In this document: piece after piece, positions 1-64,000 of the stretch
How positions within the stretch are numbered: the stretch's first letter is position 1
Layout: each line of letters opens with the position of its first letter
Notes under the pieces: generated by a model
The model's database searches: none
The model's input: only the letters and a program-made list of their open reading frames with translations
Told to the model about the DNA's origin: nothing
Program-made: the position numbers and the translations under genes
Assembly: GCA_019359535.1 (NCBI GenBank)
Contig: JAHHHE010000003.1
Location: forward strand, 3,109 to 67,108
Origin: Gloeocapsa sp. UFS-A4-WI-NPMV-4B04
GTDB lineage: Bacteria; Cyanobacteriota; Cyanobacteriia; Cyanobacteriales; Chroococcidiopsidaceae
DNA: 64,000 nucleotides
Direction of reading: 5' to 3'

Positions 1-675
1 ACTTCCTAAAATTCAGGTCAACGATTACTGAACCAAATTTATTTAGCTGCTAAAAATTAATCACTGGGTAGACAATCTTCAAAAGATGGTCTAAAGTGTT
101 AGATCGTGACCAAAAATTAGGATAACTTAGCTCAATTAATCGCTTTTACATCTTGTTTTAACTGGCGTGGCTAATAAATTTATGCCATACCGAAAGAGAG
201 TTGTATAGTAGTTTAAGAGTACTCCTAATCTTGCAAGCCCCAAAAAGAAAAACGTAGAACGTTTTGGTTAATAGCCAATGCTAAACATAATGTGTGAGGC
301 ACGTTCGGTCAAATTATCTGTAGAGATTCAGGTAATGGCTTGGATTGGGGTTGAAAGAGTCAGTGAAGCAGGAAGTATATTAACTCTCATGTGTTGGATA
401 CTGGGTAGAATGCTGCTTAAGTCCTAGTGAGAACGGGTATTGCCAGAGCGATCGCGCTTGGATGAAAATTATTGCTTCACAATAGAGGCGGGTTGAATAG
501 TAATTTTGCTTTGTAATAGCTCAATTGCCGTAAATTTGCCTCTATTACAACCTGACATTACTTTCTTGCAGAAGCGTTTTTCTGCCACAAAGGAAGTCAG
601 AGGTCACGCGGATTCAGCGAATGGTTGTAATCCGATTTCAATGTAACCCTTGAAAAAAAGGAGAAACCAGTTACT

Positions 676-1311
676 GTGTCTGTAGGTATCCTTGGCACCA
701 AATTGGGTATGACCCAAGTATTTGACGAAGCAGGAAGAGCAATTCCTGTCACTGTCGTTCAGGCAGGTCCATGCACCGTTACTCAAGTTAAGACAACACA
801 AACCGATGGCTACCAAGCTATCCAAGTTGGATTTAAAGAAGTAAAGCAAAAAGCCGTGACCAAGCCGGAGCTGGGTCACTTAGCCAAATCGTCTGCCCCA
901 CCGTTGCGTCATCTGCGTGAGTATCAATTAGATAACACGAGTGAATATAGTATAGGTCAGCAAATTAAGGCAGATATTTTTACTCCAGGACAGACTGTAG
1001 ATGTAGTTGGTACAAGTATCGGTCGTGGCTTCGCTGGCAACCAGAAGCGGAATAACTTTGGTCGGGGTCCGATGTCTCACGGTTCCAAAAACCACCGCGC
1101 GCCTGGTTCAATTGGTCCTGGGACAACTCCTGGTCGTGTTTATCCAGGTAAACGGATGGCAGGGCGCTTAGGTGGCAAGCGAATTACAATTCGTAAGTTG
1201 ACCGTAGTGCGGGTAGACCCAGAACGTAACTTGTTGCTAATTAAAGGAGCAGTTCCCGGAAAGCCAGGAGCCTTGCTAAGTATTGTGCCAACAAAGCGTG
1301 TAGGGAGATAA
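676..1311 (+). CDS. rplC: 50S ribosomal protein L3
   Basis: GTG start after an AAGGAG Shine-Dalgarno (SD) sequence. The translation ([13 protein letters not shown]...) is typical L3, and this is the first gene of the cluster. Confidence 0.97.
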
Positions 1312-1319
1312 AAGCCAAC

Positions 1320-1955
1320 ATGGTTGAGTGTGTAGTACGAAACTGGCAAGGAGAAGAAGTCGGGCAAACAACGCTGGACTTAAAAGTTGCCAGTGAAAAA
1401 AGCGCGGCTCATATTGTGCATCGAGCATTAGTGCGACAACTGGCCAATGCCCGTCAGGGAAATGCCAGCACAAAAACGAGGGCAGAAGTTAGAGGTGGAG
1501 GTCGTAAACCTTGGCGGCAAAAAGGAACAGGTCGCGCGAGGGCGGGTTCAATTCGTTCACCTTTGTGGCGTGGCGGTGGTGTAATTTTTGGTCCGAAGCC
1601 GAGAGATTACGAAACCAAGATGAACCGCAAAGAGCGACGTTTAGCACTGCGAACAGTGCTGTTTAGTCGCAGCGAAGATTTGATTGTAGTAGAAGATTTT
1701 GCTTCTCAGTTAGAGCGACCTAAAACAAAAGAATTAATTGCAGCGATCGCCCGTTGGGGAGTAGAACCACGAGCAAAAGTTCTGTTGATATTGCCTGAGC
1801 AAGCAGAAACAATTTATCTGTCAGCTCGCAATGTTGCCAATCTCAAGCTGCTTCCAGCTAATCAGTTAAATATTTACGATTTGCTGAACGCTGACAAGAT
1901 TGTGACTACACCAGCAGCGCTGGATAAAATTCAGGAGGTCTACAAAAATGCCTAA
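1320..1955 (+). CDS. rplD: 50S ribosomal protein L4
   Basis: The translation contains the L4 signature [12 protein letters not shown], and the gene sits in the syntenic position after rplC. Confidence 0.97.
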
Positions 1956-2262
1956 CTTTGACCCCCGCAAGCTTCCAGATTTGGTGCGTCGCCCGATTGT
2001 GACTGAAAAAGCTACTCTCCTGATGGAGCAGAATAAATACACTTTTGAAGTAACTCCCCAAGCGACTAAGCCAGAAATCAAAGCAGCAATTGAAGATTTG
2101 TTTCAGGTAAAAGTCGTGCAGGTGAATACCCAACACTTACCGCGTAAAAAGCGTCGCGTTGGTAAATTTATTGGGTTTAAACCCCACTATAAAAGAGCAA
2201 TCGTCACGTTGGCTCCTGGGGACGAAGACAAGATTAGACAGGTTCTATTCCCAGAAGTGTAG
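1948..2262 (+). CDS. rplW: 50S ribosomal protein L23
   Basis: L23-like translation ([10 protein letters not shown]...). It overlaps the rplD stop by 8 nt. Confidence 0.95.
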
Positions 2263-2316
2263 GTAGGATGGGCGAGGCCCATCAGTTGTCCATACTCATT
2301 TTCAAAACTACTAATT

Positions 2317-3180
2317 ATGGGTACCCGTTCTTATCGACCATATACCCCCAGTACACGCCAAGTTACTGTTTCCGACTTCGCTGAAATTACCAAAGGCGAA
2401 CCAGAGCGATCTCTAACTTCATCAGTGCATCGCCCCAAAGGTCGGAACAATCGCGGTGTGATTACCAGTCGTCGTCGGGGTGGAGGCCACAAGCGTCTTT
2501 ACCGAGTAATTGACTTTAAGCGCGACAAGCACAATATCCCCGCCAAAGTAGCAGCGATCGAGTACGATCCCAACCGCAACGCTCGGATTGCCCTACTGTA
2601 TTACCAGGATGGCGAGAAAAGGTATATTCTCCATCCAAATGGATTACAAGTAGGGACAATGATTATCGCAGGTCCTGAGTCTCCCATCGAAGATGGTAAT
2701 GCTTTACCACTTGTGCGTATTCCCTTAGGAACTACAGTTCATAACGTAGAACTTACTCCAGGTAAAGGCGCTCAGATTGTCCGGGCTGCTGGTGCTGGCG
2801 CTCAGGTAGTGGCAAAAGAAGGCAACTACGTTACCCTCAAGCTGCCTTCAGGAGAAGTCCGGCTGGTGCGTCGTGATTGCTACGCCACCATTGGGCAAGT
2901 TGGCAACCTTGATGCGAGAAACTTGAGTGCAGGTAAAGCTGGTAGAAATCGCTGGAAAGGTCGCCGCCCGAAAGTTAGAGGTAGTGTGATGAACCCAGTT
3001 GATCACCCACATGGCGGTGGTGAAGGTAAAGCGCCAATTGGGAGAGCAGGCCCTGTAACACCTTGGGGTAAGCCCACTTTAGGTGCAAAGACACGAAAAC
3101 CGAAAAAACTAAGTAATGCCTTAATTGTGCGTCGTCGCCGTAAATCTTCTAAACGTGGCCGAGGCGGTCGTGAGTCTTAA
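2317..3180 (+). CDS. rplB: 50S ribosomal protein L2
   Basis: L2 motifs are present: [17 protein letters not shown]. Confidence 0.98.
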
Positions 3181-3296
3181 ATGATTTTGAAAATGAGTAA
3201 TGATGAGGCAACTTTTCAATGATACTCAAAACTCTCATTTAAGACTTACACCAAGTTATTCAACACTTAGAAATTAGAACTCAAAAGTATTTAACT

Positions 3297-3575
3297 ATGG
3301 GTCGTTCTCTTAAAAAAGGTCCGTTCATTGCTGACAGTTTGCTCATAAAAATTGAGAAACTAAACGCCAGAGGCGAAAAGCAAGTCATTAAAACTTGGTC
3401 GCGAGCCTCAACAATTTTGCCGCTAATGGTTGGTCATACGATCGCTGTTCATAACGGTCGTCAGCACGTGCCAGTCTACCTTACCGAGCAGATGGTTGGA
3501 CACAAACTGGGTGAATTTGCCCCTACACGCACGTTTCGAGGTCACGCTAAAAGTGACAAAAAAGCAGGGAGATAA
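3297..3575 (+). CDS. rpsS: 30S ribosomal protein S19
   Basis: The translation reads [10 protein letters not shown]...[10 protein letters not shown]. Confidence 0.97.
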
Positions 3576-3700
3576 AAGCAGACAGTGGGCGGTCAGAAGT
3601 TAGCCAAAGTTATTCTGAAGGGAGCTTAGATTACAAAGCTTACAAGGAAAACTGCGGCGATTGCTGATCCGCGACAAGCTGATAGCTAAAGGAGAAATTT

Positions 3701-4072
3701 ATGGCTACTGATACTGATACTGATACTACTGAAGTAAAGGCGATCGCGCGTTATATCCGAATGTCTCCTTTTAAGGTACGGCGTGTTTTGGATCAAATTC
3801 GTGGGCGATCGTACCGAGAAGCGCTAATTATTCTTGAGTTCATGCCCTATCGAGCTTGCGATCCAGTCCTCAAAGTGCTACGTTCTGCTGTTGCTAACGC
3901 CGAACATAACGCTGGACTAAATCCGGCTGATTTGAAAATTAGTCAAGCTTTTGCAGATCATGGGCCAGTGCTAAAGCGTTTCCAGCCGAGGGCGCAAGGG
4001 CGGGCATACCAAATTCGCAAGCCGACGTGCCACATTACAGTGGCTGTTTCTCCAGGCGCAACACAAAAATAG
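3701..4072 (+). CDS. rplV: 50S ribosomal protein L22
   Basis: L22-like translation in the syntenic position. The N-terminus is encoded by an (ACTGAT)x3 repeat. Confidence 0.95.
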
Positions 4073-4136
4073 TTAAGTAGCGGCGATCGCTTCATCACCG
4101 CCAGTATAATCAACTGCACTTTTCAAGGACGCATTT

Positions 4137-4886
4137 GTGGGACAAAAGATTAATCCAAACGGTTTTCGCCTGGGTATAACCCAAGAACACCAATCCCGCT
4201 GGTTTGCCTCTCCTGAGCGCTATCCAGAAACTCTCCAAGAAGATTACAAACTTCGTCAATATGTAGAACAAAAACTGGGTCGGCTAGCCTCTAATAATGC
4301 CGGAATTTCCGAAGTCAGGATTGATCGTAAAGCCGATCAGATTGAATTAGAGGTACGTACCGCTCGTCCGGGTGTTGTCGTGGGTCGCGGTGGTACAGGC
4401 ATCGAATCCTTGCGAACCGGACTTCAGGAAGTGCTAGGAGGCAATCGCCAAATTCGGATTAACGTTGTGGAAGTTGCCCAAGTTGATGCCGATGCTTACC
4501 TAATTGCTGAATACATTGCTCAACAGCTAGAGCGCCGCGTTTCATTCCGGCGAGTTGTGCGTCAAGCAATTCAACGCGCCCAGAAAGCAGGTGTCCAAGG
4601 CATCCGAATTCAAGTAAGTGGTCGGCTGAATGGAGCCGAGATTGCCCGTACAGAATGGACTAGAGAAGGAAGAGTACCTTTACATACCTTACGGGCTGAT
4701 ATTGATTACTCTTACACTACCGCTAAAACGGTATATGGCATTCTTGGTGTCAAGGTGTGGATTTTCAAGGGGGAAATTATACCTGGACAAGAACCACAGC
4801 AAGCCCCTGGAGCCGCTCAACCACGTCGCCGCCAACAGCAACAACGCCGAAAGCAGCAATTTGAAGATCGCTCAAATGAAGAATAA
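4137..4886 (+). CDS. rpsC: 30S ribosomal protein S3
   Basis: GTG start and [13 protein letters not shown]... translation, with a Q/R-rich C-terminal tail. Confidence 0.97.
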
Positions 4887-4889
4887 GTG

Positions 4890-4962
4890 GGTGTTAGGTG
4901 TTAGGTGCTAGGTGTTAGAGAGAATCCCTCTACCCAATACCCAATACTCAATACTCAATACC
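4890..4962. repeat. Tandem heptamer (STRR-like) repeats in the rpsC-rplP spacer
   Basis: GGTGTTA x4 (one copy is GGTGCTA) lies at 4890..4917. ACCCAAT/ACTCAAT x4 lies at 4932..4962. Confidence 0.75.
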
Positions 4963-4979
4963 TAAAACCCTATTAAGTT

Positions 4980-5402
4980 ATGCTAAGTCCCAGAAGAACT
5001 AAATTCCGCAAACAACAACGCGGACGGATGGCCGGTCTAGCTACCAGAGGTAACAACCTTAATTTTGGCGATTTTGGTCTCCAAGCTCAAGAACCATCTT
5101 GGATTACTTCGCGTCAAATAGAAGCCAGTCGTCGGGCAATGACTCGTTATATCCGTCGTGGTGGCAAAATATGGATTCGGATTTTCCCTGATAAACCCGT
5201 GACCATGCGTCCAGCTGAAACTCGGATGGGTTCCGGTAAAGGTTCGCCGGAATTTTGGGTAGCTGTAGTTAAACCAGGGCGGATTCTGTTTGAAATCGCT
5301 GGTGTTCCCGAAGCAACCGCAAGAGAAGCAATGCGTTTGGCTTCCCACAAGTTGCCAATTCAAACGAAGTTCATTATGCGCTCTGAAGAAGAGCAGGGGT
5401 AG
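4980..5402 (+). CDS. rplP: 50S ribosomal protein L16
   Basis: The translation reads [17 protein letters not shown]... Confidence 0.97.
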
Positions 5403-5406
5403 ATTT

Positions 5407-5688
5407 ATGGCTCTGCCTAAAATTTCAGAAGCTAGAGATTTAAGCGATGCAGAATTGTCTGAGCAAATTCTTGCGATTAAAAAGCAACTATTTCAACTGC
5501 GGTTGCAACAAGCAACTCGGCAGTTAGACAAGCCGCATCAGTTTAAACACGCTAAACATCGACTCGCACAATTGCTAACCGTAGAATACGAGCGACAAGC
5601 AGTAGCGAATTCAGCCGCAGCGCCAGAGTCGGTTGCAGACGTGATTCCGGAAGGCTTGAGCGAACCGGAAACTCCCTTACAAGAATAG
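5407..5688 (+). CDS. rpmC: 50S ribosomal protein L29
   Basis: I take the internal ATG at 5407 (MALPKISEARDLSDAEL...) as the start. The 5290 start in the ORF track would overlap rplP in another frame. Confidence 0.9.
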   Translation: MALPKISEARDLSDAELSEQILAIKKQLFQLRLQQATRQLDKPHQFKHAKHRLAQLLTVEYERQAVANSAAAPESVADVIPEGLSEPETPLQE

Positions 5689-5695
5689 GTAGATT

Positions 5696-5947
5696 ATGGC
5701 AGTTAAAGAAAGAGTCGGCTTGGTAGTGAGCGACAAAATGGACAAAACGGTAGTGGTAGCCATCGAAAACCGCGCTCCTCATCCTAAATACGGAAAAATT
5801 GTAGTACGTACCCAGAGGTATAAAGCTCACGATGAGGAAAATAAGTGTCAAGTGGGCGATCGCGTCCGCATTCAAGAAACTAGACCACTTAGTCGCACCA
5901 AGCACTGGATTGTGGCAGACATACTTAGTAGTAATACTACTAGCTAG
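5696..5947 (+). CDS. rpsQ: 30S ribosomal protein S17
   Basis: S17-like translation ([18 protein letters not shown]). Confidence 0.95.
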
Positions 5948-5965
5948 ACAATAGGGAGACCAATT

Positions 5966-6334
5966 GTGATTCAAACTCAGTCTTACCTCAATGTCGCAGA
6001 TAATAGCGGCGCTCGAAAATTAATGTGTATCCGCGTTATGGGCGCAGGCAATCGGCGTTATGGCAATGTGGGCGATGTAATTATTGGCGTTGTCAAAGAT
6101 GCCATCCCCAACATGGCTGTAAAAAAATCTGATGTAGTACGGGCCGTTATTGTCCGCACTCGCAAAGGATTAAGTCGAGATAGCGGCATGAGTATTCGCT
6201 TTGATGACAACGCCGCTGTGATTATTAACGCAGACGGGAACCCACGAGGAACACGGGTTTTTGGACCAGTAGCACGGGAACTGCGCGACAAAAACTTTAC
6301 TAAAATTGTCTCTTTGGCCCCGGAGGTTCTCTAG
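5966..6334 (+). CDS. rplN: 50S ribosomal protein L14
   Basis: GTG start and [16 protein letters not shown] translation. Confidence 0.97.
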
Positions 6335-6696
6335 TGGCAATTAAGCAGCGCAATAAAACAAATCAAGTTCAAAGATACAAGATGCACGTCAAAACCGGGG
6401 ACACTGTACAAGTGATCAGCGGCAAAGATAAAGGCAAAGTTGGCGAAATTGTGCGGACTTTCTCCAAAGTAAGTAAGGTTATTGTCAAAGGCGTAAACAT
6501 CAAAACTAAGCACGTCAAACCTCAACAAGAAGGGGAATCGGGGCGCGTTGTGACAATGGAATTCCCAATTCATAGTTCCAATGTTATGCACTATTCCAAT
6601 AAACAAAATGTTGCTAGTCGCATCTGCTACACCTTTGATGAACAAGGCCGCAAGCTACGCAAGCTGATAAAAACAGGTGAAGTCATTGACAAATAA
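6334..6696 (+). CDS. rplX: 50S ribosomal protein L24
   Basis: The GTG start overlaps the rplN stop by 1 nt. The translation has a KOW-type motif, [14 protein letters not shown]. Confidence 0.93.
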
Positions 6697-6823
6697 CAGT
6701 CACAATTCAGCTTTATTGATCTTTCAAAATCTAGAAAACAAAAATTTCTGATTTTCGGGCAACAACTCAAAAAGCTGAAAGCTAAATGCCCTGACCAAGT
6801 CCAGGGAAGATAAGGAAAAAACT

Positions 6824-7369
6824 ATGGCAACACAACTCAAAACTTTATACCAAGAAACGATTGTCCCCCAGTTAATGGATCAATTTCAGTACGCCAATAT
6901 TCATCAGGTGCCTAAATTGATCAAAGTCACAGTTAACAGGGGTTTGGGGGAGGGAGCCCAAAACGCTAAATTGCTAGAAGGGTCTTTAAATGAAGTGGCT
7001 GTGATTACAGGTCAAAAACCTGTAGTGACACGCGCCAAAAAGGCGATCGCAGGCTTCAAAATTCGTCAAGGTATGCCTGTTGGTCTGATGGTTACCCTCA
7101 GAAGCGATCGGATGTACGCATTTGTTGATCGCTTGATCAACTTAGCTTTACCCCGAATTAGAGACTTTCGCGGTGTGAGTCCTAAAAGCTTTGACGGTCG
7201 CGGTAACTATACCCTCGGCGTTAGAGAGCAGTTGATTTTTCCAGAAGTCGAATACGACAGTATTGACCAAATTCGCGGCATGGATATTTCAATCATCACT
7301 ACGGCTAAAACCGACCAAGAGGGCCGCGCCTTACTTAAAGCAATGGGAATGCCCTTCCGGGATCAATAA
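6824..7369 (+). CDS. rplE: 50S ribosomal protein L5
   Basis: L5-like translation in the syntenic position. Confidence 0.97.
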
Positions 7370-7386
7370 AATATTAAAGAGGAAAC

Positions 7387-7785
7387 ATGGCGGCTAACGA
7401 CACAATTGCAGATATGCTGACGCGCATCCGCAATGCCAACATGGCGCGGCATCAGACTACGCAAATTCCAGCAACTAAGATGACCCGCAGCATTGCAAAA
7501 GTTCTTCAAAATGAAGGCTTTATCGGTGAATTTCAAGAATCAGAAGAAGGAATAAAGCGAAACTTGGTGGTTTCCTTGAAATATAAGGGGAATCGCCAGC
7601 CGCTAATTACTGCTTTGAAGCGCATTAGTAAGCCCGGTTTGCGAGTTTACTCGAATCGCAAAGAATTGCCACGAGTGCTTGGTGGTATCGGCATTGCTAT
7701 TATTTCTACCTCAAGCGGGATCATGACCGACCGGGAAGCACGCCGTCAAGGTTTGGGTGGAGAAGTGCTTTGCTATATATGGTAG
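7387..7785 (+). CDS. rpsH: 30S ribosomal protein S8
   Basis: The translation reads [13 protein letters not shown]... Confidence 0.97.
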
Positions 7786-7881
7786 GACGGGAGAAACGCG
7801 GAGCTACAAAAGCATCGATTTTGTTGCCTCCTATCTCTGGTCTTTTGCATCTCGCCTCTAATCAAGGAGTAAATACAAGTT

Positions 7882-8421
7882 ATGTCTCGAATCGGTAAGC
7901 GCCCAATTACTATTCCCGCTAAAGTACAAGTGACAATTGATGGGTCACATATTGCTGTTAAAGGCCCCAAAGGCGAACTTTCGCGCTCACTACCAGCTGC
8001 CGTTAATGTGCAGCAGGAAGGAGAAACATTGTTGGTGAATAGGCAGGATGAATCCCGCACATCTCGCCAGCTACACGGTCTTTCTCGTACTTTGGTTGCC
8101 AACATGGTAGAGGGAGTCTCTCAGGGATTTCAGCGTCGCTTGGAAATTCAAGGAGTTGGCTATCGCGCCCAAGTTCAAGGTCGCAACTTGACTTTGAACG
8201 TAGGATATAGTCATCCGGTACAGATTGAGCCGCCTGAAGGAGTTGAGTTAGTAGTTGAAAATAATACTAACGTAATTGTCAGTGGCTTTAATAAAGAATT
8301 GGTAGGCAACACAGCCGCTAAAATTCGCTCTGTTCGTCCACCAGAACCCTACAAAGGCAAAGGTATTCGCTATGCCGGTGAAGTGGTCAGACGTAAAGCT
8401 GGTAAGGCAGGTAAGAAGTAA
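7882..8421 (+). CDS. rplF: 50S ribosomal protein L6
   Basis: The translation reads [12 protein letters not shown]... Confidence 0.97.
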
Positions 8422-8423
8422 AA

Positions 8424-8783
8424 ATGAAGCTTAGTCGTAGAGAATCAAAGATAAATAGACATCGTCGCATTCGCGGTAGAGTCAATGGGTCTTCAGAACG
8501 TCCCCGATTGGCGGTCTTTCGGTCACATCAGCATATTTACGCTCAGGTAATTGATGATACTAGCCATAGCACCCTAGTTGCAGCCTCAACTTTAGATCCA
8601 GATTTAAAATCGCTAGATTCAAAGAGTAACTGTGATGCTTCAGTTGAAGTTGGCAAGTTAATTGCACAGCGATCGCTCGAAAAAGGTATATCAAAGGTCG
8701 TCTTTGATCGTGGAGGCAACCTGTATCATGGTCGTGTAAAAGCACTAGCCGAAGCCGCCCGCGAAGCAGGATTAGATTTTTAA
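8424..8783 (+). CDS. rplR: 50S ribosomal protein L18
   Basis: L18-like translation ending in [15 protein letters not shown]. Confidence 0.95.
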
Positions 8784-8841
8784 TTGTTAGTTTTTAGATA
8801 TCTAGTAACAAACAATTAACAACCATTACTAAAACATTTCT

Positions 8842-9366
8842 ATGGCAACTAATCGTCGCAAAAGCAACCGCGCTAAAGAAAAAGAAACTACTTTTCAAGA
8901 GCGAGTCATTCAAATAAGACGGGTAAGCAAGGTCGTCAAAGGAGGTAAAAAGCTCAGTTTCCGTGCGATCGTTGCGATCGGTAACGAGCGTGGACAAGTT
9001 GGGATTGGAGTCGGTAAAGCTGGAGATGTTATCGGTGCTGTTAAAAAAGGCGTAGCCGACGGCAAAAAACATTTAATCGAAGTTCCACTTACCAAGGCAA
9101 ACTCGATTCCCCATCCAATTAATGGTGTCGGTGGCGGTGCAAAAGTAATGATGCGACCAGCAGCACCAGGAACTGGCGTTATTGCTGGTGGCGCTGTGCG
9201 AACTGTTTTAGAGTTAGCAGGCGTTCGGAATATTTTAGCCAAGCAGCTTGGTTCAAATAACCCGCTTAATAATGCTAGAGCCGCTGTTGATGCCTTATCT
9301 ACGCTACGCACGTTTGCCGAAGTCGCTGAAGAACGCGGCATTCCAATCGAGAATCTCTACGTATAG
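8842..9366 (+). CDS. rpsE: 30S ribosomal protein S5
   Basis: The translation contains the S5 motifs [17 protein letters not shown]. Confidence 0.97.
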
Positions 9367-9424
9367 TTTTAAAAACCTGGTATTTTTCTCAGACTTGTAC
9401 AAATTGTCACTCGGTCAAAAGTAA

Positions 9425-9895
9425 ATGAGACTAAATGATGCTCGGCCTCAAAAAGGCTCAAAAAAACGCCCCCGCCGTGTAGGACGAGGAATTGCTGCTG
9501 GTCAAGGTGCTAGTGCTGGTAGAGGTATGCGTGGACAAAATTCGCGCTCTGGTGGCGGCACAAGACCAGGTTTTGAAGGTGGTCAACAGCCGTTGTATCG
9601 CCGAGTGCCAAAGTTAAAAGGCTTTCCACTTATTAATCGAAAACAGTACACTACGATTAATGTTGAGAAGCTTGCTGCCCTGCCTGCAAATACAGAAGTT
9701 AATCTAGCTTCCTTAAAAGAAGCAGGCATTCTTACTGCTAGTCGAGGAGCGCTGAAAATTTTGGGCAATGGAGAATTAAATGTACCACTAAAGGTACAAG
9801 CAGCAGCTTTTACAGGAACGGCTCGTAGCAAGATTGAGGCAGCTGGCGGGAGTTGTGAAGTAACAACTGCAAAGGGAGCAGGAGCTAAAAATTAG
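9425..9895 (+). CDS. rplO: 50S ribosomal protein L15
   Basis: G/R-rich N-terminus typical of L15, in the syntenic position. Confidence 0.95.
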
Positions 9896-10035
9896 GGGTT
9901 AGGGTAAATGTATCACCCTAGTGAGCTATAGCTTCTTTTCAGATGGCACAAGTTGATCTGAATCCTTTATAAGTTGTTCATATTTTCTGCTCCCCTCTGC
10001 CCCCTGACCCCTTTTTATTAAAAAGGTACTCTTTT

Positions 10036-11346
10036 ATGATTAGTCGAGACAAAGCCCCAACGGCTCAAGAAACATTTATGCAGATGGCACAAGCAGCTGG
10101 ACTAAGAAGTCGGTTGTTTGTGACTATTGGTATTTTGATTTTGGCTCGCGTTGGCGTATTTTTGCCTGTACCAGGAATTAATCGAGAGCAGTTTGCCCAA
10201 TCGATCCAAGGTAACAATCCTTTATTCGGTTTGTTAAACATTTTTTCTGGAGGCGGACTTTCTACTTTAGGAATTTTTGCCCTCGGAATCTTGCCATACA
10301 TTAATGCTTCAATCATTATTCAACTGTTAACAGCTGCAATTCCTGCTTTAGAAAATTTACAGAAAAATGAAGGAGAAGCAGGACGCAGAAAAATTTCACA
10401 ATTAACACGCTATGTATCTTTAGGATGGGCAATCATCCAAAGTGTGTTTATTGCCGCAGTCTGGCTAAAACCGTATGCGCTTAACCCAGGTCCTATATTT
10501 GTCGCTGAAACTGCGATCGCTCTTGTAGCTGGCTCTATGTTTGTCATGTGGGCATCAGAGTTAATTACAGAGCGCGGCGTTGGTAATGGAGCATCACTGT
10601 TGATTTTTGTCAATATTGTAGCTTCACTTCCCAAAGCTTTGGAAGATACAATTTCTTTGGCTCAAACTGGCGGTAGAGAGGCTGTGGGGCGTGTAGTTAT
10701 TCTGTTGCTAGTTTTTCTGGTGATGATTGTCGGGATCGTGTTTGTCCAAGAAGGCAGTCGCAGAATTCCAATTATCTCTGCAAAACGCCAAGTAGGACGA
10801 AAGCTTTATCAGGAGCAACGCAGCTATCTACCACTGCGCCTAAATCAAGGAGGCGTAATGCCAATCATTTTTGCGTCTTCTGTCTTAATTTTGCCAGCTT
10901 CTCTAGCTAATTTTACTCGCAATGAGTCTTTGATTAAGATCGCTAGTTATATTAGCCCAAACGGTTCTGCACCTTGGGCTTACGCACTTACTTACCTCGT
11001 CTTAATTGTTTTCTTCAGCTACTTTTATGCAACGCTGATTGTTAACCCAGTCGATTTGTCACAAAACCTGAAAAAGATGGGTTCTAGTATTCCTGGTATT
11101 CGCCCTGGTCGGGCAACAAGTGATTATGTAGAGCGAGTTTTAAATAGATTGACTTTTTTGGGTGCAATCTTTTTAGGTTTAGTTGCTATTGTGCCAACAG
11201 CAGTTGAAAGCGCTACGCGAGTGCGAACTTTTCAAGGCTTGGGAGCAACTTCTTTGCTGATTTTAGTTGGGGTAGCGATAGACACGGCAAAACAAATCCA
11301 AACATACGTTATTTCCCAACGTTATGAAGGAATGGTGAAACAATAG
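10036..11346 (+). CDS. secY: Preprotein translocase subunit SecY
   Basis: A 436-aa multi-pass membrane protein in the conserved position after rplO. Confidence 0.97.
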   Translation: MISRDKAPTAQETFMQMAQAAGLRSRLFVTIGILILARVGVFLPVPGINREQFAQSIQGNNPLFGLLNIFSGGGLSTLGIFALGILPYINASIIIQLLTAAIPALENLQKNEGEAGRRKISQLTRYVSLGWAIIQSVFIAAVWLKPYALNPGPIFVAETAIALVAGSMFVMWASELITERGVGNGASLLIFVNIVASLPKALEDTISLAQTGGREAVGRVVILLLVFLVMIVGIVFVQEGSRRIPIISAKRQVGRKLYQEQRSYLPLRLNQGGVMPIIFASSVLILPASLANFTRNESLIKIASYISPNGSAPWAYALTYLVLIVFFSYFYATLIVNPVDLSQNLKKMGSSIPGIRPGRATSDYVERVLNRLTFLGAIFLGLVAIVPTAVESATRVRTFQGLGATSLLILVGVAIDTAKQIQTYVISQRYEGMVKQ

Positions 11347-11897
11347 TGACGCGATTGATCTTCTTGGGGCCGCCGGGAGCTGGTAAAGGAACTCAAGCTC
11401 AAACATTAGCTCATCACAAAAATATTCCCCATATTTCAACTGGTGATATGTTACGTGGGGCAATGCGAGAGCGATCGCCTTTGGGCATCAAAGCTCAAAG
11501 TTATGTAGATAAAGGTGAATTAGTTCCTGATCAACTTATTCAAGACATGGCCGAGGAACGGCTAAGTCAATCAGATACTAGCTCAGGTTGGATTTTAGAT
11601 GGCTTTCCTCGTACCGTCAGCCAAGCTCAATTTCTGGATGAATTACTCCAAAAACTAGGGCAAAAGACCGTTCAAGTTATCAATCTAGAAGTACCTGACG
11701 AAGTTTTGATTGAGCGTCTTTCAGGACGTGGTCGTCCAGATGATACCCAAGAAGTCATTTGCCGTCGCTTAGAAGTCTATCGCCTGCAAACAGCACCCTT
11801 GATTAACTTTTACCGCGATCGCCAGCAGCTTTTATCAGTTAATGGTAATCAAGCCTTGGCAGAAGTTACTAATGATTTGGAGAAAATGATTACATAA
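11346..11897 (+). CDS. adk: Adenylate kinase
   Basis: The GTG start overlaps the secY stop. P-loop GPPGAGKGTQ is present. Confidence 0.95.
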   Translation: MTRLIFLGPPGAGKGTQAQTLAHHKNIPHISTGDMLRGAMRERSPLGIKAQSYVDKGELVPDQLIQDMAEERLSQSDTSSGWILDGFPRTVSQAQFLDELLQKLGQKTVQVINLEVPDEVLIERLSGRGRPDDTQEVICRRLEVYRLQTAPLINFYRDRQQLLSVNGNQALAEVTNDLEKMIT

Positions 11898-12143
11898 GTT
11901 GTTACATTAACTTGCAGTGCAGTAGGAAGCAAAAAATATTGTTTATGTTTGACTCCTAATTCAGCCAACGCAAGAATAATATGTATTACATCCCTTAACA
12001 TTTAAATCTCACAAATTCCAGTTAAAATTTGATAAGATATATTAATGGGATGCTGCTTTAGGCTTAAAAATATTAACCACAGTTGCAATTTCGTTCGTAA
12101 TTGTAATTAATTAAGCAGTTGATTGAGTTGAGGAAAAACCAAA

Positions 12144-12368
12144 TTGTCTAAACAAGATTTAATTGAAATGGAAGGGACTGTAACAGAGTCTCTTCCTAAT
12201 GCTATGTTTCGCGTGGATCTAGACAACGGCTTTAATGTTCTAGCTCATATCTCCGGTAAGATTCGGCGTAATTACATCAAAATTTTACCTGGCGATCGCG
12301 TCAAAGTAGAACTGACTCCTTACGACTTAACAAAAGGCAGAATTACTTATCGCCTGCGTAAAAAGTAA
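12144..12368 (+). CDS. infA: Translation initiation factor IF-1
   Basis: TTG start. The S1-like translation contains [16 protein letters not shown]. Confidence 0.95.
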
Positions 12369-12479
12369 GTATTGGTGCATTTTCAAATTATAGATATCAT
12401 TTTATATCTTTAAATATAAATATTTGTGCTATAGCCGCAAAAATGGTAAAATATTAAGTTTGGAATGATTTGAAACAGA

Positions 12480-12593
12480 ATGAAAGTTAGAGCCTCTGTA
12501 CGGAAAATTTGTGAAAAGTGTAGCGTCATTCGCCGTCGTGGTCGCGTCATGGTCATTTGTTCTAACCCAAAACACAAGCAACGCCAAGGTTAG
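12480..12593 (+). CDS. rpmJ: 50S ribosomal protein L36
   Basis: This 37-aa ORF falls below the ORF-track cutoff. It reads [37 protein letters not shown], with an ATG at 12480 and a TAG at 12591. Confidence 0.92.
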
Positions 12594-12681
12594 ATAGATC
12601 AGCACTAATTCAAAATGGATAACTTTAATAACTATGTTATTAAAGCTCTTTGTAAAAAAACGCAACTAGGGAGAAAGAAGC

Positions 12682-13065
12682 GTGGCACGGATTGCCGGTG
12701 TAGACCTTCCACGCGATAAGCGTGTAGAGATTGGTTTAACTTACATATTCGGAATTGGGCTATCACGGTCAAAACAAATTTTGGCTGCTACAGGTGTTAA
12801 CCCAGATACCCGAATTAAAGATTTAAGCGATGCTGATGTTACGGCTCTACGAGGTGAAGTAGAGGCTAACTATCAAGTCGAAGGAGACTTGAGGCGCTTG
12901 GAGGCAATGAACATCAAGCGCTTAATAGACATTGGCACCTATCGAGGCCGTCGTCATCGTATGGGTTTACCACTACGTGGGCAACGAACCCGTACTAATG
13001 CACGGACACGGCGTGGTAGACGGCAGACAGTGGCTGGCAAGAAAAAAGCACCCAGTGGCAAATAG
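12682..13065 (+). CDS. rpsM: 30S ribosomal protein S13
   Basis: GTG start and [17 protein letters not shown] translation. Confidence 0.97.
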
Positions 13066-13140
13066 TTTTTTCATTTGGAGAAGCGCACTGCCCTGTGTTA
13101 CTCCGCTCAGAAATTTTAAAGCTTATTCTACAAGACCAAT

Positions 13141-13536
13141 ATGGCGCGACAACCAACAAAAAAATCCGGTGCTAAGAAGCAAAAACGTAACGTACCTAAC
13201 GGGATGGCATACATCCAGTCTACGTTCAACAACAGTATTGTTACCATTGCCGATCAAAATGGTGATGTAATCTCCTGGGCATCAGCTGGTTCCAGCGGCT
13301 TTAAGGGTGCTAAAAAGGGAACTCCTTTTGCGGCCCAGACTGCTGCTGAAAGTGCAGCTCGACGAGCAGTTGATCAAGGGATGCGGCAGATTGAAGTAAT
13401 GGTAAGTGGACCTGGAGCAGGTAGAGAAACTGCGATCAGGGCGCTACAAGGGGCTGGTTTAGAAATTACAGTGATTCGTGACATTACCCCTATTCCTCAC
13501 AATGGTTGCCGCCCGCCCAAACGTCGTCGAGTATAA
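13141..13536 (+). CDS. rpsK: 30S ribosomal protein S11
   Basis: S11-like translation ending in [13 protein letters not shown]. Confidence 0.97.
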
Positions 13537-13585
13537 ACTCAACTATTAGGCATGGGCAGTAAACCTTAACTCGTAGAGCCTAGTT

Positions 13586-13608
13586 GCGCAAAGTATCCAG
13601 CTTTGCGC
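13586..13608 (+). other. Stem-loop downstream of rpsK
   Basis: An 8-bp stem GCGCAAAG / CTTTGCGC with a 7-nt loop. Confidence 0.4.
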
Positions 13609-13697
13609 GTTTGCGCTGTGGCGAAAGGATTAAATTGTCCTGCTGTTGGTAGCGTAATTCGATTTACATCAACAGTGGGAAATTCAATGAAATTAGC

Positions 13698-13720
13698 AAG
13701 GCAATTGCTTTGCCTTTTTT
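13698..13720 (+). terminator. Terminator/attenuator-like hairpin with a T-run between rpsK and rpoA
   Basis: AAGGCAA-TTGCT-TTGCCTT is followed by TTTT. It overlaps the TTG (13710) that the ORF track uses as the rpoA start. Confidence 0.4.
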
Positions 13721-13748
13721 AAAAGCTAAAAATAAGGGAGGATACTCC

Positions 13749-14696
13749 GTGGCGCAGTTTCAAATTGAATGTGTCGAGTCTAATACTCAGGATAATCGGA
13801 GTCAATACAGTAAATTTGTTCTGGAGCCTCTTGATCGCGGTCAAGGAACGACGGTTGGTAACGCTTTAAGGCGGATATTACTGTCTAATTTAGAAGGCAC
13901 AGCAGTAACAGCTATTCGGATTGCTGGTGTTAGTCACGAGTTTGCCACAATTCCTGGCGTACGTGAAGATGTGCTGGAAATTATGATGCGGATGAAAGAA
14001 GTTGTACTCAAAAGCTATTCTTCCCAGCCGCAAATCGGTAGATTACTCATTAATGGGCCAGCAACAGTAACTGCCGCTCACTTTGATTTGCCCTCGGAAG
14101 TAGAAGTAGTGGAAGCGAGTCAGTACGTGGCAACCTTGGCCGAGGGTGCAAAGCTGGAAATGGAATTTCGGATTGATAAGGGGAAAGGTTATCGCACCGT
14201 TGAACGGGGGCGTGAAGAAGCTACAGCTTTAGACTTTCTTCAGATCGATGCAATTTTTATGCCAGTGCGGAAAGTCAACTACAGCGTCGAGGATGCGCGT
14301 GTTGATGGCTCGACACACAAAGATCGCTTGATTCTAGAAATTTGGACAAATGGCAGTTTAACTCCGCAAGAGGCACTTTCTTCCGCCGCTAATATCTTAG
14401 TGGATTTATTTAATCCTTTAAAAGATATTTCTTTAGAAGCGCTGAAAGATGAATTGCCAACAGACGAAGATCCAACGAGTCAAATTCCAATTGAAGAGCT
14501 ACAGCTTTCGGTACGGGCTTACAACTGTCTAAAGCGGGCGCAAGTTAACTCAGTAGCAGACTTGTTGGACTACACCCAAGAAGACTTGCTAGAGATTAAA
14601 AACTTCGGTCAAAAGTCCGCCGAAGAAGTTATTGATGCCTTGCAGGATCGATTAGGCATCACTTTACCACATGAAAAATCAGCAAAGCCAACATAG
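13749..14696 (+). CDS. rpoA: DNA-directed RNA polymerase subunit alpha
   Basis: I take the GTG at 13749, which follows an AAGGGAGGA SD sequence, so the protein begins (M)AQFQIECVES. The 13710 start is upstream of the SD and inside a hairpin. Confidence 0.93.
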   Translation: MAQFQIECVESNTQDNRSQYSKFVLEPLDRGQGTTVGNALRRILLSNLEGTAVTAIRIAGVSHEFATIPGVREDVLEIMMRMKEVVLKSYSSQPQIGRLLINGPATVTAAHFDLPSEVEVVEASQYVATLAEGAKLEMEFRIDKGKGYRTVERGREEATALDFLQIDAIFMPVRKVNYSVEDARVDGSTHKDRLILEIWTNGSLTPQEALSSAANILVDLFNPLKDISLEALKDELPTDEDPTSQIPIEELQLSVRAYNCLKRAQVNSVADLLDYTQEDLLEIKNFGQKSAEEVIDALQDRLGITLPHEKSAKPT

Positions 14697-14757
14697 TTAT
14701 TAGTTTTTGGACTACTCTAAAAACTTAAAACTCAAAACTCAACCCTGAAACCTAACA

Positions 14758-15108
14758 ATGCGTCACCGTTGTCGTGTCAAAAAACTAAACAAGCCAGCTG
14801 ACCAACGCCGCGCTCTCTTAAGAGCGCTGACTACGGAACTAATCCGGCATGGTCGCATAACTACCACCAAAATACGGGCAAAGGTAGTTCGCTCTGAAGC
14901 AGAAAAAATGATTACCTTAGCTAAAGATGGCTCTTTGTCCGCCCGTCGTCAAGCTCTCGGCTATATCTATGATAAACAGCTGGTTCATGCTTTATTTGAG
15001 CAAGCCCCCAACCGCTATGGTAGTCGTGCAGGCGGTTATACTCGAATTCTCCAAACTGTGCCTCGCCGGGGTGATAACGCTGAGATGGCAATTATTGAAC
15101 TTGTATAG
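14758..15108 (+). CDS. rplQ: 50S ribosomal protein L17
   Basis: L17-like translation ([22 protein letters not shown]). Confidence 0.96.
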
Positions 15109-15201
15109 GGACTAAAGGCGAGGAATTAGGGGTAAAACACTAAGCACGTTCAATGCCTAGAGTTTTTAGCCTATAAACAATGCCTCTTACCTCTGAAATA
15201 C

Positions 15202-16125
15202 ATGGCTGTATCCCAATCTGAACCTACAAACCGAGTAGCCCTGGTAATTCAATACTTGGGTACTCATTTTCATGGTTGGCAACGGCAAAAAGGGCAGCGT
15301 ACAGTACAAGAAGCAATAGAACAAGCACTTAAAAGTGTAGCGGGTTGCCCAGTGACAATACATGGTGCTGGTCGGACTGATGCTGGAGTTCATGCTGCCG
15401 CTCAAGTAGCCCATTTTGAAACTAGCAGTCCTATTCCAGCTGAACGTTGGGCGGCAATTCTCAATAGTCGTTTGCCCAATGATATATTGATTCGAGCTTC
15501 AGCTAAAGTTAGCGATCGCTGGCACGCGCGCTTTAGTGCCAAGTGGCGGCGATATCGCTACACACTTTACACTGACTCCCGACCAAACTTGTTTGTCAGA
15601 CCATTTAGTTGGCATTATTATTATCAACCCTTGGATGAAGCGCTGATTCAAGCCGCGATGAATCCTTTAATTGGACACCATCACTTGGCTGCTTTCCATC
15701 GAGCTGGATCAAGTAGAGCGCATTCTTGGGTAGAGATACAAGCAGCAGATTGTTATCGGCAAGGACCGTTCATCCATATTGAAATACAGGCAAATGGGTT
15801 CTTGTACGGTATGGTGCGGCTGTTAGTTGGGTTATTGGTTCAGGTAGCAAGAGGGATGCTTTCACCCGATAGCTTTACTCAACTTTGGCAACAGCAGCGC
15901 CGTGAAGAAGTGAAATATGCTGCTCCTGCTCACGGTTTATGCTTACTGCGAGTTGGCTATCCAGAATTTCCTTTTCCCTTAGAAGTCTGGCATGACACAC
16001 TACCTCTATTGGTTTTACCTACCGAAATGAATTATCAAGCAGAGGGAGAGGAAAAAATAGCAGAAGGGAAGAAAATTACCCTAACCCCTAGCCCCCATCC
16101 CCTAGTAAATAAAAAAGGATACTAA
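15202..16125 (+). CDS. truA: tRNA pseudouridine(38-40) synthase
   Basis: The catalytic motif [11 protein letters not shown] is present. The rplQ-truA-rplM synteny is usual in cyanobacteria. Confidence 0.93.
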
Positions 16126-16129
16126 AACT

Positions 16130-16585
16130 ATGATGAACAAAACTTACCTTCCCGCTCAAGATTCGCTTAACCGCGAGTGGTATGTAGTTGATGCCACTGA
16201 TCAACGCCTTGGTCGACTAGCAACCGAAATAGCCATGATTCTACGCGGTAAAAATAAACCCGAATATACCCCGCACATGGATACTGGTGGCTTCGTGGTT
16301 GTCGTCAATGCTGAAAAAGTCACCGTTACAGGGAAAAAACACAGCCAGAAGCTCTACCGTCGTCACTCTGGAAGACCAGGTGGGATGAAGACGGAGACCT
16401 TTGCTCAACTGCAAGATCGCATACCAGAACGAATTGTCGAACACGCAGTTAAGGGAATGCTGCCGAAAAATAGCTTAGGTCGCCAACTTTTCACCAAGCT
16501 TAAAGTTTACGCTGGAGCCGATCATCCCCATGAAGCTCAAAAACCCCAAGAGCTAAAAATTAATACAATTCCAGGAGAATCTTAA
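16130..16585 (+). CDS. rplM: 50S ribosomal protein L13
   Basis: L13-like translation. The start could be 16130 or 16133. Confidence 0.95.
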
Positions 16586-16587
16586 TA

Positions 16588-17004
16588 ATGCAAGCAGCAG
16601 ACACAAACACTGGTCGGGTCGTGTACATGGGTACAGGTCGTCGTAAATCTTCGGTAGCACGAGTACGTCTGGTTCCAGGTAGCGGTCAGCTAACTGTTAA
16701 TGGTAAACCTGGCGACTTGTACTTCCAATTCAATCCTAATTACCTTTCAGTCGCTAAAGCACCATTAGAAACTTTGGGGCTGGAAAATGAATATGACATC
16801 TTGGTTAATGCTCACGGTGGCGGGTTAACAGGACAATCGGACTCGATTCGTCTAGGAGTGGCTCGCGCCCTTTGTCAACTCGACCCAGACAATCGCCCAC
16901 CTTTGAAAATCGAGGGCTACCTTACCCGCGATCCACGAGCAAAAGAGCGGAAGAAATACGGTTTGCACAAAGCTCGGAAAGCTCCTCAGTTCTCTAAACG
17001 TTAA
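16588..17004 (+). CDS. rpsI: 30S ribosomal protein S9
   Basis: The translation reads [14 protein letters not shown]...[11 protein letters not shown]. Confidence 0.96.
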
Positions 17005-17097
17005 AGGCTATAGACGGGTAGCCATAAGCAGAATGCCTATGACTACCATCTAAAAGCTAAAATAGGTATAAATTAAAAAATCATCAAGAAAATAACA

Positions 17098-17346
17098 ATG
17101 GCTAAACCTGATATTCATCCTAAGTGGTACGCAGAAGCTAAGGTTTACTGCAACGGAGAAGTAGTAACGACTGTTGGCTCAACTAAACCAGAACTGCACG
17201 TTGATGTTTGGTCTGGGAACCACCCGTTTTACACTGGTACGCAAAAGATTATTGACACTGAAGGTCGAGTCGAGCGTTTCTTACGGAAATACGGGATGAT
17301 GGAAGAGGAATCGCCAGCAGATAACTCTGAACCAAACAAAGAGTAG
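17098..17346 (+). CDS. rpmE: 50S ribosomal protein L31
   Basis: The translation reads MAKPDIHPKW...HPFYTG. Confidence 0.95.
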   Translation: MAKPDIHPKWYAEAKVYCNGEVVTTVGSTKPELHVDVWSGNHPFYTGTQKIIDTEGRVERFLRKYGMMEEESPADNSEPNKE

Positions 17347-17570
17347 CGCGGTCAGCCTTCAGCTTGTGTTGAAAGTGGATTTTGGATTTTTGCAAGCAGG
17401 GGTTAGGGAGTAGCGCAAAAAACTTAGATTTAAGTACATACCTAGCCCTTTGTGTTCCAAAATAGTCCTTTTGAAACAAGGAAGATTAATAGCCCATTCC
17501 CTGATAGTGGTCTGATTTTCCTAACCCCTGATCCCCGAACCCTGCCCTTTTTTATAAAGCGATCGCTGTC

Positions 17571-18665
17571 ATGGCTGAAACATACCTGTTGAGCAAACTA
17601 CAATCAGTTGAGCAAACATTCAATGAATTGACCCGCCGCCTTAGTGACCCTGATATTGCTACCGATCCTCCAGAAATGCAACGGGTAGCAAAGGCACGTT
17701 CTTCCTTGGAACAAGTGGTAAATACTTATGAAATCTGGAAAACCACTCAAGAAGAACTAGCGGATGTTCGTCAGGTATTAAAAGAGTCAGCCAGTGACCT
17801 AGAGTTGGAACAGATGGCAGCCTTGGAAGTTCAAGATTTGGAAGTCAAGCTAGAACAGCTAGAAGCACGCTTAAAACTTTTGCTCTTACCCCGCGATCCG
17901 AATGATGATAAAAACATCATGCTAGAAATTCGCGCAGGTACTGGTGGTGATGAAGCGAGTATTTGGGCGGGTGATTTGGTGCGGATGTATTCGCGTTATG
18001 CCGAGCCTCAAAAATGGAAAGTGAAGCTAGTAAGCGAATCAGTAGCTGAAATGGGCGGCTTTAAGGAAGCGGTTTTAGAAATTCAGGGCGACCAAGTTTA
18101 TAGCAAATTAAAGTTTGAAGCCGGAGTTCATCGAGTACAGCGCGTACCACTAACAGAAGCTGGAGGACGAGTTCACACCTCAACAGCAACAGTAGCGGTA
18201 ATGCCGGAAGTGGATGATGTCGAAATCCACATTGACCCGAAAGATATTGAAATGAGTACGGCTCGTTCTGGCGGTGCTGGTGGGCAAAATGTCAATAAAG
18301 TTGAGACAGCAGCTGATTTGTTCCACAAACCGACGGGAATTAGGATTTTCTGTACAGAAGAACGGAGCCAACTGCAAAACAAAGAACGGGCGATGCAGAT
18401 TCTCCGAGCCAAGCTTTATGAAATGAAGTTACGGGAACAGCAGGCAGAGGTAACTTCGATGCGGCGATCGCAAGTTGGTACAGGTTCGCGCTCAGAAAAA
18501 ATCCGTACCTACAACTATAAAGATAATCGTGTCACTGACCATCGCTTAAATAAAAACTATGCGCTTAACCCAGTTCTTGAAGGTGACTTGGAACCGATTA
18601 TTCAAGATTGTATTTCTCAAGATCAGCAGGAGCGCCTAGCGGAGTTGGCTGCTTCTACTTCGTAG
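17571..18665 (+). CDS. prfA: Peptide chain release factor 1
   Basis: The GGQ motif ([15 protein letters not shown]) and the RF1-type RVQRVPLTE region are present. The frame is intact. Confidence 0.95.
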
Positions 18666-18753
18666 ATGACTTATTTAGAAATTTGAACGGTAAATAGATA
18701 TTAAAGGCGATCGCACCAATAACATTGCAAAATCTGGGATTTTCGACAACTTT

Positions 18754-19542
18754 GTGAAAACCGACAGCATTTTCTATCGTCTGTTTCAAGAATTTCCCAG
18801 TATATTTTTTGAAATTATTAGCAATCCGTCTATAGAGGCTAATACTTATAATTTTTCATCTGTTTAAATTAAACAAACTGCCTTTCGCATTGATGGCGTA
18901 TTTCTGCCTGTCCAAGAAGTAAACAACTATATTTATTTTGTTGAAGTTCAGTTTCAATCAGATTCAGAATTTTACTCTCGATTCTTTGCAGAAATCTTTT
19001 TGTACCTTCGTCAGAATAAACCAAGAAACGATTGGCGTGCCGTCGTTCTATACCCAAGTCAGAGTGTAGATATAGGAGATATAAAACATTATTGTGAGTT
19101 TTTTGCAAGCCAGCGCGTCAGTCAAGTCTATCTAAATGAATTAAGTGAGGCGGCTGAATACTCAATTGGCATCGGAACCCTTAATTTAGTGATTTCGCCA
19201 GCAGCAAGAGCGGTTGGGCAAGCAAGGAGCCTGATAGATAAAGTGAGGCAAGAGATAGCCGATGAACTGCAACAGCAAAAATTCTTACAATTAATAGAGA
19301 CAATATTATTCTATAAATTGCCAAACACGAGTCGAGAGGAGATACAAGCAATGTTTGAATTGAGCGATTTAAAGCAAACAAGAGTGTATCGGGAAGCCGT
19401 ACAAGAAGGCGAGCAAAAGGCTAAGTTAGAAGCTTCCCCCAGGTTGTTGGCATTGGGGTTGAGCGTAAAGCAGGTAGCAGAGGCGTTAGGATTGAGCGTA
19501 GAAGAAGTAAGGCAGGCGGCACAAAATCAGTCCTCAGAGTGA
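18754..19542 (+). pseudogene. DUF2887 / Rpn-family PD-(D/E)XK nuclease-like gene with an in-frame TAA at 18865..18867
   Basis: The GTG at 18754 opens VKTDSIFYRLFQEFPSIFFEII...SSV*IKQTAFRIDGVF...VEVQFQ, in the same frame as ORF 19000..19542. The single stop lies at codon 38. Confidence 0.7.
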
Positions 19543-19725
19543 GGTTAATAGAGAAAAAGTGACAGCGCTTCTTAGTATACCAACTGCTAGCCTGATTAAA
19601 GGCGATGTCTCGCGACAAGCCGCTATGCGCCTACACACTTCACGCCGCGCAGTTGGTTAAGGTTGATTGCGATCGCACATTGTTAATTCCCAAGACGCGA
19701 TCGCAATCCTAGTAATTAGCTGAGT

Positions 19726-22074
19726 CTACCTAACCGTTTGCACAGGTTTCCAACTATTCAGGGAATCTCGCATTGAAGCCAACTCACTTAAATATTCATT
19801 TAGTTGTGCCTTTTTCTCCTCAAGTATTGCACGAATCTGATCTGTTTCTGCTTCTCGCGTTTCCCGTTCTTTTAGCAAACTATCAAACTCATCTTGAAAC
19901 CTTTTTATATAGTCATTAATTTGTTTCTCTGCATTTTTGAAATCATCTGAAACTTGTTTTTCAATGACTCGCTGTAAAAGTTCTTTGTTTCTAGATATTT
20001 GCTTATCTATATTAAGTTTGATTGCCTCTGATGTTTTGCGTAAATCAACTTCGTAGATGGAACGCTGCTCCTGAACTGGCACATCAACATAATAGACTTG
20101 ATCAGAATCACAGCAACGACTTCTTGTTCTTTTACCTTTGTGTGACCTTGTAAACACTTGTTGTTGATATTGAATTCGGGCATCAATTCCTGGAAAATCA
20201 AAACTAGGAAACTGAATTGGGTTAATATTCAGTTCAACTTGCAAAGCTTCTCCAAGATAGTTAGACAATTCGTCTGATATTTGTTGGATATCTTCTTGAA
20301 TTTTTTGGACTAACTCTTCTCGAATGCGTGTACCCTCTCTTACCAGACTATCTTGTGTGTCTATCCACCAACTTTGAATGTGAGGAGCGCAAAAATCATT
20401 TATGGTGCGTCCAATTTTTTCAGCCTCTTTCCGAGTCTTAACCCTAATTATGTATGGATCTAAGTTTTCATCTTGCTCAGGCTCAGGGTTGCTAAATGGT
20501 TCTGGTGTAGCACTAAGTAAAGCATCCATCAGAGATGATGCTATTTTGAAAGATTCTGCTAAAGCTTTGCCTACAATAGGAATAAGCTCCAACAAATTTG
20601 CGCCTATACCCCCAAACATTGTCCATAGATTAAATTCATTATTGTTATTACTGACAACTTCTATAGGTTTTTGCTTAACTTTAGGCTTCCGATGCTTAGA
20701 AGCTCTTGATTCTGCAATTTGAGTAATTTCATCCTCTATTTTAGTTTTAGCACCTTCAGCAAAAGCACTAATTCCTCCGCTAAATCCTTTAATAAGTGTT
20801 TGTTTTTGTTCCTCTACAGAAGTTTTTAGATTGTTAACTTTCTTTTGGGCAGACTCAGAACGTATTTTATACTCATCTACTTTCTGTTTGAGTGTTTCGA
20901 TTTCTATTTCCCACCCGCTTAATCGTGTGTTGAGGGTATCCTCAATCGCTTTTGCCGCCTTACTCATTTTTGCCAAAACATCACTTAAAAGATTCCAGCC
21001 GGAATTATGAATAATGGCTTGAATCACTGTATTTTCAATAGTGATAGTCCCGCTATCTTCTAAAGCTTGTGGTGCAATTATTTTAGGTGCAGGTGTTATT
21101 TGATTGCCTTGCTCATCTTCCTTAGCATATTTAGCACTAAAGAACCTTTTAAAGTCTTTAATTTGGCTTTCATCTGCTATACCTTGCTTGATTAGTTTTG
21201 CCAAAAGTCCTTGTCTAGCACTTGCTGGATAGATAATTGGATTCACAAAACCGAAATTAACTAACTCTTGTTGCAGACTTTTTATTACGTCATCAATATC
21301 TTGATCTTTGTCTGCTTTCTGATCTACTTTATTAAGAATAAAGTAAATTTTTCCTGTATTTTGCTTCAGAAAGTCACCACGATTTTCGGTCAATTCTCTA
21401 ATAAAAACGGAAAAAACGTTATCTCTGTAAGAAACATAATTTAGAACGAATACAATTGCATTGCAGGTTCGTAGCGCCTCTAGTGCAGTTCTCTTTAAAG
21501 CTGTTGTGTCAAAATTGGCAGACTCCCACTCGTTTGGGCCGGGGGTATCAACTAATGTGAAGCCATTTAGAGATGAGAGCGTGCTGATAGCTTCAATAGG
21601 ATGTTCTAACTCAAAGCGTATAGTATTGTCAGGATTGGCGTTAGCCCGAATATAATGAGTATGGTCTAGAAATTTTTGGCGAATCTCTCCAGCGTCACCC
21701 TCAGCAACTACAACGGCTCGTCTTTGCCCCTCTCGATACTCCAAAAGCCGGGGTTTTTGCCCAGCTTCAATGTGTCGGACATCGGTACGGCAGACTGTAC
21801 AAGATTTTACTTCACTCGGTAAAATATCTGCACCAATTAGAGCATTGAGGAAGGTGCTTTTACCTGCTTTCATAGCTGCAATGACAGCAACTTGATACTT
21901 TTGCTCCTGCAATGCTTTAAGAGCGTTGTTTAGATCGTCCTCAATACTGTGTAGTCCTTGGCTGTCGTTTCCTTCACTACGGCGACCTTCTCCAATTTCA
22001 TGAAGATACTGTACAAGTCGTATGCCAGTGCTGTAGATGCTATCGTGTGCTGCTTGGAACTGTTCGGATGACAT
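19726..22074 (-). CDS. Dynamin-family large GTPase (bacterial dynamin-like protein)
   Basis: GTPase motifs are G1 AMKAGKST, G3 DTPGP and G4 LNKVD. A hydrophobic paddle-like segment reads LWTMFGGIGANLLELIPIVGKAL. The C-terminal half is long and helical or coiled-coil. Confidence 0.8.
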   Translation of the reverse strand: MSSEQFQAAHDSIYSTGIRLVQYLHEIGEGRRSEGNDSQGLHSIEDDLNNALKALQEQKYQVAVIAAMKAGKSTFLNALIGADILPSEVKSCTVCRTDVRHIEAGQKPRLLEYREGQRRAVVVAEGDAGEIRQKFLDHTHYIRANANPDNTIRFELEHPIEAISTLSSLNGFTLVDTPGPNEWESANFDTTALKRTALEALRTCNAIVFVLNYVSYRDNVFSVFIRELTENRGDFLKQNTGKIYFILNKVDQKADKDQDIDDVIKSLQQELVNFGFVNPIIYPASARQGLLAKLIKQGIADESQIKDFKRFFSAKYAKEDEQGNQITPAPKIIAPQALEDSGTITIENTVIQAIIHNSGWNLLSDVLAKMSKAAKAIEDTLNTRLSGWEIEIETLKQKVDEYKIRSESAQKKVNNLKTSVEEQKQTLIKGFSGGISAFAEGAKTKIEDEITQIAESRASKHRKPKVKQKPIEVVSNNNNEFNLWTMFGGIGANLLELIPIVGKALAESFKIASSLMDALLSATPEPFSNPEPEQDENLDPYIIRVKTRKEAEKIGRTINDFCAPHIQSWWIDTQDSLVREGTRIREELVQKIQEDIQQISDELSNYLGEALQVELNINPIQFPSFDFPGIDARIQYQQQVFTRSHKGKRTRSRCCDSDQVYYVDVPVQEQRSIYEVDLRKTSEAIKLNIDKQISRNKELLQRVIEKQVSDDFKNAEKQINDYIKRFQDEFDSLLKERETREAETDQIRAILEEKKAQLNEYLSELASMRDSLNSWKPVQTVR

Positions 22075-22304
22075 ACTGATTTTAGAGCTAGGCTGGCTAA
22101 GTCGCCTACAGACTAACCAAATAGAAAAGTAACTGAGAACAGTAATTGCACTGATTAAAAAAAGTAATCACGCCATAACAAACCGAGACCAAATGTGCGA
22201 TCGCCACAAACAGGTTAGTCAGTCACTAATTTATAATTAAATTTTTTAAGATTGACTCGATCAAGCACGATGTTCACAGCGTAGCTGATGGGTCGTCGGT
22301 CGCT

Positions 22305-22427
22305 ACGCGCTGACATCGCACTCTTAGTAAAAAACGCGATCGCCTGCTCTTAACTTGACAAACCTAAAATCGCACCCAGAGATTACACGCTGACATCGCA
22401 CTCTTAGTAAAAAAGGCGATCGCTTGC
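22305..22427. repeat. Two 43-nt direct repeats spaced exactly 80 nt apart
   Basis: 22305..22347 and 22385..22427 (ACrCGCTGACATCGCACTCTTAGTAAAAAAsGCGATCGCyTGC) differ at 3 of 43 positions. Confidence 0.8.
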
Positions 22428-22494
22428 GACGGGCTTTGCCTACGCCTGAATGCCATGCTAAGGTAGATGTACATTTAAATGTACACTTACTACT

Positions 22495-22758
22495 ATGCCC
22501 AAGTATCTAACTATTACCGAAGCTCGGTAACAGATGTTAGGGTTGCCCGATCAGTTGGCAGATGAACCTATGATTATTACCAAGCGAGGGAAGCCCGTGA
22601 TGGTTGCACTCAGCTATGAGCATTTTGCCTCTCTGCTAGAGACGCTAGACATCCTTTCAGATTCCAAGTTTGCCAATCGGCTACAGGAGAGCATTGCTCA
22701 AGCTGATCAAGGCAAGACAATTAGCTGGGAAGAAGCCAAAGCACAATTAGGGCTGTGA
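22495..22758 (+). pseudogene. Phd/YefM-family antitoxin with an in-frame TAA at 22528..22530
   Basis: The ATG at 22495 gives [43 protein letters not shown]... The stop removes the conserved N-terminal strand unless translation restarts at 22534. Confidence 0.65.
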
Positions 22759-23084
22759 CTGAGCCAGAAGCTCCGATAGAGTACCGCATTGAACTGACTC
22801 TCCTGGCTTTAGAGATGCTGGCTGAAGTTAACGATCAGCGCCACAGGGAAGGCTTGACTAATCGTATTGAAAAACTTAAGTCTGAGCCGGAGAAACAGGG
22901 CAAGCCTTTGGGAGATATACTTAAGGGCTATCGTAGTGTGCGGGCTGTTGGTGAGCGATACCGAATTATTTACAAAGTAGACCGTAATCTTATAGTAGTT
23001 CTGATTGTGGTGTTGGACTCCGCCGACAAGGCAACAGAAGTGATATTTATGCCACGATTGAGCGCTTACTCCAGGAGTAGTTAG
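22755..23084 (+). pseudogene. RelE/ParE-family toxin with an apparent C-terminal frameshift near 23010..23015
   Basis: The frame in use ends ...LIVVLIVVLDSADKATEVIFMPRLSAYSRSS. The adjacent frame from 23015 reads GLRRQGNRSDIYATIERLLQE* (stop at 23078..23080), which is the usual C-terminus of this family. Confidence 0.6.
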
Positions 23085-23220
23085 TAGGCTATGTTGGAAG
23101 CTATAAACATGATCACTTACTCAATCTTCTAGCTGCCTCCAATTACTTGTCAGCGCTAATTTGTAGTTAAATTTTGTTAAGATTAATTCGACAAAGCGCG
23201 ATCGCCCTTGGAGACACTTG

Positions 23221-24906
23221 ATGCTGCGACTAGAACATATTAGTAAAATCTACCCCACAGGCGAAGTTCTGAAAGATGTCAACTGGGAAGTCAAACCAGG
23301 CGATCGCATTGGCTTAGTTGGGGTTAATGGTGCAGGCAAATCTACCCAACTGAAAATCATTGCGGGCGAAATTGAACCCACCGCCGGAGAAGTGATCCGT
23401 CCTGCGAGTTTACACATCGCTTACCTTACCCAAGAATTTGAAGTAGATCCCACACGCACTGTAAAAGAAGAGTTGTGGCACGCCTTCGGCGAAGTAAACA
23501 CAGTACATGAATCGCTAACACAGGTTCATCGAGATCTGGAAAGTGCCAATCCAGAACAATTAGACAAATTGATCCATAAAATGGATCGCTTGCAACGGCA
23601 ATTTGAAGCCCTCAACGGCTATGGATTAGAGGCACAGATTGAGAAAATATTACCAGAAATGGGTTTTGAGCAATCAGATGGCGATCGCCTTGTCAGCGCT
23701 TTTAGTGGTGGCTGGCAAATGCGGATGAGTTTGGGCAAAATTTTACTCCAAAAGCCCGATTTATTGCTACTAGACGAGCCAACAAACCACCTTGATCTAG
23801 AAACGATAGAATGGTTGGAAATTTACCTTAAAGGGCTAACAACCCCAATGGTAATTGTCTCCCATGACCGAGAGTTCCTTGATCGCCTCTGCACCCAAAT
23901 TGTCGAAACTGAGCGCGGTGTTTCCAATACTTACCTTGGCAATTATTCTGCTTATTTATTACAAAAAGCAGAGGCGCAAACAGTACAACTAAGTGCCTAC
24001 GAACGCCAGCAAAAAGAACTAGAAAAACAACAAGCCTTTGTTGATCGCTTCCGTGCTAGTGCCACTCGTAGCACCCAAGCTAAAAGCCGTGAAAAGCAAT
24101 TAGATAAAATTGAGCGGGTTGAAGCACCGACAGGTGGGTTAAGAACTTTGCACTTCCGCTTTCCCCCAGCACCGCGTAGTGGGCGAGAAGTGGTACTGAT
24201 TGAAGACTTGGTGCATACCTACGACGAGAAAATTTTATTTTTAGAAGCGAATTTGCTGATTGAAAGAGGCGATCGCATTGCTTTCCTTGGCCCCAACGGT
24301 GCTGGTAAATCTACTCTACTGCGCCTGATTACGGGCATGGAAAAACCCACAGAAGGCACAGTTAAATTAGGGGATCATAATGTGATCCCCGGCTACTTTG
24401 AGCAAAATCAAGCCGAAGCGCTAGAACTTACCAAAACTGTGATGGAAACGATCCATGACGAAGTACCTGACTGGGACAATCAAGAAGTCCGCACCTTATT
24501 AGGACGCTTTCTATTTAGTGGTGACACAGTATATAAAAAAGTAGCAGCCTTGAGTGGAGGCGAAAAAGCCCGCCTTGCTTTGGCAAAAATGCTGTTGCGT
24601 CCAGCTAATTTACTTATATTAGATGAGCCGACTAACCACCTAGATATTCCAGCAAAAGAAATGCTAGAAGAATCAATTCAGCACTATGATGGTACGGTGA
24701 TTGTTGTTTCCCACGATCGCTATTTCATTTCCCAAGTTGCCAACAAAATTGTTGAGCTCCGCGACGGCGAGTTTCGCATCTATCGCGGGGATTATCATTA
24801 CTACCTAGACAAAATTGCGGCAGAAAAAGAGCAGGCAAGGTTAGAGGCGATCGCTGCTGAGAAAGCTGCTAAGAAAGCGGCTAAGGCTACTGCTAAACGT
24901 AAATGA
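23221..24906 (+). CDS. ABC-F family ATPase (two ATP-binding cassettes, no transmembrane domain)
   Basis: Two Walker A motifs (GVNGAGKST and GPNGAGKST), LSGG signatures, and a K/A-rich C-terminal tail. Confidence 0.9.
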   Translation: MLRLEHISKIYPTGEVLKDVNWEVKPGDRIGLVGVNGAGKSTQLKIIAGEIEPTAGEVIRPASLHIAYLTQEFEVDPTRTVKEELWHAFGEVNTVHESLTQVHRDLESANPEQLDKLIHKMDRLQRQFEALNGYGLEAQIEKILPEMGFEQSDGDRLVSAFSGGWQMRMSLGKILLQKPDLLLLDEPTNHLDLETIEWLEIYLKGLTTPMVIVSHDREFLDRLCTQIVETERGVSNTYLGNYSAYLLQKAEAQTVQLSAYERQQKELEKQQAFVDRFRASATRSTQAKSREKQLDKIERVEAPTGGLRTLHFRFPPAPRSGREVVLIEDLVHTYDEKILFLEANLLIERGDRIAFLGPNGAGKSTLLRLITGMEKPTEGTVKLGDHNVIPGYFEQNQAEALELTKTVMETIHDEVPDWDNQEVRTLLGRFLFSGDTVYKKVAALSGGEKARLALAKMLLRPANLLILDEPTNHLDIPAKEMLEESIQHYDGTVIVVSHDRYFISQVANKIVELRDGEFRIYRGDYHYYLDKIAAEKEQARLEAIAAEKAAKKAAKATAKRK

Positions 24907-25214
24907 ACAGAATCAGGACCTAAGAAACCCTTGGATAAGTTTTGCGAAAATTGCCACAACGATTATTGTTTGGTTTTGTCATAGTTTCCCAACAATTTTT
25001 CGCAACTTGAAATTGAGAACTAAGTTTATTTTTTCTAAGCTTTTAATTGCTGCTTACTTTTTGGTACTTACTTTAGAAGCAAAGAGCGATCCCCGCGTTA
25101 AAAGTAATAAAAGAAGTAGAAAAACTTTTAAAAACAACAAAAATTTCCCTTGCAGGTACAAATAGCAGTGGTATTATTGCGATGAGTTATCCAAAAAATA
25201 AAGGGCAATATTCT

Positions 25215-26810
25215 ATGACCCAAGCACCTGTCGCTCCCGTGGTGCTAGTCATTTTAGACGGGTGGGGCTACCGTGAGGAAACAGAAGGAAATGCTATTGC
25301 AGGCGCTAATATTCCTGTAATGAGAAGCCTTTGGGCTGCTTATCCTAAAACACTAATCAAAACTTCCGGTAAAGCAGTTGGGTTGCCAGAAGGTCAGATG
25401 GGGAATTCGGAAGTAGGACATATAAATATTGGCGCTGGGCGAGTAGTACCGCAAGAATTAGTGCGGATCTCAGATGCCGTTGAAGATGGTTCTATTTTGA
25501 GCAACCCAGCCTTGGTACAAATTTGTACTGAAGTTCGGAAGCGCAATAGTAAGTTGCACTTAATTGGGCTAACATCTTTGGGTGGAGTTCATTCCCATCT
25601 AAGTCATTTGTTAGGATTACTTGACTTAGCCAAGGCACAACAAATTTCAGAAGTTTGCATTCATGCGATTACAGATGGTCGTGATACTCTGCCGACAGAC
25701 GGGGTAGAAACAATCCAAAAAGTCCAAGATTACATAGATTTGTGTGGTGTTGGGCGCATTGTTACTGTTAGCGGTCGCTATTACGCAATGGATCGCGATC
25801 GCCGATGGGATAGAGTTAAACGCGCCTATGATGTGATGACACAAGACGAAATCACAGATAGTCGTTCTGCAATTGAAATTATCAAAGCATCCTACGCAAC
25901 AGGAGTAACAGACGAGTTTATTAACCCCACACGGCTGGCATCTGGATCTGTAGAACCAGGGGATGGAGTGATATTCTATAACTTCCGTCCAGATAGAGCA
26001 AGACAATTAACCCACGCTTTCGTCGCCAGCGATTTTAATGGTTTTGAACGGCAGCAAATTAGCCCTTTATCTTTTGTGACGTTTACTCAGTACGAGCCAG
26101 ATTTGCCAGTTTCAGTTGCCTTTGAACCGCAGAACTTGAATAATATCTTGGGAGAAGTGATTGCCCAGCATGGGCTAAAGCAGTTTCGGACTGCTGAGAC
26201 AGAGAAATATGCCCATGTCACGTACTTTTTTAATGGTGGACTTGAGGAGCCTTTTGAAGGTGAAGATCGGGAACTGGTAATGAGTCCAATGGTGGCGACT
26301 TATGATAGCGCTCCCGCAATGTCAGCTGACGCTGTTACCGATGTCGCGATCGCAGCCGTTAAAAAACGTATTTACTCATTGATTGTGATTAACTACGCTA
26401 ACCCCGATATGGTGGGACACACCGGACAGATACCAGCTACAATTACAGCAGTTGAAACAGTTGATCGATGTTTGGGGCGCTTGCTAGAAAGTATCAGCAA
26501 AGTCGGGGGTACAGCAATTATCACTGCCGATCATGGTAACGCTGAATATATGCGGGATGAGCATGGCAATGCCTGGACAGCGCATACTACCAATCCAGTC
26601 CCGTTGATCCTTGTTGAAGGAGAAACAGCAAAAATTTCGGGACATGGTAATGATGTTACCCTGCGAACGAATGGCAGTCTTGCCGATATTGCGCCGACAA
26701 TTCTAAATATTTTACAGCTACCGCAACCTGTTGAAATGAAAGGTTCTTCTCTAATAAAACAAGCTGAATATGAGGTAAGTGCTACTCGTACTGCTGTACA
26801 AGCTGTTTGA
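25215..26810 (+). CDS. gpmI: 2,3-bisphosphoglycerate-independent phosphoglycerate mutase
   Basis: iPGM-type translation (VLVILDGWGY...NSEVGHINIGAGR). I prefer the ATG at 25215 over 25182. Confidence 0.93.
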   Translation: MTQAPVAPVVLVILDGWGYREETEGNAIAGANIPVMRSLWAAYPKTLIKTSGKAVGLPEGQMGNSEVGHINIGAGRVVPQELVRISDAVEDGSILSNPALVQICTEVRKRNSKLHLIGLTSLGGVHSHLSHLLGLLDLAKAQQISEVCIHAITDGRDTLPTDGVETIQKVQDYIDLCGVGRIVTVSGRYYAMDRDRRWDRVKRAYDVMTQDEITDSRSAIEIIKASYATGVTDEFINPTRLASGSVEPGDGVIFYNFRPDRARQLTHAFVASDFNGFERQQISPLSFVTFTQYEPDLPVSVAFEPQNLNNILGEVIAQHGLKQFRTAETEKYAHVTYFFNGGLEEPFEGEDRELVMSPMVATYDSAPAMSADAVTDVAIAAVKKRIYSLIVINYANPDMVGHTGQIPATITAVETVDRCLGRLLESISKVGGTAIITADHGNAEYMRDEHGNAWTAHTTNPVPLILVEGETAKISGHGNDVTLRTNGSLADIAPTILNILQLPQPVEMKGSSLIKQAEYEVSATRTAVQAV

Positions 26811-26941
26811 ATAGTTAGTAATTTTAAGTTAAAAGAGGTAAAAATTAGGAGTGGACTAAGTTTAGTCTAGTTGTTGACAGGTTACTTCTTTAACTCAACA
26901 CTTAAAACTACTATTAGTAATAAGCTAATAAAATTATCACC

Positions 26942-27175
26942 ATGACTATTAATAACATCGTAGAAGCAATTTGGGTATTCTCTGCTGTAGGGTTGACTAT
27001 TTTAGTGCTACTGCATAGTCCCAAAGGAGATGGAGTTGGAGCTATTGGTGGACAAGCTCAGTTATTCAGTAGCACTAAGAGTGCAGAAACTACACTGAAC
27101 CGAGTCACTTGGGCGCTAACGGTGATATTTTTGGGTCTAACTGTAGTTTTGAGCGCAAATTGGCTAGGGCGATAA
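26942..27175 (+). CDS. secG: Preprotein translocase subunit SecG
   Basis: A 77-aa two-transmembrane-helix protein with LLHSPKGDG, directly after gpmI. Confidence 0.85.
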   Translation: MTINNIVEAIWVFSAVGLTILVLLHSPKGDGVGAIGGQAQLFSSTKSAETTLNRVTWALTVIFLGLTVVLSANWLGR

Positions 27176-27209
27176 CAACAAAAGACAAGGAGACAAGGAA
27201 AGAATATTA

Positions 27210-27992
27210 GTGCCAACTCCTTACTTTCTTTGTCGATGGCGATCCAAGCGTGTTAAGCGGTTATTGGGAATTTTAGGATTAGCGATTAACGTTGGGTTAT
27301 TCGTAGTTCTGCTCCAGGGGCAAGTAAGTGTTAATGCTAGGCTGGGATCAGAGGTTTTGGCGGCAGAACCAGGAATATCTATAGCTGCGATCGCTGATTT
27401 AAAACTCCATCCTTTGCCGCCAACACTGGGACAGTGGCAAGATCCCCAAAATAGTGGTGACTACTTCTCTTCAGTGAAACCAACTGAAGTAGGTTATTTG
27501 GTATGGTCAAAGTTTCCGATCAAGGTTTATATAGACTCTAGAAGTAGCAGCACTAAGCAAGCTCAAGCATGGTTTAACAGTGTTTTCCAGGCAGTGCAGG
27601 AGTGGAACGTTTACTTACCTCTAGTGGTAGTAGAACAACCAGAAGCTGCTGATATTACAATTTTGCGATCGCATCCACCACTAAATCGTAAAATCCCGCG
27701 TGCGCGATCGGCAGAAACCCGCTATGAGTTATACATTAGCAAAGCCATCCCAGGTGTTTTATCGCATCGCTGTACAATTCTACTTAGTCCCAGCCAAACA
27801 AATAATTACCTCCAAGCAGCCGCTCGTCACGAACTCGGTCATGCACTAGGAATTTGGGCCCATAGTCCAGTAAAAACCGATGCTTTGTACTTTGCTCAAG
27901 TTCGCAACCCACCCCCGATTTCTCCTAGAGACATCAATACCCTCAAGCGAGTTTATGAACAACCAACGCGCTTGGGGTGGCCAGTGCAATAG
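27210..27992 (+). CDS. Putative secreted zinc metalloprotease (HExxHxxG)
   Basis: An N-terminal transmembrane or signal segment, plus AARHELGHALGIWAHS. Confidence 0.5.
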   Translation: MPTPYFLCRWRSKRVKRLLGILGLAINVGLFVVLLQGQVSVNARLGSEVLAAEPGISIAAIADLKLHPLPPTLGQWQDPQNSGDYFSSVKPTEVGYLVWSKFPIKVYIDSRSSSTKQAQAWFNSVFQAVQEWNVYLPLVVVEQPEAADITILRSHPPLNRKIPRARSAETRYELYISKAIPGVLSHRCTILLSPSQTNNYLQAAARHELGHALGIWAHSPVKTDALYFAQVRNPPPISPRDINTLKRVYEQPTRLGWPVQ

Positions 27993-28138
27993 ACTTCGTG
28001 GCCTTAGTCGGGACAAGGGGAGCGGGGGAGCATTCTTAGCAGGGGAGCAGGGGACACAAGGTTAAAGGAATTCCCCAAAGCCTTTCTAGGAGCGCCCCTG
28101 AGCTTGTAAAAGTACCTTTTGCAAGAGATCTAATGATT

Positions 28139-29302
28139 TTAAGTTTTGGAATTTAAATAAGTTAAACCCGTTTTATGGCGCTGTTGCGCTAAAACTTGGC
28201 TATAGAGTTGTTCTAGCTGCGTGATATTGTCCTTGAGTGTATAACGCTCTAACACCCGTTGTCTTGCTTTTTGCCCTAATAGGGTTGTTAACTCAGGATG
28301 GTCTTGGCAAAGCGGCAGTAAAGTTCGCAATTCTGCCATTACTCGTTGCGTACTGAGAACCACACCTGCTCCGCCTTCTAAGACTTCAGCATCTGCTCCT
28401 GCGTCCGTTGCGAGACACGCCAGACCACAAGCCATTGCTTCTAATAGAGATATCGACAGTCCTTCCACTAGAGAAGGCAGAATAAAAACGTCTGCTCCTC
28501 GGAGAATTTCAATGCGGCGATTTTCATCCGCAACAAATCCTAGCCATTCGATGCCGTACTCGGAGCCATAAAACGGCTTTAAAGAGGATGTAAGTGGGCC
28601 ATCGCCAACAATGAGCAGCTTGCTATCTGATTTCATTTCTGCCTGCTTCCAGGCTCGTAGAAGTGCCTCTACGTTCTTTTCTGTTGCCAGCCGCCCCTGA
28701 TACACAAATAGGCGCTGGGCTTCAAATTCCTTTTTTAACTGCGAAGGGCCGGGAGAATACTTTTGTCCATCTACCCCGTTAGGAATTACGGCAACGTTTT
28801 CTGCTAGTAAACCTAGTCGTTCTAACAAGTCGCGTTGAACTTGAGAAAAAACAATCACGCGATCGTAATTAACTAAAAAAGGTGCGTAGAGTTGATACGC
28901 CAAAAGTTGTGTCCCCGATTTCAGTTTTGCTCCTTTACCAGCAAAAGGCGTGTGGAAAGTTGCAATCAAGGGCAAATTCAACTCAGCACAGATTTCTGGT
29001 AGCAGGAAGTCGAGAGGAGACAAAGTTAGGGAAGCATGAACCAAATCTGGCTTGAGTCGCCGTAGTGACTGGGTTAATACTTTAGTTGCTCTCAACGTAG
29101 GGATTGTATAAACCTGAGACTTGTAAATAAACGGTAGGGAAACTTCTAGGCAGTCTGGCCAGTTAGCCGGATCAACTTCTTGTTGGGCGAAGTGGAGGAA
29201 GCTAACCTGATGTCCTCGGTCTAATAAAGCATTCGTGACTTCTCGGCTATAAGTAACATTGCCACAAAACGGTGATTTTTTTCCAATCCAGGCAATACGC
29301 AT
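28139..29302 (-). CDS. Glycosyltransferase family 4 (GT-B fold)
   Basis: The C-terminal region PSLVEGLSISLLEAMACGL is typical of GT4/GT1 enzymes. Confidence 0.8.
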   Translation of the reverse strand: MRIAWIGKKSPFCGNVTYSREVTNALLDRGHQVSFLHFAQQEVDPANWPDCLEVSLPFIYKSQVYTIPTLRATKVLTQSLRRLKPDLVHASLTLSPLDFLLPEICAELNLPLIATFHTPFAGKGAKLKSGTQLLAYQLYAPFLVNYDRVIVFSQVQRDLLERLGLLAENVAVIPNGVDGQKYSPGPSQLKKEFEAQRLFVYQGRLATEKNVEALLRAWKQAEMKSDSKLLIVGDGPLTSSLKPFYGSEYGIEWLGFVADENRRIEILRGADVFILPSLVEGLSISLLEAMACGLACLATDAGADAEVLEGGAGVVLSTQRVMAELRTLLPLCQDHPELTTLLGQKARQRVLERYTLKDNITQLEQLYSQVLAQQRHKTGLTYLNSKT

Positions 29303-29395
29303 TCAGGGTGAAACTCGATTTTCTGATTTAGGTGAGAGACAGCAGGAGGAAGGAGGCAGAGGTTTCCCCTCGCCTATGAACATCTTTTTAGAGTG

Positions 29396-31111
29396 TTAGT
29401 TAACAGTTTGTGTCTCTGTACGGCAAATATACCAGGTTAAGACACCTCCTGCGATCGCGATCGCCGCTAAACTCAGAAAAACTGCTTGTAAACCAATGAG
29501 AGTTTCTGCGAAGCCTGCTAAAGCTAGAGGCAAAGTTAGGGCAATGTTAATCACGTTATTTTGAAGACCAAAAACTTTACCGCGCATTTCCGGCGGGGTT
29601 TCTTTTTGGATAGTTGTCTGCATGGGAATAGCTACTAGAGAGGCGAAGCTGCCTAAAAGGGCGATTAATAGCAGTACAAGCCACAATTGTTTGGTAAACA
29701 CGGATAGACCAATTAGCGAAGCTGCAATTCCCGCCGAACCATAGAGACTTAGAACAGTATGAGAAAAACGCTGACCAAAATTTCCTAGAAGCGTTGCACC
29801 GAGAGCGATCCCCACACCTCCAGATGCAAGTAAAAAGCCAAATTGGGAAGATTTCATCCCTGGAATCACTTCCGCCATTCGCACCGCCAGAACTGCCAAA
29901 GCAGCAAAAACGGAAAATAAAATTACGAGTTGAACCAAGGCATTGCGGATACGATGATTTTTGCCTAAATATTGCAATCCATCGCGCAAGTCTTGGAAAA
30001 CGTGGGGTACTTCTTGTGTGGGATCTGGGTGTTTTTCACCAGTTTTAAGCAGTAACAGCAGTCCTCCAGCGATCGCATAACTGCCACCTACAACTAATTC
30101 TTTGCCAAGTCCATTGGCAATTCCCAACTGATTTGTCACGGTATCTGCGATCGCCAGCAGTGGTTCACCTACCGCAAATCCCACGACAACCAAAGCCATC
30201 ATCGTAGTTGTGTACAGCGAGTTAGCCGATAGCAAATGACGATTTTCGACTACTAGAGGAATTGTTGCTTGTTCGGCTGGTGCAAAAAACTGTGTGAGTG
30301 TGGAAATCAAGAAAGAAAGTCCAAGTAGAATACCAAAACCTACTGGTAATCCCCCTAGAGGTTGCCAATCCTGAGTTAGCCACAGCAAAACGGGAATTGC
30401 CAAAACTAAGCCGCCACGTAGGACATTTGTTGCTACTAAAACTGCCTTTTTAGACCACCGATCTACAAACACGCCTGCAACAGAACCAAACAAAACGGCT
30501 GGTATTGTAAAAGCCATCATAATTGCCGATACCCAGCCGCTAATACTTTGGTTGCCCGTTTGAAAGCGACTAGAGATGATCGCAATCATCAACACCAGAT
30601 ATACCTTGTCTGCTAGCTGCGAGAAAACTTGACCACTCCACAAAGCTAGGAAATTGCGATTTCTTAAGACAGGCAAAAAGCCAATTTCTTTAGCTTCCTC
30701 ACCATCATCAGTAACAATATTCGACTGATTGCCAAAACCGCTTCCCCCCGATTCCGCTTTAATATCCTCGCTTTGATGGGGTGTTAGTGGTGTAGCGTCT
30801 GCTATTTCGTTTAGTTGTTCTACTATTGGGGTATTGCTTTCTTCCACGCCATTATTACTTTCAGGTTTTTCGCTAGCGATAGGGGACAAGCCCCCGCCAT
30901 GGGCTAACGCAGCATCGGCTAAAGAAGCTTCCTCTTGCTCACCATTAAGGTTCTGCCGGAATGTCTCTATTGCAGAAGTTTTACTGGCTGTAGACTTAGA
31001 AACAGGCAAGTAGGGATGGGAACCTTGTGCCGCCTCATTGTTGTGCGGACTTGTCCGATTAGAGGACGGTGTAAACATTTCTGTATCCAAATCAGACGGT
31101 TGCATCATCTT
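29396..31111 (-). CDS. MFS transporter with a long low-complexity N-terminal extension
   Basis: About 12 predicted transmembrane segments follow residue ~190. The probable start MMQPSD is at 31111 and overlaps the recO stop. The track start is 31219. Confidence 0.75.
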
Positions 31112-32099
31112 TATGCGAAGAATTCGGCAAGGAAGCAAAATAACTATCGAGTAAGGCAGCAGAGCGAATTGGACGACCCAAGTGATATTGGGTATATTGA
31201 CGTAAAATTTGCTCAACAAATTGCCAGCTTGTATCTGGGGAAACAGACTTATCTAGTAATGATGTATTTAATTGATTTAGTTCTGCTCCTGCTAGCTGTT
31301 GGAGTAGAGCTAGTTCTGTTGCATTAATATAAGTGTTCATAACGGGTGTTTCTTGGCGATGAACAACCGTTTGGTAGCCCGTACTTGTTGCCTCAGCTAC
31401 GCTTCCTGCTTTAGAGGAATTTGTGTTTTGCGCCGCGATACCAGATGAAATAGCATAATTAACTGATTGCTTGGCTAAGGTAGGTGATTGTAGGCGTTTG
31501 TTTCCTTCTGCTTGTAAGCGTTCCAAGGCAGGCAAGCTAACCGTTCCACCTGCTGGCACACTAAATCCTACCCGCCAATTGGGAGCAGTAAAATCTGGCG
31601 TTAGCGATCGCTGTGTTAGGCAACAAACTTGAACTTGAGGTGTTATTCCTGCCAAGGCTAATAAGTGAAAGATAGCATGGGTTAAATGAGATAATACTAA
31701 AGAAGCAGGAGTGCTAGGCAACTGCTCTAAGCGGCTAAGATGTTCATTTAATAAGCAAAATAGTTCTGCTTGGGGTTGTTCGCTTAAAGCTTGACAAAGT
31801 ACCATTTCTGCTAGGTACTGACTAGCTGCTAGTTTGCCCAAGTGTTGACTAAGACCGGGATAAGATTCGAGGGTTTCGGCTTGAGTAATTTTATCAAGCG
31901 ATCGCCCTTTAGCAAGCAATAATTCATTAACTACAAATAAGCCACTTCTACCGCCCAGTTTGGAGTTTTGTTTACGCGCCCCTGGTGCTACGACGCGAAT
32001 CAAACCAAATTCTGGTGTCAAAATCGTTAGCAGCCGATCTGACTCGCCCAGTGGCATACTTTTAAGATTAATTCCAGTGGCTTTATAAGTTCGACTCAT
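31092..32099 (-). CDS. recO: DNA repair protein RecO
   Basis: The N-terminal OB-fold region reads [28 protein letters not shown]. Confidence 0.85.
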
Positions 32100-32139
32100 A
32101 TATTAGGGGCTAGGAACTAAAAGCTAAGAGCTGTTTGTG

Positions 32140-32823
32140 TTAGCGTCTTGCTTCTTTATCCAGGGTATCGCGTTGACGGATCAAATCGACACCGCGAGAC
32201 GTTCCTAACCTAGTTGCACCCGCCATAACTAAATCTAGTGCATGGTCAACAGTGTGAATCCCTCCCGATGCTTTAATACCTACTCGTTCCTTTGTCACTT
32301 CTTTTAAAAGTTGCACATCTGCCACTGTTGCACCCCCATTCCAGCCTGTACTGGTTTTCAAAAACGCTACTCCCGCTTCCATACATATTTCAGCTGCGAG
32401 TCGTTTTTCTGCATCCGTCAGCAGGTTAGTTTCCAAAATTGCCTTTACTGTCTTTCCGGTTTCCTCGCAAATTTCCGCAATTTCTCGGTGCAGTTCCTCG
32501 GTTTTGCCAGCTTTCAGCCAGCTTAAATTGATTACAACATCTAGCTCCGTTGCTCCATTTTCTACCGCTTCTTGAGCTTCGTACAACTTAGTTGCTGATG
32601 TTGTTGCACCGCTTGGAAATCCAATTACAGTACAGACTTTAGGATCTTTTCCGCGCAAGAGTTCAGCCGCTTGTCGCACGTATGCAGGATAGACACAAAC
32701 AGCTGCAAACTGAAATCTATCCGCTTCGTTACACCACTGTTCAACTTGTTCTGGGGTTGCAGTAGGGATCAGCAGAGTGTGATCAATTAAGGGAGCAATA
32801 TCATCGGAATAGTCTGCCGCCAT
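32140..32823 (-). CDS. deoC: Deoxyribose-phosphate aldolase
   Basis: IDHTLL, KTSTG and IKASGGI motifs are present. Confidence 0.92.
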
Positions 32824-33014
32824 GATTTCTGTTCCCAGTAATCTATTTTTAAGTTTGATCAGATTAAGACAAGTTTAATTTTAGTTGGTTTGGGTAGTGA
32901 TTTAACGGTCTTGGAGTGGGGAAAGTGCGATCCAATCGCGCGTTTTATCTACGCATAGGTTCTAATTTGTTGCAAGCAGTGGCTGTCATCATCTTTATCT
33001 ACGGTTATTGGCAT

Positions 33015-35129
33015 TTATGTATCAACAGGTATTGTTGGAGGTGTGGAACCAACTTCTTCTATACTCCAATCTGATTCAGAGATACCCACTGCTGTTAAAA
33101 GACGACGACAAAAACTTACGTGACCTTTTGCCGAATTATTTTGAAGAACCCAAATACCATTTGATAATTGATACCAGTGTTTAGGATACCTTTTACCCTC
33201 AATATTATCGTATAAATAAGTTCCTAATATCTGTCGTGCTTTTTCAAAATATTGTGGACGATTTTTTATTACCCACTCCGTTGTTAATTTCATTAATTGC
33301 AGCCATGTTTTGTCTGGTACAACAATTGTTTCGCCACAAATTGTAACTACCTTTGGTATTCCATATGATTTGGTGTCTATTAGTGGAGGTTCTCCAATAG
33401 CAGACCAAATCTCTAAAAACTTTTCGGTTAGAAAATTAGCACGTTCTATAATAGACTCTTCATTCCATTGCTCAATATTTTGAGAAAAATATTCATTGTT
33501 GAGCTTTAAAGCATGATTCGCTAAAATCTCCTTTTTTGTTAAAAATGGTGCATTAGAAAGAGCTGAGTTCCACTCTTGGGTAACTAAAGTTAAATTTCCA
33601 AGAGTATGTAAATAACTTTGATATGTTTGTTCTAGTTTGTCTCCTAGTAAAGTTTTCCAATCTTCACTAGGTGTTTGCGGTAATATATGCTCAATAGTTG
33701 GCTCATTATCAAGAACACCAAATCCACCTGTACCTTTTGAAATATGACGATTAATCGTTTCTAAAATTAAACATAGTTTTTGCCTACTAGGATTACCATA
33801 TAATTTAGCTGTTTGAATAGCTTGTTTAATGCTGCGGTCTGGTGGATAACCTTTAGTCAATAAAACTTTTGTCAGCGCTTCCTTAAAAGGTAGCTCATTG
33901 GTCATTTCAGTAGTAATGTCATGCCAAAAAGTTGGAAATATCTTATTTAAGTAATTAGTAGGCTCACTGCAAACAAAACGTCGCACTATGTAGTTTTCTA
34001 ATACCTTAAATAAATGTAGTAAATCATCAAAACTTATTTGTTTAGATTCATAAGCATCGTAAGCCATAAGTAAGAAAGGATAAGTTGTTTGAATATCTAA
34101 TGTATTGAGGCGTTTAAGAGCTTCTTTGATATCCTTGTTTTGCTCATTTTCTGGTCGCAGCAACTTGTCTTAATACTCAGCAAAACGACGCAAATTCGCT
34201 ATTTCTTCAATAAATGCCTGAGTAGTAAACTCTTTCTCAAGGCGATCGCGAAAACGAGCATATATATGTTCTTCACTGCAAAGCACCCTCGAACACATAG
34301 CCAAGTAATGGCGAATAAAAGCTGTTAATTCACCAAGACGTGACTTGCCAACTGTACGTTTTTCCTGAAGTAAATTTTCAATCTTTTCCCATTGAGTTGT
34401 AAAGACACTTGCTTGTTGTGCTACGGGTAGCTTCATCGCAATGTAATTACGTACTAAATCTGCCTGCGATAAGCTTTTACCTTTAGCATTCAAACTTTCA
34501 AATATTTTATAAGGACTCTCATCATGGCTAAGATTGATAAATACAACTTGAAAACAGTTGGACAATACAATGAAAAATTGCTCAGGTATTACCTCAGAAA
34601 TATCAATTTTTCGTTTTAGCTCTTTACTAGAATAAGCATGGGCGCTAGGTATATTAGATTCAGTAGTAGTGATAACTTCTCCTAAAATAACTTTGGTGTA
34701 TAAATCGCGATCGCCATATTTAGTAGTTGGTAAGAGCTTAAAATGTACGTTTCCATCCTCATCAGCATTAACGAGCATTCGTTGAATTCTTCTTGCCAGA
34801 CCTGGATGAGTCTCTTGTACAATGTCACGTAATGCACAAAATAAAAGCGAAATAGTTGTCAAACGCTGCTGACCATCTACAACTTTAAAAGCAGGAATTA
34901 CACCATTAATTGTTCCGTCATTGATAACAACTAATGAACCTAGAAAATGCTCTGGCTCTTTTTCTGGTTGATATTCTTCATAAATGGCAAGTGCATCATT
35001 GAGCAGCGTTTCCCAGTTACTTTTTCCCCAACTATATTCGCGTTGAAAGTGGGGCAAGACATAATGAATATCTCCACCACCACTAAAAACAGTTGATATT
35101 TTGAGACTATCTGCTTTCATTTCATCCAA
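33015..35129 (-). pseudogene. GmrSD-like DUF262 + DUF1524 (His-Me finger) enzyme split by an in-frame TAA at 34170..34172
   Basis: The N-terminal half carries FQREYSW and DGQQRLTT (DUF262). The C-terminal half carries TIEHILPQ...LGNLTLV...N (DUF1524). The junction reads ...RRFAEY*DKLLRPENEQ in a single frame. Confidence 0.75.
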
Positions 35130-35427
35130 CTCCTAGCTAGGGGCGTTCAAGTGCATCTGCACAATGCTATCCTTCAATTGTTGGATTTGGCATCTGGCTA
35201 AAATAGTGTGTACGCAGGTTAAAAATTACTATCTTGATGTAGAAAGCTCAATTACTATTAGATGCGCTGATAGAGTCAGAGTAGAGCGATCGCACTCCTA
35301 ATCCAAGAAATTCTTATCAGTAAGCTTTAGCATAGTATTAACATCAAAGATATTCACGAGTTAGTGCTTTATTCCAAAAGCCTATTGTTACCTGTATCAA
35401 AAAGTTAATTGGATTTAGAATCAAGTT

Positions 35428-35991
35428 ATGTCTGAAAATTTAAATCATCACAAAAGCTGGACTAGCCTAAAAAAGCGTCGGGATTTTTGCAAGTATATGG
35501 TTGGCGGTGCGATCGCTTCCACTGGCATAGGATACCTATTTCCCCAACGTAGCCAAAGTCAGGAAAACCTAGAAAATTTCTGCTCTTCGTACCCCTTAAA
35601 TTCGCGCTGTGAGAATTATCTACCAGGCGTAAGCGCAACAGATGAAAATGAACAACTCATTCAAGTTAATAAACTCCTAGCTAGTGCAACTCTAGGAGAT
35701 CGGATTCCTGTCAGGGGATTGACACGCCCGAAAGTTACTTACCTCGTGATTAACGAAGGGCCTGAAATTGCTCAATATGCCATTAGTTCTATCTGTACTC
35801 ACTTCGGATGTACAGTTAATTGGGATGCCGAAAGTAATAAGTTTAATTGCCCTTGTCATGGCTCACAATATGATTCTCAAGGGCAGGTAGTTCGTGGCCC
35901 TGCTAAACGCTCTTTAGCACTGCTACCAGTAGTAGTTAAGCAAAATCAAGTGCGGTTGGTTAATCGTAAGCTTGAGCGCGAACCTCGCTAG
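35428..35991 (+). CDS. Rieske [2Fe-2S] protein (PetC-like paralogue) with a Tat-type signal
   Basis: Cluster ligands are CTHFGC and CPCHGSQY. The N-terminal KKRRDFCKY is a twin-arginine motif. Confidence 0.85.
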   Translation: MSENLNHHKSWTSLKKRRDFCKYMVGGAIASTGIGYLFPQRSQSQENLENFCSSYPLNSRCENYLPGVSATDENEQLIQVNKLLASATLGDRIPVRGLTRPKVTYLVINEGPEIAQYAISSICTHFGCTVNWDAESNKFNCPCHGSQYDSQGQVVRGPAKRSLALLPVVVKQNQVRLVNRKLEREPR

Positions 35992-36000
35992 CTTTAGGCA

Positions 36001-36978
36001 TTAAGTACCAGATGGTTGAAAGGGCGTGTACTTTCCGCCCAGTGCTTCGACTATTGTGCGCGTATTGGAAACTACCATTTTGATGTAAGAATCTCCGTCA
36101 CTACCAGGTGCGCCGATTGAGTCGGAATAAAGCGATCGCGGTGCTAACTTTGCCCCTGATTCCCCAGCCACTGTTTTAATTAGTGCGGGATTAATCGTAG
36201 TTTCTGCAAAAATCGCTGGAACTTTAGTTGATTTGATTGAATCCGACAGTTTTTTCACTGTTTGAGCGCTTGGTTGCTCTTCGGTGCTAATGCCAATTAA
36301 AGTTCCAAAAACGTCCAGTCCATAAGCGTTAGCATAATATTGAAATGCGTCGTGTGTAGTCACAAGTTTGCGCTTGTCCGCCGGAATAGTTTGAATCTGT
36401 TGAGCAGTCCAAGTGTCTAGCTGCTTTAATTGTTGGTTGAATTTGGCTGCATTTTGTGTAAATTCCTCGGTGTCTGCTGGCGATAATTCAATTAAGGCAT
36501 CTCGAATCGCATTTACCATTGCGATCGCATTTTCCACATCGCCCCAAACGTGCGGATCTGGTACTATTTCCCCTGCTTTATCTAACTGCAAAGGCTTCAC
36601 CACTTCCCCCACAGGCACTTTCCGCGCCTTAATTCCAGCAGCGTTCATCAGCTTAATCAGCCCTGGTTCTAGGTTATAGCCGTTGTACAAGATTAAATCT
36701 GCTTTCTCGAAGGCAATACTATCTTTTGGCACTGGTTCGTAAACGTGCGGATCTGCTCCTGGTTGCAAAATTCCTGTTAGTTCAATTTCATCCCCGGCTA
36801 TCTGTACTGTCCAATCATTAATTACCGTACTGGTTGAAACTACGTTTGGTTTGGTATCAACTCCAGAATTAGCACTATTGTCTAGGGTGCTACACGCACT
36901 TAGCCACAATCCGAGTAATATTCCAACTACCGCTTGTAAGTTGTAGTTTCTGCCTTGCGACGGAGCGATCGCTTTCAT
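36001..36978 (-). CDS. Metal (Mn/Zn) ABC transporter substrate-binding lipoprotein (TroA/MntC/ZnuA family)
   Basis: A lipobox (LSACS) and metal-ligand contexts DPHVYE and DPHVW. Confidence 0.85.
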   Translation of the reverse strand: MKAIAPSQGRNYNLQAVVGILLGLWLSACSTLDNSANSGVDTKPNVVSTSTVINDWTVQIAGDEIELTGILQPGADPHVYEPVPKDSIAFEKADLILYNGYNLEPGLIKLMNAAGIKARKVPVGEVVKPLQLDKAGEIVPDPHVWGDVENAIAMVNAIRDALIELSPADTEEFTQNAAKFNQQLKQLDTWTAQQIQTIPADKRKLVTTHDAFQYYANAYGLDVFGTLIGISTEEQPSAQTVKKLSDSIKSTKVPAIFAETTINPALIKTVAGESGAKLAPRSLYSDSIGAPGSDGDSYIKMVVSNTRTIVEALGGKYTPFQPSGT

Positions 36979-37132
36979 ACGCTTGATACATTTGTTTTCA
37001 TATTGTTCTCATTTTTGAGCTTATACTGTTTTCATATTTCTTTCATTTTTAGAACAATAATCCTTACCCTAGAGATTAAAGGTGAGGAAGAATACCGTAT
37101 CCTTCGCCGCTAATACAGATCAACCCGCTTAA

Positions 37133-37894
37133 GTGTTAAAGAAAAATTCTATGGACTCCAACACGGCAATTACAGTTAGTCATCTGGAAGTACAGTATCG
37201 CAATGTAGTCGCCCTAGAGGATGTAAATTTAGTTATGCGATCGGGCGGGATAACAGGCATTATTGGCCCCAACGGTGCTGGCAAAAGCACTTTAATTAAA
37301 GCAATGCTGGGGCTAACTCCTGTGACGAATGGCATTGTTTTATATCAAGGCAAACCGCTAATGAACCAACTTGATAAAGTTGCCTATGTGCCACAGCGAT
37401 CGCAAATTGATTGGAGTTACCCAGCAACGGTGTGGGATGTAGTGCTAATGGGAAGAGTGAGAAAGTCAGGCTGGTTTCGCCGCTTTTCCAGTGTAAGTCG
37501 TCAAATGGCTGCTGCTGCACTAGAGCGGGTGGGAATGAGCGATTATCGCGATCGCTCGATTGGGCAATTGTCAGGAGGACAACAACAGCGAGTATTTATC
37601 GCTCGTGCTTTAGCCGAAGAAGCCGAGATTTTTTGCTTTGATGAACCTCTGGCTGGAATTGATAAAAAAACCGAAGCTGTAATTTTTGATATTTTTCACG
37701 AACTAGCAAACGCTGGCAAAATTGTATTAGTCGTTAACCACGATCTCGGCAAAGCGATTACCCACTTTAATGACTTAATTTTGCTAAATACCGAGTTAAT
37801 TGCCAGTGGTTCTCGCGCCTCGGTCTTGAAGCCAGAAAACATGAATCGTGCATATCGAGGACAGGTAGTCTTCTTTGAGGGAGAAGCTGCCTAA
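37133..37894 (+). CDS. Metal ABC transporter ATP-binding protein
   Basis: Walker A GPNGAGKST, signature LSGGQQQR and Walker B FCFDEP. The start could alternatively be 37151. Confidence 0.88.
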   Translation: MLKKNSMDSNTAITVSHLEVQYRNVVALEDVNLVMRSGGITGIIGPNGAGKSTLIKAMLGLTPVTNGIVLYQGKPLMNQLDKVAYVPQRSQIDWSYPATVWDVVLMGRVRKSGWFRRFSSVSRQMAAAALERVGMSDYRDRSIGQLSGGQQQRVFIARALAEEAEIFCFDEPLAGIDKKTEAVIFDIFHELANAGKIVLVVNHDLGKAITHFNDLILLNTELIASGSRASVLKPENMNRAYRGQVVFFEGEAA

Positions 37895-38790
37895 TGCTAC
37901 AAGCCTTGATTGAACCGTTGCAATACAGTTTTATGCAGCGATCCTTAGTAATTGCAGTTTTAGTAGGTATTGTATGTGCGATCGTTGGTAGCTATTTGAT
38001 GGTGCAGCGATTGGCTTTACTGGGAGATGCGATCAGTCATTCTGTATTGCCGGGACTTGCGATCGCATTTATGATCGGGGCAGATATTTTTGTCGGTGCG
38101 TTTATTGCTGGCGTTCTCAGTACAGTTGTAATTACTTTCATTCGGACGCGATCGCCAATTAAAGAAGATGCGGCAATGGGTATTGTTTTTTCTGCCTTTT
38201 TTGCCTTAGGTATTACCTTAATTACAATTATTCAAAAAGACAATAAAATTGACCTTAATCACTTTCTATTCGGCAACATTCTCGGTGTCACTGCTGAAGA
38301 AGTCCGAAACACAGCAATTATTTCAATTGTTGTTGTAACTGTAGTTGTGCTGTTGTATAAAGAACTGCTATTTTACACCTTTGATCCATTAGGCGCTCAG
38401 GCTGCGGGATTACCAGTAAATCTGCTTAACTTTGGTTTGATGGTATTGATTGCGCTAACGATTGTGGCTAGTCTTACGGCAGTCGGTGTAATTCTAGTTT
38501 TAGCTTTATTGATCACGCCAGGGGCAACGGCATATTTACTCGTAAAGCGACTTAACCAAATGATGATTTTAGGGGCAGCGATTGGTATTGTAGCTAGCAT
38601 TAGCGGTATGTACATTAGCTACTTTTTTAATTTACCATCTGGTCCAGCCATTGTATTAGTCACGTCAGGTTTTTTTACATTGGCGCTATTATTTAGCCCC
38701 AGTCAAGGAATACTCACTTATCCACAGTCAAGTTCTGGTGTTTTCCCCGTGTGGAGAGAGTTAAAAAGCCTCATGCGAATAAAAAATTAA
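37894..38790 (+). CDS. Metal ABC transporter permease
   Basis: A multi-pass membrane protein. Its start overlaps the stop of the ATPase gene. Confidence 0.88.
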   Translation: MLQALIEPLQYSFMQRSLVIAVLVGIVCAIVGSYLMVQRLALLGDAISHSVLPGLAIAFMIGADIFVGAFIAGVLSTVVITFIRTRSPIKEDAAMGIVFSAFFALGITLITIIQKDNKIDLNHFLFGNILGVTAEEVRNTAIISIVVVTVVVLLYKELLFYTFDPLGAQAAGLPVNLLNFGLMVLIALTIVASLTAVGVILVLALLITPGATAYLLVKRLNQMMILGAAIGIVASISGMYISYFFNLPSGPAIVLVTSGFFTLALLFSPSQGILTYPQSSSGVFPVWRELKSLMRIKN

Positions 38791-38945
38791 TAATTTAATC
38801 CGCATTTTTCTCTAGTTGAAATACTTATTAAAATTCCCGTTTGTGAATTAGTAGCAGTCTCTTTATCTGTTGCATAAAGTAGGATTCCAATTATTACTTC
38901 CTTTAATAAAAGTTAAAATAGAGAAAAAAACGTAACTGTGGAACT

Positions 38946-39296
38946 ATGAAACTCCAAATTTTAGCAACAGCTGTTCTATTATCGACTTTTAACTTAATTG
39001 CGCCTGTCAAAGCTCAAGAACCAGGAGCAGTATCGCCATCAGCACCTAGTATTCAAACTCAACCAACACGCGATCAAGTTGCTAATGCCTGTATCCAAAA
39101 CCAGGCAGAAACATTACCATTGCCCTTTAGCGATGTATCACCAAACCACTGGGCTTTTAAAGCAGTAATGACAATGCATTATTGCGGGGCTTTCCGCGAG
39201 GCAGCACCACCAACTCTGTTTCAACAAGTTGAACCAACACAGAGCCAGCAGCAATCCCCAACAGAAAGCCAACCGCAAGTTTTCTCACCTTCCTAA
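38946..39296 (+). CDS. Secreted hypothetical protein
   Basis: A signal peptide ending in VKAQEP, with a Q/P-rich tail. Confidence 0.45.
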   Translation: MKLQILATAVLLSTFNLIAPVKAQEPGAVSPSAPSIQTQPTRDQVANACIQNQAETLPLPFSDVSPNHWAFKAVMTMHYCGAFREAAPPTLFQQVEPTQSQQQSPTESQPQVFSPS

Positions 39297-39318
39297 ACTA
39301 AATTTAGGATCTAGGAGT

Positions 39319-40092
39319 CTAGGCAGCAACTAAATCAGGCTCAGGGGTTTGTGTACCTTCCTCAGACATTTCGGCTGGAACACCATCCTGCACTAGCGAG
39401 GGCGGTTTGCCACTACGCTGCATTAGACCTCCAACCATTGCCAGCATTGCGTTTACCTTTCGGGTGCGCCACTCATCAACGAGTTTCTGCACTTCGGTAG
39501 CAGACATACGCCGGGTCATTGCTTCATAAAGATAGCCAGCATGACCCGTTTCATCACTAGCGATGCTCAACATTCCTTTTTTGAGGTTGCGGCTGGTTGG
39601 CTCATCCTCTGGTAGTACGTTCGCCATCCGCGCAAAGTCTTTGCTGGCATCTAGCTCCAAAATATAGGTGCTAGCCATAAACATAGTCCAGTCAATGGCA
39701 TCAGGTTTAAGTTGCTCTGGCGAATAGCCCTCGAAGTAAGCGTCAAAGAAAGGGCTACGCTGCCGTTCATCTGGCTTATCGTCCTTTTTAGGTTTGGGCA
39801 GACTCTTGAAGTCAATTACTTGTTTGTTCAGCTGTTTGAGGGCGTGAGCAAAGATTTGACCATGCCGATTTTCATCTGCTGCGTGTTTTGCGAGTTTCTC
39901 GGCAAGCCAAGTATCGCCTTCTGCGGCTGCGCGTTGACTGAGTGCTGACAAAAAAGGAACAGAACCAGATTCTGCTAGCTGGAAGCCAGCAAGGATATTA
40001 GGGCGCGTGAGGGGATCGCGGATTTGAGTGGCGGTGAAGTATGCCACAGCACTTGAGCCGACTAAATGCAGAACGTGAGTAAAAAAGTTCAT
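39319..40092 (-). CDS. Ferritin-like (di-iron carboxylate) domain protein
   Basis: Two ExxH motifs (DENRH and DETGH) in helical contexts. I prefer the MNFFTHV start. Confidence 0.5.
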   Translation of the reverse strand: MNFFTHVLHLVGSSAVAYFTATQIRDPLTRPNILAGFQLAESGSVPFLSALSQRAAAEGDTWLAEKLAKHAADENRHGQIFAHALKQLNKQVIDFKSLPKPKKDDKPDERQRSPFFDAYFEGYSPEQLKPDAIDWTMFMASTYILELDASKDFARMANVLPEDEPTSRNLKKGMLSIASDETGHAGYLYEAMTRRMSATEVQKLVDEWRTRKVNAMLAMVGGLMQRSGKPPSLVQDGVPAEMSEEGTQTPEPDLVAA

Positions 40093-40216
40093 TGTGCAGT
40101 GTGTGAGAAGTTTACACAACTTAATCCTAGACTTTTATTTTGGATGATGGCTGCTGAATTATCTGGTAGAGTGCGGAATAGATTTATGGTGCTAATACTC
40201 AAGGAGTTGCAGTGGT

Positions 40217-40771
40217 GTGATAATTAAGCGATCGCTGATCTGCCTTACTACAGCCGTACTCATTTTTGGTTTGATTGGCTGTCAAATATTTAGACCTGCT
40301 CAATACACGGTAAAACGAGTTAGTGACGGCGACACCTTGACGGTAAGCGATCCCCAAGGGACAGATATTAAAGTGCGCTTCGCTTGTGTTGATGCGCCGG
40401 AAGTGCCGCATACGGCTAAGGAAAGAGCAAGTAAAAGAGCAGTTGTGCGCGCTCAGTTTCAGTGGGGTATGCAAGCTCAAAATCGCGTTCAGCAGCTAGT
40501 TAAGCAAGGAGGCGAGCGCGTGAATTTAATCATTACTGATAGCGATCGCTATGGTCGTAAAGTTAGTGAGGTACGCCTGAGCGATGGTACTTTGATTCAA
40601 GAAGTGTTGGTACGTGAGGGACTGGCGCTGGTTTACCGCCCTTATCTAAAAGATTGTCCCAGTGCTGCGATCGTCGAGCAAGCAGAAGCTGAAGCTAAAC
40701 AACAACAGCGAGGTGTGTGGAGTTATCCTAAATTTCTCCAGCCTTGGGAGTATCGCAAGCGCAATAAGTAG
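40217..40771 (+). CDS. Thermonuclease (staphylococcal-nuclease-like) lipoprotein
   Basis: A lipobox (LIGC) plus DGDTLTV...RFACVDAPE...DRYGRKV. Confidence 0.85.
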   Translation: MIIKRSLICLTTAVLIFGLIGCQIFRPAQYTVKRVSDGDTLTVSDPQGTDIKVRFACVDAPEVPHTAKERASKRAVVRAQFQWGMQAQNRVQQLVKQGGERVNLIITDSDRYGRKVSEVRLSDGTLIQEVLVREGLALVYRPYLKDCPSAAIVEQAEAEAKQQQRGVWSYPKFLQPWEYRKRNK

Positions 40772-40866
40772 ACCTAAGCTTGTATTTAATAGTTGCTTTA
40801 AAATTACTTTTTAATTGCCAAGCGGTGCGAATTTTAGGTTTCTTGCACTATACGCTTGCGTCAATT

Positions 40867-40920
40867 AATGATATTATTAGATAATAGGAATCTGTGCTTT
40901 TTTAAAATTTAAGTCAATAT
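40867..40920. repeat. Copy 1 of a ~54-nt intergenic direct repeat
   Basis: AATGATATTATTAGATAATAGGAATCTGTGCTTTTTTAAAATTTAAGTCAATAT. Confidence 0.7.
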
Positions 40921-41029
40921 TTCCATTATCCAGTAAATTATCTCATAATCAACCGTCAAATGCAAGTCTAAGTAATTAAAAATCTTAATTAATAAAAATT
41001 AGTTCTCTTTGACTTAGATAATGGTATTA

Positions 41030-41083
41030 TTAGATAATAGAAACCTGTGGTTTTTTAAAATTTGAGTCAGTGTCTCGATTATA
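41030..41083. repeat. Copy 2 of a ~54-nt intergenic direct repeat
   Basis: AATGGTATTATTAGATAATAGAAACCTGTGGTTTTTTAAAATTTGAGTCAGTGT. It differs from copy 1 at 7 positions. Confidence 0.7.
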
Positions 41084-41173
41084 AAATAGATTATTCCATA
41101 AATAAGAATAAAGTGCAAGGGCTACAAAAAAATTGCTGATTTTTAATAGCATGAGTATTAAAAAAGAACAATA

Positions 41174-42700
41174 CTAATAAGATTTACGTTTGCGTTTGAT
41201 AGGATTGAACCACTGTTCTAAGCGACTAAACACTTGTGAAGAAAGTAGAGTTAGGCATAAGTAGATTACAGCAACAGCAAAGTAAAGTTCAAACGCCCGA
41301 TAGTTTTCAGCAACAATTAATTGTGCTTCACGGAACAACTCTTCAAAGCCAATTACAGCAACTAAACTGGTATCTTTCAGCAGGCTAATAAACTCATTAC
41401 CCAAAGGTGGCAGCATTCGTCGCAATGCTTGTGGGAAAATAACATAGCGCATTGTTGCTACTGAACTTAAGCCTAGTGATTGGGCAGCTTCAGATTGTCC
41501 TGAATCTATTGATTCAATCCCTGCACGGACAATTTCAGCAATGTAGGCGGCGCTATTAAGACTTAATGCGATTACTGCTGCTGTCAGACGATTTAGGTTA
41601 AAAGGAAAACCTAATTCTTGGAAAAGTGCAGGTAATCCGAAATAAATCATGAAAATCTGCACTAATAAAGGTGTTCCCCGGAAAAAGTCTATATACGCTC
41701 TAGCAGCCCAGCGTAGAGGTAAAGCACGAGAAAGGCGAACAATGCCAATGAGTGAACCTCCAATCATGCCTAGTACGACGGAAAATGCTGTTAGTTGCAG
41801 TGTTACTAAAGCCCCACTTAACAGCAAAGGCAGAGATTTTAAAATTGTGTTCAGTGAATTAAATAACGGAAATCCACTAGATGTAGTTTGGTTTTCAATT
41901 GGGGATTTTTCTGGTAATTGTGGCGGTTGGGCATTAAACCATTTTTGATAAATTTGGGTGTAAGTACCGTTGTTTAGGATTGTTGCCAACCCTTGATTAA
42001 TCAATGGTAAGTTTGGCGAACCTTTGGGTGTGGGAATACCAAAATACTCTTCTGTTAATAAATTACTAACAACTTTGATTCCCTGGACATTGCCTGTTTT
42101 AATTGCATATAAAATTACAGGCTGATCGTGAACAATGGCATCTACATTGCCATTAATTAATTCTTGTAAAGCTGTAGGGGCATCATCAAAAGAGCGAATT
42201 TTAGCCCCAGGAATACTAGAGGCTTGTTTAGCGCCCGTTGTACCAATTTGAACGGCAATATTTTTATTTTTAAGACTGTCTAAGTTAGAAATATTTTGAT
42301 TTTCTGTACGAGTAGCTATAGCTAGTCCTGATTTAAAATAAGGTCTAGAAAACGAAATAGTCTTCGCTCGTTCTGCTGTAATTGTCATCGCCGCAACTGC
42401 CGCATCTACAGTTTGCGCTTGTAAAGCGGGAATCATCCCCGCAAAAGGCATCTGTTGAAACTTGACTTGGAAGCCTGAAGCAGCACCAATCGCCTTAATC
42501 AAGTCAATGTCAAAACCCACCAACTCGCCCTGATCTGTTTGAAACTCGAAAGGCGGATATGTCGCTTCTGCTGCAACTGTAAGCGTTTTACCAGCACCGC
42601 TAGAGACAGAATTGAAACTACAACCCGCTAGTAAAAGCAGACAGCTTAAACTCAGTACAAGACTAAGACGCAGCCAACGGATAACAGTTAATCTAGCCAT
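41174..42700 (-). CDS. Amino-acid ABC transporter, fused substrate-binding and permease protein
   Basis: A lipoprotein signal (LLLAGCS), then a family-3 substrate-binding domain, then a His/Glu/Gln/Arg-type permease domain. The track start is 42745. Confidence 0.85.
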   Translation of the reverse strand: MARLTVIRWLRLSLVLSLSCLLLLAGCSFNSVSSGAGKTLTVAAEATYPPFEFQTDQGELVGFDIDLIKAIGAASGFQVKFQQMPFAGMIPALQAQTVDAAVAAMTITAERAKTISFSRPYFKSGLAIATRTENQNISNLDSLKNKNIAVQIGTTGAKQASSIPGAKIRSFDDAPTALQELINGNVDAIVHDQPVILYAIKTGNVQGIKVVSNLLTEEYFGIPTPKGSPNLPLINQGLATILNNGTYTQIYQKWFNAQPPQLPEKSPIENQTTSSGFPLFNSLNTILKSLPLLLSGALVTLQLTAFSVVLGMIGGSLIGIVRLSRALPLRWAARAYIDFFRGTPLLVQIFMIYFGLPALFQELGFPFNLNRLTAAVIALSLNSAAYIAEIVRAGIESIDSGQSEAAQSLGLSSVATMRYVIFPQALRRMLPPLGNEFISLLKDTSLVAVIGFEELFREAQLIVAENYRAFELYFAVAVIYLCLTLLSSQVFSRLEQWFNPIKRKRKSY

Positions 42701-42934
42701 ATTCGTTCTCTCATCTTCCCTTTCAAAGTCTGGGCGATTTATCAAAGACGCTAAAATTTCTATAACTCACCTAGATGTACACCAGACTACAATCAACTGT
42801 AATGCAGCCCAAGCAAAACTCCTTGATTGGAATAAAATAAGCTGTCCTACATCTAACCAAGCTTACAGGAAACAGCCTTCAGACGAAGCTGACACTAAAT
42901 TTTATTATTGTTGAGTTTTGACTTTTAGCTACTT

Positions 42935-43699
42935 ATGGACACTTCTACCCCTGCGATCACTTTTGAAAATATTGAAAAAAACTTTGGTTCTCTCAAGGTA
43001 CTAAAAGGAATCAGTGGTGAAATTAATAGAGGAGAAGTAGTTGCAGTTATTGGTTCTTCAGGGTGTGGCAAAAGTACCCTGTTGCGCTGCTTCAACCGCT
43101 TAGAAGCAATTGATGGTGGGCGTTTGGTAGTTAATAATATCAACTTATCAAAGCAAACCCTTAACTATAAACAACTGCGGGAACTACGGACACAAGTAGG
43201 CATGGTTTTCCAGCAGTTTAATCTGTTTCCGCATCTGAGTGTGTTGGAAAACCTCACACTTGCTCAGTGTAAAGTGTTGGGCAAAACTCGTAAAGAAGGT
43301 GCGCTCCTAGCGGGTTTTTATCTCGAAAAAGTCGGCGTGTTTGATAAAGCTTCTGCTTATCCAGAACAACTTTCTGGAGGACAAAAACAACGAGTAGCGA
43401 TCGCCCGTAGTTTATGTATGAATCCCCAGATTATGCTATTTGATGAACCAACCAGCGCTTTAGATCCCGAACTCGTAGGCGAAGTCTTGGCGGTAATGCA
43501 GCAGCTAGCAGCCGACGACGGGATGACGATGGTAGTTGTCACCCATGAAATGCAGTTTGCCCGTGAAGTAGCCCATCGGGTAATGTTTATGGATCAAGGG
43601 CAAGTAGTAGAACAAGGTTCAGCGCGTGAAGTTCTCACGCATCCGCAAAGCGATCGCCTGCAAACATTCCTCCGTCGCTTGAATGCTAGAGATTTGTAA
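42935..43699 (+). CDS. Amino-acid ABC transporter ATP-binding protein (GlnQ-like)
   Basis: Walker [10 protein letters not shown], signature LSGGQKQR and Walker [12 protein letters not shown]. Confidence 0.9.
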
Positions 43700-43745
43700 G
43701 TATTAGGCAAAAAAAGCGATCGCACTCCTTTTTAAATTAATTTTC

Positions 43746-44037
43746 TTATCCTTCAAGTAGTTGAATTTGCTGCGAACCGTGTATAACTGCAAGGATGTCT
43801 ATTTGATCAGGTTTAATGAGCGTAAATAATGCGGTAAGAACCTTCAATTACTTCACGAATTTGCTTAGTCTCAAACTCTGGCACAGTTCTAGCTGATAAG
43901 GGAAACTTGGCAATTTGTTCAGAACGTTTGGTAAGTCTGTCAATCAGCCTTTGAGCATATCCAGGAGAATTTTGAGCTATGTAAGTGTAAATTGCTGATA
44001 GGTGCTGTACTGCTGTATCCGTCCAAAAAACTTTCAC
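43746..44037 (-). pseudogene. ParE/RelE-family toxin truncated by a 1-nt frameshift at about 43815
   Basis: The ORF ends ...EGSYRIIYAH*. The next frame continues KPDQIDILAVIHGSQQIQLLEG* (stop at 43746..43748), which is the family-typical C-terminus. Confidence 0.65.
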
Positions 44038-44222
44038 TTCCTTAATCCGAACTTTGCACGTACCTGATCAACAGAAATAACTTTACCCGCTTTACTGTCA
44101 GTAAGCCCAGCTTCAATAACTTGCCTAACATATATTTCATCCATTAAGTCATCCCAAGTTGAAGCTTCTGGCAACTTGTCAATCAAACGTCGAGCTTCTT
44201 CTTTGATACTTCTAGTTTCCAT
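44034..44222 (-). CDS. Small antitoxin-like protein upstream of the ParE-like gene
   Basis: A 62-aa ORF that overlaps the toxin start by 4 nt. This is the typical type II TA arrangement. Confidence 0.6.
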   Translation of the reverse strand: METRSIKEEARRLIDKLPEASTWDDLMDEIYVRQVIEAGLTDSKAGKVISVDQVRAKFGLRK

Positions 44223-44249
44223 GAAACTTCTAGAAAATGACTGTAAAAA

Positions 44250-44960
44250 TCATTCTACTAAATCAACGTCGAACACAGAGGCAAAGGCTAAAGCTACTTT
44301 AGAACGAACGTCGTCTATATTAATTTCTGGAATCCACTGAGCTAAACTGCCAACGGTTTTATCAGAAATTCCACAAGGTACAATTTGTTCAAAGCCTGTC
44401 AAATCGGGACACACATTCAAGGCGAAGCCGTGCATCGTAATCCAACGACTAACCTTGATTCCAATAGCGGCAACTTTTCGCCCTTCTAGCCACACCCCAG
44501 TTAGCCCTGGTAAGCGATCGCCTTTTAACCCATAAACCGCCAAAACCCTGATTAACACTTCTTCGAGTTGCCGCAAATACCAGTGCAAGTCTTTGAAGTA
44601 ATATTGCAGATTTAAAATTGGATAGCCAACCAATTGACCAGGGCAATGATACGTTACCTCGCCGCCTCGCTCTACTCTATGCACATTAAATGTAGTTTTG
44701 TCAATATCAAATTTGAGAAATTCTAGACTCGCTCCTTGTCCAAGTGTATAGACGGGCGAATGCTCTAGCAAAATTAAGACATCATCTAGACTAGGATTTT
44801 TGACACGCTCTTGCAAAAGTACTCGCTGCCAATCTAAAGCAGATTGATAAGATACGAGTCCTTGGTTATATAGCAAGAGGCGACGTTGTTGCGGCTGAGT
44901 TAAGTCGGAGAATGTTTGCTTACTCGCAATCATGGCAAAAATCAAGGGTAGTTTAGGCAA
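44250..44960 (-). CDS. lipB: Octanoyltransferase (lipoyl(octanoyl) transferase)
   Basis: The motif [20 protein letters not shown] is present. The start is uncertain (44960 or 44930). Confidence 0.9.
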
Positions 44961-45474
44961 GTTTTATTTCAGTTTTTAAGATAGAAATCAAGAAATGTCA
45001 CAAGATGCAAAGGTTCTTAAAGAGAACTCAAACGTTTTTGTTTTCCAAAATACAAAGTGTTAGGGTTGAATGTAATAACCTCAAATTGGTAGGGAGGAAG
45101 CTTCTTCTAACTTAACCACACACTCGGAATTTAGGAGTTTCAATGTGAAATACGAGCATCTGCACAGCTAGTTGAACACATAAGAAAAAACTCCTAATCA
45201 CACCTGCATCGCTAAATACTTGATGGAAGCAAATACAGAAAGCTCTTTTCACAATGAAGACAAAATCTGCAAAATTCTCACAGGTATGGGTGTAATTAAA
45301 AGTTTGTGTGGTAGCAGTTGAGCAAACAAAAGTTAAATTTTAAGTGCTAAAGGCACAACTAAAACTTTGCGATCGCAGAGCTATATTGAAGACATTTTTG
45401 GGAAAGCAGTAATTTAACCCGCGCTTTCCGTTTCACCTAAAACAGTGGATCATAATCCAACGGGAGAATTGAAT

Positions 45475-46125
45475 ATGAAGCTTGTTATTCACGGCAAAAA
45501 TATTGAGATCACTGATGCTATTCGTGAGTATGTGCATCAGAAGATTGAAAAGGCAGTGAATCACTTTCAGAATTTGACAACTGAAGTAGACGTGCATTTG
45601 TCAGTAGCCCGCAATCCCAGAATAAATACTAAGCAAGCGGCTGAAGTGACAATTTACGCCAACGGAAGCGTGATCCGCGCTGAAGAAAGTAGCGAAAGCT
45701 TATATGCCAGCATAGATTTGGTAGCTGATAAAATTGCTCGGCAATTACGTAAGTACAAAGAAAAACGTCAAGATCAGAAAACTCATAGCCAGCCCAAATT
45801 AATTCCCGTAGAAGGACAACCAGTGGTAGCGGATTTAATTGGCGATCGCACTCCAGAACTACCCAGCGAAGTTGTCCGCACCAAGTATTTTGCCATGCCA
45901 CCAATGACAATTGAAGCAGCCTTAGAGCAGTTGCAACTGGTGGATCATGACTTTTATATGTTCCGCAATGCCGAAACAGGAGAAATTAATGTAGTTTACG
46001 AGCGCAATCACGGCGGCTTTGGCGTAATTCAACCCCGCAACGGTAATAGCCACAGTAACAGTAAAAACGGGAAAACTGCTGATAACATTACAGAGGCAGA
46101 AAAACCTCGCTCCAGTAAGGTATAA
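45475..46125 (+). CDS. hpf: Ribosome hibernation promoting factor, long form (LrtA-like)
   Basis: An ATG after a GGGAGA SD sequence, then [20 protein letters not shown], with a C-terminal dimerisation domain. Confidence 0.9.
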
Positions 46126-46181
46126 GCTGGGGTAGGGGTGTAGAGGAGAATATATTTGATCGCCTCTTGCCTCTTACCTGC

Positions 46182-46646
46182 TTAACTTTTTGCCTCTAAT
46201 TGTTGGATGATTTTGAGTGACTCTTCAATGTGTCCTTTAAAGTTAAACTGAGAGTTGAAGACATTTTGAACAATTCCCTGCTGATCAATAACATACGTGA
46301 CACGCCCTGGTAATAGTCCAAAGCTTGAAGGTACGCCATAAAGCTTCCGTACTTGATTGCCATTATCGCTCAAGAGAGAAAAAGGTAGTTGGTACTTGGT
46401 AGCAAATCGCTGATGGGATTCTGGTGAGTCAGCGCTAATGCCTATGACTTCTGCTCCAGCAGAGTTAAAAACCTCATATTGATCACGAAAGGCGCAGGAT
46501 TCTTTAGTGCATCCGGGTGTGTCATCCTTGGGATAAAAATAGACGACGACACATTTTTTGCCGAGAAAATCTTTGAGGCTGACAGGTGTTCCAGACTGGG
46601 AAGAAAGTGTAAAATCTGGTGCAGTATCTCCAACTTTGACTGGCAT
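46182..46646 (-). CDS. bcp: Thiol peroxidase (Bcp/PrxQ-type peroxiredoxin)
   Basis: The active site DTPGCTKESCAF is present. Confidence 0.9.
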   Translation of the reverse strand: MPVKVGDTAPDFTLSSQSGTPVSLKDFLGKKCVVVYFYPKDDTPGCTKESCAFRDQYEVFNSAGAEVIGISADSPESHQRFATKYQLPFSLLSDNGNQVRKLYGVPSSFGLLPGRVTYVIDQQGIVQNVFNSQFNFKGHIEESLKIIQQLEAKS

Positions 46647-46891
46647 AATGGGTGAGGAGTTGTTAACTTTTGTATCCTATCGTGATTGTTCAGAGTAATG
46701 CCATCTTTAAGCAATATCTGACGATAAGCCGATGCAGCGTCTACGCTTTTTTACAAAGTGTTACTGTAAATTGTTGCAGTAGGATAAGCTTAGAACAGAT
46801 TCTACTTAAGCTGGGGTGAAATGCTGCTAAAAACAGAACTTGTCTCAGAAAAAAAGAATGAAATTCTAACTCAGCAGCGATATGTAGTTAC

Positions 46892-47524
46892 TTGGCAAAG
46901 ATGATCATGAAAAAGCCTCACGTCCTTACAAGGCTTAGTTTTACGGCTAGTACGCTCTTGCTGATAACTGGATTGGCTCAACCGAGTTTCTCTTTTCCAG
47001 CATTGCCTACTGTGTTGGGGAACAATAACCACTCTGCCATCAGTAGTATTAAGCAGGCAGAAGCGCATAACAATTCGGGAGTTGAGCTAGCTCAACAGGG
47101 CAAATTAGCGCAGGCGATCGCAGCGTTTAACAAGGCGATTAAAATTTATCCTAGCTTTGAAAATGCCTACAATAATCTAGGACTTGCTCTCGGTAGTCAG
47201 AACAAGTTTGCAGAAGCAGTTGCCGCCTTCAAGCGAGCTTTGGCAATTAATCCCCAGAATTTTGAAACTTATAACAATTTAGGTATTGCGCTCGGTAGTC
47301 AAGGAAAGTTGGCAGAAGCGATCGCAGTATTTAATCAAGCAATTCAAATCAATCCTAAAGATCCTACTTCTCGACAAAATTTAGGGGTTGCTTTTTGGAG
47401 TCAAGGTAAGTTGCCGGAAGCAGTCGCATCTCTGCAAAAAGCTCAAGATTTATACTCAGCGCAAAACAACACCGAGGGCGTTGCTCATGTAGGAGAAATA
47501 TTACAGCAAATAAAATTACCTTAG
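46892..47524 (+). CDS. TPR-repeat protein with a signal peptide
   Basis: Four 34-aa repeats of the form A..AF..AI.I.P....AYNNLG.AL..QGK..EA. Confidence 0.8.
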   Translation: MAKMIMKKPHVLTRLSFTASTLLLITGLAQPSFSFPALPTVLGNNNHSAISSIKQAEAHNNSGVELAQQGKLAQAIAAFNKAIKIYPSFENAYNNLGLALGSQNKFAEAVAAFKRALAINPQNFETYNNLGIALGSQGKLAEAIAVFNQAIQINPKDPTSRQNLGVAFWSQGKLPEAVASLQKAQDLYSAQNNTEGVAHVGEILQQIKLP

Positions 47525-47622
47525 AAAACTCCGTGCAGAAGGGACGAAGTTCAACTCAATTTTGCAATTTTAGTTGTATGTGGGTAAGTTTTAGCAGTTA
47601 TAGAGTTTAAATTAATAAAAAA

Positions 47623-50441
47623 ATTATTAATAATTGGAATTTAGTAGAAAAACTGCAATGCTTATTGAGAAGTTACGGTTTCAATCCCTAAAAGGGATTA
47701 TTGATAATTAAACTTGCTAACAATAGGGATTATTGATAATTAAAACTTTACGCCATTCAACAAAGTGTTTTTTGAATGCAGTTTCAATCCCTAAAAGGGA
47801 TTATTGATAATTAAAACGGTTTGTTAGCCAATTTCGCAGGTCAGCAGGACTAAGTTTCAATCCCTAAAAGGGATTATTGATAATTAAAACGTTAAGAATT
47901 TTAGAATTGTTCTTGGCAGTCTGCAAATCAACTGGGTTTCAATCCCTAAAAGGGATTATTGATAATTAAAACCTAGCTCAATTTGCTTTACCTGAGACGA
48001 AACTTGTTTCAATCCTTAAAAGGGATTATTAATAATTAAAACTTAAAACGCACTTGCACTGTTTTGCTCATTGCTTTGCTTAGTTTCAATCCCTAAAAGG
48101 GATTATTGATAATTGGAATTCCAGATATTTATAAGAGGCTTATCTTCTAACCCGTTAGTTTCAATCCCTAAAAGGGATTATTGATAATTGGAATTTCTAG
48201 GAGCATCAGTGATAGCTGATCCTGTTTTCGTTTCAATCCCTAAAAGGGATTATTGATAATTGGAATATCTTCTATTTTGGCTGGCTTGCCTACCCACATA
48301 TCAGTTTCAATCCTAAAAGGGATTATTGATAATTGGAATCAAAATCTGATACTTCAATGTCAACAGACCAATTTGTTTCAATCCCTAAAAGGGATTATTG
48401 ATAATTAGAATTAGACACTGCTTGTCCTTGAAAGCCCATATAATCGTTTCAATCCCTAAAAGGGATTATTGATAATTGGAATATGTCTCAGCCATCATTG
48501 AAGGACTTTGAGCTGCAAGGTTTCAATCCCTAAAAGGGATTATTGATAATTGGAATTGGAACTGGAGCTACAAGTAAGCCGTTCTGATCAGTTTCAATCC
48601 CTAAAAGGGATTATTGATAATTGGAATGGGTTGGTTCCAAACTATGACCGCGCCACAGACTGTTTCAATCCCTAAAAGGGATTATTGATAATTGGAATCA
48701 TTTTTTGGGTACGTTCCCGCAAAAATCGCTCTGTTTCAATCCCTAAAAGGGATTATTGATAATTGGAATTCGAGCGGAATATATTGAGGCTAGCTTATGA
48801 GCTTGTTTCAATCCCTAAAAGGGATTATTGATAATTGGAATCTGGTTACTACGATGCAAAATTCAAGACTAATACGATTCTTGTTTCAATCCCTAAAAGG
48901 GATTATTGATAATTGGCATATGGTGCTGGTTCTGTTCCGGTTGACTGGTTACGTTTCAATCCCTAAAAGGGATTATTGATAATTGGAATTTGGAGAAGGC
49001 AATTTCATCACATCCCGAACTAATTAAGTTTCAATCCCTAAAAGGGATTATTGATAATTGGAATCCAATACTGAGATTTCCTAAATCGGGCATTACCTTG
49101 TTTCAATCCCTAAAAGGGATTATTGATAATTGGAATTCTGAGAATTAGGGCGTTGTACCATCGCCAGTAACTTGTTTCAATCCCTAAAAGGGATTATTGA
49201 TAATTGGAATATTAGTAGCTAAAATGGAAAAATTTATCATTCAATTTGTTTCAATCCCTAAAAGGGATTATTGATAATTGGAATCCAATACTGCTAAACA
49301 TATTGCCAACGTTGCTTAAGTTTCAATCCCTAAAAGGGATTATTGATAATTGGAATTGCCACAGGTTTATTGCAAAGTTCAGAAGGCGATGTTTCAATCC
49401 CTAAAAGGGATTATTGATAATTGGAATCTTCATGAGCGAACGAGGAGCGCCAATCACTTCGATAGTTTCAATCCCTAAAAGGGATTATTGATAATTGGAA
49501 TCTGATTTTGCAAGCTCATCAATAGAAGATATTTGTTTCAATCCCTAAAAGGGATTATTGATAATTGGAATTTGGAATCTATGCGGTAGCTTTTGATACT
49601 TACATAGCGCTTTGTTTCAATCCCTAAAAGGGATTATTGATAATTGGAATCCGTATGCCCTGCGTATACACTCCCATCGACTTTTGTTTCAATCCCTAAA
49701 AGGGATTATTGATAATTGGAATTGATTTAGCTCCTGGTCTAATTCGTCTCTGTGTTTGTTTCAATCCCTAAAAGGGATTATTGATAATTGGAATTTAAAT
49801 AAGATGTACTTATTAGCCGCGCCCACAAATCGGTTTCAATCCCTAAAAGGGATTATTGATAATTGGAATTCAACAACAGCGCCAGGGGGTTGCAGTTCAA
49901 ATATGTTTCAATCCCTAAAAGGGATTATTGATAATTGGAATAATATGTCCGAGTCCATGCCGACCTGGGAATAAATAGTTTCAATCCCTAAAAGGGATTA
50001 TTCATAATTGGAATCTTAATCGCCTCTAGAGACGCTTGCATATTCGGGTTTCAATCCCTAAAAGGGATTATTGATAATTGGAATTTTGATTTGCAGTCCG
50101 ATAAAGATTGTTTTTCCAGTTTCAATCCCTAAAAGGGATTATTGATAATTGGAATCCTGATTTGATCAGCCAGTTAGAACCTGTATCTGTGTTTCAATCC
50201 CTAAAAGGGATTATTGATAATTGGAATTAGTCACACTAGAGAAAAAAACCGCAGTGTAATGTTTCAATCCCTAAAAGGGATTATTGATAATTGGAATTTT
50301 GTTCACTTAATATTAATGACCCTGTTTGTGGGTTTCAATCCCTAAAAGGGATTATTGATAATTGGAATTGAAAACTCCTGAAGAAAAAGCAGCCGAGCTT
50401 CGGCGTTTCAATCCCTAAAAGGGATTATTGATAATTGGAAT
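47623..50441 (-). CRISPR. CRISPR array with 38 full 37-nt repeats plus 2 partial repeats
   Basis: The plus-strand consensus is GTTTCAATCCCTAAAAGGGATTATTGATAATTGGAAT. The first full repeat is at 47678 and the last at 50405..50441. Spacers are 33-45 nt, mostly 33-38. An internal 7-bp hairpin is AATCCCT/AGGGATT. On the minus strand the repeat ends in ATTGAAAC, so transcription probably runs from the cas2 side. Partial repeats lie at 47623..47640 and 47726..47746. Confidence 0.98.
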
Positions 50442-50747
50442 AGCTGGAGAGCAAAAGACTTGTCATATTGAGTTTTCAAGGTACGTTTGCGCGGATTTGT
50501 AAAATTATAGCATTGTAGCCATTTGGCGCAGCAATAGAACATTTGTTTTTTAGCTGAAAGTAAGTCTTAGTAAGGTTTTCAAAAGTTGCGCGATCGCCTA
50601 TTCAGGACTAACAGCAGCTAAACCCTTATCCCACAAGGAACACAAGTTAAAATAAAGGTCTGCTGTAACAAACACCCACCTATCCGCGCCATCTTTCAAA
50701 GTAACTCAAAACAAGCGTTAAAAAACTTAGAAAACCTAATTGTAATT
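50442..50747 (-). promoter_or_regulatory. CRISPR leader, with a candidate -10 box
   Basis: A 306-nt non-coding stretch between cas2 and the newest repeat. The minus-strand TATAAT at 50504..50509 lies about 63 nt upstream of the first repeat. Confidence 0.4.
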
Positions 50748-51020
50748 TTAGGCAAAAAAGATAGTGTTATCTACAAGTTCTTCACCGCCGATACGTTCTA
50801 CTTTATCTTTACAGCAAGCACACAGGAAGTAAAAGCGAATACTGTCTTGCTCGGGTTTGATAATTTTACTCAAACGCGATCGCAACTTAGCATACTGAGT
50901 AGCTGTTAACTCGCATTCAAATAAACTGTACTGCATCCATTGATCATAAGATTTCAGAATTTTGTGTATTTTATTACGGCGGTTATCTTCTGGAATGTCG
51001 TAAGAAATGACAACGTTCAT
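50748..51020 (-). CDS. cas2: CRISPR-associated endoribonuclease Cas2
   Basis: A 90-aa protein starting MNVVISYDI...RRNKI, directly next to cas1 and the leader. Confidence 0.9.
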   Translation of the reverse strand: MNVVISYDIPEDNRRNKIHKILKSYDQWMQYSLFECELTATQYAKLRSRLSKIIKPEQDSIRFYFLCACCKDKVERIGGEELVDNTIFFA

Positions 51021-51051
51021 ATAATTGAGTTAATACTAATAAATACTGTCC

Positions 51052-52068
51052 TTACTTCAAAACCAGTGGTGGATATTTATCAGTTTCACCCATCAGATAT
51101 TTCGCTAGCAATCGCGCTTGAATCTCAAATGCTTCTTGGTAAGTGCATTGTCTCCCCATAACTGGATGCTTGAACTTAGACTGCTTCTTTTGCTCATATA
51201 GTCTCAACAATATTTTTAGTGCTTCCTGAGTCAATGAAACTGCTCTGCTGACTGGTTCTGTAGTAAAATCAGCTGGTGTGAGCGATCGCTTGTTAATTGC
51301 ACTCAGTACCATCGCATCCACCACCAACGGTCGAAACTCCTCCATCAAGTCAAGTGCTAACCCTGGACGACCGTAACGCTGTAAATGCAGATATCCTAAA
51401 TACGGGTCAAAACCGACAATATTAACTGCTCCCTGGACATCATGACGCAGTAGCGCATAGCCAAAACTCAACAGCGCATTTACTGGATCTGTTGGTGGAC
51501 GGCGGTTTCTAGCTTTAAACTCAAAACCTTCCGCTCGAATCATCTGCTCAAATACACTAAAGGAACCCGCACTACCCGCACCTTCTAAGCCTCGCAGTGA
51601 ATCAATTGTGGTAGTTTTGTCTAACGGTGCGATCGCCTGTTCAATTCACGCGATTGCGGCTTGCAAATCAAGTTCTGAACTTTCTCGTTCTCGACGTAAT
51701 AAAGAATTGCGGTAGTTTTTTAATTTACCCCTAATAAAACCCCTAACTACGTGCAAAGCTTGTGCAGATTCTCCAGCTGCTTGCCATTGAGCAGAACGTA
51801 CAAATATATTCTTAGTTAATTCTGGTTCTAATCTGCCTAAATATCGCCCAGTACCTGTAAGAAAACTTAGGGGAATATTGCGTTGTAAAAGTTCTGTGCT
51901 CGCACTTGGTGAAACAGTAGCTCGTCCTAATACTACAACGCCATCAATTTTAATCAAAGGTACATCTAAAAGTGTTTCCTTTTGCGCTTTTACTTGCAAA
52001 CGTTCATCTGCTTTCCCGATATACGCATCTTCCTGAGTAATATAAACTGTTCCCATAATCATGACCAA
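51052..52068 (-). pseudogene. cas1: cas1 with an in-frame TGA at 51646..51648
   Basis: ORFs 51646..52068 and 51052..51543 share one frame. The read-through translation is ...LDLQAAIA*IEQAIAPLDKTTTIDSLRGLEGAGSAGSFSVFEQMIRAEGFEFKARNRRPPTDPVNALLSFGYALL. Confidence 0.85.
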
Positions 52069-52071
52069 AAA

Positions 52072-52665
52072 TTATTTTATTTCCTGATAACGTTTAACTT
52101 TATCTACTGCTTGGGGTAAACACTGTTGATAAAGACTGCATCCCCGACAGCGTTGTGTATAGATTGCTGGCGGTATTTTTCCACTTTGCTGTATATTTTG
52201 GATAGCTTGAATAGTTGCGATCGCTGTTACTCTCAGTTCAGCAGATATATTAACTAATTGACGTTGATGAGATTGAGCATAATAAACATAGCCTTGAGTT
52301 ATTTTTTGCCCTATCATTTCCTCTAAACAAAGAGCTTGAGCGCAGACTTGTAACTCATCATTATCCCATTCTCTTTTATGACCGCGTTTGTATTCAATTG
52401 GATACCAATTACCATCAACTTCTTCAATTAAATCAGCTTTGCCGATTAATTTGTATTGCTCTGATTTCAACCAAACGGCTCTAACTTGCCAGGTATCTTC
52501 TCGGTGTCCTTCTCCTAAAGTGTGAACGCGATCGTGCAAGCTTGTACCTTCAATCGTGTACTGGTTATCTAGAAACTCGCCAGCACAAAACATCCGCCAG
52601 TAGCGATGTGAACAATAAGCATATTGATTCAATGCTGCAATAGGAATATAATCATGGTTATTCAT
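52072..52665 (-). CDS. cas4: CRISPR-associated exonuclease Cas4
   Basis: An N-terminal Cys plus a C-terminal CRGCSLYQQC cluster, and a RecB-like core (DLIEE...EYK). Confidence 0.88.
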   Translation of the reverse strand: MNNHDYIPIAALNQYAYCSHRYWRMFCAGEFLDNQYTIEGTSLHDRVHTLGEGHREDTWQVRAVWLKSEQYKLIGKADLIEEVDGNWYPIEYKRGHKREWDNDELQVCAQALCLEEMIGQKITQGYVYYAQSHQRQLVNISAELRVTAIATIQAIQNIQQSGKIPPAIYTQRCRGCSLYQQCLPQAVDKVKRYQEIK

Positions 52666-52743
52666 ATTGTTTTAATTAATAAATTTAATCAAATTTTTAA
52701 TAGCTAATTTTAAGACAAAACTACTTAAATGTATTCGTTGCTT

Positions 52744-53568
52744 TTATTTTGCAGAACTTTTTAAACGTCGTACTATACCCATACCCATAGGCGTTTTTCG
52801 CCCTATACCACTAAATAAAGCAAAGTTTGATAAAGCATTAATTTGTTTAATTGTCAATGGTTGAGCATCTCCTAAAATGCGATAACTAATATTACCAACA
52901 CAACCAATAAATTTACTACGTGAATCAGCAATTATTTCTGTACGAATATCAAAATAACTAGGAAAGATTACTTGTATTAAGTCTGAAGATAATTCAATAT
53001 TGCTGTATTTATTCCAACGATTAATCAGACTATTAAAAACACAGTCTCTAGTTGGTAAAGCTGAGTCATACTCTTGTTGACGGAATGCAGTCGGAGTACA
53101 AAAACTTAAATTAATTTGGCGTTCAGTCTCTGAGGCTTGCTCATACAATTATTTATAAGTACAAAAATTTGCCCAAGGCTGAGTTGATTGCGGAGTACCT
53201 AAAATGCTGATAATTTTTAAATTCGCAGGGCCAAGATGCCAAGGATGGGAGGGATTTAGGTTAAGCCAAAGTTGAGTAAGGTTGCTGAATAAGGCATCAT
53301 CTAACAGGGAAATTCGCAACCAACAAGGTGTACCCGCTTCAATTACTTGTTTGTGTTCCCATTGTAGCCTGTAGTTACTTGTTGCAGATACTTGTAGAGG
53401 ACTGAGGGTAAAGGCTTTTTCTGTTTTTTGTGCGTGGAGGCGATCGCCTAATGTTTTATCAACAGAACTGACTAAAGTTAGAAACAGTGCGTGTATATGT
53501 TTACCGCTCAGGTAGCCAGATGGAATTGGGGACTGGGGGAGGAGGTTGAGGACTAAGCTATGAGGCAT
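52744..53568 (-). pseudogene. cas6: cas6 with an in-frame TAA at 53149..53151
   Basis: ORFs 53149..53568 and 52744..53148 are contiguous in one frame (...NFCTYK*LYEQASETERQ...). The C-terminal Gly-rich loop GIGRKTPMGMG is present. Confidence 0.8.
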
Positions 53569-53604
53569 ATTTAAGGTTAATAAATTTTGTTTATTAACAA
53601 ACTT

Positions 53605-55695
53605 TTATTCTAGAGAAGAAGGTGTTTTGGCTAATGACTTAGTGTAGGTAATAATTGCTTTGCGATTGCCTTCTGAATACAGCAGTTTTTCATCAGCGCT
53701 ATTAGTTGTTAGCTTGGTAAAAATTTTGGGAAGGTTGACAAAACCTAAGCTTTCTTCATATTGATATTCTTCAAGTTCAGCATCATAAATTACATTTTCG
53801 TTAGCTGGGTAAATTTTTACAATAATTTCCTTGTTATATGCGGAACCCCATTCTAATGAAGGTTGCATATTCCATCTAGTATTCTCTTGGCCGTATTTTC
53901 TTTGATAGACATGGGTATTAGCATACTTTATCCCACTACAAAGCCTATCTATAGGAACCGAAATACTATGGACTTGCTCACCATGAAACTCTAACTTAAC
54001 TGAAGGAGTCCAACTTCTAGTAGGAATTAAACCTTGCTTATGCAAATGATGACAAGTTCTATTAGCTTGATATACATATTCATGCAGCATAGAGAAAAGT
54101 TCAACTACTCGATAATCATCTACCTGTTGAGAACGAGAGATCCATTGTTGAATCTTTTGAGTTTTGAATTGTTTTAAATTTCGTAGCGTGTTTTTATATT
54201 TCTCCCATCCTGTGCTATCCAGACTATTAGCAAAATCTGGAATTTCATTGCCGACTAAAATAACTTTAGCATTAGGAAAATTACCTTTGCGATTGCAACG
54301 TCCTACCCTTTGAATTAAGTTTTCTGGTGAACAAATTTGAGAAATAAATGTTTCACAGTTTAAGTCACAGCCTACTTCAATAGCACTAGTAGTTATTAAA
54401 ATGTATGGTTGATTACCAGCATCCCTTTGTTGCAATCGTTTGTAGAGGTCAGTCCTAACTTGCTCGGCAATTCGACCATGATAAAGAAATATCTTTTCTA
54501 GTTTATCTTTAATATTTAAACCAAGTTGTTTTATTAGTTCTTCGTAGATAGCTGCTGCATCCGTGACTGTTTCAACTACACAAATAATCTTAGAATTTTG
54601 TTTTGCTTGCCACTCTTTGAGAATTATATTAGTAAACTCACTTTGGAAATAATTATGATTTTCTCGATCACATTTTACTTCGCTAATCCATTCAAAGCTT
54701 CTTTGATTAAGACAATCTTGCTTGAGGGTTTGCGCTTGAAATTCTTTAAGTTTGTCTGCTTTCTCAGGAATATCAACATAATCTATCAGTTCAAGATAGT
54801 TAAAACGATCGCTTAAATATTCTGGTGGCATTGTAGCAGTCATAAGAATGAGCGATCGCCCTGCTTCGTAAAGTGCTTTAACTAAGCTATGAAAATTGGT
54901 AAATGATATTTCATCGTATGTATGTGCTTCATCAAAACAAATTAAAGTTTTCTCTTGATTAATTCTTAAAGGAAAAATGAAAGATTTTTGTTTGTCACCG
55001 AAAGCAAAATATCGGTATAAAAATTTATCTATAGTCGTTAAAATTACATCTCCTTTGTACAGATGACGACGGGGATTAATATTAAGCTTAGAAGTGATAT
55101 CTTCACCGTCCCAATAAACCCATCGGTACATCTGCGCTCCTGTATCAACAACTAGCGATATTTCACGGCTTGGTTGTATTTTTGAGAGGGTTTTAAGATA
55201 CTTTTCAATTCTTTCTTTTTGGTCTTCTAATAAACTACGAGCAGGTAAAGGTAGAATTAAACGATACCCTTGTGCTAGTGCTGGAAATAAAACAGCTTCC
55301 AGTTTTCCCGAACCCGTCGGAGATTTCAGTAGAATTGCAGGATCATTTTTGACTATAGCCTCAAACATTTCTTGTTGCATGGGATTAGGAATAAATTGCT
55401 CTCCTCCTAATGCTTTGTATAAAGATTTGCAATCCAAATATTTAAACTTGTTATCTGATTGATATGCTTTTAAGGTAATTGATTTAGGCTCTGATTTTTC
55501 TGGATTACCTTGCTGAGATTGCCACCAATCTTTAGCAATTTTATCAATTAAATTACCTAATTTAGACTCTTGTTCTTTATCTATACAACCTTGCAACCTA
55601 TCTTTATCAGCTTGACTAAGCTCCATTGACCAATATTGAAAAGTTAGGGGAAGGGGAATAATATCTTCTTTAAGCACCATAGGCAATACAAGCAA
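53605..55695 (-). CDS. cas3: Cas3' helicase (superfamily 2 DEAH helicase with no HD nuclease domain)
   Basis: Helicase motifs are I SPTGSGK, II FDEAH, III TAT and VI QRVGRCNR. No HD motif occurs in the ~120-aa N-terminus. The start is ambiguous (55695, 55680 or 55626). Confidence 0.85.
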   Translation of the reverse strand: MLVLPMVLKEDIIPLPLTFQYWSMELSQADKDRLQGCIDKEQESKLGNLIDKIAKDWWQSQQGNPEKSEPKSITLKAYQSDNKFKYLDCKSLYKALGGEQFIPNPMQQEMFEAIVKNDPAILLKSPTGSGKLEAVLFPALAQGYRLILPLPARSLLEDQKERIEKYLKTLSKIQPSREISLVVDTGAQMYRWVYWDGEDITSKLNINPRRHLYKGDVILTTIDKFLYRYFAFGDKQKSFIFPLRINQEKTLICFDEAHTYDEISFTNFHSLVKALYEAGRSLILMTATMPPEYLSDRFNYLELIDYVDIPEKADKLKEFQAQTLKQDCLNQRSFEWISEVKCDRENHNYFQSEFTNIILKEWQAKQNSKIICVVETVTDAAAIYEELIKQLGLNIKDKLEKIFLYHGRIAEQVRTDLYKRLQQRDAGNQPYILITTSAIEVGCDLNCETFISQICSPENLIQRVGRCNRKGNFPNAKVILVGNEIPDFANSLDSTGWEKYKNTLRNLKQFKTQKIQQWISRSQQVDDYRVVELFSMLHEYVYQANRTCHHLHKQGLIPTRSWTPSVKLEFHGEQVHSISVPIDRLCSGIKYANTHVYQRKYGQENTRWNMQPSLEWGSAYNKEIIVKIYPANENVIYDAELEEYQYEESLGFVNLPKIFTKLTTNSADEKLLYSEGNRKAIITYTKSLAKTPSSLE

Positions 55696-55870
55696 GCACG
55701 TCTTCTCGCCCTATGCTTGGATAAGCCTCAAGCACTTCCTTAATTGTTGTTCCACCAGATAAGTAATCAAGACTTAGGGAAACCCAGATGCGATGTCCGC
55801 GAATACAAGGTTTGCCAAAACAAATATTCGGATCGATAGAAATTCTAGAAAGCAGATCGTCTCTAGCCAT
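55670..55870 (-). CDS. DUF433-like small DNA-binding protein
   Basis: The 66-aa translation (ISIDPNICFGKPCIRGHRIWV...) is characteristic of DUF433. Its 3' end overlaps the cas3' ORF. Confidence 0.65.
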   Translation of the reverse strand: MARDDLLSRISIDPNICFGKPCIRGHRIWVSLSLDYLSGGTTIKEVLEAYPSIGREDVLACIAYGA

Positions 55871-56033
55871 AGTGGTTGACCTCGTGGTAAGTTATCGTTT
55901 CTAATCTGGCTTTTTTAGTAGCTGCCCGACAAGTACAATTAAATTTTAGGGTTTCACGCTCCTGCTAATCTCTGATGTAGCTACACTAACTGTAAAAAAC
56001 AGATTATGTCAATAGTATAATTATAAAATTGTA

Positions 56034-56897
56034 ATGTCACGGAAAAAGGAGACAATTACACTTTCAATTCCGCCAGGAACTAAGGAGCAATTAGAGGCGA
56101 TCGCCCGTAGCCTAAACATCCTATGGGGTAAAGAACCCAGTATTTCAGGGTTAATAGTAGCGATCGCTCAACAAACCCTAGAAGTCGGAAAGCCTTTTAC
56201 CCTTGATTCCAACCAAGTTAATGCCTTACAACAGGCTATAAAAGCTTTAAATGATGCAGGTCGCATAGGAGAAGCGCAAAGTATACTTGCACTTTTAGTA
56301 GGAAGGGGAAACTTGGCGGCTCCCCTGCGTCAATCCCTTCTGAAACAAGCCAGTCAAATAACCCAAGGAGGGCGAATTCAGATTGAAGACCTAATTCAAA
56401 AACAACAGCCTTTCTATCTTCTCTACCAAAATTCCCAAGGTCAGGAACTAGAATACACTGTGCGTCATGCCGAAGTTCGCTTCTTCGAGAGACGTTTCTA
56501 CCTACTAATTTGGTGTGAAGAAACTCAAGATGTGGAAAATGACATTCCTGATTTGCCAGAACTTTGGCACAATCGCTGTTTGAGTTTTGACCGGATTAGA
56601 TCGGTTCTACCGATGAGTGGGGATTGGCGGGGTCAACTAGATTCCATTAAAGTACAATTACACTTTAAAAAATGGATGACAAAATCCTATGAACCTAAAA
56701 ATGATGATCTAGAAGACGAAATCGTTGGAGACGTGCGACAGGTAGTACGGCAAGTCGTAGATCCCTTCTGGTTAATTCGAGAAGTGTTGCGGTATGAAGA
56801 AAATTGTGTAGTTGTGTCACCAGACAGTGTACGCGATCGCATCAAACAAAAACTGCGATCGCTTTGCGGTGCATACGATATGACCATAGACGAATAA
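56034..56897 (+). CDS. CRISPR-locus transcription regulator (ribbon-helix-helix-like N-terminus plus WYL-type C-terminal domain)
   Basis: It is divergent from the cas operon, as the WYL repressor sll7009 is in the Synechocystis I-D locus. The N-terminus reads TITLSIPPGTKEQLEAIARSL, and the core reads RRFYLLIWCEE. Confidence 0.6.
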   Translation: MSRKKETITLSIPPGTKEQLEAIARSLNILWGKEPSISGLIVAIAQQTLEVGKPFTLDSNQVNALQQAIKALNDAGRIGEAQSILALLVGRGNLAAPLRQSLLKQASQITQGGRIQIEDLIQKQQPFYLLYQNSQGQELEYTVRHAEVRFFERRFYLLIWCEETQDVENDIPDLPELWHNRCLSFDRIRSVLPMSGDWRGQLDSIKVQLHFKKWMTKSYEPKNDDLEDEIVGDVRQVVRQVVDPFWLIREVLRYEENCVVVSPDSVRDRIKQKLRSLCGAYDMTIDE

Positions 56898-56949
56898 CCA
56901 AAACACCCAAATTACAGGCGAAAATGGAAAAACATCAATTTCTAAAGGA

Positions 56950-57375
56950 ATGCAACCATTTACAACTCAGATTCGGGTGCGACATTATGAAATGGATGCT
57001 CTAGGTCATGTTAATAATGCCATTTATCAAAACTACCTAGAACAAGCAGCCGTTGAACACTCAGAACATCTTGGCTTAACCTTAGAGTTATACCGGAAAC
57101 TAGGTGGCATATTTGTAATGCGGCGGATCGAGATTGACTACCTACGTCCAGCCGTCGCAGGTGATCGCCTGCAAGTTACCACATGGTTAGAAGAAATGCG
57201 GGGTTCCCGTGCGGTTCGCCGCTACGAAATCCGTAAACCTGACAATGACCATTTATTAGTAACAGCCGAGGCATTGTGGGTGTGGGTAGATGCTACTACA
57301 ATGCGACCAAAAGCAATTCCTAGTGTACTACTACAAGCCTTTCTCCAAAACGAGCAAACAGATATTGCTACCTAA
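56950..57375 (+). CDS. Acyl-CoA thioesterase (4HBT/YbgC family)
   Basis: Hot-dog fold signature VRHYEMDALGHVNNAIY. Confidence 0.85.
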   Translation: MQPFTTQIRVRHYEMDALGHVNNAIYQNYLEQAAVEHSEHLGLTLELYRKLGGIFVMRRIEIDYLRPAVAGDRLQVTTWLEEMRGSRAVRRYEIRKPDNDHLLVTAEALWVWVDATTMRPKAIPSVLLQAFLQNEQTDIAT

Positions 57376-57498
57376 ACAAATTATTGTCTTTGTTGCTACA
57401 CAGCATTAAAAGTTTTACCACGATAGGAGATTTTGCTGTCAAGAACTTTATTGGATAAATAGCTGATTAAATTCCTTGGCGTTCTTGGCGGCTAAACG

Positions 57499-58314
57499 CT
57501 ACGCTACACTTCGTGAAGGCGGTTCAAACTCTATCTCAAAACTCCTCTGCCTTTTCGCTTCATACAACATCAAAGCAGCCGCGATCGCCACATTTAATGA
57601 CTCTACCCCTAAACTCAACGGAATCCGCACTTGCACATCAGTCAACGCCGTCAACTCCGGCGATAACCCAGCCCCCTCATTCCCCAACAAAATCAAACTT
57701 GGACACCGCCAGTCTACCTCCCAGTAAGTCAACTGAGCAGTTGGCAAAGTTGCTACCACCTGCATTCCCGCCTGCTGACACTCGCGCACAGTCGCACTTA
57801 AATCCTGACTCACCGCCATAGGTAGCCGGAACCATTGCCCAGCAGATGCCCGTAATACCTTCGGGTTGTCCAAATCTACACTATCAGCACTCAACCACAA
57901 CCCAGAAGCACCAGCCGCCGCCGCAGTACGAATCATCGTACCCAAGTTACCAGGATCTTGCACAGTTTCCAGCGCGATCGCCAAACCAGATAACGGCACT
58001 TGACTTTGACTCACACTGCGTTTTGCCGTCGCCACAACACCATCAGGTTGCACCGTAGTAGCGATCGCCTTGACAATTTCTGCGCTAACAATTTCTGTTC
58101 TTTCCGCCCTTTGACACGCTTGCTGCCAAAGTTCCTGATGTAACGACAACCACTCTGGAGTACAACACAGAGTTACCAAAGGATAATCCACCGCACAAGC
58201 CTCTTCTAACAAGTGCGTTCCTTCCAACAAAAACACACCTTGTTCTCTTCGCTCTTTAGAAGAGTGCAATTTGCGAATTTGCTTTACCAGAGGATTCTGT
58301 AAACTGGTCAGCAT
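57499..58314 (-). CDS. TrmH/SpoU-family RNA 2'-O-methyltransferase
   Basis: The C-terminal SPOUT motifs are LLGNEGAGLS and SLNVAIAAALMLYE. I take the ATG at 58314 (MLTSLQNPLVKQIRKL) as the start, because the track start at 58362 runs into the tRNA gene. Confidence 0.85.
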   Translation of the reverse strand: MLTSLQNPLVKQIRKLHSSKERREQGVFLLEGTHLLEEACAVDYPLVTLCCTPEWLSLHQELWQQACQRAERTEIVSAEIVKAIATTVQPDGVVATAKRSVSQSQVPLSGLAIALETVQDPGNLGTMIRTAAAAGASGLWLSADSVDLDNPKVLRASAGQWFRLPMAVSQDLSATVRECQQAGMQVVATLPTAQLTYWEVDWRCPSLILLGNEGAGLSPELTALTDVQVRIPLSLGVESLNVAIAAALMLYEAKRQRSFEIEFEPPSRSVA

Positions 58315-58323
58315 CAGCTTATA

Positions 58324-58405
58324 TGCGGAACCCGGGACTTGAACCCGGAAGCCTTGCGGCACTAGAACCTGAATCTAGCGCGTCTGCCAATTCCGCCAGT
58401 TCCGC
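58324..58405 (-). tRNA. tRNA-Leu (anticodon CAG)
   Basis: It folds by hand into a cloverleaf. The acceptor stem is GCGGAAC/GTTCCGC, the anticodon stem CTAGA/TCTAG, the loop TTCAGGT, and the T-arm CCGGG-TTCAAGT-CCCGG. A long variable arm is present. Confidence 0.9.
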
Positions 58406-58504
58406 GTATGTCCCTATTTTAGCCACAGTTTCCTACTATTACTTAATTATCTGCTAATGTCAACTATGGCTCCTTACCCCAGCTTAAACGCTAGCTTTGG
58501 ACGC

Positions 58505-58534
58505 TTGACAATATCAAGTGTTTAACCTTATAAA
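58505..58534 (+). promoter_or_regulatory. Candidate sigma-70-type promoter upstream of murA
   Basis: TTGACA (58505..58510), then a 17-18 nt spacer, then TTATAA/TATAAA (58528..58534). Confidence 0.3.
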
Positions 58535-58726
58535 TTGGCAGCGACTCCTCCTAGACAGTAGCAAAAATATTGAATAGTTGGTAATTCTGGAGCAATAACA
58601 ACCGTATAAATACAGATTTCTTGAAAATTCATTGAAGCTAAGACCGAGAATTTACTGATTTTACCTGTGGCAACTGTCAATGTAGAATCAAAACCAACTT
58701 CCAACCTGTAAAATTACTTATTAATC

Positions 58727-60112
58727 TTGGAGGATAGAGCTATTACTACCTCTCACGGCTTCTCAGAACCCCACGCATCGCCTGATGCAGATCCGTCAGT
58801 CCTGCAAATTTGGGGCGGGAACTCTTTGCATGGTCATGTGAAAATTAGCGGCGCGAAAAATTCAGCGTTAGCAATTATAGCCGCAGCCTTACTTTGTCCC
58901 GAAGATTGTCGCATCCGCAACGTTCCCTTGCTTGTTGATGTCAAACGGATGGGTCAAATTCTCACGGCATTAGGCGTAAAGCTAAAGCAGCATGACGATA
59001 TTTTAGACATCAATGCCAGCGTTATCGGACAATCAAAGGCTCCCTACGAACTTGTTAGTCAACTGAGAGCGAGTTTTTTCGTCATTGGTCCTTTGCTAGC
59101 GCGGCAAGGAGTTGCCAAAGTTCCCCTTCCAGGTGGTTGTACAATTGGAGCCAGACCAGTTGATCTTCATGTCCGGGGTCTGCAAGCGATGGGCGCTGAT
59201 GTTCAAATTGAGCATGGCATAGTTCAGGCTCATATCACAGGCAGCAACCGCAGGTTAAAAGGGGCAAAAATTTACCTAGACTACCCTAGTGTTGGTGCAA
59301 CAGAAACGTTGATGATGGCGGCTGCATTGGCTGACGGGGAAACAACAATAGAAAACGCCGCGCAAGAACCAGAGGTGATCGATCTTGCGAATTTCTGTAA
59401 TTCGATGGGTGCAAGAATTCGGGGTGCGGGAACCAATACGATCGCGATTTCTGGTGTTCCTAAATTACATTCTACAGATTACTCAATTAATCCAGATCGC
59501 ATTGAAGCAGGAACCTTTTTAGTAGCTGGGGCGATTACGCATTCAGAGATTAGTATGTCGCCAGTTGTGCCAGATCATCTCACAGCCGTCATTGCCAAAC
59601 TAAAGCATATCGGGGCGCAAGTAATCGCCGATGCACCTGATTGTTTACGCATTATTCCAGGGGATAGCTTGAAGGCAACCGATATCGAAACCTTACCCTA
59701 TCCTGGCTTTCCCACAGATATGCAAGCCCAATTTATGGCTTTACTAACACTAAGTGAAGGTAACAGTTTGATTACCGAAACAGTGTTTGAGAATCGCTTG
59801 CGTCATGTAGCAGAGTTGAATCGCATGGGGGCAGACATTCGTGTTAAGGGGAATAATGCGATCGTGCGCGGCGTATCAATATTATCAGGCGCACCAGTAG
59901 TAGCGACAGACTTACGTGCCTCGGCTGCATTGGTGCTAGCAGGATTAGCGGCAAAAGGAAAAACTACAATTCAAGGATTACACCACTTGGATCGAGGTTA
60001 TGATCGACTAGAGGTGAAGTTGCTGAAACTAGGAGCCTCGCTACAGCGTGTATCAGAATCAGCAGATGTAGATAGTAGAGCTAAAATTAGTAGTCCTGCT
60101 TCCAATGTCTAA
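58727..60112 (+). CDS. murA: UDP-N-acetylglucosamine 1-carboxyvinyltransferase
   Basis: MurA-type translation (ISGAKNSAL...[13 protein letters not shown]). The exact start is uncertain. Confidence 0.92.
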
Positions 60113-60143
60113 AAAAGATTAATTTACTTACTGTTTTCTTACC

Positions 60144-60174
60144 AGAAATCACAGCTACTTAAGCTGTGATTTCT
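60144..60174 (+). terminator. Perfect 13-bp stem-loop downstream of murA
   Basis: AGAAATCACAGCT-ACTTA-AGCTGTGATTTCT, 32 nt after the murA stop. No long T-run follows. Confidence 0.5.
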
Positions 60175-60486
60175 AACTTTGATGTGAAATTTTAGGGAAA
60201 AATTAGCAGCGCTGGCTCATTATTGTTAACAGAAACTACGGTAAGAAAAATAAAGATATTGCTTTAGTTAAGCTTTTTCAATTAATAACTAAGCTTCTCT
60301 TAACAAAATCCAATCACTCGTCTTACAATCAATTTTGGTTTTTTATTGCAATTAATAACAAAAATCGTCTTAAAGAAACAGTAGAGAATTTCGTTATACT
60401 GACTGTGTATGGCAAGATAACTTCCCCGCTTCAAAAAAGCATAATTTAGTTATAGCCCTCTTTCCTTATTTCTAGCTTTATCCGTT

Positions 60487-61362
60487 ATGCTTTCATCAAA
60501 GACACCTTTAACTGGTTTAAAAGCAGATTTTTTTCGTCATCCGCTAGACTTAGAAGCGACAAAAGCTCTCAAACAGATACCTGGCATCGACGTGATGGTG
60601 CGTAATCTGTTAGGGCCTTTAGGAGAACAGTTTTTTTACATAGAAAACATTGCAGCAAGTGTTTTAGTAGGTGAAAAACAATTACCCCAGTTCCACCAGC
60701 TGTTGTTAGAAGCATGTGATACTTTGGATTTGGAGCCACCGCAACTGTATGTGCGTCAGCATCCGGTTCCTAATGCCTATACGTTTGCCATGCGGGGTAA
60801 ACAACCCTTTGTTGTTTTGCACACTTCGCTGATTGAGTTGCTGACACCAGAGGAAATTCAGGCGGTGATTGCTCATGAATTAGGCCATCTTAAATGCGAT
60901 CATGGGGTTTACCTAACAATGGTAAATTTGCTGGTGTTAGCAGCAGGACAAGTGCCGAATTTAGGAGGTTTTGTTGCTCAAGCGCTGCAAGCACAACTTT
61001 TAGAATGGGTACGCTGTGCTGAGTTTACTTGCGATCGCGCTGCACTATTAGCAACCCAAGATCCCAAAGCCGTAATGTCTCTGTTGATGAAGCTAGCTGG
61101 TGGTTCACCAACTCTTGCACCCCAACTCAACTTAGATGCTTTTGTTGCCCAAGCTCGTGCTTACGACGATATTAGTAAAACCGAGATTGGTGAATTGCTC
61201 AAATCCGCCCAAACTTCTCAACTAACTCATCCAGTACCAGTATTACGAGCGCGAGAAATTGACCGTTGGTCTAGTAGTCAAGATTATCAATCATTGCTAC
61301 AAGGTGACAAAATGGGTTATAATGGCAAAGCTGCACCCAAGGGCGGGTGGCGGAATTGGTAG
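60487..61362 (+). CDS. M48-family zinc metalloprotease
   Basis: The HExxH motif AHELGHLKCDH is present. The last 22 nt, including the stop, lie inside the tRNA-Leu(CAA) gene. Confidence 0.85.
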   Translation: MLSSKTPLTGLKADFFRHPLDLEATKALKQIPGIDVMVRNLLGPLGEQFFYIENIAASVLVGEKQLPQFHQLLLEACDTLDLEPPQLYVRQHPVPNAYTFAMRGKQPFVVLHTSLIELLTPEEIQAVIAHELGHLKCDHGVYLTMVNLLVLAAGQVPNLGGFVAQALQAQLLEWVRCAEFTCDRAALLATQDPKAVMSLLMKLAGGSPTLAPQLNLDAFVAQARAYDDISKTEIGELLKSAQTSQLTHPVPVLRAREIDRWSSSQDYQSLLQGDKMGYNGKAAPKGGWRNW

Positions 61363-61424
61363 ACGCACTGCACTCAAAATGCAGCGACCTTACGGTCATA
61401 GGAGTTCGATTCTCCTCCTGCCCA
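61341..61424 (+). tRNA. tRNA-Leu (anticodon CAA)
   Basis: Hand-folded cloverleaf. The acceptor stem is GGGCGGG/CCTGCCC with one G-U pair, the anticodon stem CTGCA/TGCAG, the loop CTCAAAA, the variable arm GACC-TTAC-GGTC, and the T-arm AGGAG-TTCGATT-CTCCT. Confidence 0.9.
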
Positions 61425-61680
61425 CTAAGATAGTTAGCTTGTGAAAAGTAATTATTATGAACCAACGGCTGAAGCGGTGGGAGTCTCCTCGTCGAGAAGG
61501 CAGGAACGATAAAGGAAGAGGCGGATCTGCAAGAGCGCGACAACTCAAGAAGCAAACGCAGATGTTACGGCAAAGACTCAAGGAAAGCGAGAGTAACGAA
61601 AATAATAGAAAACAGGGGGAAGAAAAATTAGTTCTTCCCTCTATTTTTTTAGCTTTGGCATTAGCTGATGTCTGATATTA

Positions 61681-61896
61681 TTGATGATTAAAGTTATGAA
61701 ATACGCTGTTGATTCAGAGTCTATCCAAGCTTACAGAACACGGGTATTTGTTTTTTCCCAAGAACTGCACCGAGAAAAAGACCCCTCAATCCGCGCTATA
61801 ACTGCTATGTATTTGGCGGAAGCTGCTACGACTCTGGCACGATTAGAAGTGGAGGAAGCCGAAAAAGCTAGGAAGGCGGCAGCTAATAAGTCGTAG
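61681..61896 (+). CDS. Small hypothetical protein
   Basis: A 71-aa ORF with no recognisable motif. Coding status is uncertain. Confidence 0.3.
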   Translation: MMIKVMKYAVDSESIQAYRTRVFVFSQELHREKDPSIRAITAMYLAEAATTLARLEVEEAEKARKAAANKS

Positions 61897-62014
61897 TTCA
61901 AATATTTTACTAATAGCGATCGCGGTAAGTATCTAGAATGCTATTAAAGATAAATTTTTATATATAAGCATTGCATACCTGACCGCCATACTATTTTTTT
62001 TGTTGATAGCAACT

Positions 62015-62872
62015 TCAATTGCATAATTCTAAAATATTGCACAGCCAATCTAAAGATTCTGGATATTCTTCGCAATTAAGAACGAACTCTTGACCCCGGC
62101 TGACAGTGTTGAGTAGAACATAATCATCTTCTAACTTCCAGCGAGTCAAATTTTGATGATAACTCAGGCTAGAATTCTCACTTTTAGGGTGAAACCAACT
62201 CGGTAGTTGCCAAATACTTGTTTTTGAGGCGCTAGGAGACGTTAAGCATAAAGCTAGGTCAAATTTTTTAAATGTTCCTGCACCCGGCTTATCAATATTG
62301 AGTAATTTTATCCGCTCAGATGAAATATAGATAGAATCTCTATTGCCATATTTCTCACTCTTACAATGTGGATGATTCAATGCCCATGAGGGTATTTCTG
62401 ATAAACTGTCTACAGGAATGCGTTGCTCAATTTGAAGCCAACCAAATATTATGTGTAGAGGAGGCGCACCTCTTACATAGCTGTATTTTCCGGCAACTTG
62501 TTCGACTTGCCTAAACAATCCAAAGAAAACAAAAATATCGCCTTCTTTCACTCCCTGGTTTTGCAGATGGGTTTCTGCGGCTCCCGCCTGTCCAAAAATT
62601 GGTTTCCAGTTTTCTGCTCTGGCAATACTATCAAAGTTTAGATCCGGATCAAGATGTGCTGGTTTCTCTGGTGTGATCTTGCCCTGTGTCAAGTCATTGA
62701 CAAGACTTCCTAGAGAATGATTGCCAATTCTTATTTCTTCATAGCGCTGAGAGCGGATATCAGAAATGGGTTCAGGAATAGGCAGCGAACATAGCTCACC
62801 TGACGGCAAAATTGGACTAGGGTATCCGCCACTTCCAGAGTCAAAACCCTTTCTGCTGAGAATTATCTTCAT
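62015..62872 (-). CDS. Hypothetical protein, possibly Nmad3-family (putative nucleotide-modification domain)
   Basis: The N-terminus MKIILSRKGFDSGSGGYPSPILP resembles, from memory, proteins annotated as Nmad3. No catalytic motif could be verified by eye. Confidence 0.35.
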   Translation of the reverse strand: MKIILSRKGFDSGSGGYPSPILPSGELCSLPIPEPISDIRSQRYEEIRIGNHSLGSLVNDLTQGKITPEKPAHLDPDLNFDSIARAENWKPIFGQAGAAETHLQNQGVKEGDIFVFFGLFRQVEQVAGKYSYVRGAPPLHIIFGWLQIEQRIPVDSLSEIPSWALNHPHCKSEKYGNRDSIYISSERIKLLNIDKPGAGTFKKFDLALCLTSPSASKTSIWQLPSWFHPKSENSSLSYHQNLTRWKLEDDYVLLNTVSRGQEFVLNCEEYPESLDWLCNILELCN

Positions 62873-62936
62873 TAAAGGAAGTTAGAGCGACATCGTAGCA
62901 CTTTAGTGTTAGTAAAAAAACACAGATAATTTGTTT

Positions 62937-64000
62937 CTACGGCTGTTCGGCGATCGCAGGTGATTCTTTTTTCAGTACAACTCGTTCGCCGTAACTTAAT
63001 AACTTTTCTACACTAGCAAGACGATTTAACCAGACTTTGACTTGATAGGGATTCTCTAAAGCTTGTAAACGCATCCAGTCATAAAATTGTGACTGGTAGG
63101 TTGTAAGCGATGCTCTTGCCACTGCTAACCGCCGGGGAGAGGGATCGGCGGAAAGCTGATTTAAGGCAGTTTCTAGGGCTTTTGATTGAGTGCGCCAAGA
63201 CGACAGTGCTGAACCGCGCAGCCAAAGTTGATTGTTACCTAAAAGAAAATTCCATTCCTGTTGTAAGGTAGTGTAACGGGCAGCAGCAGTCTCGAAAGGC
63301 TGGCGGTAAGGAATCGGGCCTTGAGGTCTACTTGTAGTGCTTCCTTGAGTACGCTGGAAGAGACTTTGTAGCTCATTGCTAAGGTTTTCTACAGCAAACA
63401 AAGAATAGCCACTAACTGGCAAGTCTCTTGCTAGCTGAATTTGATCAACTGCTACTGATACAGGCAAATTTAATAGGCGAATCCCCGGTAAAATCAACGC
63501 CGATCCTAATTTAGTTGAAGTGAGCCAGGGTTGGGTGAGGAGTTGGAAGCGATAAGTATCAGTTGCATAAGTCATCGGAACAATTAAATTCACATCACCA
63601 CGATTTGCCCAGACTTCCCAGTGTTGTTGCAACTTATGGATGCGCTCGTGTTCTGAAAGCGGAAAAACGGCAACCGACATAATCAAGTTCGGGCGCTTTT
63701 GCCGTAGCCGTTCAGACGCGATCGCTACAAAGGAATCAATTTGCCCAGTGCGAAATTGCGTCCATTTTTGCCATAAAACGCGAGCGCTTGGGCGAATCTG
63801 TGTTGGATCTGCCCCAGTTAATTGCTGAAACTGTTGACGTGCTGCCATTCCATAGCCATAGGTACGTCCAGCACCCGGATCTTGGAAGGGATAACGAATA
63901 TAGTCTAGTTGCAAGCCATCTACTTGATAGCGGCTGACAATTTCATCAAAAAGCTGGAGTAAGTATCGACGCGCCTCTGGATTAGCTGGATCTAAGAAAG
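62937..64000 (-). CDS. Glycoside-hydrolase-like family 10 (GHL10/DUF187, YngK-like) protein, 5' end beyond the window
   Basis: The frame stays open upstream of the track start (…PEARRYLLQLFDEIVSRYQVDGLQLDYIRYPF). The LDYIRYP motif is typical of this family. Confidence 0.7.
   Translation of the reverse strand, partial: FLDPANPEARRYLLQLFDEIVSRYQVDGLQLDYIRYPFQDPGAGRTYGYGMAARQQFQQLTGADPTQIRPSARVLWQKWTQFRTGQIDSFVAIASERLRQKRPNLIMSVAVFPLSEHERIHKLQQHWEVWANRGDVNLIVPMTYATDTYRFQLLTQPWLTSTKLGSALILPGIRLLNLPVSVAVDQIQLARDLPVSGYSLFAVENLSNELQSLFQRTQGSTTSRPQGPIPYRQPFETAAARYTTLQQEWNFLLGNNQLWLRGSALSSWRTQSKALETALNQLSADPSPRRLAVARASLTTYQSQFYDWMRLQALENPYQVKVWLNRLASVEKLLSYGERVVLKKESPAIAEQP

Follow-up and report, generated by a model that had tools for sequence, protein, structure and literature searches.

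Single disabling lesions are confined to defence and toxin–antitoxin genes in a 64-kb window of a Gloeocapsa genome

Introduction

It has long been expected that pseudogenes cluster in dispensable genes. Young, lineage-specific pseudogenes of bacteria carry one lesion per gene, are otherwise nearly unchanged, and lack a counterpart of that lesion in the closest relative (Kuo & Ochman 2010, PMC2916853). Single-lesion, lineage-specific cases are the norm in bacteria and account for 346 of the 378 pseudogenes described in Salmonella, where short deletions dominate (PMC2916853). Here, we describe a 64-kb window (the whole stretch of DNA that was analysed) from Gloeocapsa sp. UFS-A4-WI-NPMV-4B04 in which seven defence or toxin–antitoxin genes carry one disabling point lesion each. 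These genes resemble the young pseudogenes above; however, their density is much higher, with one in two accessory genes hit over 45 kb, and they were broken mostly by point nonsense mutations and 1-nt indels. The habitat of the strain is desert soil.

Among cyanobacterial type I-D CRISPR-Cas loci (for type I-D biology, see PMC10212523 and PMC7689449), the one in the window resembles degenerate or partial examples in containing cas3', cas6, cas4, cas1d and cas2, a WYL-type regulator and a 37-repeat array with a CRISPR-DR5-type repeat. It differs in being without cas10d, csc2 and csc1 and in the stops in cas1 and cas6, while its array is still homogeneous. The GmrSD type IV restriction enzyme (DUF262+DUF1524) has the full domain set of its family and is 85% identical to a syntenic orthologue, but it is interrupted by a stop between the domains, whereas the sister-species gene is interrupted by an IS element. 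As in type II toxin–antitoxin modules of the Phd/YefM–RelE and ParD-like–ParE kinds, the antitoxin lies upstream of the toxin and overlaps it; decay has disabled the toxin in both pairs of the window and, in one, has hit the antitoxin too. Rpn/YhgA-like nucleases contain intragenic antitoxins (PMC10400941, PMC5350276). The related DUF2887 family combines a predicted PD-(D/E)XK nuclease domain with an HTH (PMC3045609), but no internal antitoxin ORF has been reported for it; the N-terminal stop found here would allow C-terminal products only.

Results

Five in-frame stops and two 1-nt indels (a deletion in the RelE-like gene and an insertion in the ParE gene) were found at the positions given in a preliminary description of this DNA. 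The ParE insertion was borne out as such, and the RelE event, listed there as a frameshift, is specified here as a deletion. The genes outside the CRISPR-Cas locus are the following.

18754..19542, plus strand: DUF2887 (Rpn/YhgA-like PD-(D/E)XK nuclease) pseudogene; GTG start; PF11103 1-200/200 across the stop
22495..22758, plus strand: Phd/YefM antitoxin pseudogene; PF02604 3-73/74 across the stop
22755..23084, plus strand: RelE/ParE-superfamily toxin pseudogene; repaired protein matches PF05016 2-87/89
33015..35120, minus strand: GmrSD-type (DUF262+DUF1524) type IV restriction enzyme pseudogene; both Pfam domains in one frame
43746..44037, minus strand: ParE toxin pseudogene; repaired protein matches PF05016 1-88/89
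44034..44222, minus strand: antitoxin partner of the interrupted ParE, 62 aa; intact ORF, aligning with the N-terminal parts of homologues P0122 and P0125

With the lesion masked as X, all seven proteins match their Pfam family, in agreement with the earlier remark that the downstream frames remain family-typical, and one HMM alignment spans the lesion in DUF2887, Phd, RelE, ParE, Cas1 and Cas6. Ancestral codons had been proposed for inference from sister strains; comparison with relatives recovered the ancestral sense codon for all five stops: GAA>TAA in DUF2887, CAA>TAA in Phd, TAT>TAA in GmrSD, CGA>TGA in cas1 and CAA>TAA in cas6. The mutations are three C>T transitions, one G>T and one T>A transversion, a 1-nt deletion and a 1-nt insertion, and four of the five stops are TAA. 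They lie at 14% to 80% of gene length and do not favour early, fully disabling sites. At the lesion sites, close relatives show normal sense codons or uninterrupted frames; the lesions are not conserved. No repeat tract or slippery motif was found at any of the seven lesions, nor a simple-sequence tract or X XXY YYZ motif at the RelE or ParE indel, where the longest homopolymer is 2-3 nt.

The DUF2887 stop (TAA 18865-18867, codon 38) replaces a near-invariant Glu codon, GAA, which we take to be part of the putative active-site motif of the nuclease. This codon is GAA or GAG in 14 of 15 prfA-linked homologues and TAA in one; in metagenomes, the Glu codon had at least 120 matches and the stop variant 0. 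Among environmental DUF2887 genes the frame closes early in 22 of 108 (~20%), and the gene is also broken in contigs L070 and L050. The GmrSD stop (TAA 34170-34172, minus strand, codon 317 of 701) falls within the linker that joins the N- and C-terminal domains. At this position the syntenic orthologue of the sister species (contig L087, 85% aa identity), itself disrupted by an IS element, has TAT (Tyr), and over 100 homologues of ~700 aa, each a single protein, cover 97-100% of the repaired query.

In the first toxin–antitoxin pair, the Phd stop (TAA 22528-22530, codon 12 of the ORF from ATG 22495) replaces CAA, which is retained in a close homologue in contig L085 (...TEARQQMLG...). The RelE-like start overlaps the terminal Phd stop; the deletion lies near 23012 (gtg g[.]t gtt gga), where the longest nearby homopolymer is 2 nt, the restored frame ends at 23078-23080, and the residue count of homologues P0121, P0123 and P0124 agrees with it. 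In the second pair, the minus-strand insertion falls near 43818-43821 (tac gct c att aaa), with no repeat tract at the site; unrepaired, the frame runs into a stop at 43813-43815, and once restored it ends at 43746-43748. Homologues P0122 and P0125, with the sequence YRIIY-x-IKPEQIDVLAV, have a single residue in place of the window's 4 nt. The 62-aa antitoxin had no Pfam match.

The other two lesions lie in the type I-D locus.

47678..50441, minus strand: CRISPR array, 37 repeats (GTTTCAATCCCTAAAAGGGATTATTGATAATTGGAAT); Rfam CRISPR-DR5, TRF and regex scans
50748..51020, minus strand: cas2, intact ORF; Pfam PF09827
51052..52056, minus strand: cas1d pseudogene; PF01867 1-283/283 across the stop
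52072..52665, minus strand: cas4, intact ORF; Pfam and NCBIfam matches
52744..53568, minus strand: cas6 pseudogene; Pfam PF19308 and PF10040
53605..55680, minus strand: cas3' (type I-D helicase), intact ORF; PADLOC Cas3d 2e-59, NCBIfam cas3_core

The cas1 stop (TGA 51646-51648, codon 137 of 334) is CGA in a relative (contig L081), whose intact 334-aa Cas1 homologue (P0001) is 96% identical. The cas6 stop (TAA 53149-53151, codon 140 of 274), at the Cas6_N/Cas6 domain boundary, is CAA in the same contig. In the window cas3' directly adjoins cas6, whereas in the canonical order (contig L082) cas10d, csc2 and csc1 stand between them; tblastn with the L082 effector proteins found none of the three in the window. 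With the type I-D effector genes missing from the locus, cas1, cas2, cas4 and cas6 would no longer have a system to support. Of the 37 repeat copies in the array, 29 are identical, and a search of the window turned up no self-targeting spacer, 64 kb being a weak test.

In comparison with the L081 relative (95.0% nt identity), dN/dS in the cas genes is 0.05-0.13, which makes their breaks recent; this value and the sense codons at the cas1 and cas6 sites sustain the earlier view that the events are recent. Relaxed constraint was tested in the cas operon only, using polarised substitution counts. The window lineage has 8 nonsynonymous and 5 synonymous changes in cas4, against 0 and 7 in the sister lineage, and 2 nonsynonymous and 1 synonymous in cas2; for cas4 and cas2 together the counts are 10/6 against 0/12 (p=0.0009). 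Pooled over four cas genes, synonymous and nonsynonymous changes number 30 and 24 in the window lineage and 33 and 12 in the sister lineage (p=0.09). Relaxed or negative selection had been proposed: relaxation is upheld by the cas4/cas2 counts and the absent interference genes, whereas negative selection (adaptive loss) is neither required nor shown. The missing effector genes and the cas4/cas2 missense excess indicate that the whole CRISPR module is decaying. The substitution spectrum is equal in the window and sister lineages, and the lineage is therefore not a mutator. Under this spectrum, stops arise from 5.7% of substitutions in these genes, and 75% of such stops belong to the C>T class; the observed share is three of five, and the mix of stop types fits the ordinary mutation spectrum of the lineage.

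None of the 58 core CDS in the window is interrupted. This set (25 ribosomal protein genes; secY, adk, infA, rpoA, truA and prfA; 27 other chromosomal genes) consists of uninterrupted ORFs of normal length, with near-complete Pfam coverage in those scanned. About 60 lesion-free housekeeping CDS, some 30 of them ribosomal, had been claimed; the intact core stands, at 58, and the ribosomal count is corrected to 25. Lesions affect 7 of 14 accessory genes and 0 of 58 core genes (Fisher p=2.3e-6), in keeping with the claimed confinement to defence and addiction genes; p is 1.5e-5 when the accessory set is enlarged to 18 genes and ~1.5e-4 (hypergeometric, calculated by hand) when the non-ribosomal core genes alone (n=27) serve as comparison. 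By coding length, with 41 kb of core coding sequence, the probability that all seven lesions fall in accessory DNA is 1.5e-5. The spread of the seven lesions, one per gene, is slightly more even than would be predicted for random hits in proportion to length (p=0.06). Two further candidates were rejected as lesions: the truncation of a GHL10 gene is merely a window-edge effect, and the odd tail of truA is a variable C-terminal extension. Seven hits among ~14 accessory genes represent a high local density for a free-living bacterium.

Discussion

The seven genes are very probably young pseudogenes that arose by spontaneous point mutation and were kept through ineffective purifying selection in this Gloeocapsa lineage. 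The affected set comprises a CRISPR adaptation/processing module, a type IV restriction enzyme, an Rpn-like nuclease and two toxin–antitoxin pairs. The same kinds of mutation would strike core genes too, but selection would purge them there, so that only the dispensable class shows lesions. At the CRISPR locus, the effectors were probably lost before Cas4 and Cas2 drifted in amino-acid sequence and cas1 and cas6 took nonsense hits. In the toxin–antitoxin pairs, a disabled toxin would leave the antitoxin free to decay; both partners are hit in the Phd–RelE pair and, so far, only the toxin in the ParE pair. To our knowledge, losing the toxin first is the only viable order of loss. We infer this order of events, and one episode of relaxation behind all seven lesions. 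The pattern is the usual decay route of dispensable bacterial genes, unusually dense locally, and involves no new mechanism.

False stops and frameshifts made by sequencing, assembly or consensus errors are highly implausible. The source is apparently a metagenome-derived assembly from a non-axenic culture, and independent-assembly support is limited to the cas1 and cas6 stops, two of the seven lesions. Nevertheless, the data of this strain (SRR12347921) are Illumina NovaSeq reads (2x150, unialgal culture; PMC8354539), and their independent Logan assembly (contig L210) is 100% identical over 13,156 nt (window 50413-63568) and reproduces both stops. Errors would not spare 41 kb of core coding sequence (p=1.5e-5), the indels lie outside homopolymers (longest run 2-3 nt), and the cas4/cas2 missense excess and missing effector genes mark real decay at the same locus. 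The earlier dismissal of random sequencing error is thus reinforced by the highly significant accessory bias and by the recurrence of both checkable lesions. It is exceedingly unlikely that the genes are still expressed through programmed recoding (readthrough or ribosomal frameshifting) or phase-variable switches, although family-typical sequence continues past every lesion: four of five stops are TAA, neither indel has a simple-sequence tract or X XXY YYZ motif, close relatives have sense codons or contiguous frames, and the DUF2887 stop variant is absent among metagenome matches in which the Glu codon abounds. The low rank already given to readthrough and phase variation agrees with the lack of repeat or slippery motifs at any lesion and with lesions not common to relatives. 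Years of phage-free laboratory culture are a very improbable source of the mutations. The strain is maintained in culture collections (PMC8354539), but seven disabling hits and ~12 excess missense changes in ~10 kb correspond to neutral divergence of roughly 0.6-0.8%; at ordinary bacterial mutation rates, decades of culture would be expected to yield far less, and the missing effector genes argue against domestication as well.

Two readings would give the lesions a function or an advantage. The GmrSD and cas6 stops could mark split yet functional genes, termination–reinitiation yielding two cooperating halves like GmrS and GmrD, which also occur as naturally separate proteins in two-gene systems. 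Both stops fall between Pfam domains, and a TTG follows 2 codons after the GmrSD stop and 0 codons after that of cas6. We consider this quite unlikely: the closest homologues of both proteins, over 100 in the case of GmrSD, are all single chains, no Shine-Dalgarno-like sequence was noticed on informal inspection, constraint is relaxed across the cas operon, and five of the seven lesions would be left unexplained. It is also unlikely that loss of immunity and addiction was positively selected, for example to end autoimmunity or toxin cost or to allow DNA uptake, with one knockout per gene sufficing. Exactly one lesion per hit gene and their slight under-dispersion would suit such selection, as would the toxin hits in both pairs and the separate inactivation of GmrSD by IS insertion in the sister species. 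However, neutral drift over ~0.6-0.8% divergence is already expected to give stops in roughly the number and of the types observed, no cost is obvious for the Phd antitoxin, cas1 or cas6, early positions are not favoured, and the window, although a weak test, holds no self-targeting spacer.

Independent decay of the same families was also observed elsewhere: in GmrSD of the sister species, in environmental DUF2887 genes, and in DUF2887 of contigs L070 and L050.

Lesions in defense and addiction genes

Single disabling lesions are concentrated in the defense and addiction genes of the window. Each of the seven lesions claimed in the preliminary description was re-read from the sequence, and all of them are present in it. 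The sites and, for the five stops, the ancestral codons recovered from relatives are listed below.

Lesions and ancestral codons of the seven accessory genes
DUF2887 (Rpn-like nuclease): TAA stop at 18865 (18865-18867); one-frame translation ...FSSV*IKQTAFRIDG; GAA>TAA, from 15 prfA-linked homologs with GAA/GAG in 14/15
Phd antitoxin: TAA stop at 22528; one-frame translation MPKYLTITEAR*QMLG; CAA>TAA, from relative L085
RelE-like toxin: frameshift at about 23012, where family-typical gives way to atypical sequence; adding one base restores ...IVVLIVxVGLRRQGNRSDIYATIERLLQE*
GmrSD: TAA stop at 34170-34172, minus strand; ...RRFAEY*DKLL; TAT>TAA, from relative L087 (syntenic, 85% aa identity)
ParE toxin: frameshift at about 43819; the ORF ends ...YRIIYAH*, and removing one base gives ...YRIIYAxIKPDQIDILAVIHGSQQ...*
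cas1: TGA stop at 51646-51648; one-frame translation ...AAIA*IEQ; CGA>TGA, from relative L081
cas6: TAA stop at 53149-53151; one-frame translation ...CTYK*LYEQ; CAA>TAA, from relative L081 (95.0% nt identity over 3158 nt, ungapped)

When the lesions were masked, all seven proteins matched their own Pfam family, six of them with one alignment running across the lesion. In DUF2887, the PF11103 profile was covered over its full length (1-200/200), but the codon of a near-invariant Glu (at 18865), which we take to be the putative catalytic residue of the PD-(D/E)XK nuclease, is TAA. In GmrSD, the TAA at 34170 falls between DUF262 (GmrSD_N) and DUF1524 (GmrSD_C), and both domains are present. Because more than 100 homologs of approximately 700 aa found with the repaired query are single chains (coverage 97-100%), we read this locus as one interrupted gene rather than two. 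Judged from its sequence, it is a GmrSD type IV restriction enzyme by descent and not an intact one, given that the stop separates its two domains.

The toxin is disabled in both toxin-antitoxin (TA) pairs, and the antitoxin is also lesioned in one of them. By established TA logic, no order of loss other than toxin before antitoxin is viable. RelE and ParE homologs have contiguous frames, and their residue counts fit a 1-nt deletion in RelE and a 1-nt insertion in ParE; the homologs available for this frame comparison were only 48-77% identical, and the sole matches to a concatenated Phd+RelE+ParE query were 6 aberrant long ORFs. A sister strain was sought with prfA in genome contigs and none was found, the best match being 87% aa identical.

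Comparison with core genes

The core set comprised 25 ribosomal protein genes with secY, adk, infA, rpoA, truA and prfA (1-18665), together with 27 other chromosomal genes. None of these is interrupted, and those scanned showed near-complete Pfam profile coverage. The accessory set of approximately 14 genes consisted of the seven lesioned genes, the ParE antitoxin, cas2, cas4, cas3', DUF433, the WYL regulator and Nmad3. Lesions were present in 7/14 accessory versus 0/58 core genes (Fisher's test, p=2.3e-6), and the chance that seven random lesions would all fall in accessory DNA, by coding length, is 1.5e-5. Against the 27 non-ribosomal core genes only, p was approximately 1.5e-4 (hypergeometric, hand-calculated). 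The evenness of one hit per gene exceeds chance marginally (p=0.06 length-weighted, 0.17 per gene).

Two candidate core-gene lesions were rejected: the GHL10 gene runs off the window edge at its 5' end, and the tail of truA is a variable extension. At the truA 3' end (15999-16114), the TruA C-terminal tail cannot be aligned with that of contig L208, which is 96% identical on both flanks and differs here in length by 83 nt. The tail looks like a fast-evolving, non-conserved segment because the catalytic domain is intact.

Support for the lesions in the DNA

The Logan assembly of SRR12347921 holds a truncated 139-aa Cas6 fragment, and its contig is 100% identical to window positions 50413-63568, and in it cas6 and cas1 are split in the same way. 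This run derives from a unialgal, non-axenic culture of Gloeocapsa sp. UFS-A4-WI-NPMV-4B04 from Utah desert soil, which was sequenced on a NovaSeq (2x150) and assembled with metaSPAdes (PMC8354539). The Logan and metaSPAdes results are independent, and two assemblers therefore concur on the Illumina data for the cas1 and cas6 stops. The agreement with Logan covers these two genes; for DUF2887, Phd, RelE, GmrSD and ParE, support is statistical only, through the bias test. Exact-protein look-ups with prfA, the dynamin-like gene, the ParE antitoxin, the 74-aa Phd remnant and the GmrSD N-fragment returned no match. The RelE and ParE indels lie outside homopolymers, the longest run being 2 nt near RelE and 3 nt near ParE.

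Selection, mutation spectrum and age

Pairwise dN/dS of cas6, cas4, cas1 and cas2 between the window and L081, the contig of a 95%-identical relative with intact cas1 and cas6, was 0.05-0.13. Purifying selection has therefore acted on the cas genes during most of the period after the split from L081. Relaxed constraint was tested in the cas operon only, with lineage-specific changes polarized using L083 as the outgroup. Across cas6, cas4, cas1 and cas2, synonymous changes number 30 in the window lineage and 33 in that of L081, and nonsynonymous changes 24 and 12, respectively (p=0.09). In the still-open cas4 and cas2, the corresponding counts are 6 and 12 synonymous and 10 and 0 nonsynonymous (p=0.0009). 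The excess of nonsynonymous changes in cas4 and cas2 therefore indicates that the whole adaptation module is drifting, beyond the stop-bearing genes, and sequencing error could hardly produce such drift.

In the window lineage, an excess of approximately 12 nonsynonymous changes over approximately 2,090 nonsynonymous sites suggests a neutral period worth about 0.6% divergence. If substitutions follow the lineage's own spectrum, 5.7% of those in the accessory genes would create a stop, and the five stops observed over 10.5 kb would then imply about 0.8% divergence. The expected classes of stop-creating change are C>T (75%), C>A (16%) and T>A (5%), and 3, 1 and 1 were observed, respectively. A search for a mutator or deaminase signature found none: the window and sister lineages have similar spectra, and the stop types occur in the expected proportions. 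A single short episode of relaxed selection acting with ordinary mutation would account for the number and kinds of lesions. The relaxed period can thus be roughly dated to about 0.6-0.8% neutral divergence. An origin through domestication in culture was considered and rejected, that time being too short for so many changes.

The CRISPR-Cas locus

The cas locus is ordered WYL regulator, DUF433, cas3', cas6, cas4, cas1, cas2 and a 37-repeat array. The type I-D components found are a Cas3' helicase (Cas3d by PADLOC, 2e-59), Cas6, Cas4, Cas1d and Cas2 (Pfam, NCBIfam) and the repeat array, and the Cas1 homologs carry the NCBI name type I-D Cas1d. In the canonical type I-D locus, represented by L082, cas10d, csc2 and csc1 lie between cas3' and cas6, whereas the window has none of the three; tblastn with the L082 proteins Cas10d, Csc2 (Cas7d) and Csc1 (Cas5d) gave no match within the window, and the three genes may be located in another part of the genome. 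Lacking an effector beside them, the genes for adaptation and processing would be left without anything to serve. Of the repeats in the array, 29 are identical, and this remaining homogeneity again points to recent decay. Self-targeting spacers were searched for within the window, and only chance matches of 11-16 nt were obtained.

Homology to L081 stops 1 nt upstream of the cas6 ATG, where L081 has a different gene end (30 aa), and the window cas3' shows no similarity to that of L082. Only 36 nt separate the stop of cas3' from the ATG of cas6 (53568-53605). Additionally, a DUF433 gene of 66 aa lies between the WYL regulator and cas3' (55670-55870, minus strand), shares 11 nt with the start of cas3' and stands without an adjoining partner gene. 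It may be a remnant of another TA pair, because DUF433 is commonly an antitoxin-like component.

Decay of the same families elsewhere

The GmrSD ortholog of a sister species (L087:10187-11066, GCA_030446505.1) is cut by a DDE_Tnp_1 insertion sequence flanked by the target duplication GGAGAAAAGCyAGA. The same contig also holds a 48-aa Nramp fragment. In a metagenome sample of DUF2887, the frame closes early in 22/108 genes, and the prfA-linked DUF2887 is broken in two genomes, L070 and L050. In the former, the unrelated Nostoc calcicola FACHB-3891, a TAA (L070:14809-14811) occupies exactly the Glu codon that is interrupted in the window (18865-18867); its gene also bears a second stop and a CTG in place of the start codon. 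At this codon, metagenomes contain 0 TAR versus at least 120 GAR, and, with the L070 gene being multiply broken, the stop was rejected as a recurrent or programmed variant. The G>T change in the window completes the palindrome GTTTAA A TTAAAC, which is not so in L070. It is speculation that a quasi-palindrome-templated hotspot might lie behind the change in the window, and not behind that in L070.

Five homologs of the RelE/ParE/Phd query (P0121-P0125) are over-long ORFs in which these genes are fused or frameshifted to neighboring sequence. This suggests that broken TA genes may be common in public assemblies, in a sample that is biased by query length. The contig that supplied the close Phd homolog (L085:3795-4552; GCA_003428985.1, QQTX01000379.1) is hairpin-like: where the prfA 3' end would be, it has the C-terminus of Phd and the N-terminus of RelE, and after these an inverted copy of Phd and of the prfA end. 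The arrangement yields an annotated 353-aa prfA-Phd fusion protein (P0126) and is probably a misassembly.

Interpretation and alternative explanations

The preliminary description preferred recent relaxed selection on defense and addiction genes, and this reading is supported by the lesion bias, the cas4 and cas2 excess and the ancestral codons. It also considered regulated readthrough or phase variation less likely, which our results bear out. Programmed recoding would call for conserved lesions, yet relatives lack every one of them, with the sole exception of the multiply broken L070 DUF2887. Reading all seven sites by eye revealed no slippery heptamer or known leaky stop context, and TAA accounts for four of the five stops. 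Neither a simple-sequence repeat nor a long homopolymer is present at the RelE and ParE indels, which argues against phase variation. Programmed recoding and phase variation are thus not supported.

Another explanation is that the losses were selected by class, with knockouts of immunity (CRISPR adaptation and processing, GmrSD, the Rpn-like nuclease) and addiction (RelE, ParE) each favored in desert-soil Gloeocapsa. Such selection would explain why each gene was hit once and why GmrSD was independently knocked out by an insertion sequence in a sister species; adaptive loss is, however, not needed, and we consider it improbable. In a weaker, likewise improbable variant, stops in inter-domain linkers may have made GmrSD and Cas6 functional in two pieces, consistent with the position of both stops in such linkers and with TTG codons soon after them.

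Relaxed selection of this kind is the well-known behavior of dispensable bacterial genes, and only its local density is notable; the seven lesions reveal no new mechanism. Of 378 Salmonella pseudogenes, 346 were inactivated by just one mutation, and the majority are confined to single strains (PMC2916853). For annotation and quality control, the seven genes should be recorded as pseudogenes rather than as split "hypothetical" fragments. Furthermore, type I-D CRISPR adaptation and crRNA processing, restriction by GmrSD, and the RelE and ParE toxins should not be presumed functional in this strain. The window offers a clean, small example of how fast defense and addiction genes turn over relative to adjoining core genes.

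Other accessory genes

An intact dynamin-like GTPase of 782 aa (19726-22074, minus strand) lies between the DUF2887 and Phd-RelE pseudogenes and has a weak PADLOC match to LeoBC (8.5e-8). An intact Nmad3 gene (nucleotide modification associated domain 3; 62015-62872, minus strand) adjoins two small ORFs of 72 and 71 aa without a family match (61457-61896, plus strand), with which it may form another small accessory cassette, free of lesions.

Follow-up and report, generated by a model that had tools for sequence, protein, structure and literature searches.

The CRISPR locus on a MAG contig of a desert-soil cyanobacterium, analysed here within a 64-kb window (the whole stretch of DNA examined), is very probably what remains of a cyanobacterial type I CRISPR-Cas system that was inactivated recently and no longer functions. 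It is an ordinary decay relic and no new minimal system, being a deletion derivative of I-B-like loci rather than a working member of that group. The operon carries three lesions, namely a deletion of ~4.8 kb, a stop codon in cas6, and a stop codon in cas1. The underlying assembly was obtained with metaSPAdes from deep short-read Illumina sequencing of a unialgal, non-axenic culture (PMC8354539).

Organisation of the locus

The layout described in a first-pass annotation of this DNA was recovered, with a plus-strand WYL-type regulator divergent from a minus-strand operon of a DUF433 gene, a cas3 helicase ORF, cas6, cas4, cas1, and cas2, followed by the leader and the 38-repeat array, whose presence was likewise borne out (Table 1). 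The block formed by the regulator and the DUF433 gene is less conserved (80% DNA identity to the related locus L002), and the DUF433 protein is 92% identical to residues 1-66 of its L002 counterpart.

The absence of an effector, also proposed earlier, held throughout the 64 kb, where tblastn with I-D and I-B-like effector queries returned no Cas10d, Csc2, Csc1, Cas8b, Cas7b, Cas5b, or HD-domain coding sequence; nor did Pfam, applied to 20 of the larger ORFs in the flanks, reveal further cas genes in the window. An intact Cas1-Cas2 integrase is lacking, the cas1 TGA falling at codon 137 of 334, and the locus encodes in cis neither a crRNA-processing nuclease nor an effector, with the cas6 TAA at codon 140 of 274 and the effector genes missing.

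Table 1. Features of the CRISPR-Cas locus, in positions of the 64-kb window
Feature	Position	Strand	Evidence and remarks
Terminal repeat relic, strongly degenerate, past the trailer end of the array	47605..47640	-	8 differences from the repeat consensus
CRISPR array, 38 repeats of 37 nt	47678..50441	-	Rfam CRISPR-DR5 matches 37 repeats, minus strand
Leader	50442..50747	-	Conserved with L002 and L007; within blocks 91-93% identical
cas2, intact, 90 aa	50748..51020	-	TIGR01573 71.8 bits; PADLOC Cas2d 130 bits
cas1 pseudogene	51052..52056	-	TGA at codon 137 (51646-51648); Cas1d TIGR04093 442 bits (cut-off 385) when read through
cas4, intact, 197 aa	52072..52665	-	TIGR00372 165 bits; PADLOC Cas4d 292 bits
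cas6 pseudogene	52744..53568	-	TAA at codon 140 (53149-53151); PADLOC Cas6d 492 bits when read through
cas3-cas6 intergenic spacer, 36 bp	53569..53604	-	L001 and L002 have a spacer of equal length and conserved sequence
cas3 remnant, helicase and C-terminal part	53605..55673	-	Helicase motifs intact; covers residues ~211-896 of the full-length protein
Deletion junction	55673..55674	-	...TTGCCTATGGTGC / TTAAAGAAGAT... on the minus strand; syntenic DNA alignments
DUF433 gene, first of the operon	55670..55870	-	PF04255 80 bits; 66 aa, 75 aa before the deletion
Divergent promoter region	55871..56033		Conserved with L002 (sequence comparison)
WYL/WCX-type regulator, 287 aa	56034..56897	+	72% identity to the L002 regulator; 46% to the regulator of I-D locus L007

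A deletion between the DUF433 gene and cas3

Two intact loci, L001 and L002, are orthologous and syntenic to the window locus, with 91-94% DNA identity from cas3 through the leader. L002 also shares the neighbouring genes (thioesterase, WCX) and has the order DUF433, 733-aa, 298-aa, and 274-aa proteins, Cas3 (898 aa), Cas6, Cas4, Cas1, Cas2. For the relatives' copies of the three genes deleted from the window, the matching PADLOC models are Cas8b (1054 and 712 bits), Cas7b (at 423 bits), and Cas5b (at 393 bits), against no more than 16.8 bits for Cas7d. The missing genes had previously been named as cas10d-csc2-csc1 and placed between cas3' and cas6, which is incorrect on both counts: L001 and L002 have DUF433, Cas8b, Cas7b, Cas5b, and Cas3 genes upstream of cas6.

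Relative to L002, to which DNA identity is 91%, ~4.8 kb is absent (L002 3201-~7978). Lost with it are the 9 final codons of the DUF433 gene, the genes for the Cas8b-type large subunit, Cas7b, and Cas5b, and ~210 codons from the start of cas3. Position 3200 of L002 aligns opposite window position 55674, and position 5476 of L001 opposite 55673, in flanks 91-94% identical. No repeat is shared at the junction, the nearest thing to one being a loose microhomology, CTTGCC, a few bases away, and the end points fall at arbitrary positions inside the two genes.

The first-pass annotation had placed the gap instead at 53569-53604, between cas3 and cas6. Both the 36-bp interval and its AT palindrome TTAATAAA-N5-TTTATTAA (53577-53597) exist, the latter made by three window-specific substitutions, but an identical 36-bp spacer separates the two genes in intact L001 and L002. 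The interval was accordingly rejected as a deletion scar, and alignment with the intact relatives, a check that the annotation had proposed for I-D loci, mapped the junction outside it, between 55674 and 55673.

The remaining helicase ORF of 696 aa spans 53605-55695 on the minus strand. NCBI annotates a 691-aa Cas3' from an ATG at 55680-55678, within DUF433-derived sequence; this in-frame ATG at the junction yields a clean 691-aa ORF whose extent equals that of natural stand-alone Cas3'. The cas3 remnant corresponds to the C-terminal 686 residues of a Cas3 of ~896 aa; aligned with P0001, the window protein covers residues 204-896 at 90% identity. Among the matches listed, homologues measure about 865-930 aa, and all others are either full length or divided in two, the HD gene lying alongside and the Cascade operon being complete; the 90%-identity cluster of the window protein contains only this one truncated member. 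NCBI-named Cas3' proteins of Nostoc, Calothrix, Microcoleus, Iningainema, and Symplocastrum belong to the same family. Profile scores were 66.7 bits for TIGR03158 (cut-off 69.1) and 199.6 bits for the best PADLOC model, labelled Cas3d; the I-D Cas3' of sister locus L007 shares 21% identity with the window protein. Orthology identifies the predicted 696-aa protein as the C-terminal part of an HD-helicase Cas3 that has been truncated. The helicase motifs of the earlier description are present, but the protein is probably no native stand-alone Cas3': the lack of an HD domain is put down to the deletion of the N-terminus and not, as had been supposed, to a trait of type I-D.

In the relatives, the N-terminal domain of Cas3 has invariant residues H36, H74-D75, H104, H122-H123, and D166, and gives weak, sub-threshold matches to HD, DUF3891, and Cas3-N-terminus profiles; a PDB profile search produced no match. 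It occurs as a separate gene adjoining the helicase in L003 and L005. Motifs and sub-threshold profile matches together make it probable that the lost part was an HD nuclease domain.

Relationship to I-B-like and I-D systems

Loci in which Cas8b, Cas7b, Cas5b, and an HD-helicase Cas3 are joined to an I-D-like Cas6-Cas4-Cas1-Cas2 module are exemplified by L001, L002, L003, and L005. Their gene order, large subunit, Cas7, Cas5, Cas3, resembles that of type I-B, and their effector genes fall under the CAS-I-B models of CasFinder and PADLOC; a type I-B structure is known from Synechocystis PCC 6714 (PMC11096372). Searches of the relatives' Cas7b and Cas8b against PDB chains gave no sequence-level match. 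In sequence these proteins therefore resemble none of the solved Cascade subunits, and they may form a distinct Cas8b/Cas7b family. The window shares with the I-B-like loci the WCX regulator type, DUF433 as first gene, the 36-bp cas3-cas6 spacer, the leader, and the ancestral repeat (kept in the window's trailer repeats); its remaining genes and flanks are orthologous and syntenic with those of L001 and L002. It differs in having lost the Cas8b, Cas7b, and Cas5b Cascade genes, which are present in all four examples, and the first ~210 cas3 codons, so that only residues ~211-896 are left and no HD match is found in the window; in the nonsense mutations of cas6 and cas1; and in the derived 5' end of its repeat (ATTCC, against GTTTT in the relatives).

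The canonical I-D reference is CRISPR1 on pSYSA of Synechocystis PCC 6803, where sll7009 is divergent from cas3'-cas10d-csc2-csc1-cas6-cas4-cas1-cas2 (PMC10212523). Among the loci compared, the I-D kind is represented by the sister locus L007 and by L010-L012. The window has in common with them the Cas6d, Cas4, Cas1d, and Cas2 families (cas6 and cas1 as pseudogenes), a WYL-type divergent regulator, and a 37-nt repeat ending ATTGAAAC; more distant Cas6 homologues are likewise located in I-D operons. L007 lies at the chromosomal site of the window locus, and from cas6 to the leader the two show 93% DNA identity. In contrast, the ancestral effector cassette of the window is of the Cas8b/7b/5b type and not Cas10d/Csc2/Csc1, and in its lineage the HD domain was probably on Cas3 and not on the large subunit. 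The Cas10d of L007 gave no tblastn match in the 64 kb, where Csc2 (Cas7d) and Csc1 (Cas5d) were equally undetected, and the orthologous loci carry a Cas8b-model large subunit. Of the earlier I-D-like assignment, the part concerning cas6-cas4-cas1-cas2, regulator, and repeat is consequently retained, given the Cas1d score (Table 1) and the 93% identity to L007, and the part concerning the effector is not. At this site the sister strain combines the same cas6-cas4-cas1-cas2 module with a canonical I-D effector, which demonstrates a swap of effector cassettes.

Two decayed I-D loci from a JGI metagenome, L008 and L009, similarly retain an array of the same repeat family and adaptation genes beside a destroyed effector, but were broken by IS insertions and fragmentation of csc genes, whereas the window was altered by one clean deletion and two point nonsense mutations. 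Type I-G was considered and rejected: Cas3g scored 123.7 bits (cut-off 400) and cas4g_cas1g 162 and 349 bits (cut-off 560), and of the traits tested, a C-terminal HD on Cas3g and a Cas4-Cas1 fusion, the latter contrasts with the separate cas4 and cas1 genes of the window.

Decay of the genes and of the array

Codon 140 of cas6 is CAA (Gln) and codon 137 of cas1 is CGA (Arg) in both L002 and L007, the changes CAA>TAA and CGA>TGA being confined to the window lineage. Both in-frame stops were missed in the first-pass annotation. The best 120 Cas6 homologues measure 269-310 aa, and NCBI protein accessions are lacking for cas6 and cas1. The ratio of non-synonymous to synonymous changes (N:S) in cas6 plus cas1 is 19:36 in the window lineage vs 15:71 in sister lineages (p=0.027). 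The corresponding values for cas4, cas2, and the cas3 remnant, which are free of stops and frameshifts, are 22:32 vs 110:153 (p=1); this lack of an excess implies that decay is recent.

The array contains 37 spacers. Its five trailer-end repeats are of the ancestral type GTTTTAATTATC...GGGATTGAAAC (two of them with further changes), and the 33 leader-proximal repeats are of a derived type, ATTCCAATTATC...GGGATTGAAAC. These 33 do form one consecutive type, as had been reported, without being identical: 29 are perfect and four carry single changes (48304-48339, 48375-48411, 48883-48919, 49978-50014). One mutated repeat lacks 1 nt of the hairpin stem, which weakens the hairpin from -8.0 to -4.1 kcal/mol. 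A partial repeat lies inside a 66-nt 'spacer' (47715-47780). Repeat uniformity had been taken to argue for activity or maintenance; near-identical repeats are no proof of maintenance here, because Cas1 and Cas6 are both disabled and 4/33 repeats are mutated. Comparison of the spacers with phage and plasmid collections, a check suggested at the outset, returned no match. Counting against a mere relic, 29/33 repeats appear undamaged, as do the leader and the promoter region of the operon, so that transcription may continue.

Inactivation and alternative explanations

The ancestral locus had the order still seen in the relatives, i.e. a WCX regulator divergent from DUF433, Cas8b-type large subunit, Cas7b, Cas5b, Cas3 (HD and helicase), Cas6, Cas4, Cas1, Cas2, leader, and array. 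The array was once active in this lineage, with at least 32 spacers gained after the first repeat had changed from GTTTT... to ATTCC.... A single deletion of ~4.8 kb by illegitimate recombination, with end points at codon 66 of the DUF433 gene and codon 210 of cas3, took the entire Cascade backbone together with the N-terminal domain of Cas3, putatively the HD nuclease. Independent C>T nonsense mutations, after or before the deletion, left Cas6 with 139 of its 274 residues and Cas1 with 136 of its 334. Spacer acquisition, pre-crRNA cutting, and target attack would no longer be possible for the locus, and the intact-looking cas3 helicase part, cas4, cas2, regulator, and mostly uniform array would be leftovers that have had too little time to decay. 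Of the options offered by the first-pass annotation, the evidence favours this last one, a recent deletion now decaying.

An assembly or sequencing artefact, with the full operon in the real genome and the deletion and stops due to mis-assembly or MAG consensus errors, deserves consideration for a short-read metaSPAdes contig from a non-axenic culture. It is very unlikely, as a de Bruijn assembler would have met no shared repeat at the junction to be misled by, tblastn found no detached effector fragment in the window, and three independent lesions plus scattered repeat mutations would hardly arise by error where Illumina coverage is high. A minimal module of helicase and adaptation genes that serves a non-canonical role, with selection retaining the Cas3 helicase, Cas4, and Cas2, is slightly less credible still and can nearly be dismissed. 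The absence of stops and frameshifts in the three genes, their N:S not above that of sister lineages, and a remnant of the same extent as natural stand-alone Cas3' genes speak for it, and unrelaxed constraint together with the clean 691-aa ORF means that, counter to the relic reading, the cas3 remnant, cas4, and cas2 may be retained for some purpose. However, the Cas1 integrase is cut at residue 136, so that adaptation is impossible, and the cas1 stop codon contradicts this option of the annotation; moreover, the truncated architecture is unique among the Cas3 homologues listed, as the lone such member of its 90%-identity cluster, and the deletion starts and stops at arbitrary points within two genes.

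Continued use of the orphaned array in trans is somewhat less remote, although still unlikely. It would require leader-driven transcription, a Cas6 encoded elsewhere, and loading of the crRNAs into a second effector of I-D or I-B-like type; according to a review, cyanobacteria often possess more than one CRISPR-Cas type (PMC11903412), and the leader and 29/33 repeats are intact. Against it, no second Cas6 of this MAG is among the best 120 Cas6 homologues (down to ~65% identity), other cas genes are absent from the 64-kb window by tblastn and by Pfam on 20 larger flanking ORFs, the four mutated internal repeats exceed the expectation for a maintained array, and the spacers lack matches in phage or plasmid collections. 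A further point in its favour is that a near-identical cas6-leader-repeat module (93% DNA identity) is coupled in sister strains to an I-D cassette (L007) and to an I-B-like one (L002), so that crRNAs of this repeat family are seemingly accepted by both. The two Cascade types served by this module, Cas10d/Csc2/Csc1 and Cas8b/Cas7b/Cas5b, are unrelated. That crRNAs are interchangeable between them, so that the 37 spacers could be read in trans by a second system and the truncated Cas3 kept as a stand-alone Cas3', is a doubtful proposition.

Anatomy of the locus

The locus is the remnant of a cyanobacterial type I system of known architecture, inactivated only recently, and it carries three independent lesions: a deletion, a stop codon in cas6 and a stop codon in cas1. 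The gene list and array of the first-pass annotation are real.

Features of the cas locus and its CRISPR array in the window
Feature	Position	Strand or placement
Degenerate repeat relic	47605-47640	outside array
CRISPR array, 38 repeats x 37 nt	47678-50441	
Partial repeat	inside 'spacer' 47715-47780	
Leader, 306 bp		downstream of cas2
cas2	50748-51020	minus
cas1	51052-52056	minus
cas4	52072-52665	minus
cas6	52744-53568	minus
Helicase ORF, 696 aa	53605-55695	minus
DUF433 gene, 66 aa	55670-55870	minus
WYL/WCX regulator	56034-56897	divergent from minus-strand operon

Deletion of an I-B-like effector

Two syntenic relatives carry intact loci. L002, from a Logan assembly, shares 91% DNA identity and the same neighbours with the window, in the order thioesterase, WCX regulator and then, divergently, DUF433 (75), proteins of 733, 298 and 274 aa, Cas3 (898), Cas6, Cas4, Cas1 and Cas2; L001 is 94% identical, with upstream genes as in L002. 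The first-pass annotation had placed a loss of cas10d, csc2 and csc1 in the 36-bp gap at 53569-53604, a spacer which has equal length in both relatives. The palindrome in this gap was likewise rejected as a deletion scar or site, as the spacer is conserved in intact loci and the palindrome reflects three window-specific substitutions. Alignment with intact relatives located the junction away from this gap: by blastn, position 3200 of L002 lies opposite window position 55674, and 5476 of L001 opposite 55673. On the minus strand the junction is ...TTGCCTATGGTGC|TTAAAGAAGAT..., and any microhomology close to it is loose. Relative to L002, the window has lost about 4.8 kb (L002 3201-~7978), comprising the last 9 DUF433 codons, three genes in full and ~210 codons from the start of cas3.

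In PADLOC/CasFinder, the first lost gene matches Cas8b (1054 bits in L001, 712 bits in L002), the second Cas7b (423 bits, against just 16.8 bits for Cas7d) and the third Cas5b (393 bits). The ancestor therefore had an I-B-like effector and a Cas3 of the HD-helicase type; the missing genes are not the Cas10d-Csc2-Csc1 set previously proposed. The relatives' copies of the three genes had no model in NCBIfam or Pfam, and no PDB chain matched their Cas7b and Cas8b sequences. That the window lacks an effector was borne out by tblastn with the I-D and I-B-like effector sets and the HD domain, which gave no match within the 64 kb; the remaining large ORFs scanned were housekeeping or other defence genes. 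Assignment to type I-G was discarded, scores being far under the cut-offs and cas4 and cas1 unfused, as was a transposon-associated (CAST) reading, Tn7-type genes being absent among the 20 larger ORFs scanned.

The two relatives differ in the called length of their Cas8b-type gene product, 733 aa in L002 (3427-5628) and 822 aa in L001 (654-3122). The product from L002 aligns with the model as two separate segments, suggesting that the L002 gene has another start or a lesion. Between its thioesterase and WCX genes (1323-2023), L002 also has ~700 bp that the window lacks, with two short ORFs of 77 and 57 aa that have no Pfam match.

The cas3 remnant

A search with the helicase ORF gave 719 relatives; among the top 120, most are 865-930 aa long. 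Its product corresponds to residues 204-896 of P0001, a full-length Cas3 homologue of 896 aa, at 90% identity, and the few short relatives (664-679 aa) have a separate 211-230-aa gene upstream that supplies the missing N-terminus. Identity to the I-D Cas3' of L007, a canonical I-D locus of a sister strain, is 21%. Judging from these alignments, what had been read as a stand-alone I-D-type Cas3' is a truncated Cas3. The NCBI product (691 aa, annotated Cas3') starts at an ATG at 55680-55678, within DUF433-derived sequence. The deletion end point lies 5-35 residues before the natural HD/helicase split of L003 and L005, two further loci of the I-B-like architecture, which is why what is left can be mistaken for a native Cas3'.

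In full-length Cas3, the N-terminal domain has invariant residues H36, H74-D75 (within an IHDxGKPQ motif), H104, H122-H123 and D166. Its matches are weak throughout: Pfam HD at E=0.004, DUF3891 at 24 bits, a score equal to the cut-off, and the N-terminal ends of Cas3 models in PADLOC. A profile of it returned nothing usable from the PDB. We infer that the lost domain was probably an HD nuclease.

Stop codons in cas6 and cas1

Read-through translation and codon alignment with L002 and L007 revealed one in-frame stop in each of two genes, both overlooked by the first-pass annotation: CAA>TAA at codon 140 of cas6 (53149-53151) and CGA>TGA at codon 137 of cas1 (51646-51648). Compared with the L002 and L007 orthologues, both are confined to the window lineage. 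The best 120 Cas6 homologues are 269-310 aa long. Neither gene has an NCBI protein accession in the record, where neighbouring genes are numbered consecutively.

Lineage-specific substitutions were counted by three-taxon parsimony. For cas6 and cas1 together, nonsynonymous and synonymous changes numbered 19:36 in the window and 15:71 on the sister branches (Fisher p=0.027); the corresponding counts over cas4, cas2 and the cas3 remnant were 22:32 and 110:153 (p=1). Detectable relaxation is thus limited to the two pseudogenes, so the inactivation happened recently compared with the 6-9% DNA divergence that separates the window from its relatives. In cis, the locus cannot perform adaptation, crRNA processing or interference. 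Of the three explanations offered earlier, a recent deletion now decaying is the one supported.

Array, repeats and spacers

Rfam CRISPR-DR5 matched 37 repeats on the minus strand. The repeat RNA forms an 8-bp hairpin followed by GAAAC; the repeat ends 3' in ...CCCTTTTAGGGATTGAAAC, and the predicted 5' handle of its crRNAs is ATTGAAAC. Two repeat generations are present, with five trailer repeats beginning GTTTT and 33 leader-proximal ones beginning ATTCC. The GTTTT type also occurs in the first repeat of L002 (partly read) and in the two repeats of L007 (3' end differing), and the leader-repeat junction reads CCAGCT|ATTCC in the window versus CCGGAC|GTTTT in L002 and L007. Each new repeat is copied from the one next to the leader, so the array gained at least 32 spacers after the ATTCC change, and the system was therefore once active in this lineage. 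The 33 leader-proximal repeats, described earlier as nearly identical, comprise 29 perfect copies and four with single changes; in one mutated repeat, loss of 1 nt leaves the hairpin half as stable (-4.1 instead of -8.0 kcal/mol).

Comparison of the array with phage and plasmid collections, the spacer search named in the first-pass annotation, gave no match; none of the window's spacers recurs in any of L007-L009, and none targets the window. Scanning for promoters and terminators gave 17 hits where 19 were expected, no better than chance.

L008 (2372-6992) and L009 (841-5980) are decayed I-D loci on two contigs from one JGI metagenome (3300041964), and their repeat recurs unchanged in three of the window's five trailer repeats. 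Both have fragmented Csc2 and Csc1 ORFs and a 211-aa Cas6, and L009 also has IS630/DDE transposase insertions. Their arrays persist (22 and 47 repeats) beside the decayed effectors; effector loss with array retention thus recurs in the group. The intact I-D locus L007 has two repeats enclosing one spacer (12273-12379), both off consensus, and its array may be a collapsed assembly or nearly empty.

Possible use of the crRNAs in trans

The crRNAs of the array might still be used in trans. Exact protein matches place the locus on an 89,965-bp contig of a MAG of Gloeocapsa sp. UFS-A4-WI-NPMV-4B04. This strain was isolated from desert soil in Utah and is kept as a unialgal but non-axenic culture; the MAG derives from NovaSeq 2x150 reads assembled with metaSPAdes (PMC8354539). 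In the genome contig collection, searches for close relatives of the Cas3 ORF yielded no confirmed locus, and the exact repeat was not found. The repeat core was not found in the metagenome contig collection, which lacks the L008/L009 samples that hold it. A Csc2 scan of metagenome contigs recovered 80 I-D loci, none linkable to the source culture, and among the best 120 Cas6 homologues no second Cas6 was named from this MAG.

Exchange of effector cassettes

Window cas1 scores 442 bits with Cas1d (cut-off 385), and the best models for the rest of the module are Cas6d, Cas4d and Cas2d. The cas6-cas4-cas1-cas2 module is thus of the I-D kind, which is why the locus resembled I-D. Distant Cas6 homologues (72-78%) lie in I-D operons, and L003 and L005 combine an I-B-like operon with the Cas6 family of the window.

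L007 has the same flanks as the window (SpoU methylase and thioesterase genes at one end, TPR and AhpC genes at the opposite end; 92-95% identity) around a canonical I-D operon encoding Cas3' (702), a 1096-aa protein, Csc2, Csc1, Cas6, Cas4, Cas1 and Cas2. It is 93% identical to the window over a stretch that starts 13 nt ahead of cas6 and extends to the end of the leader. L002 and L007 have in common only the flanks (94% identical) and the segment from 6 nt upstream of the cas6 ATG (cas6-cas4-cas1-cas2-leader block, 93%). Between these, at one chromosomal site, lie cassettes of 8-9 kb (L002:1323-10074 versus L007:936-9139; window equivalent 53581-56766): WCX, DUF433, Cas8b, Cas7b, Cas5b and HD-helicase Cas3 in L002, whereas L007 has WCX, Cas3', Cas10d, Csc2 and Csc1. 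The window WCX is 72% identical to that of L002 and 46% to that of L007, and the regulator thus travels with the effector cassette. The two loci represent a swap of an effector-plus-regulator cassette on a common adaptation/Cas6 module.

Other I-D relatives carry accessory genes. Between cas3' and cas10d, L010 (4475-4819) has a RAMA-domain gene, and L011 (3484-4079) and L012 (3920-4804) have Polbeta/HepT nucleotidyltransferase-HEPN pairs; in L011, a gene for a 2OG-Fe(II) oxygenase also precedes cas6 (9394-10011).

Other features of the window

On the minus strand, GmrSD_N (34170-35129) adjoins GmrSD_C (33015-34163), and together the two would make up a type IV restriction enzyme divided over two genes; the pair sits where the GC content of the window is lowest (38-39% versus ~44%). 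A 285-aa protein (62015-62872) strongly matches Nmad3 (nucleotide modification associated domain 3; 268 bits), and a 782-aa bacterial dynamin-like GTPase (19726-22074, minus strand) has housekeeping surroundings (SecY, RF-1, iPGM).

Implications

The locus calls for caution in annotation: it mimics a core-less I-D system, with NCBI labelling the truncated protein an ordinary Cas3', and to call such deletion derivatives 'minimal' or 'helicase-only' systems is an error. The wider interest lies less in the window than in a more notable by-product, the exchange between I-D and I-B-like cassettes in its relatives. A review of I-D systems notes that effector modules are shuffled while the adaptation/cas6 module stays conserved (PMC10212523), and 'hybrid' loci have been reported for 9% of cyanobacterial genomes (PMC11903412). 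The loci described here provide a concrete case of effector-module exchange near strain level: among closely related desert cyanobacteria, some have an I-D cassette and others an I-B-like one, and each cassette comes with a WYL/WCX regulator of its own. This exchange hints that a single crRNA type can serve both Cascade architectures.
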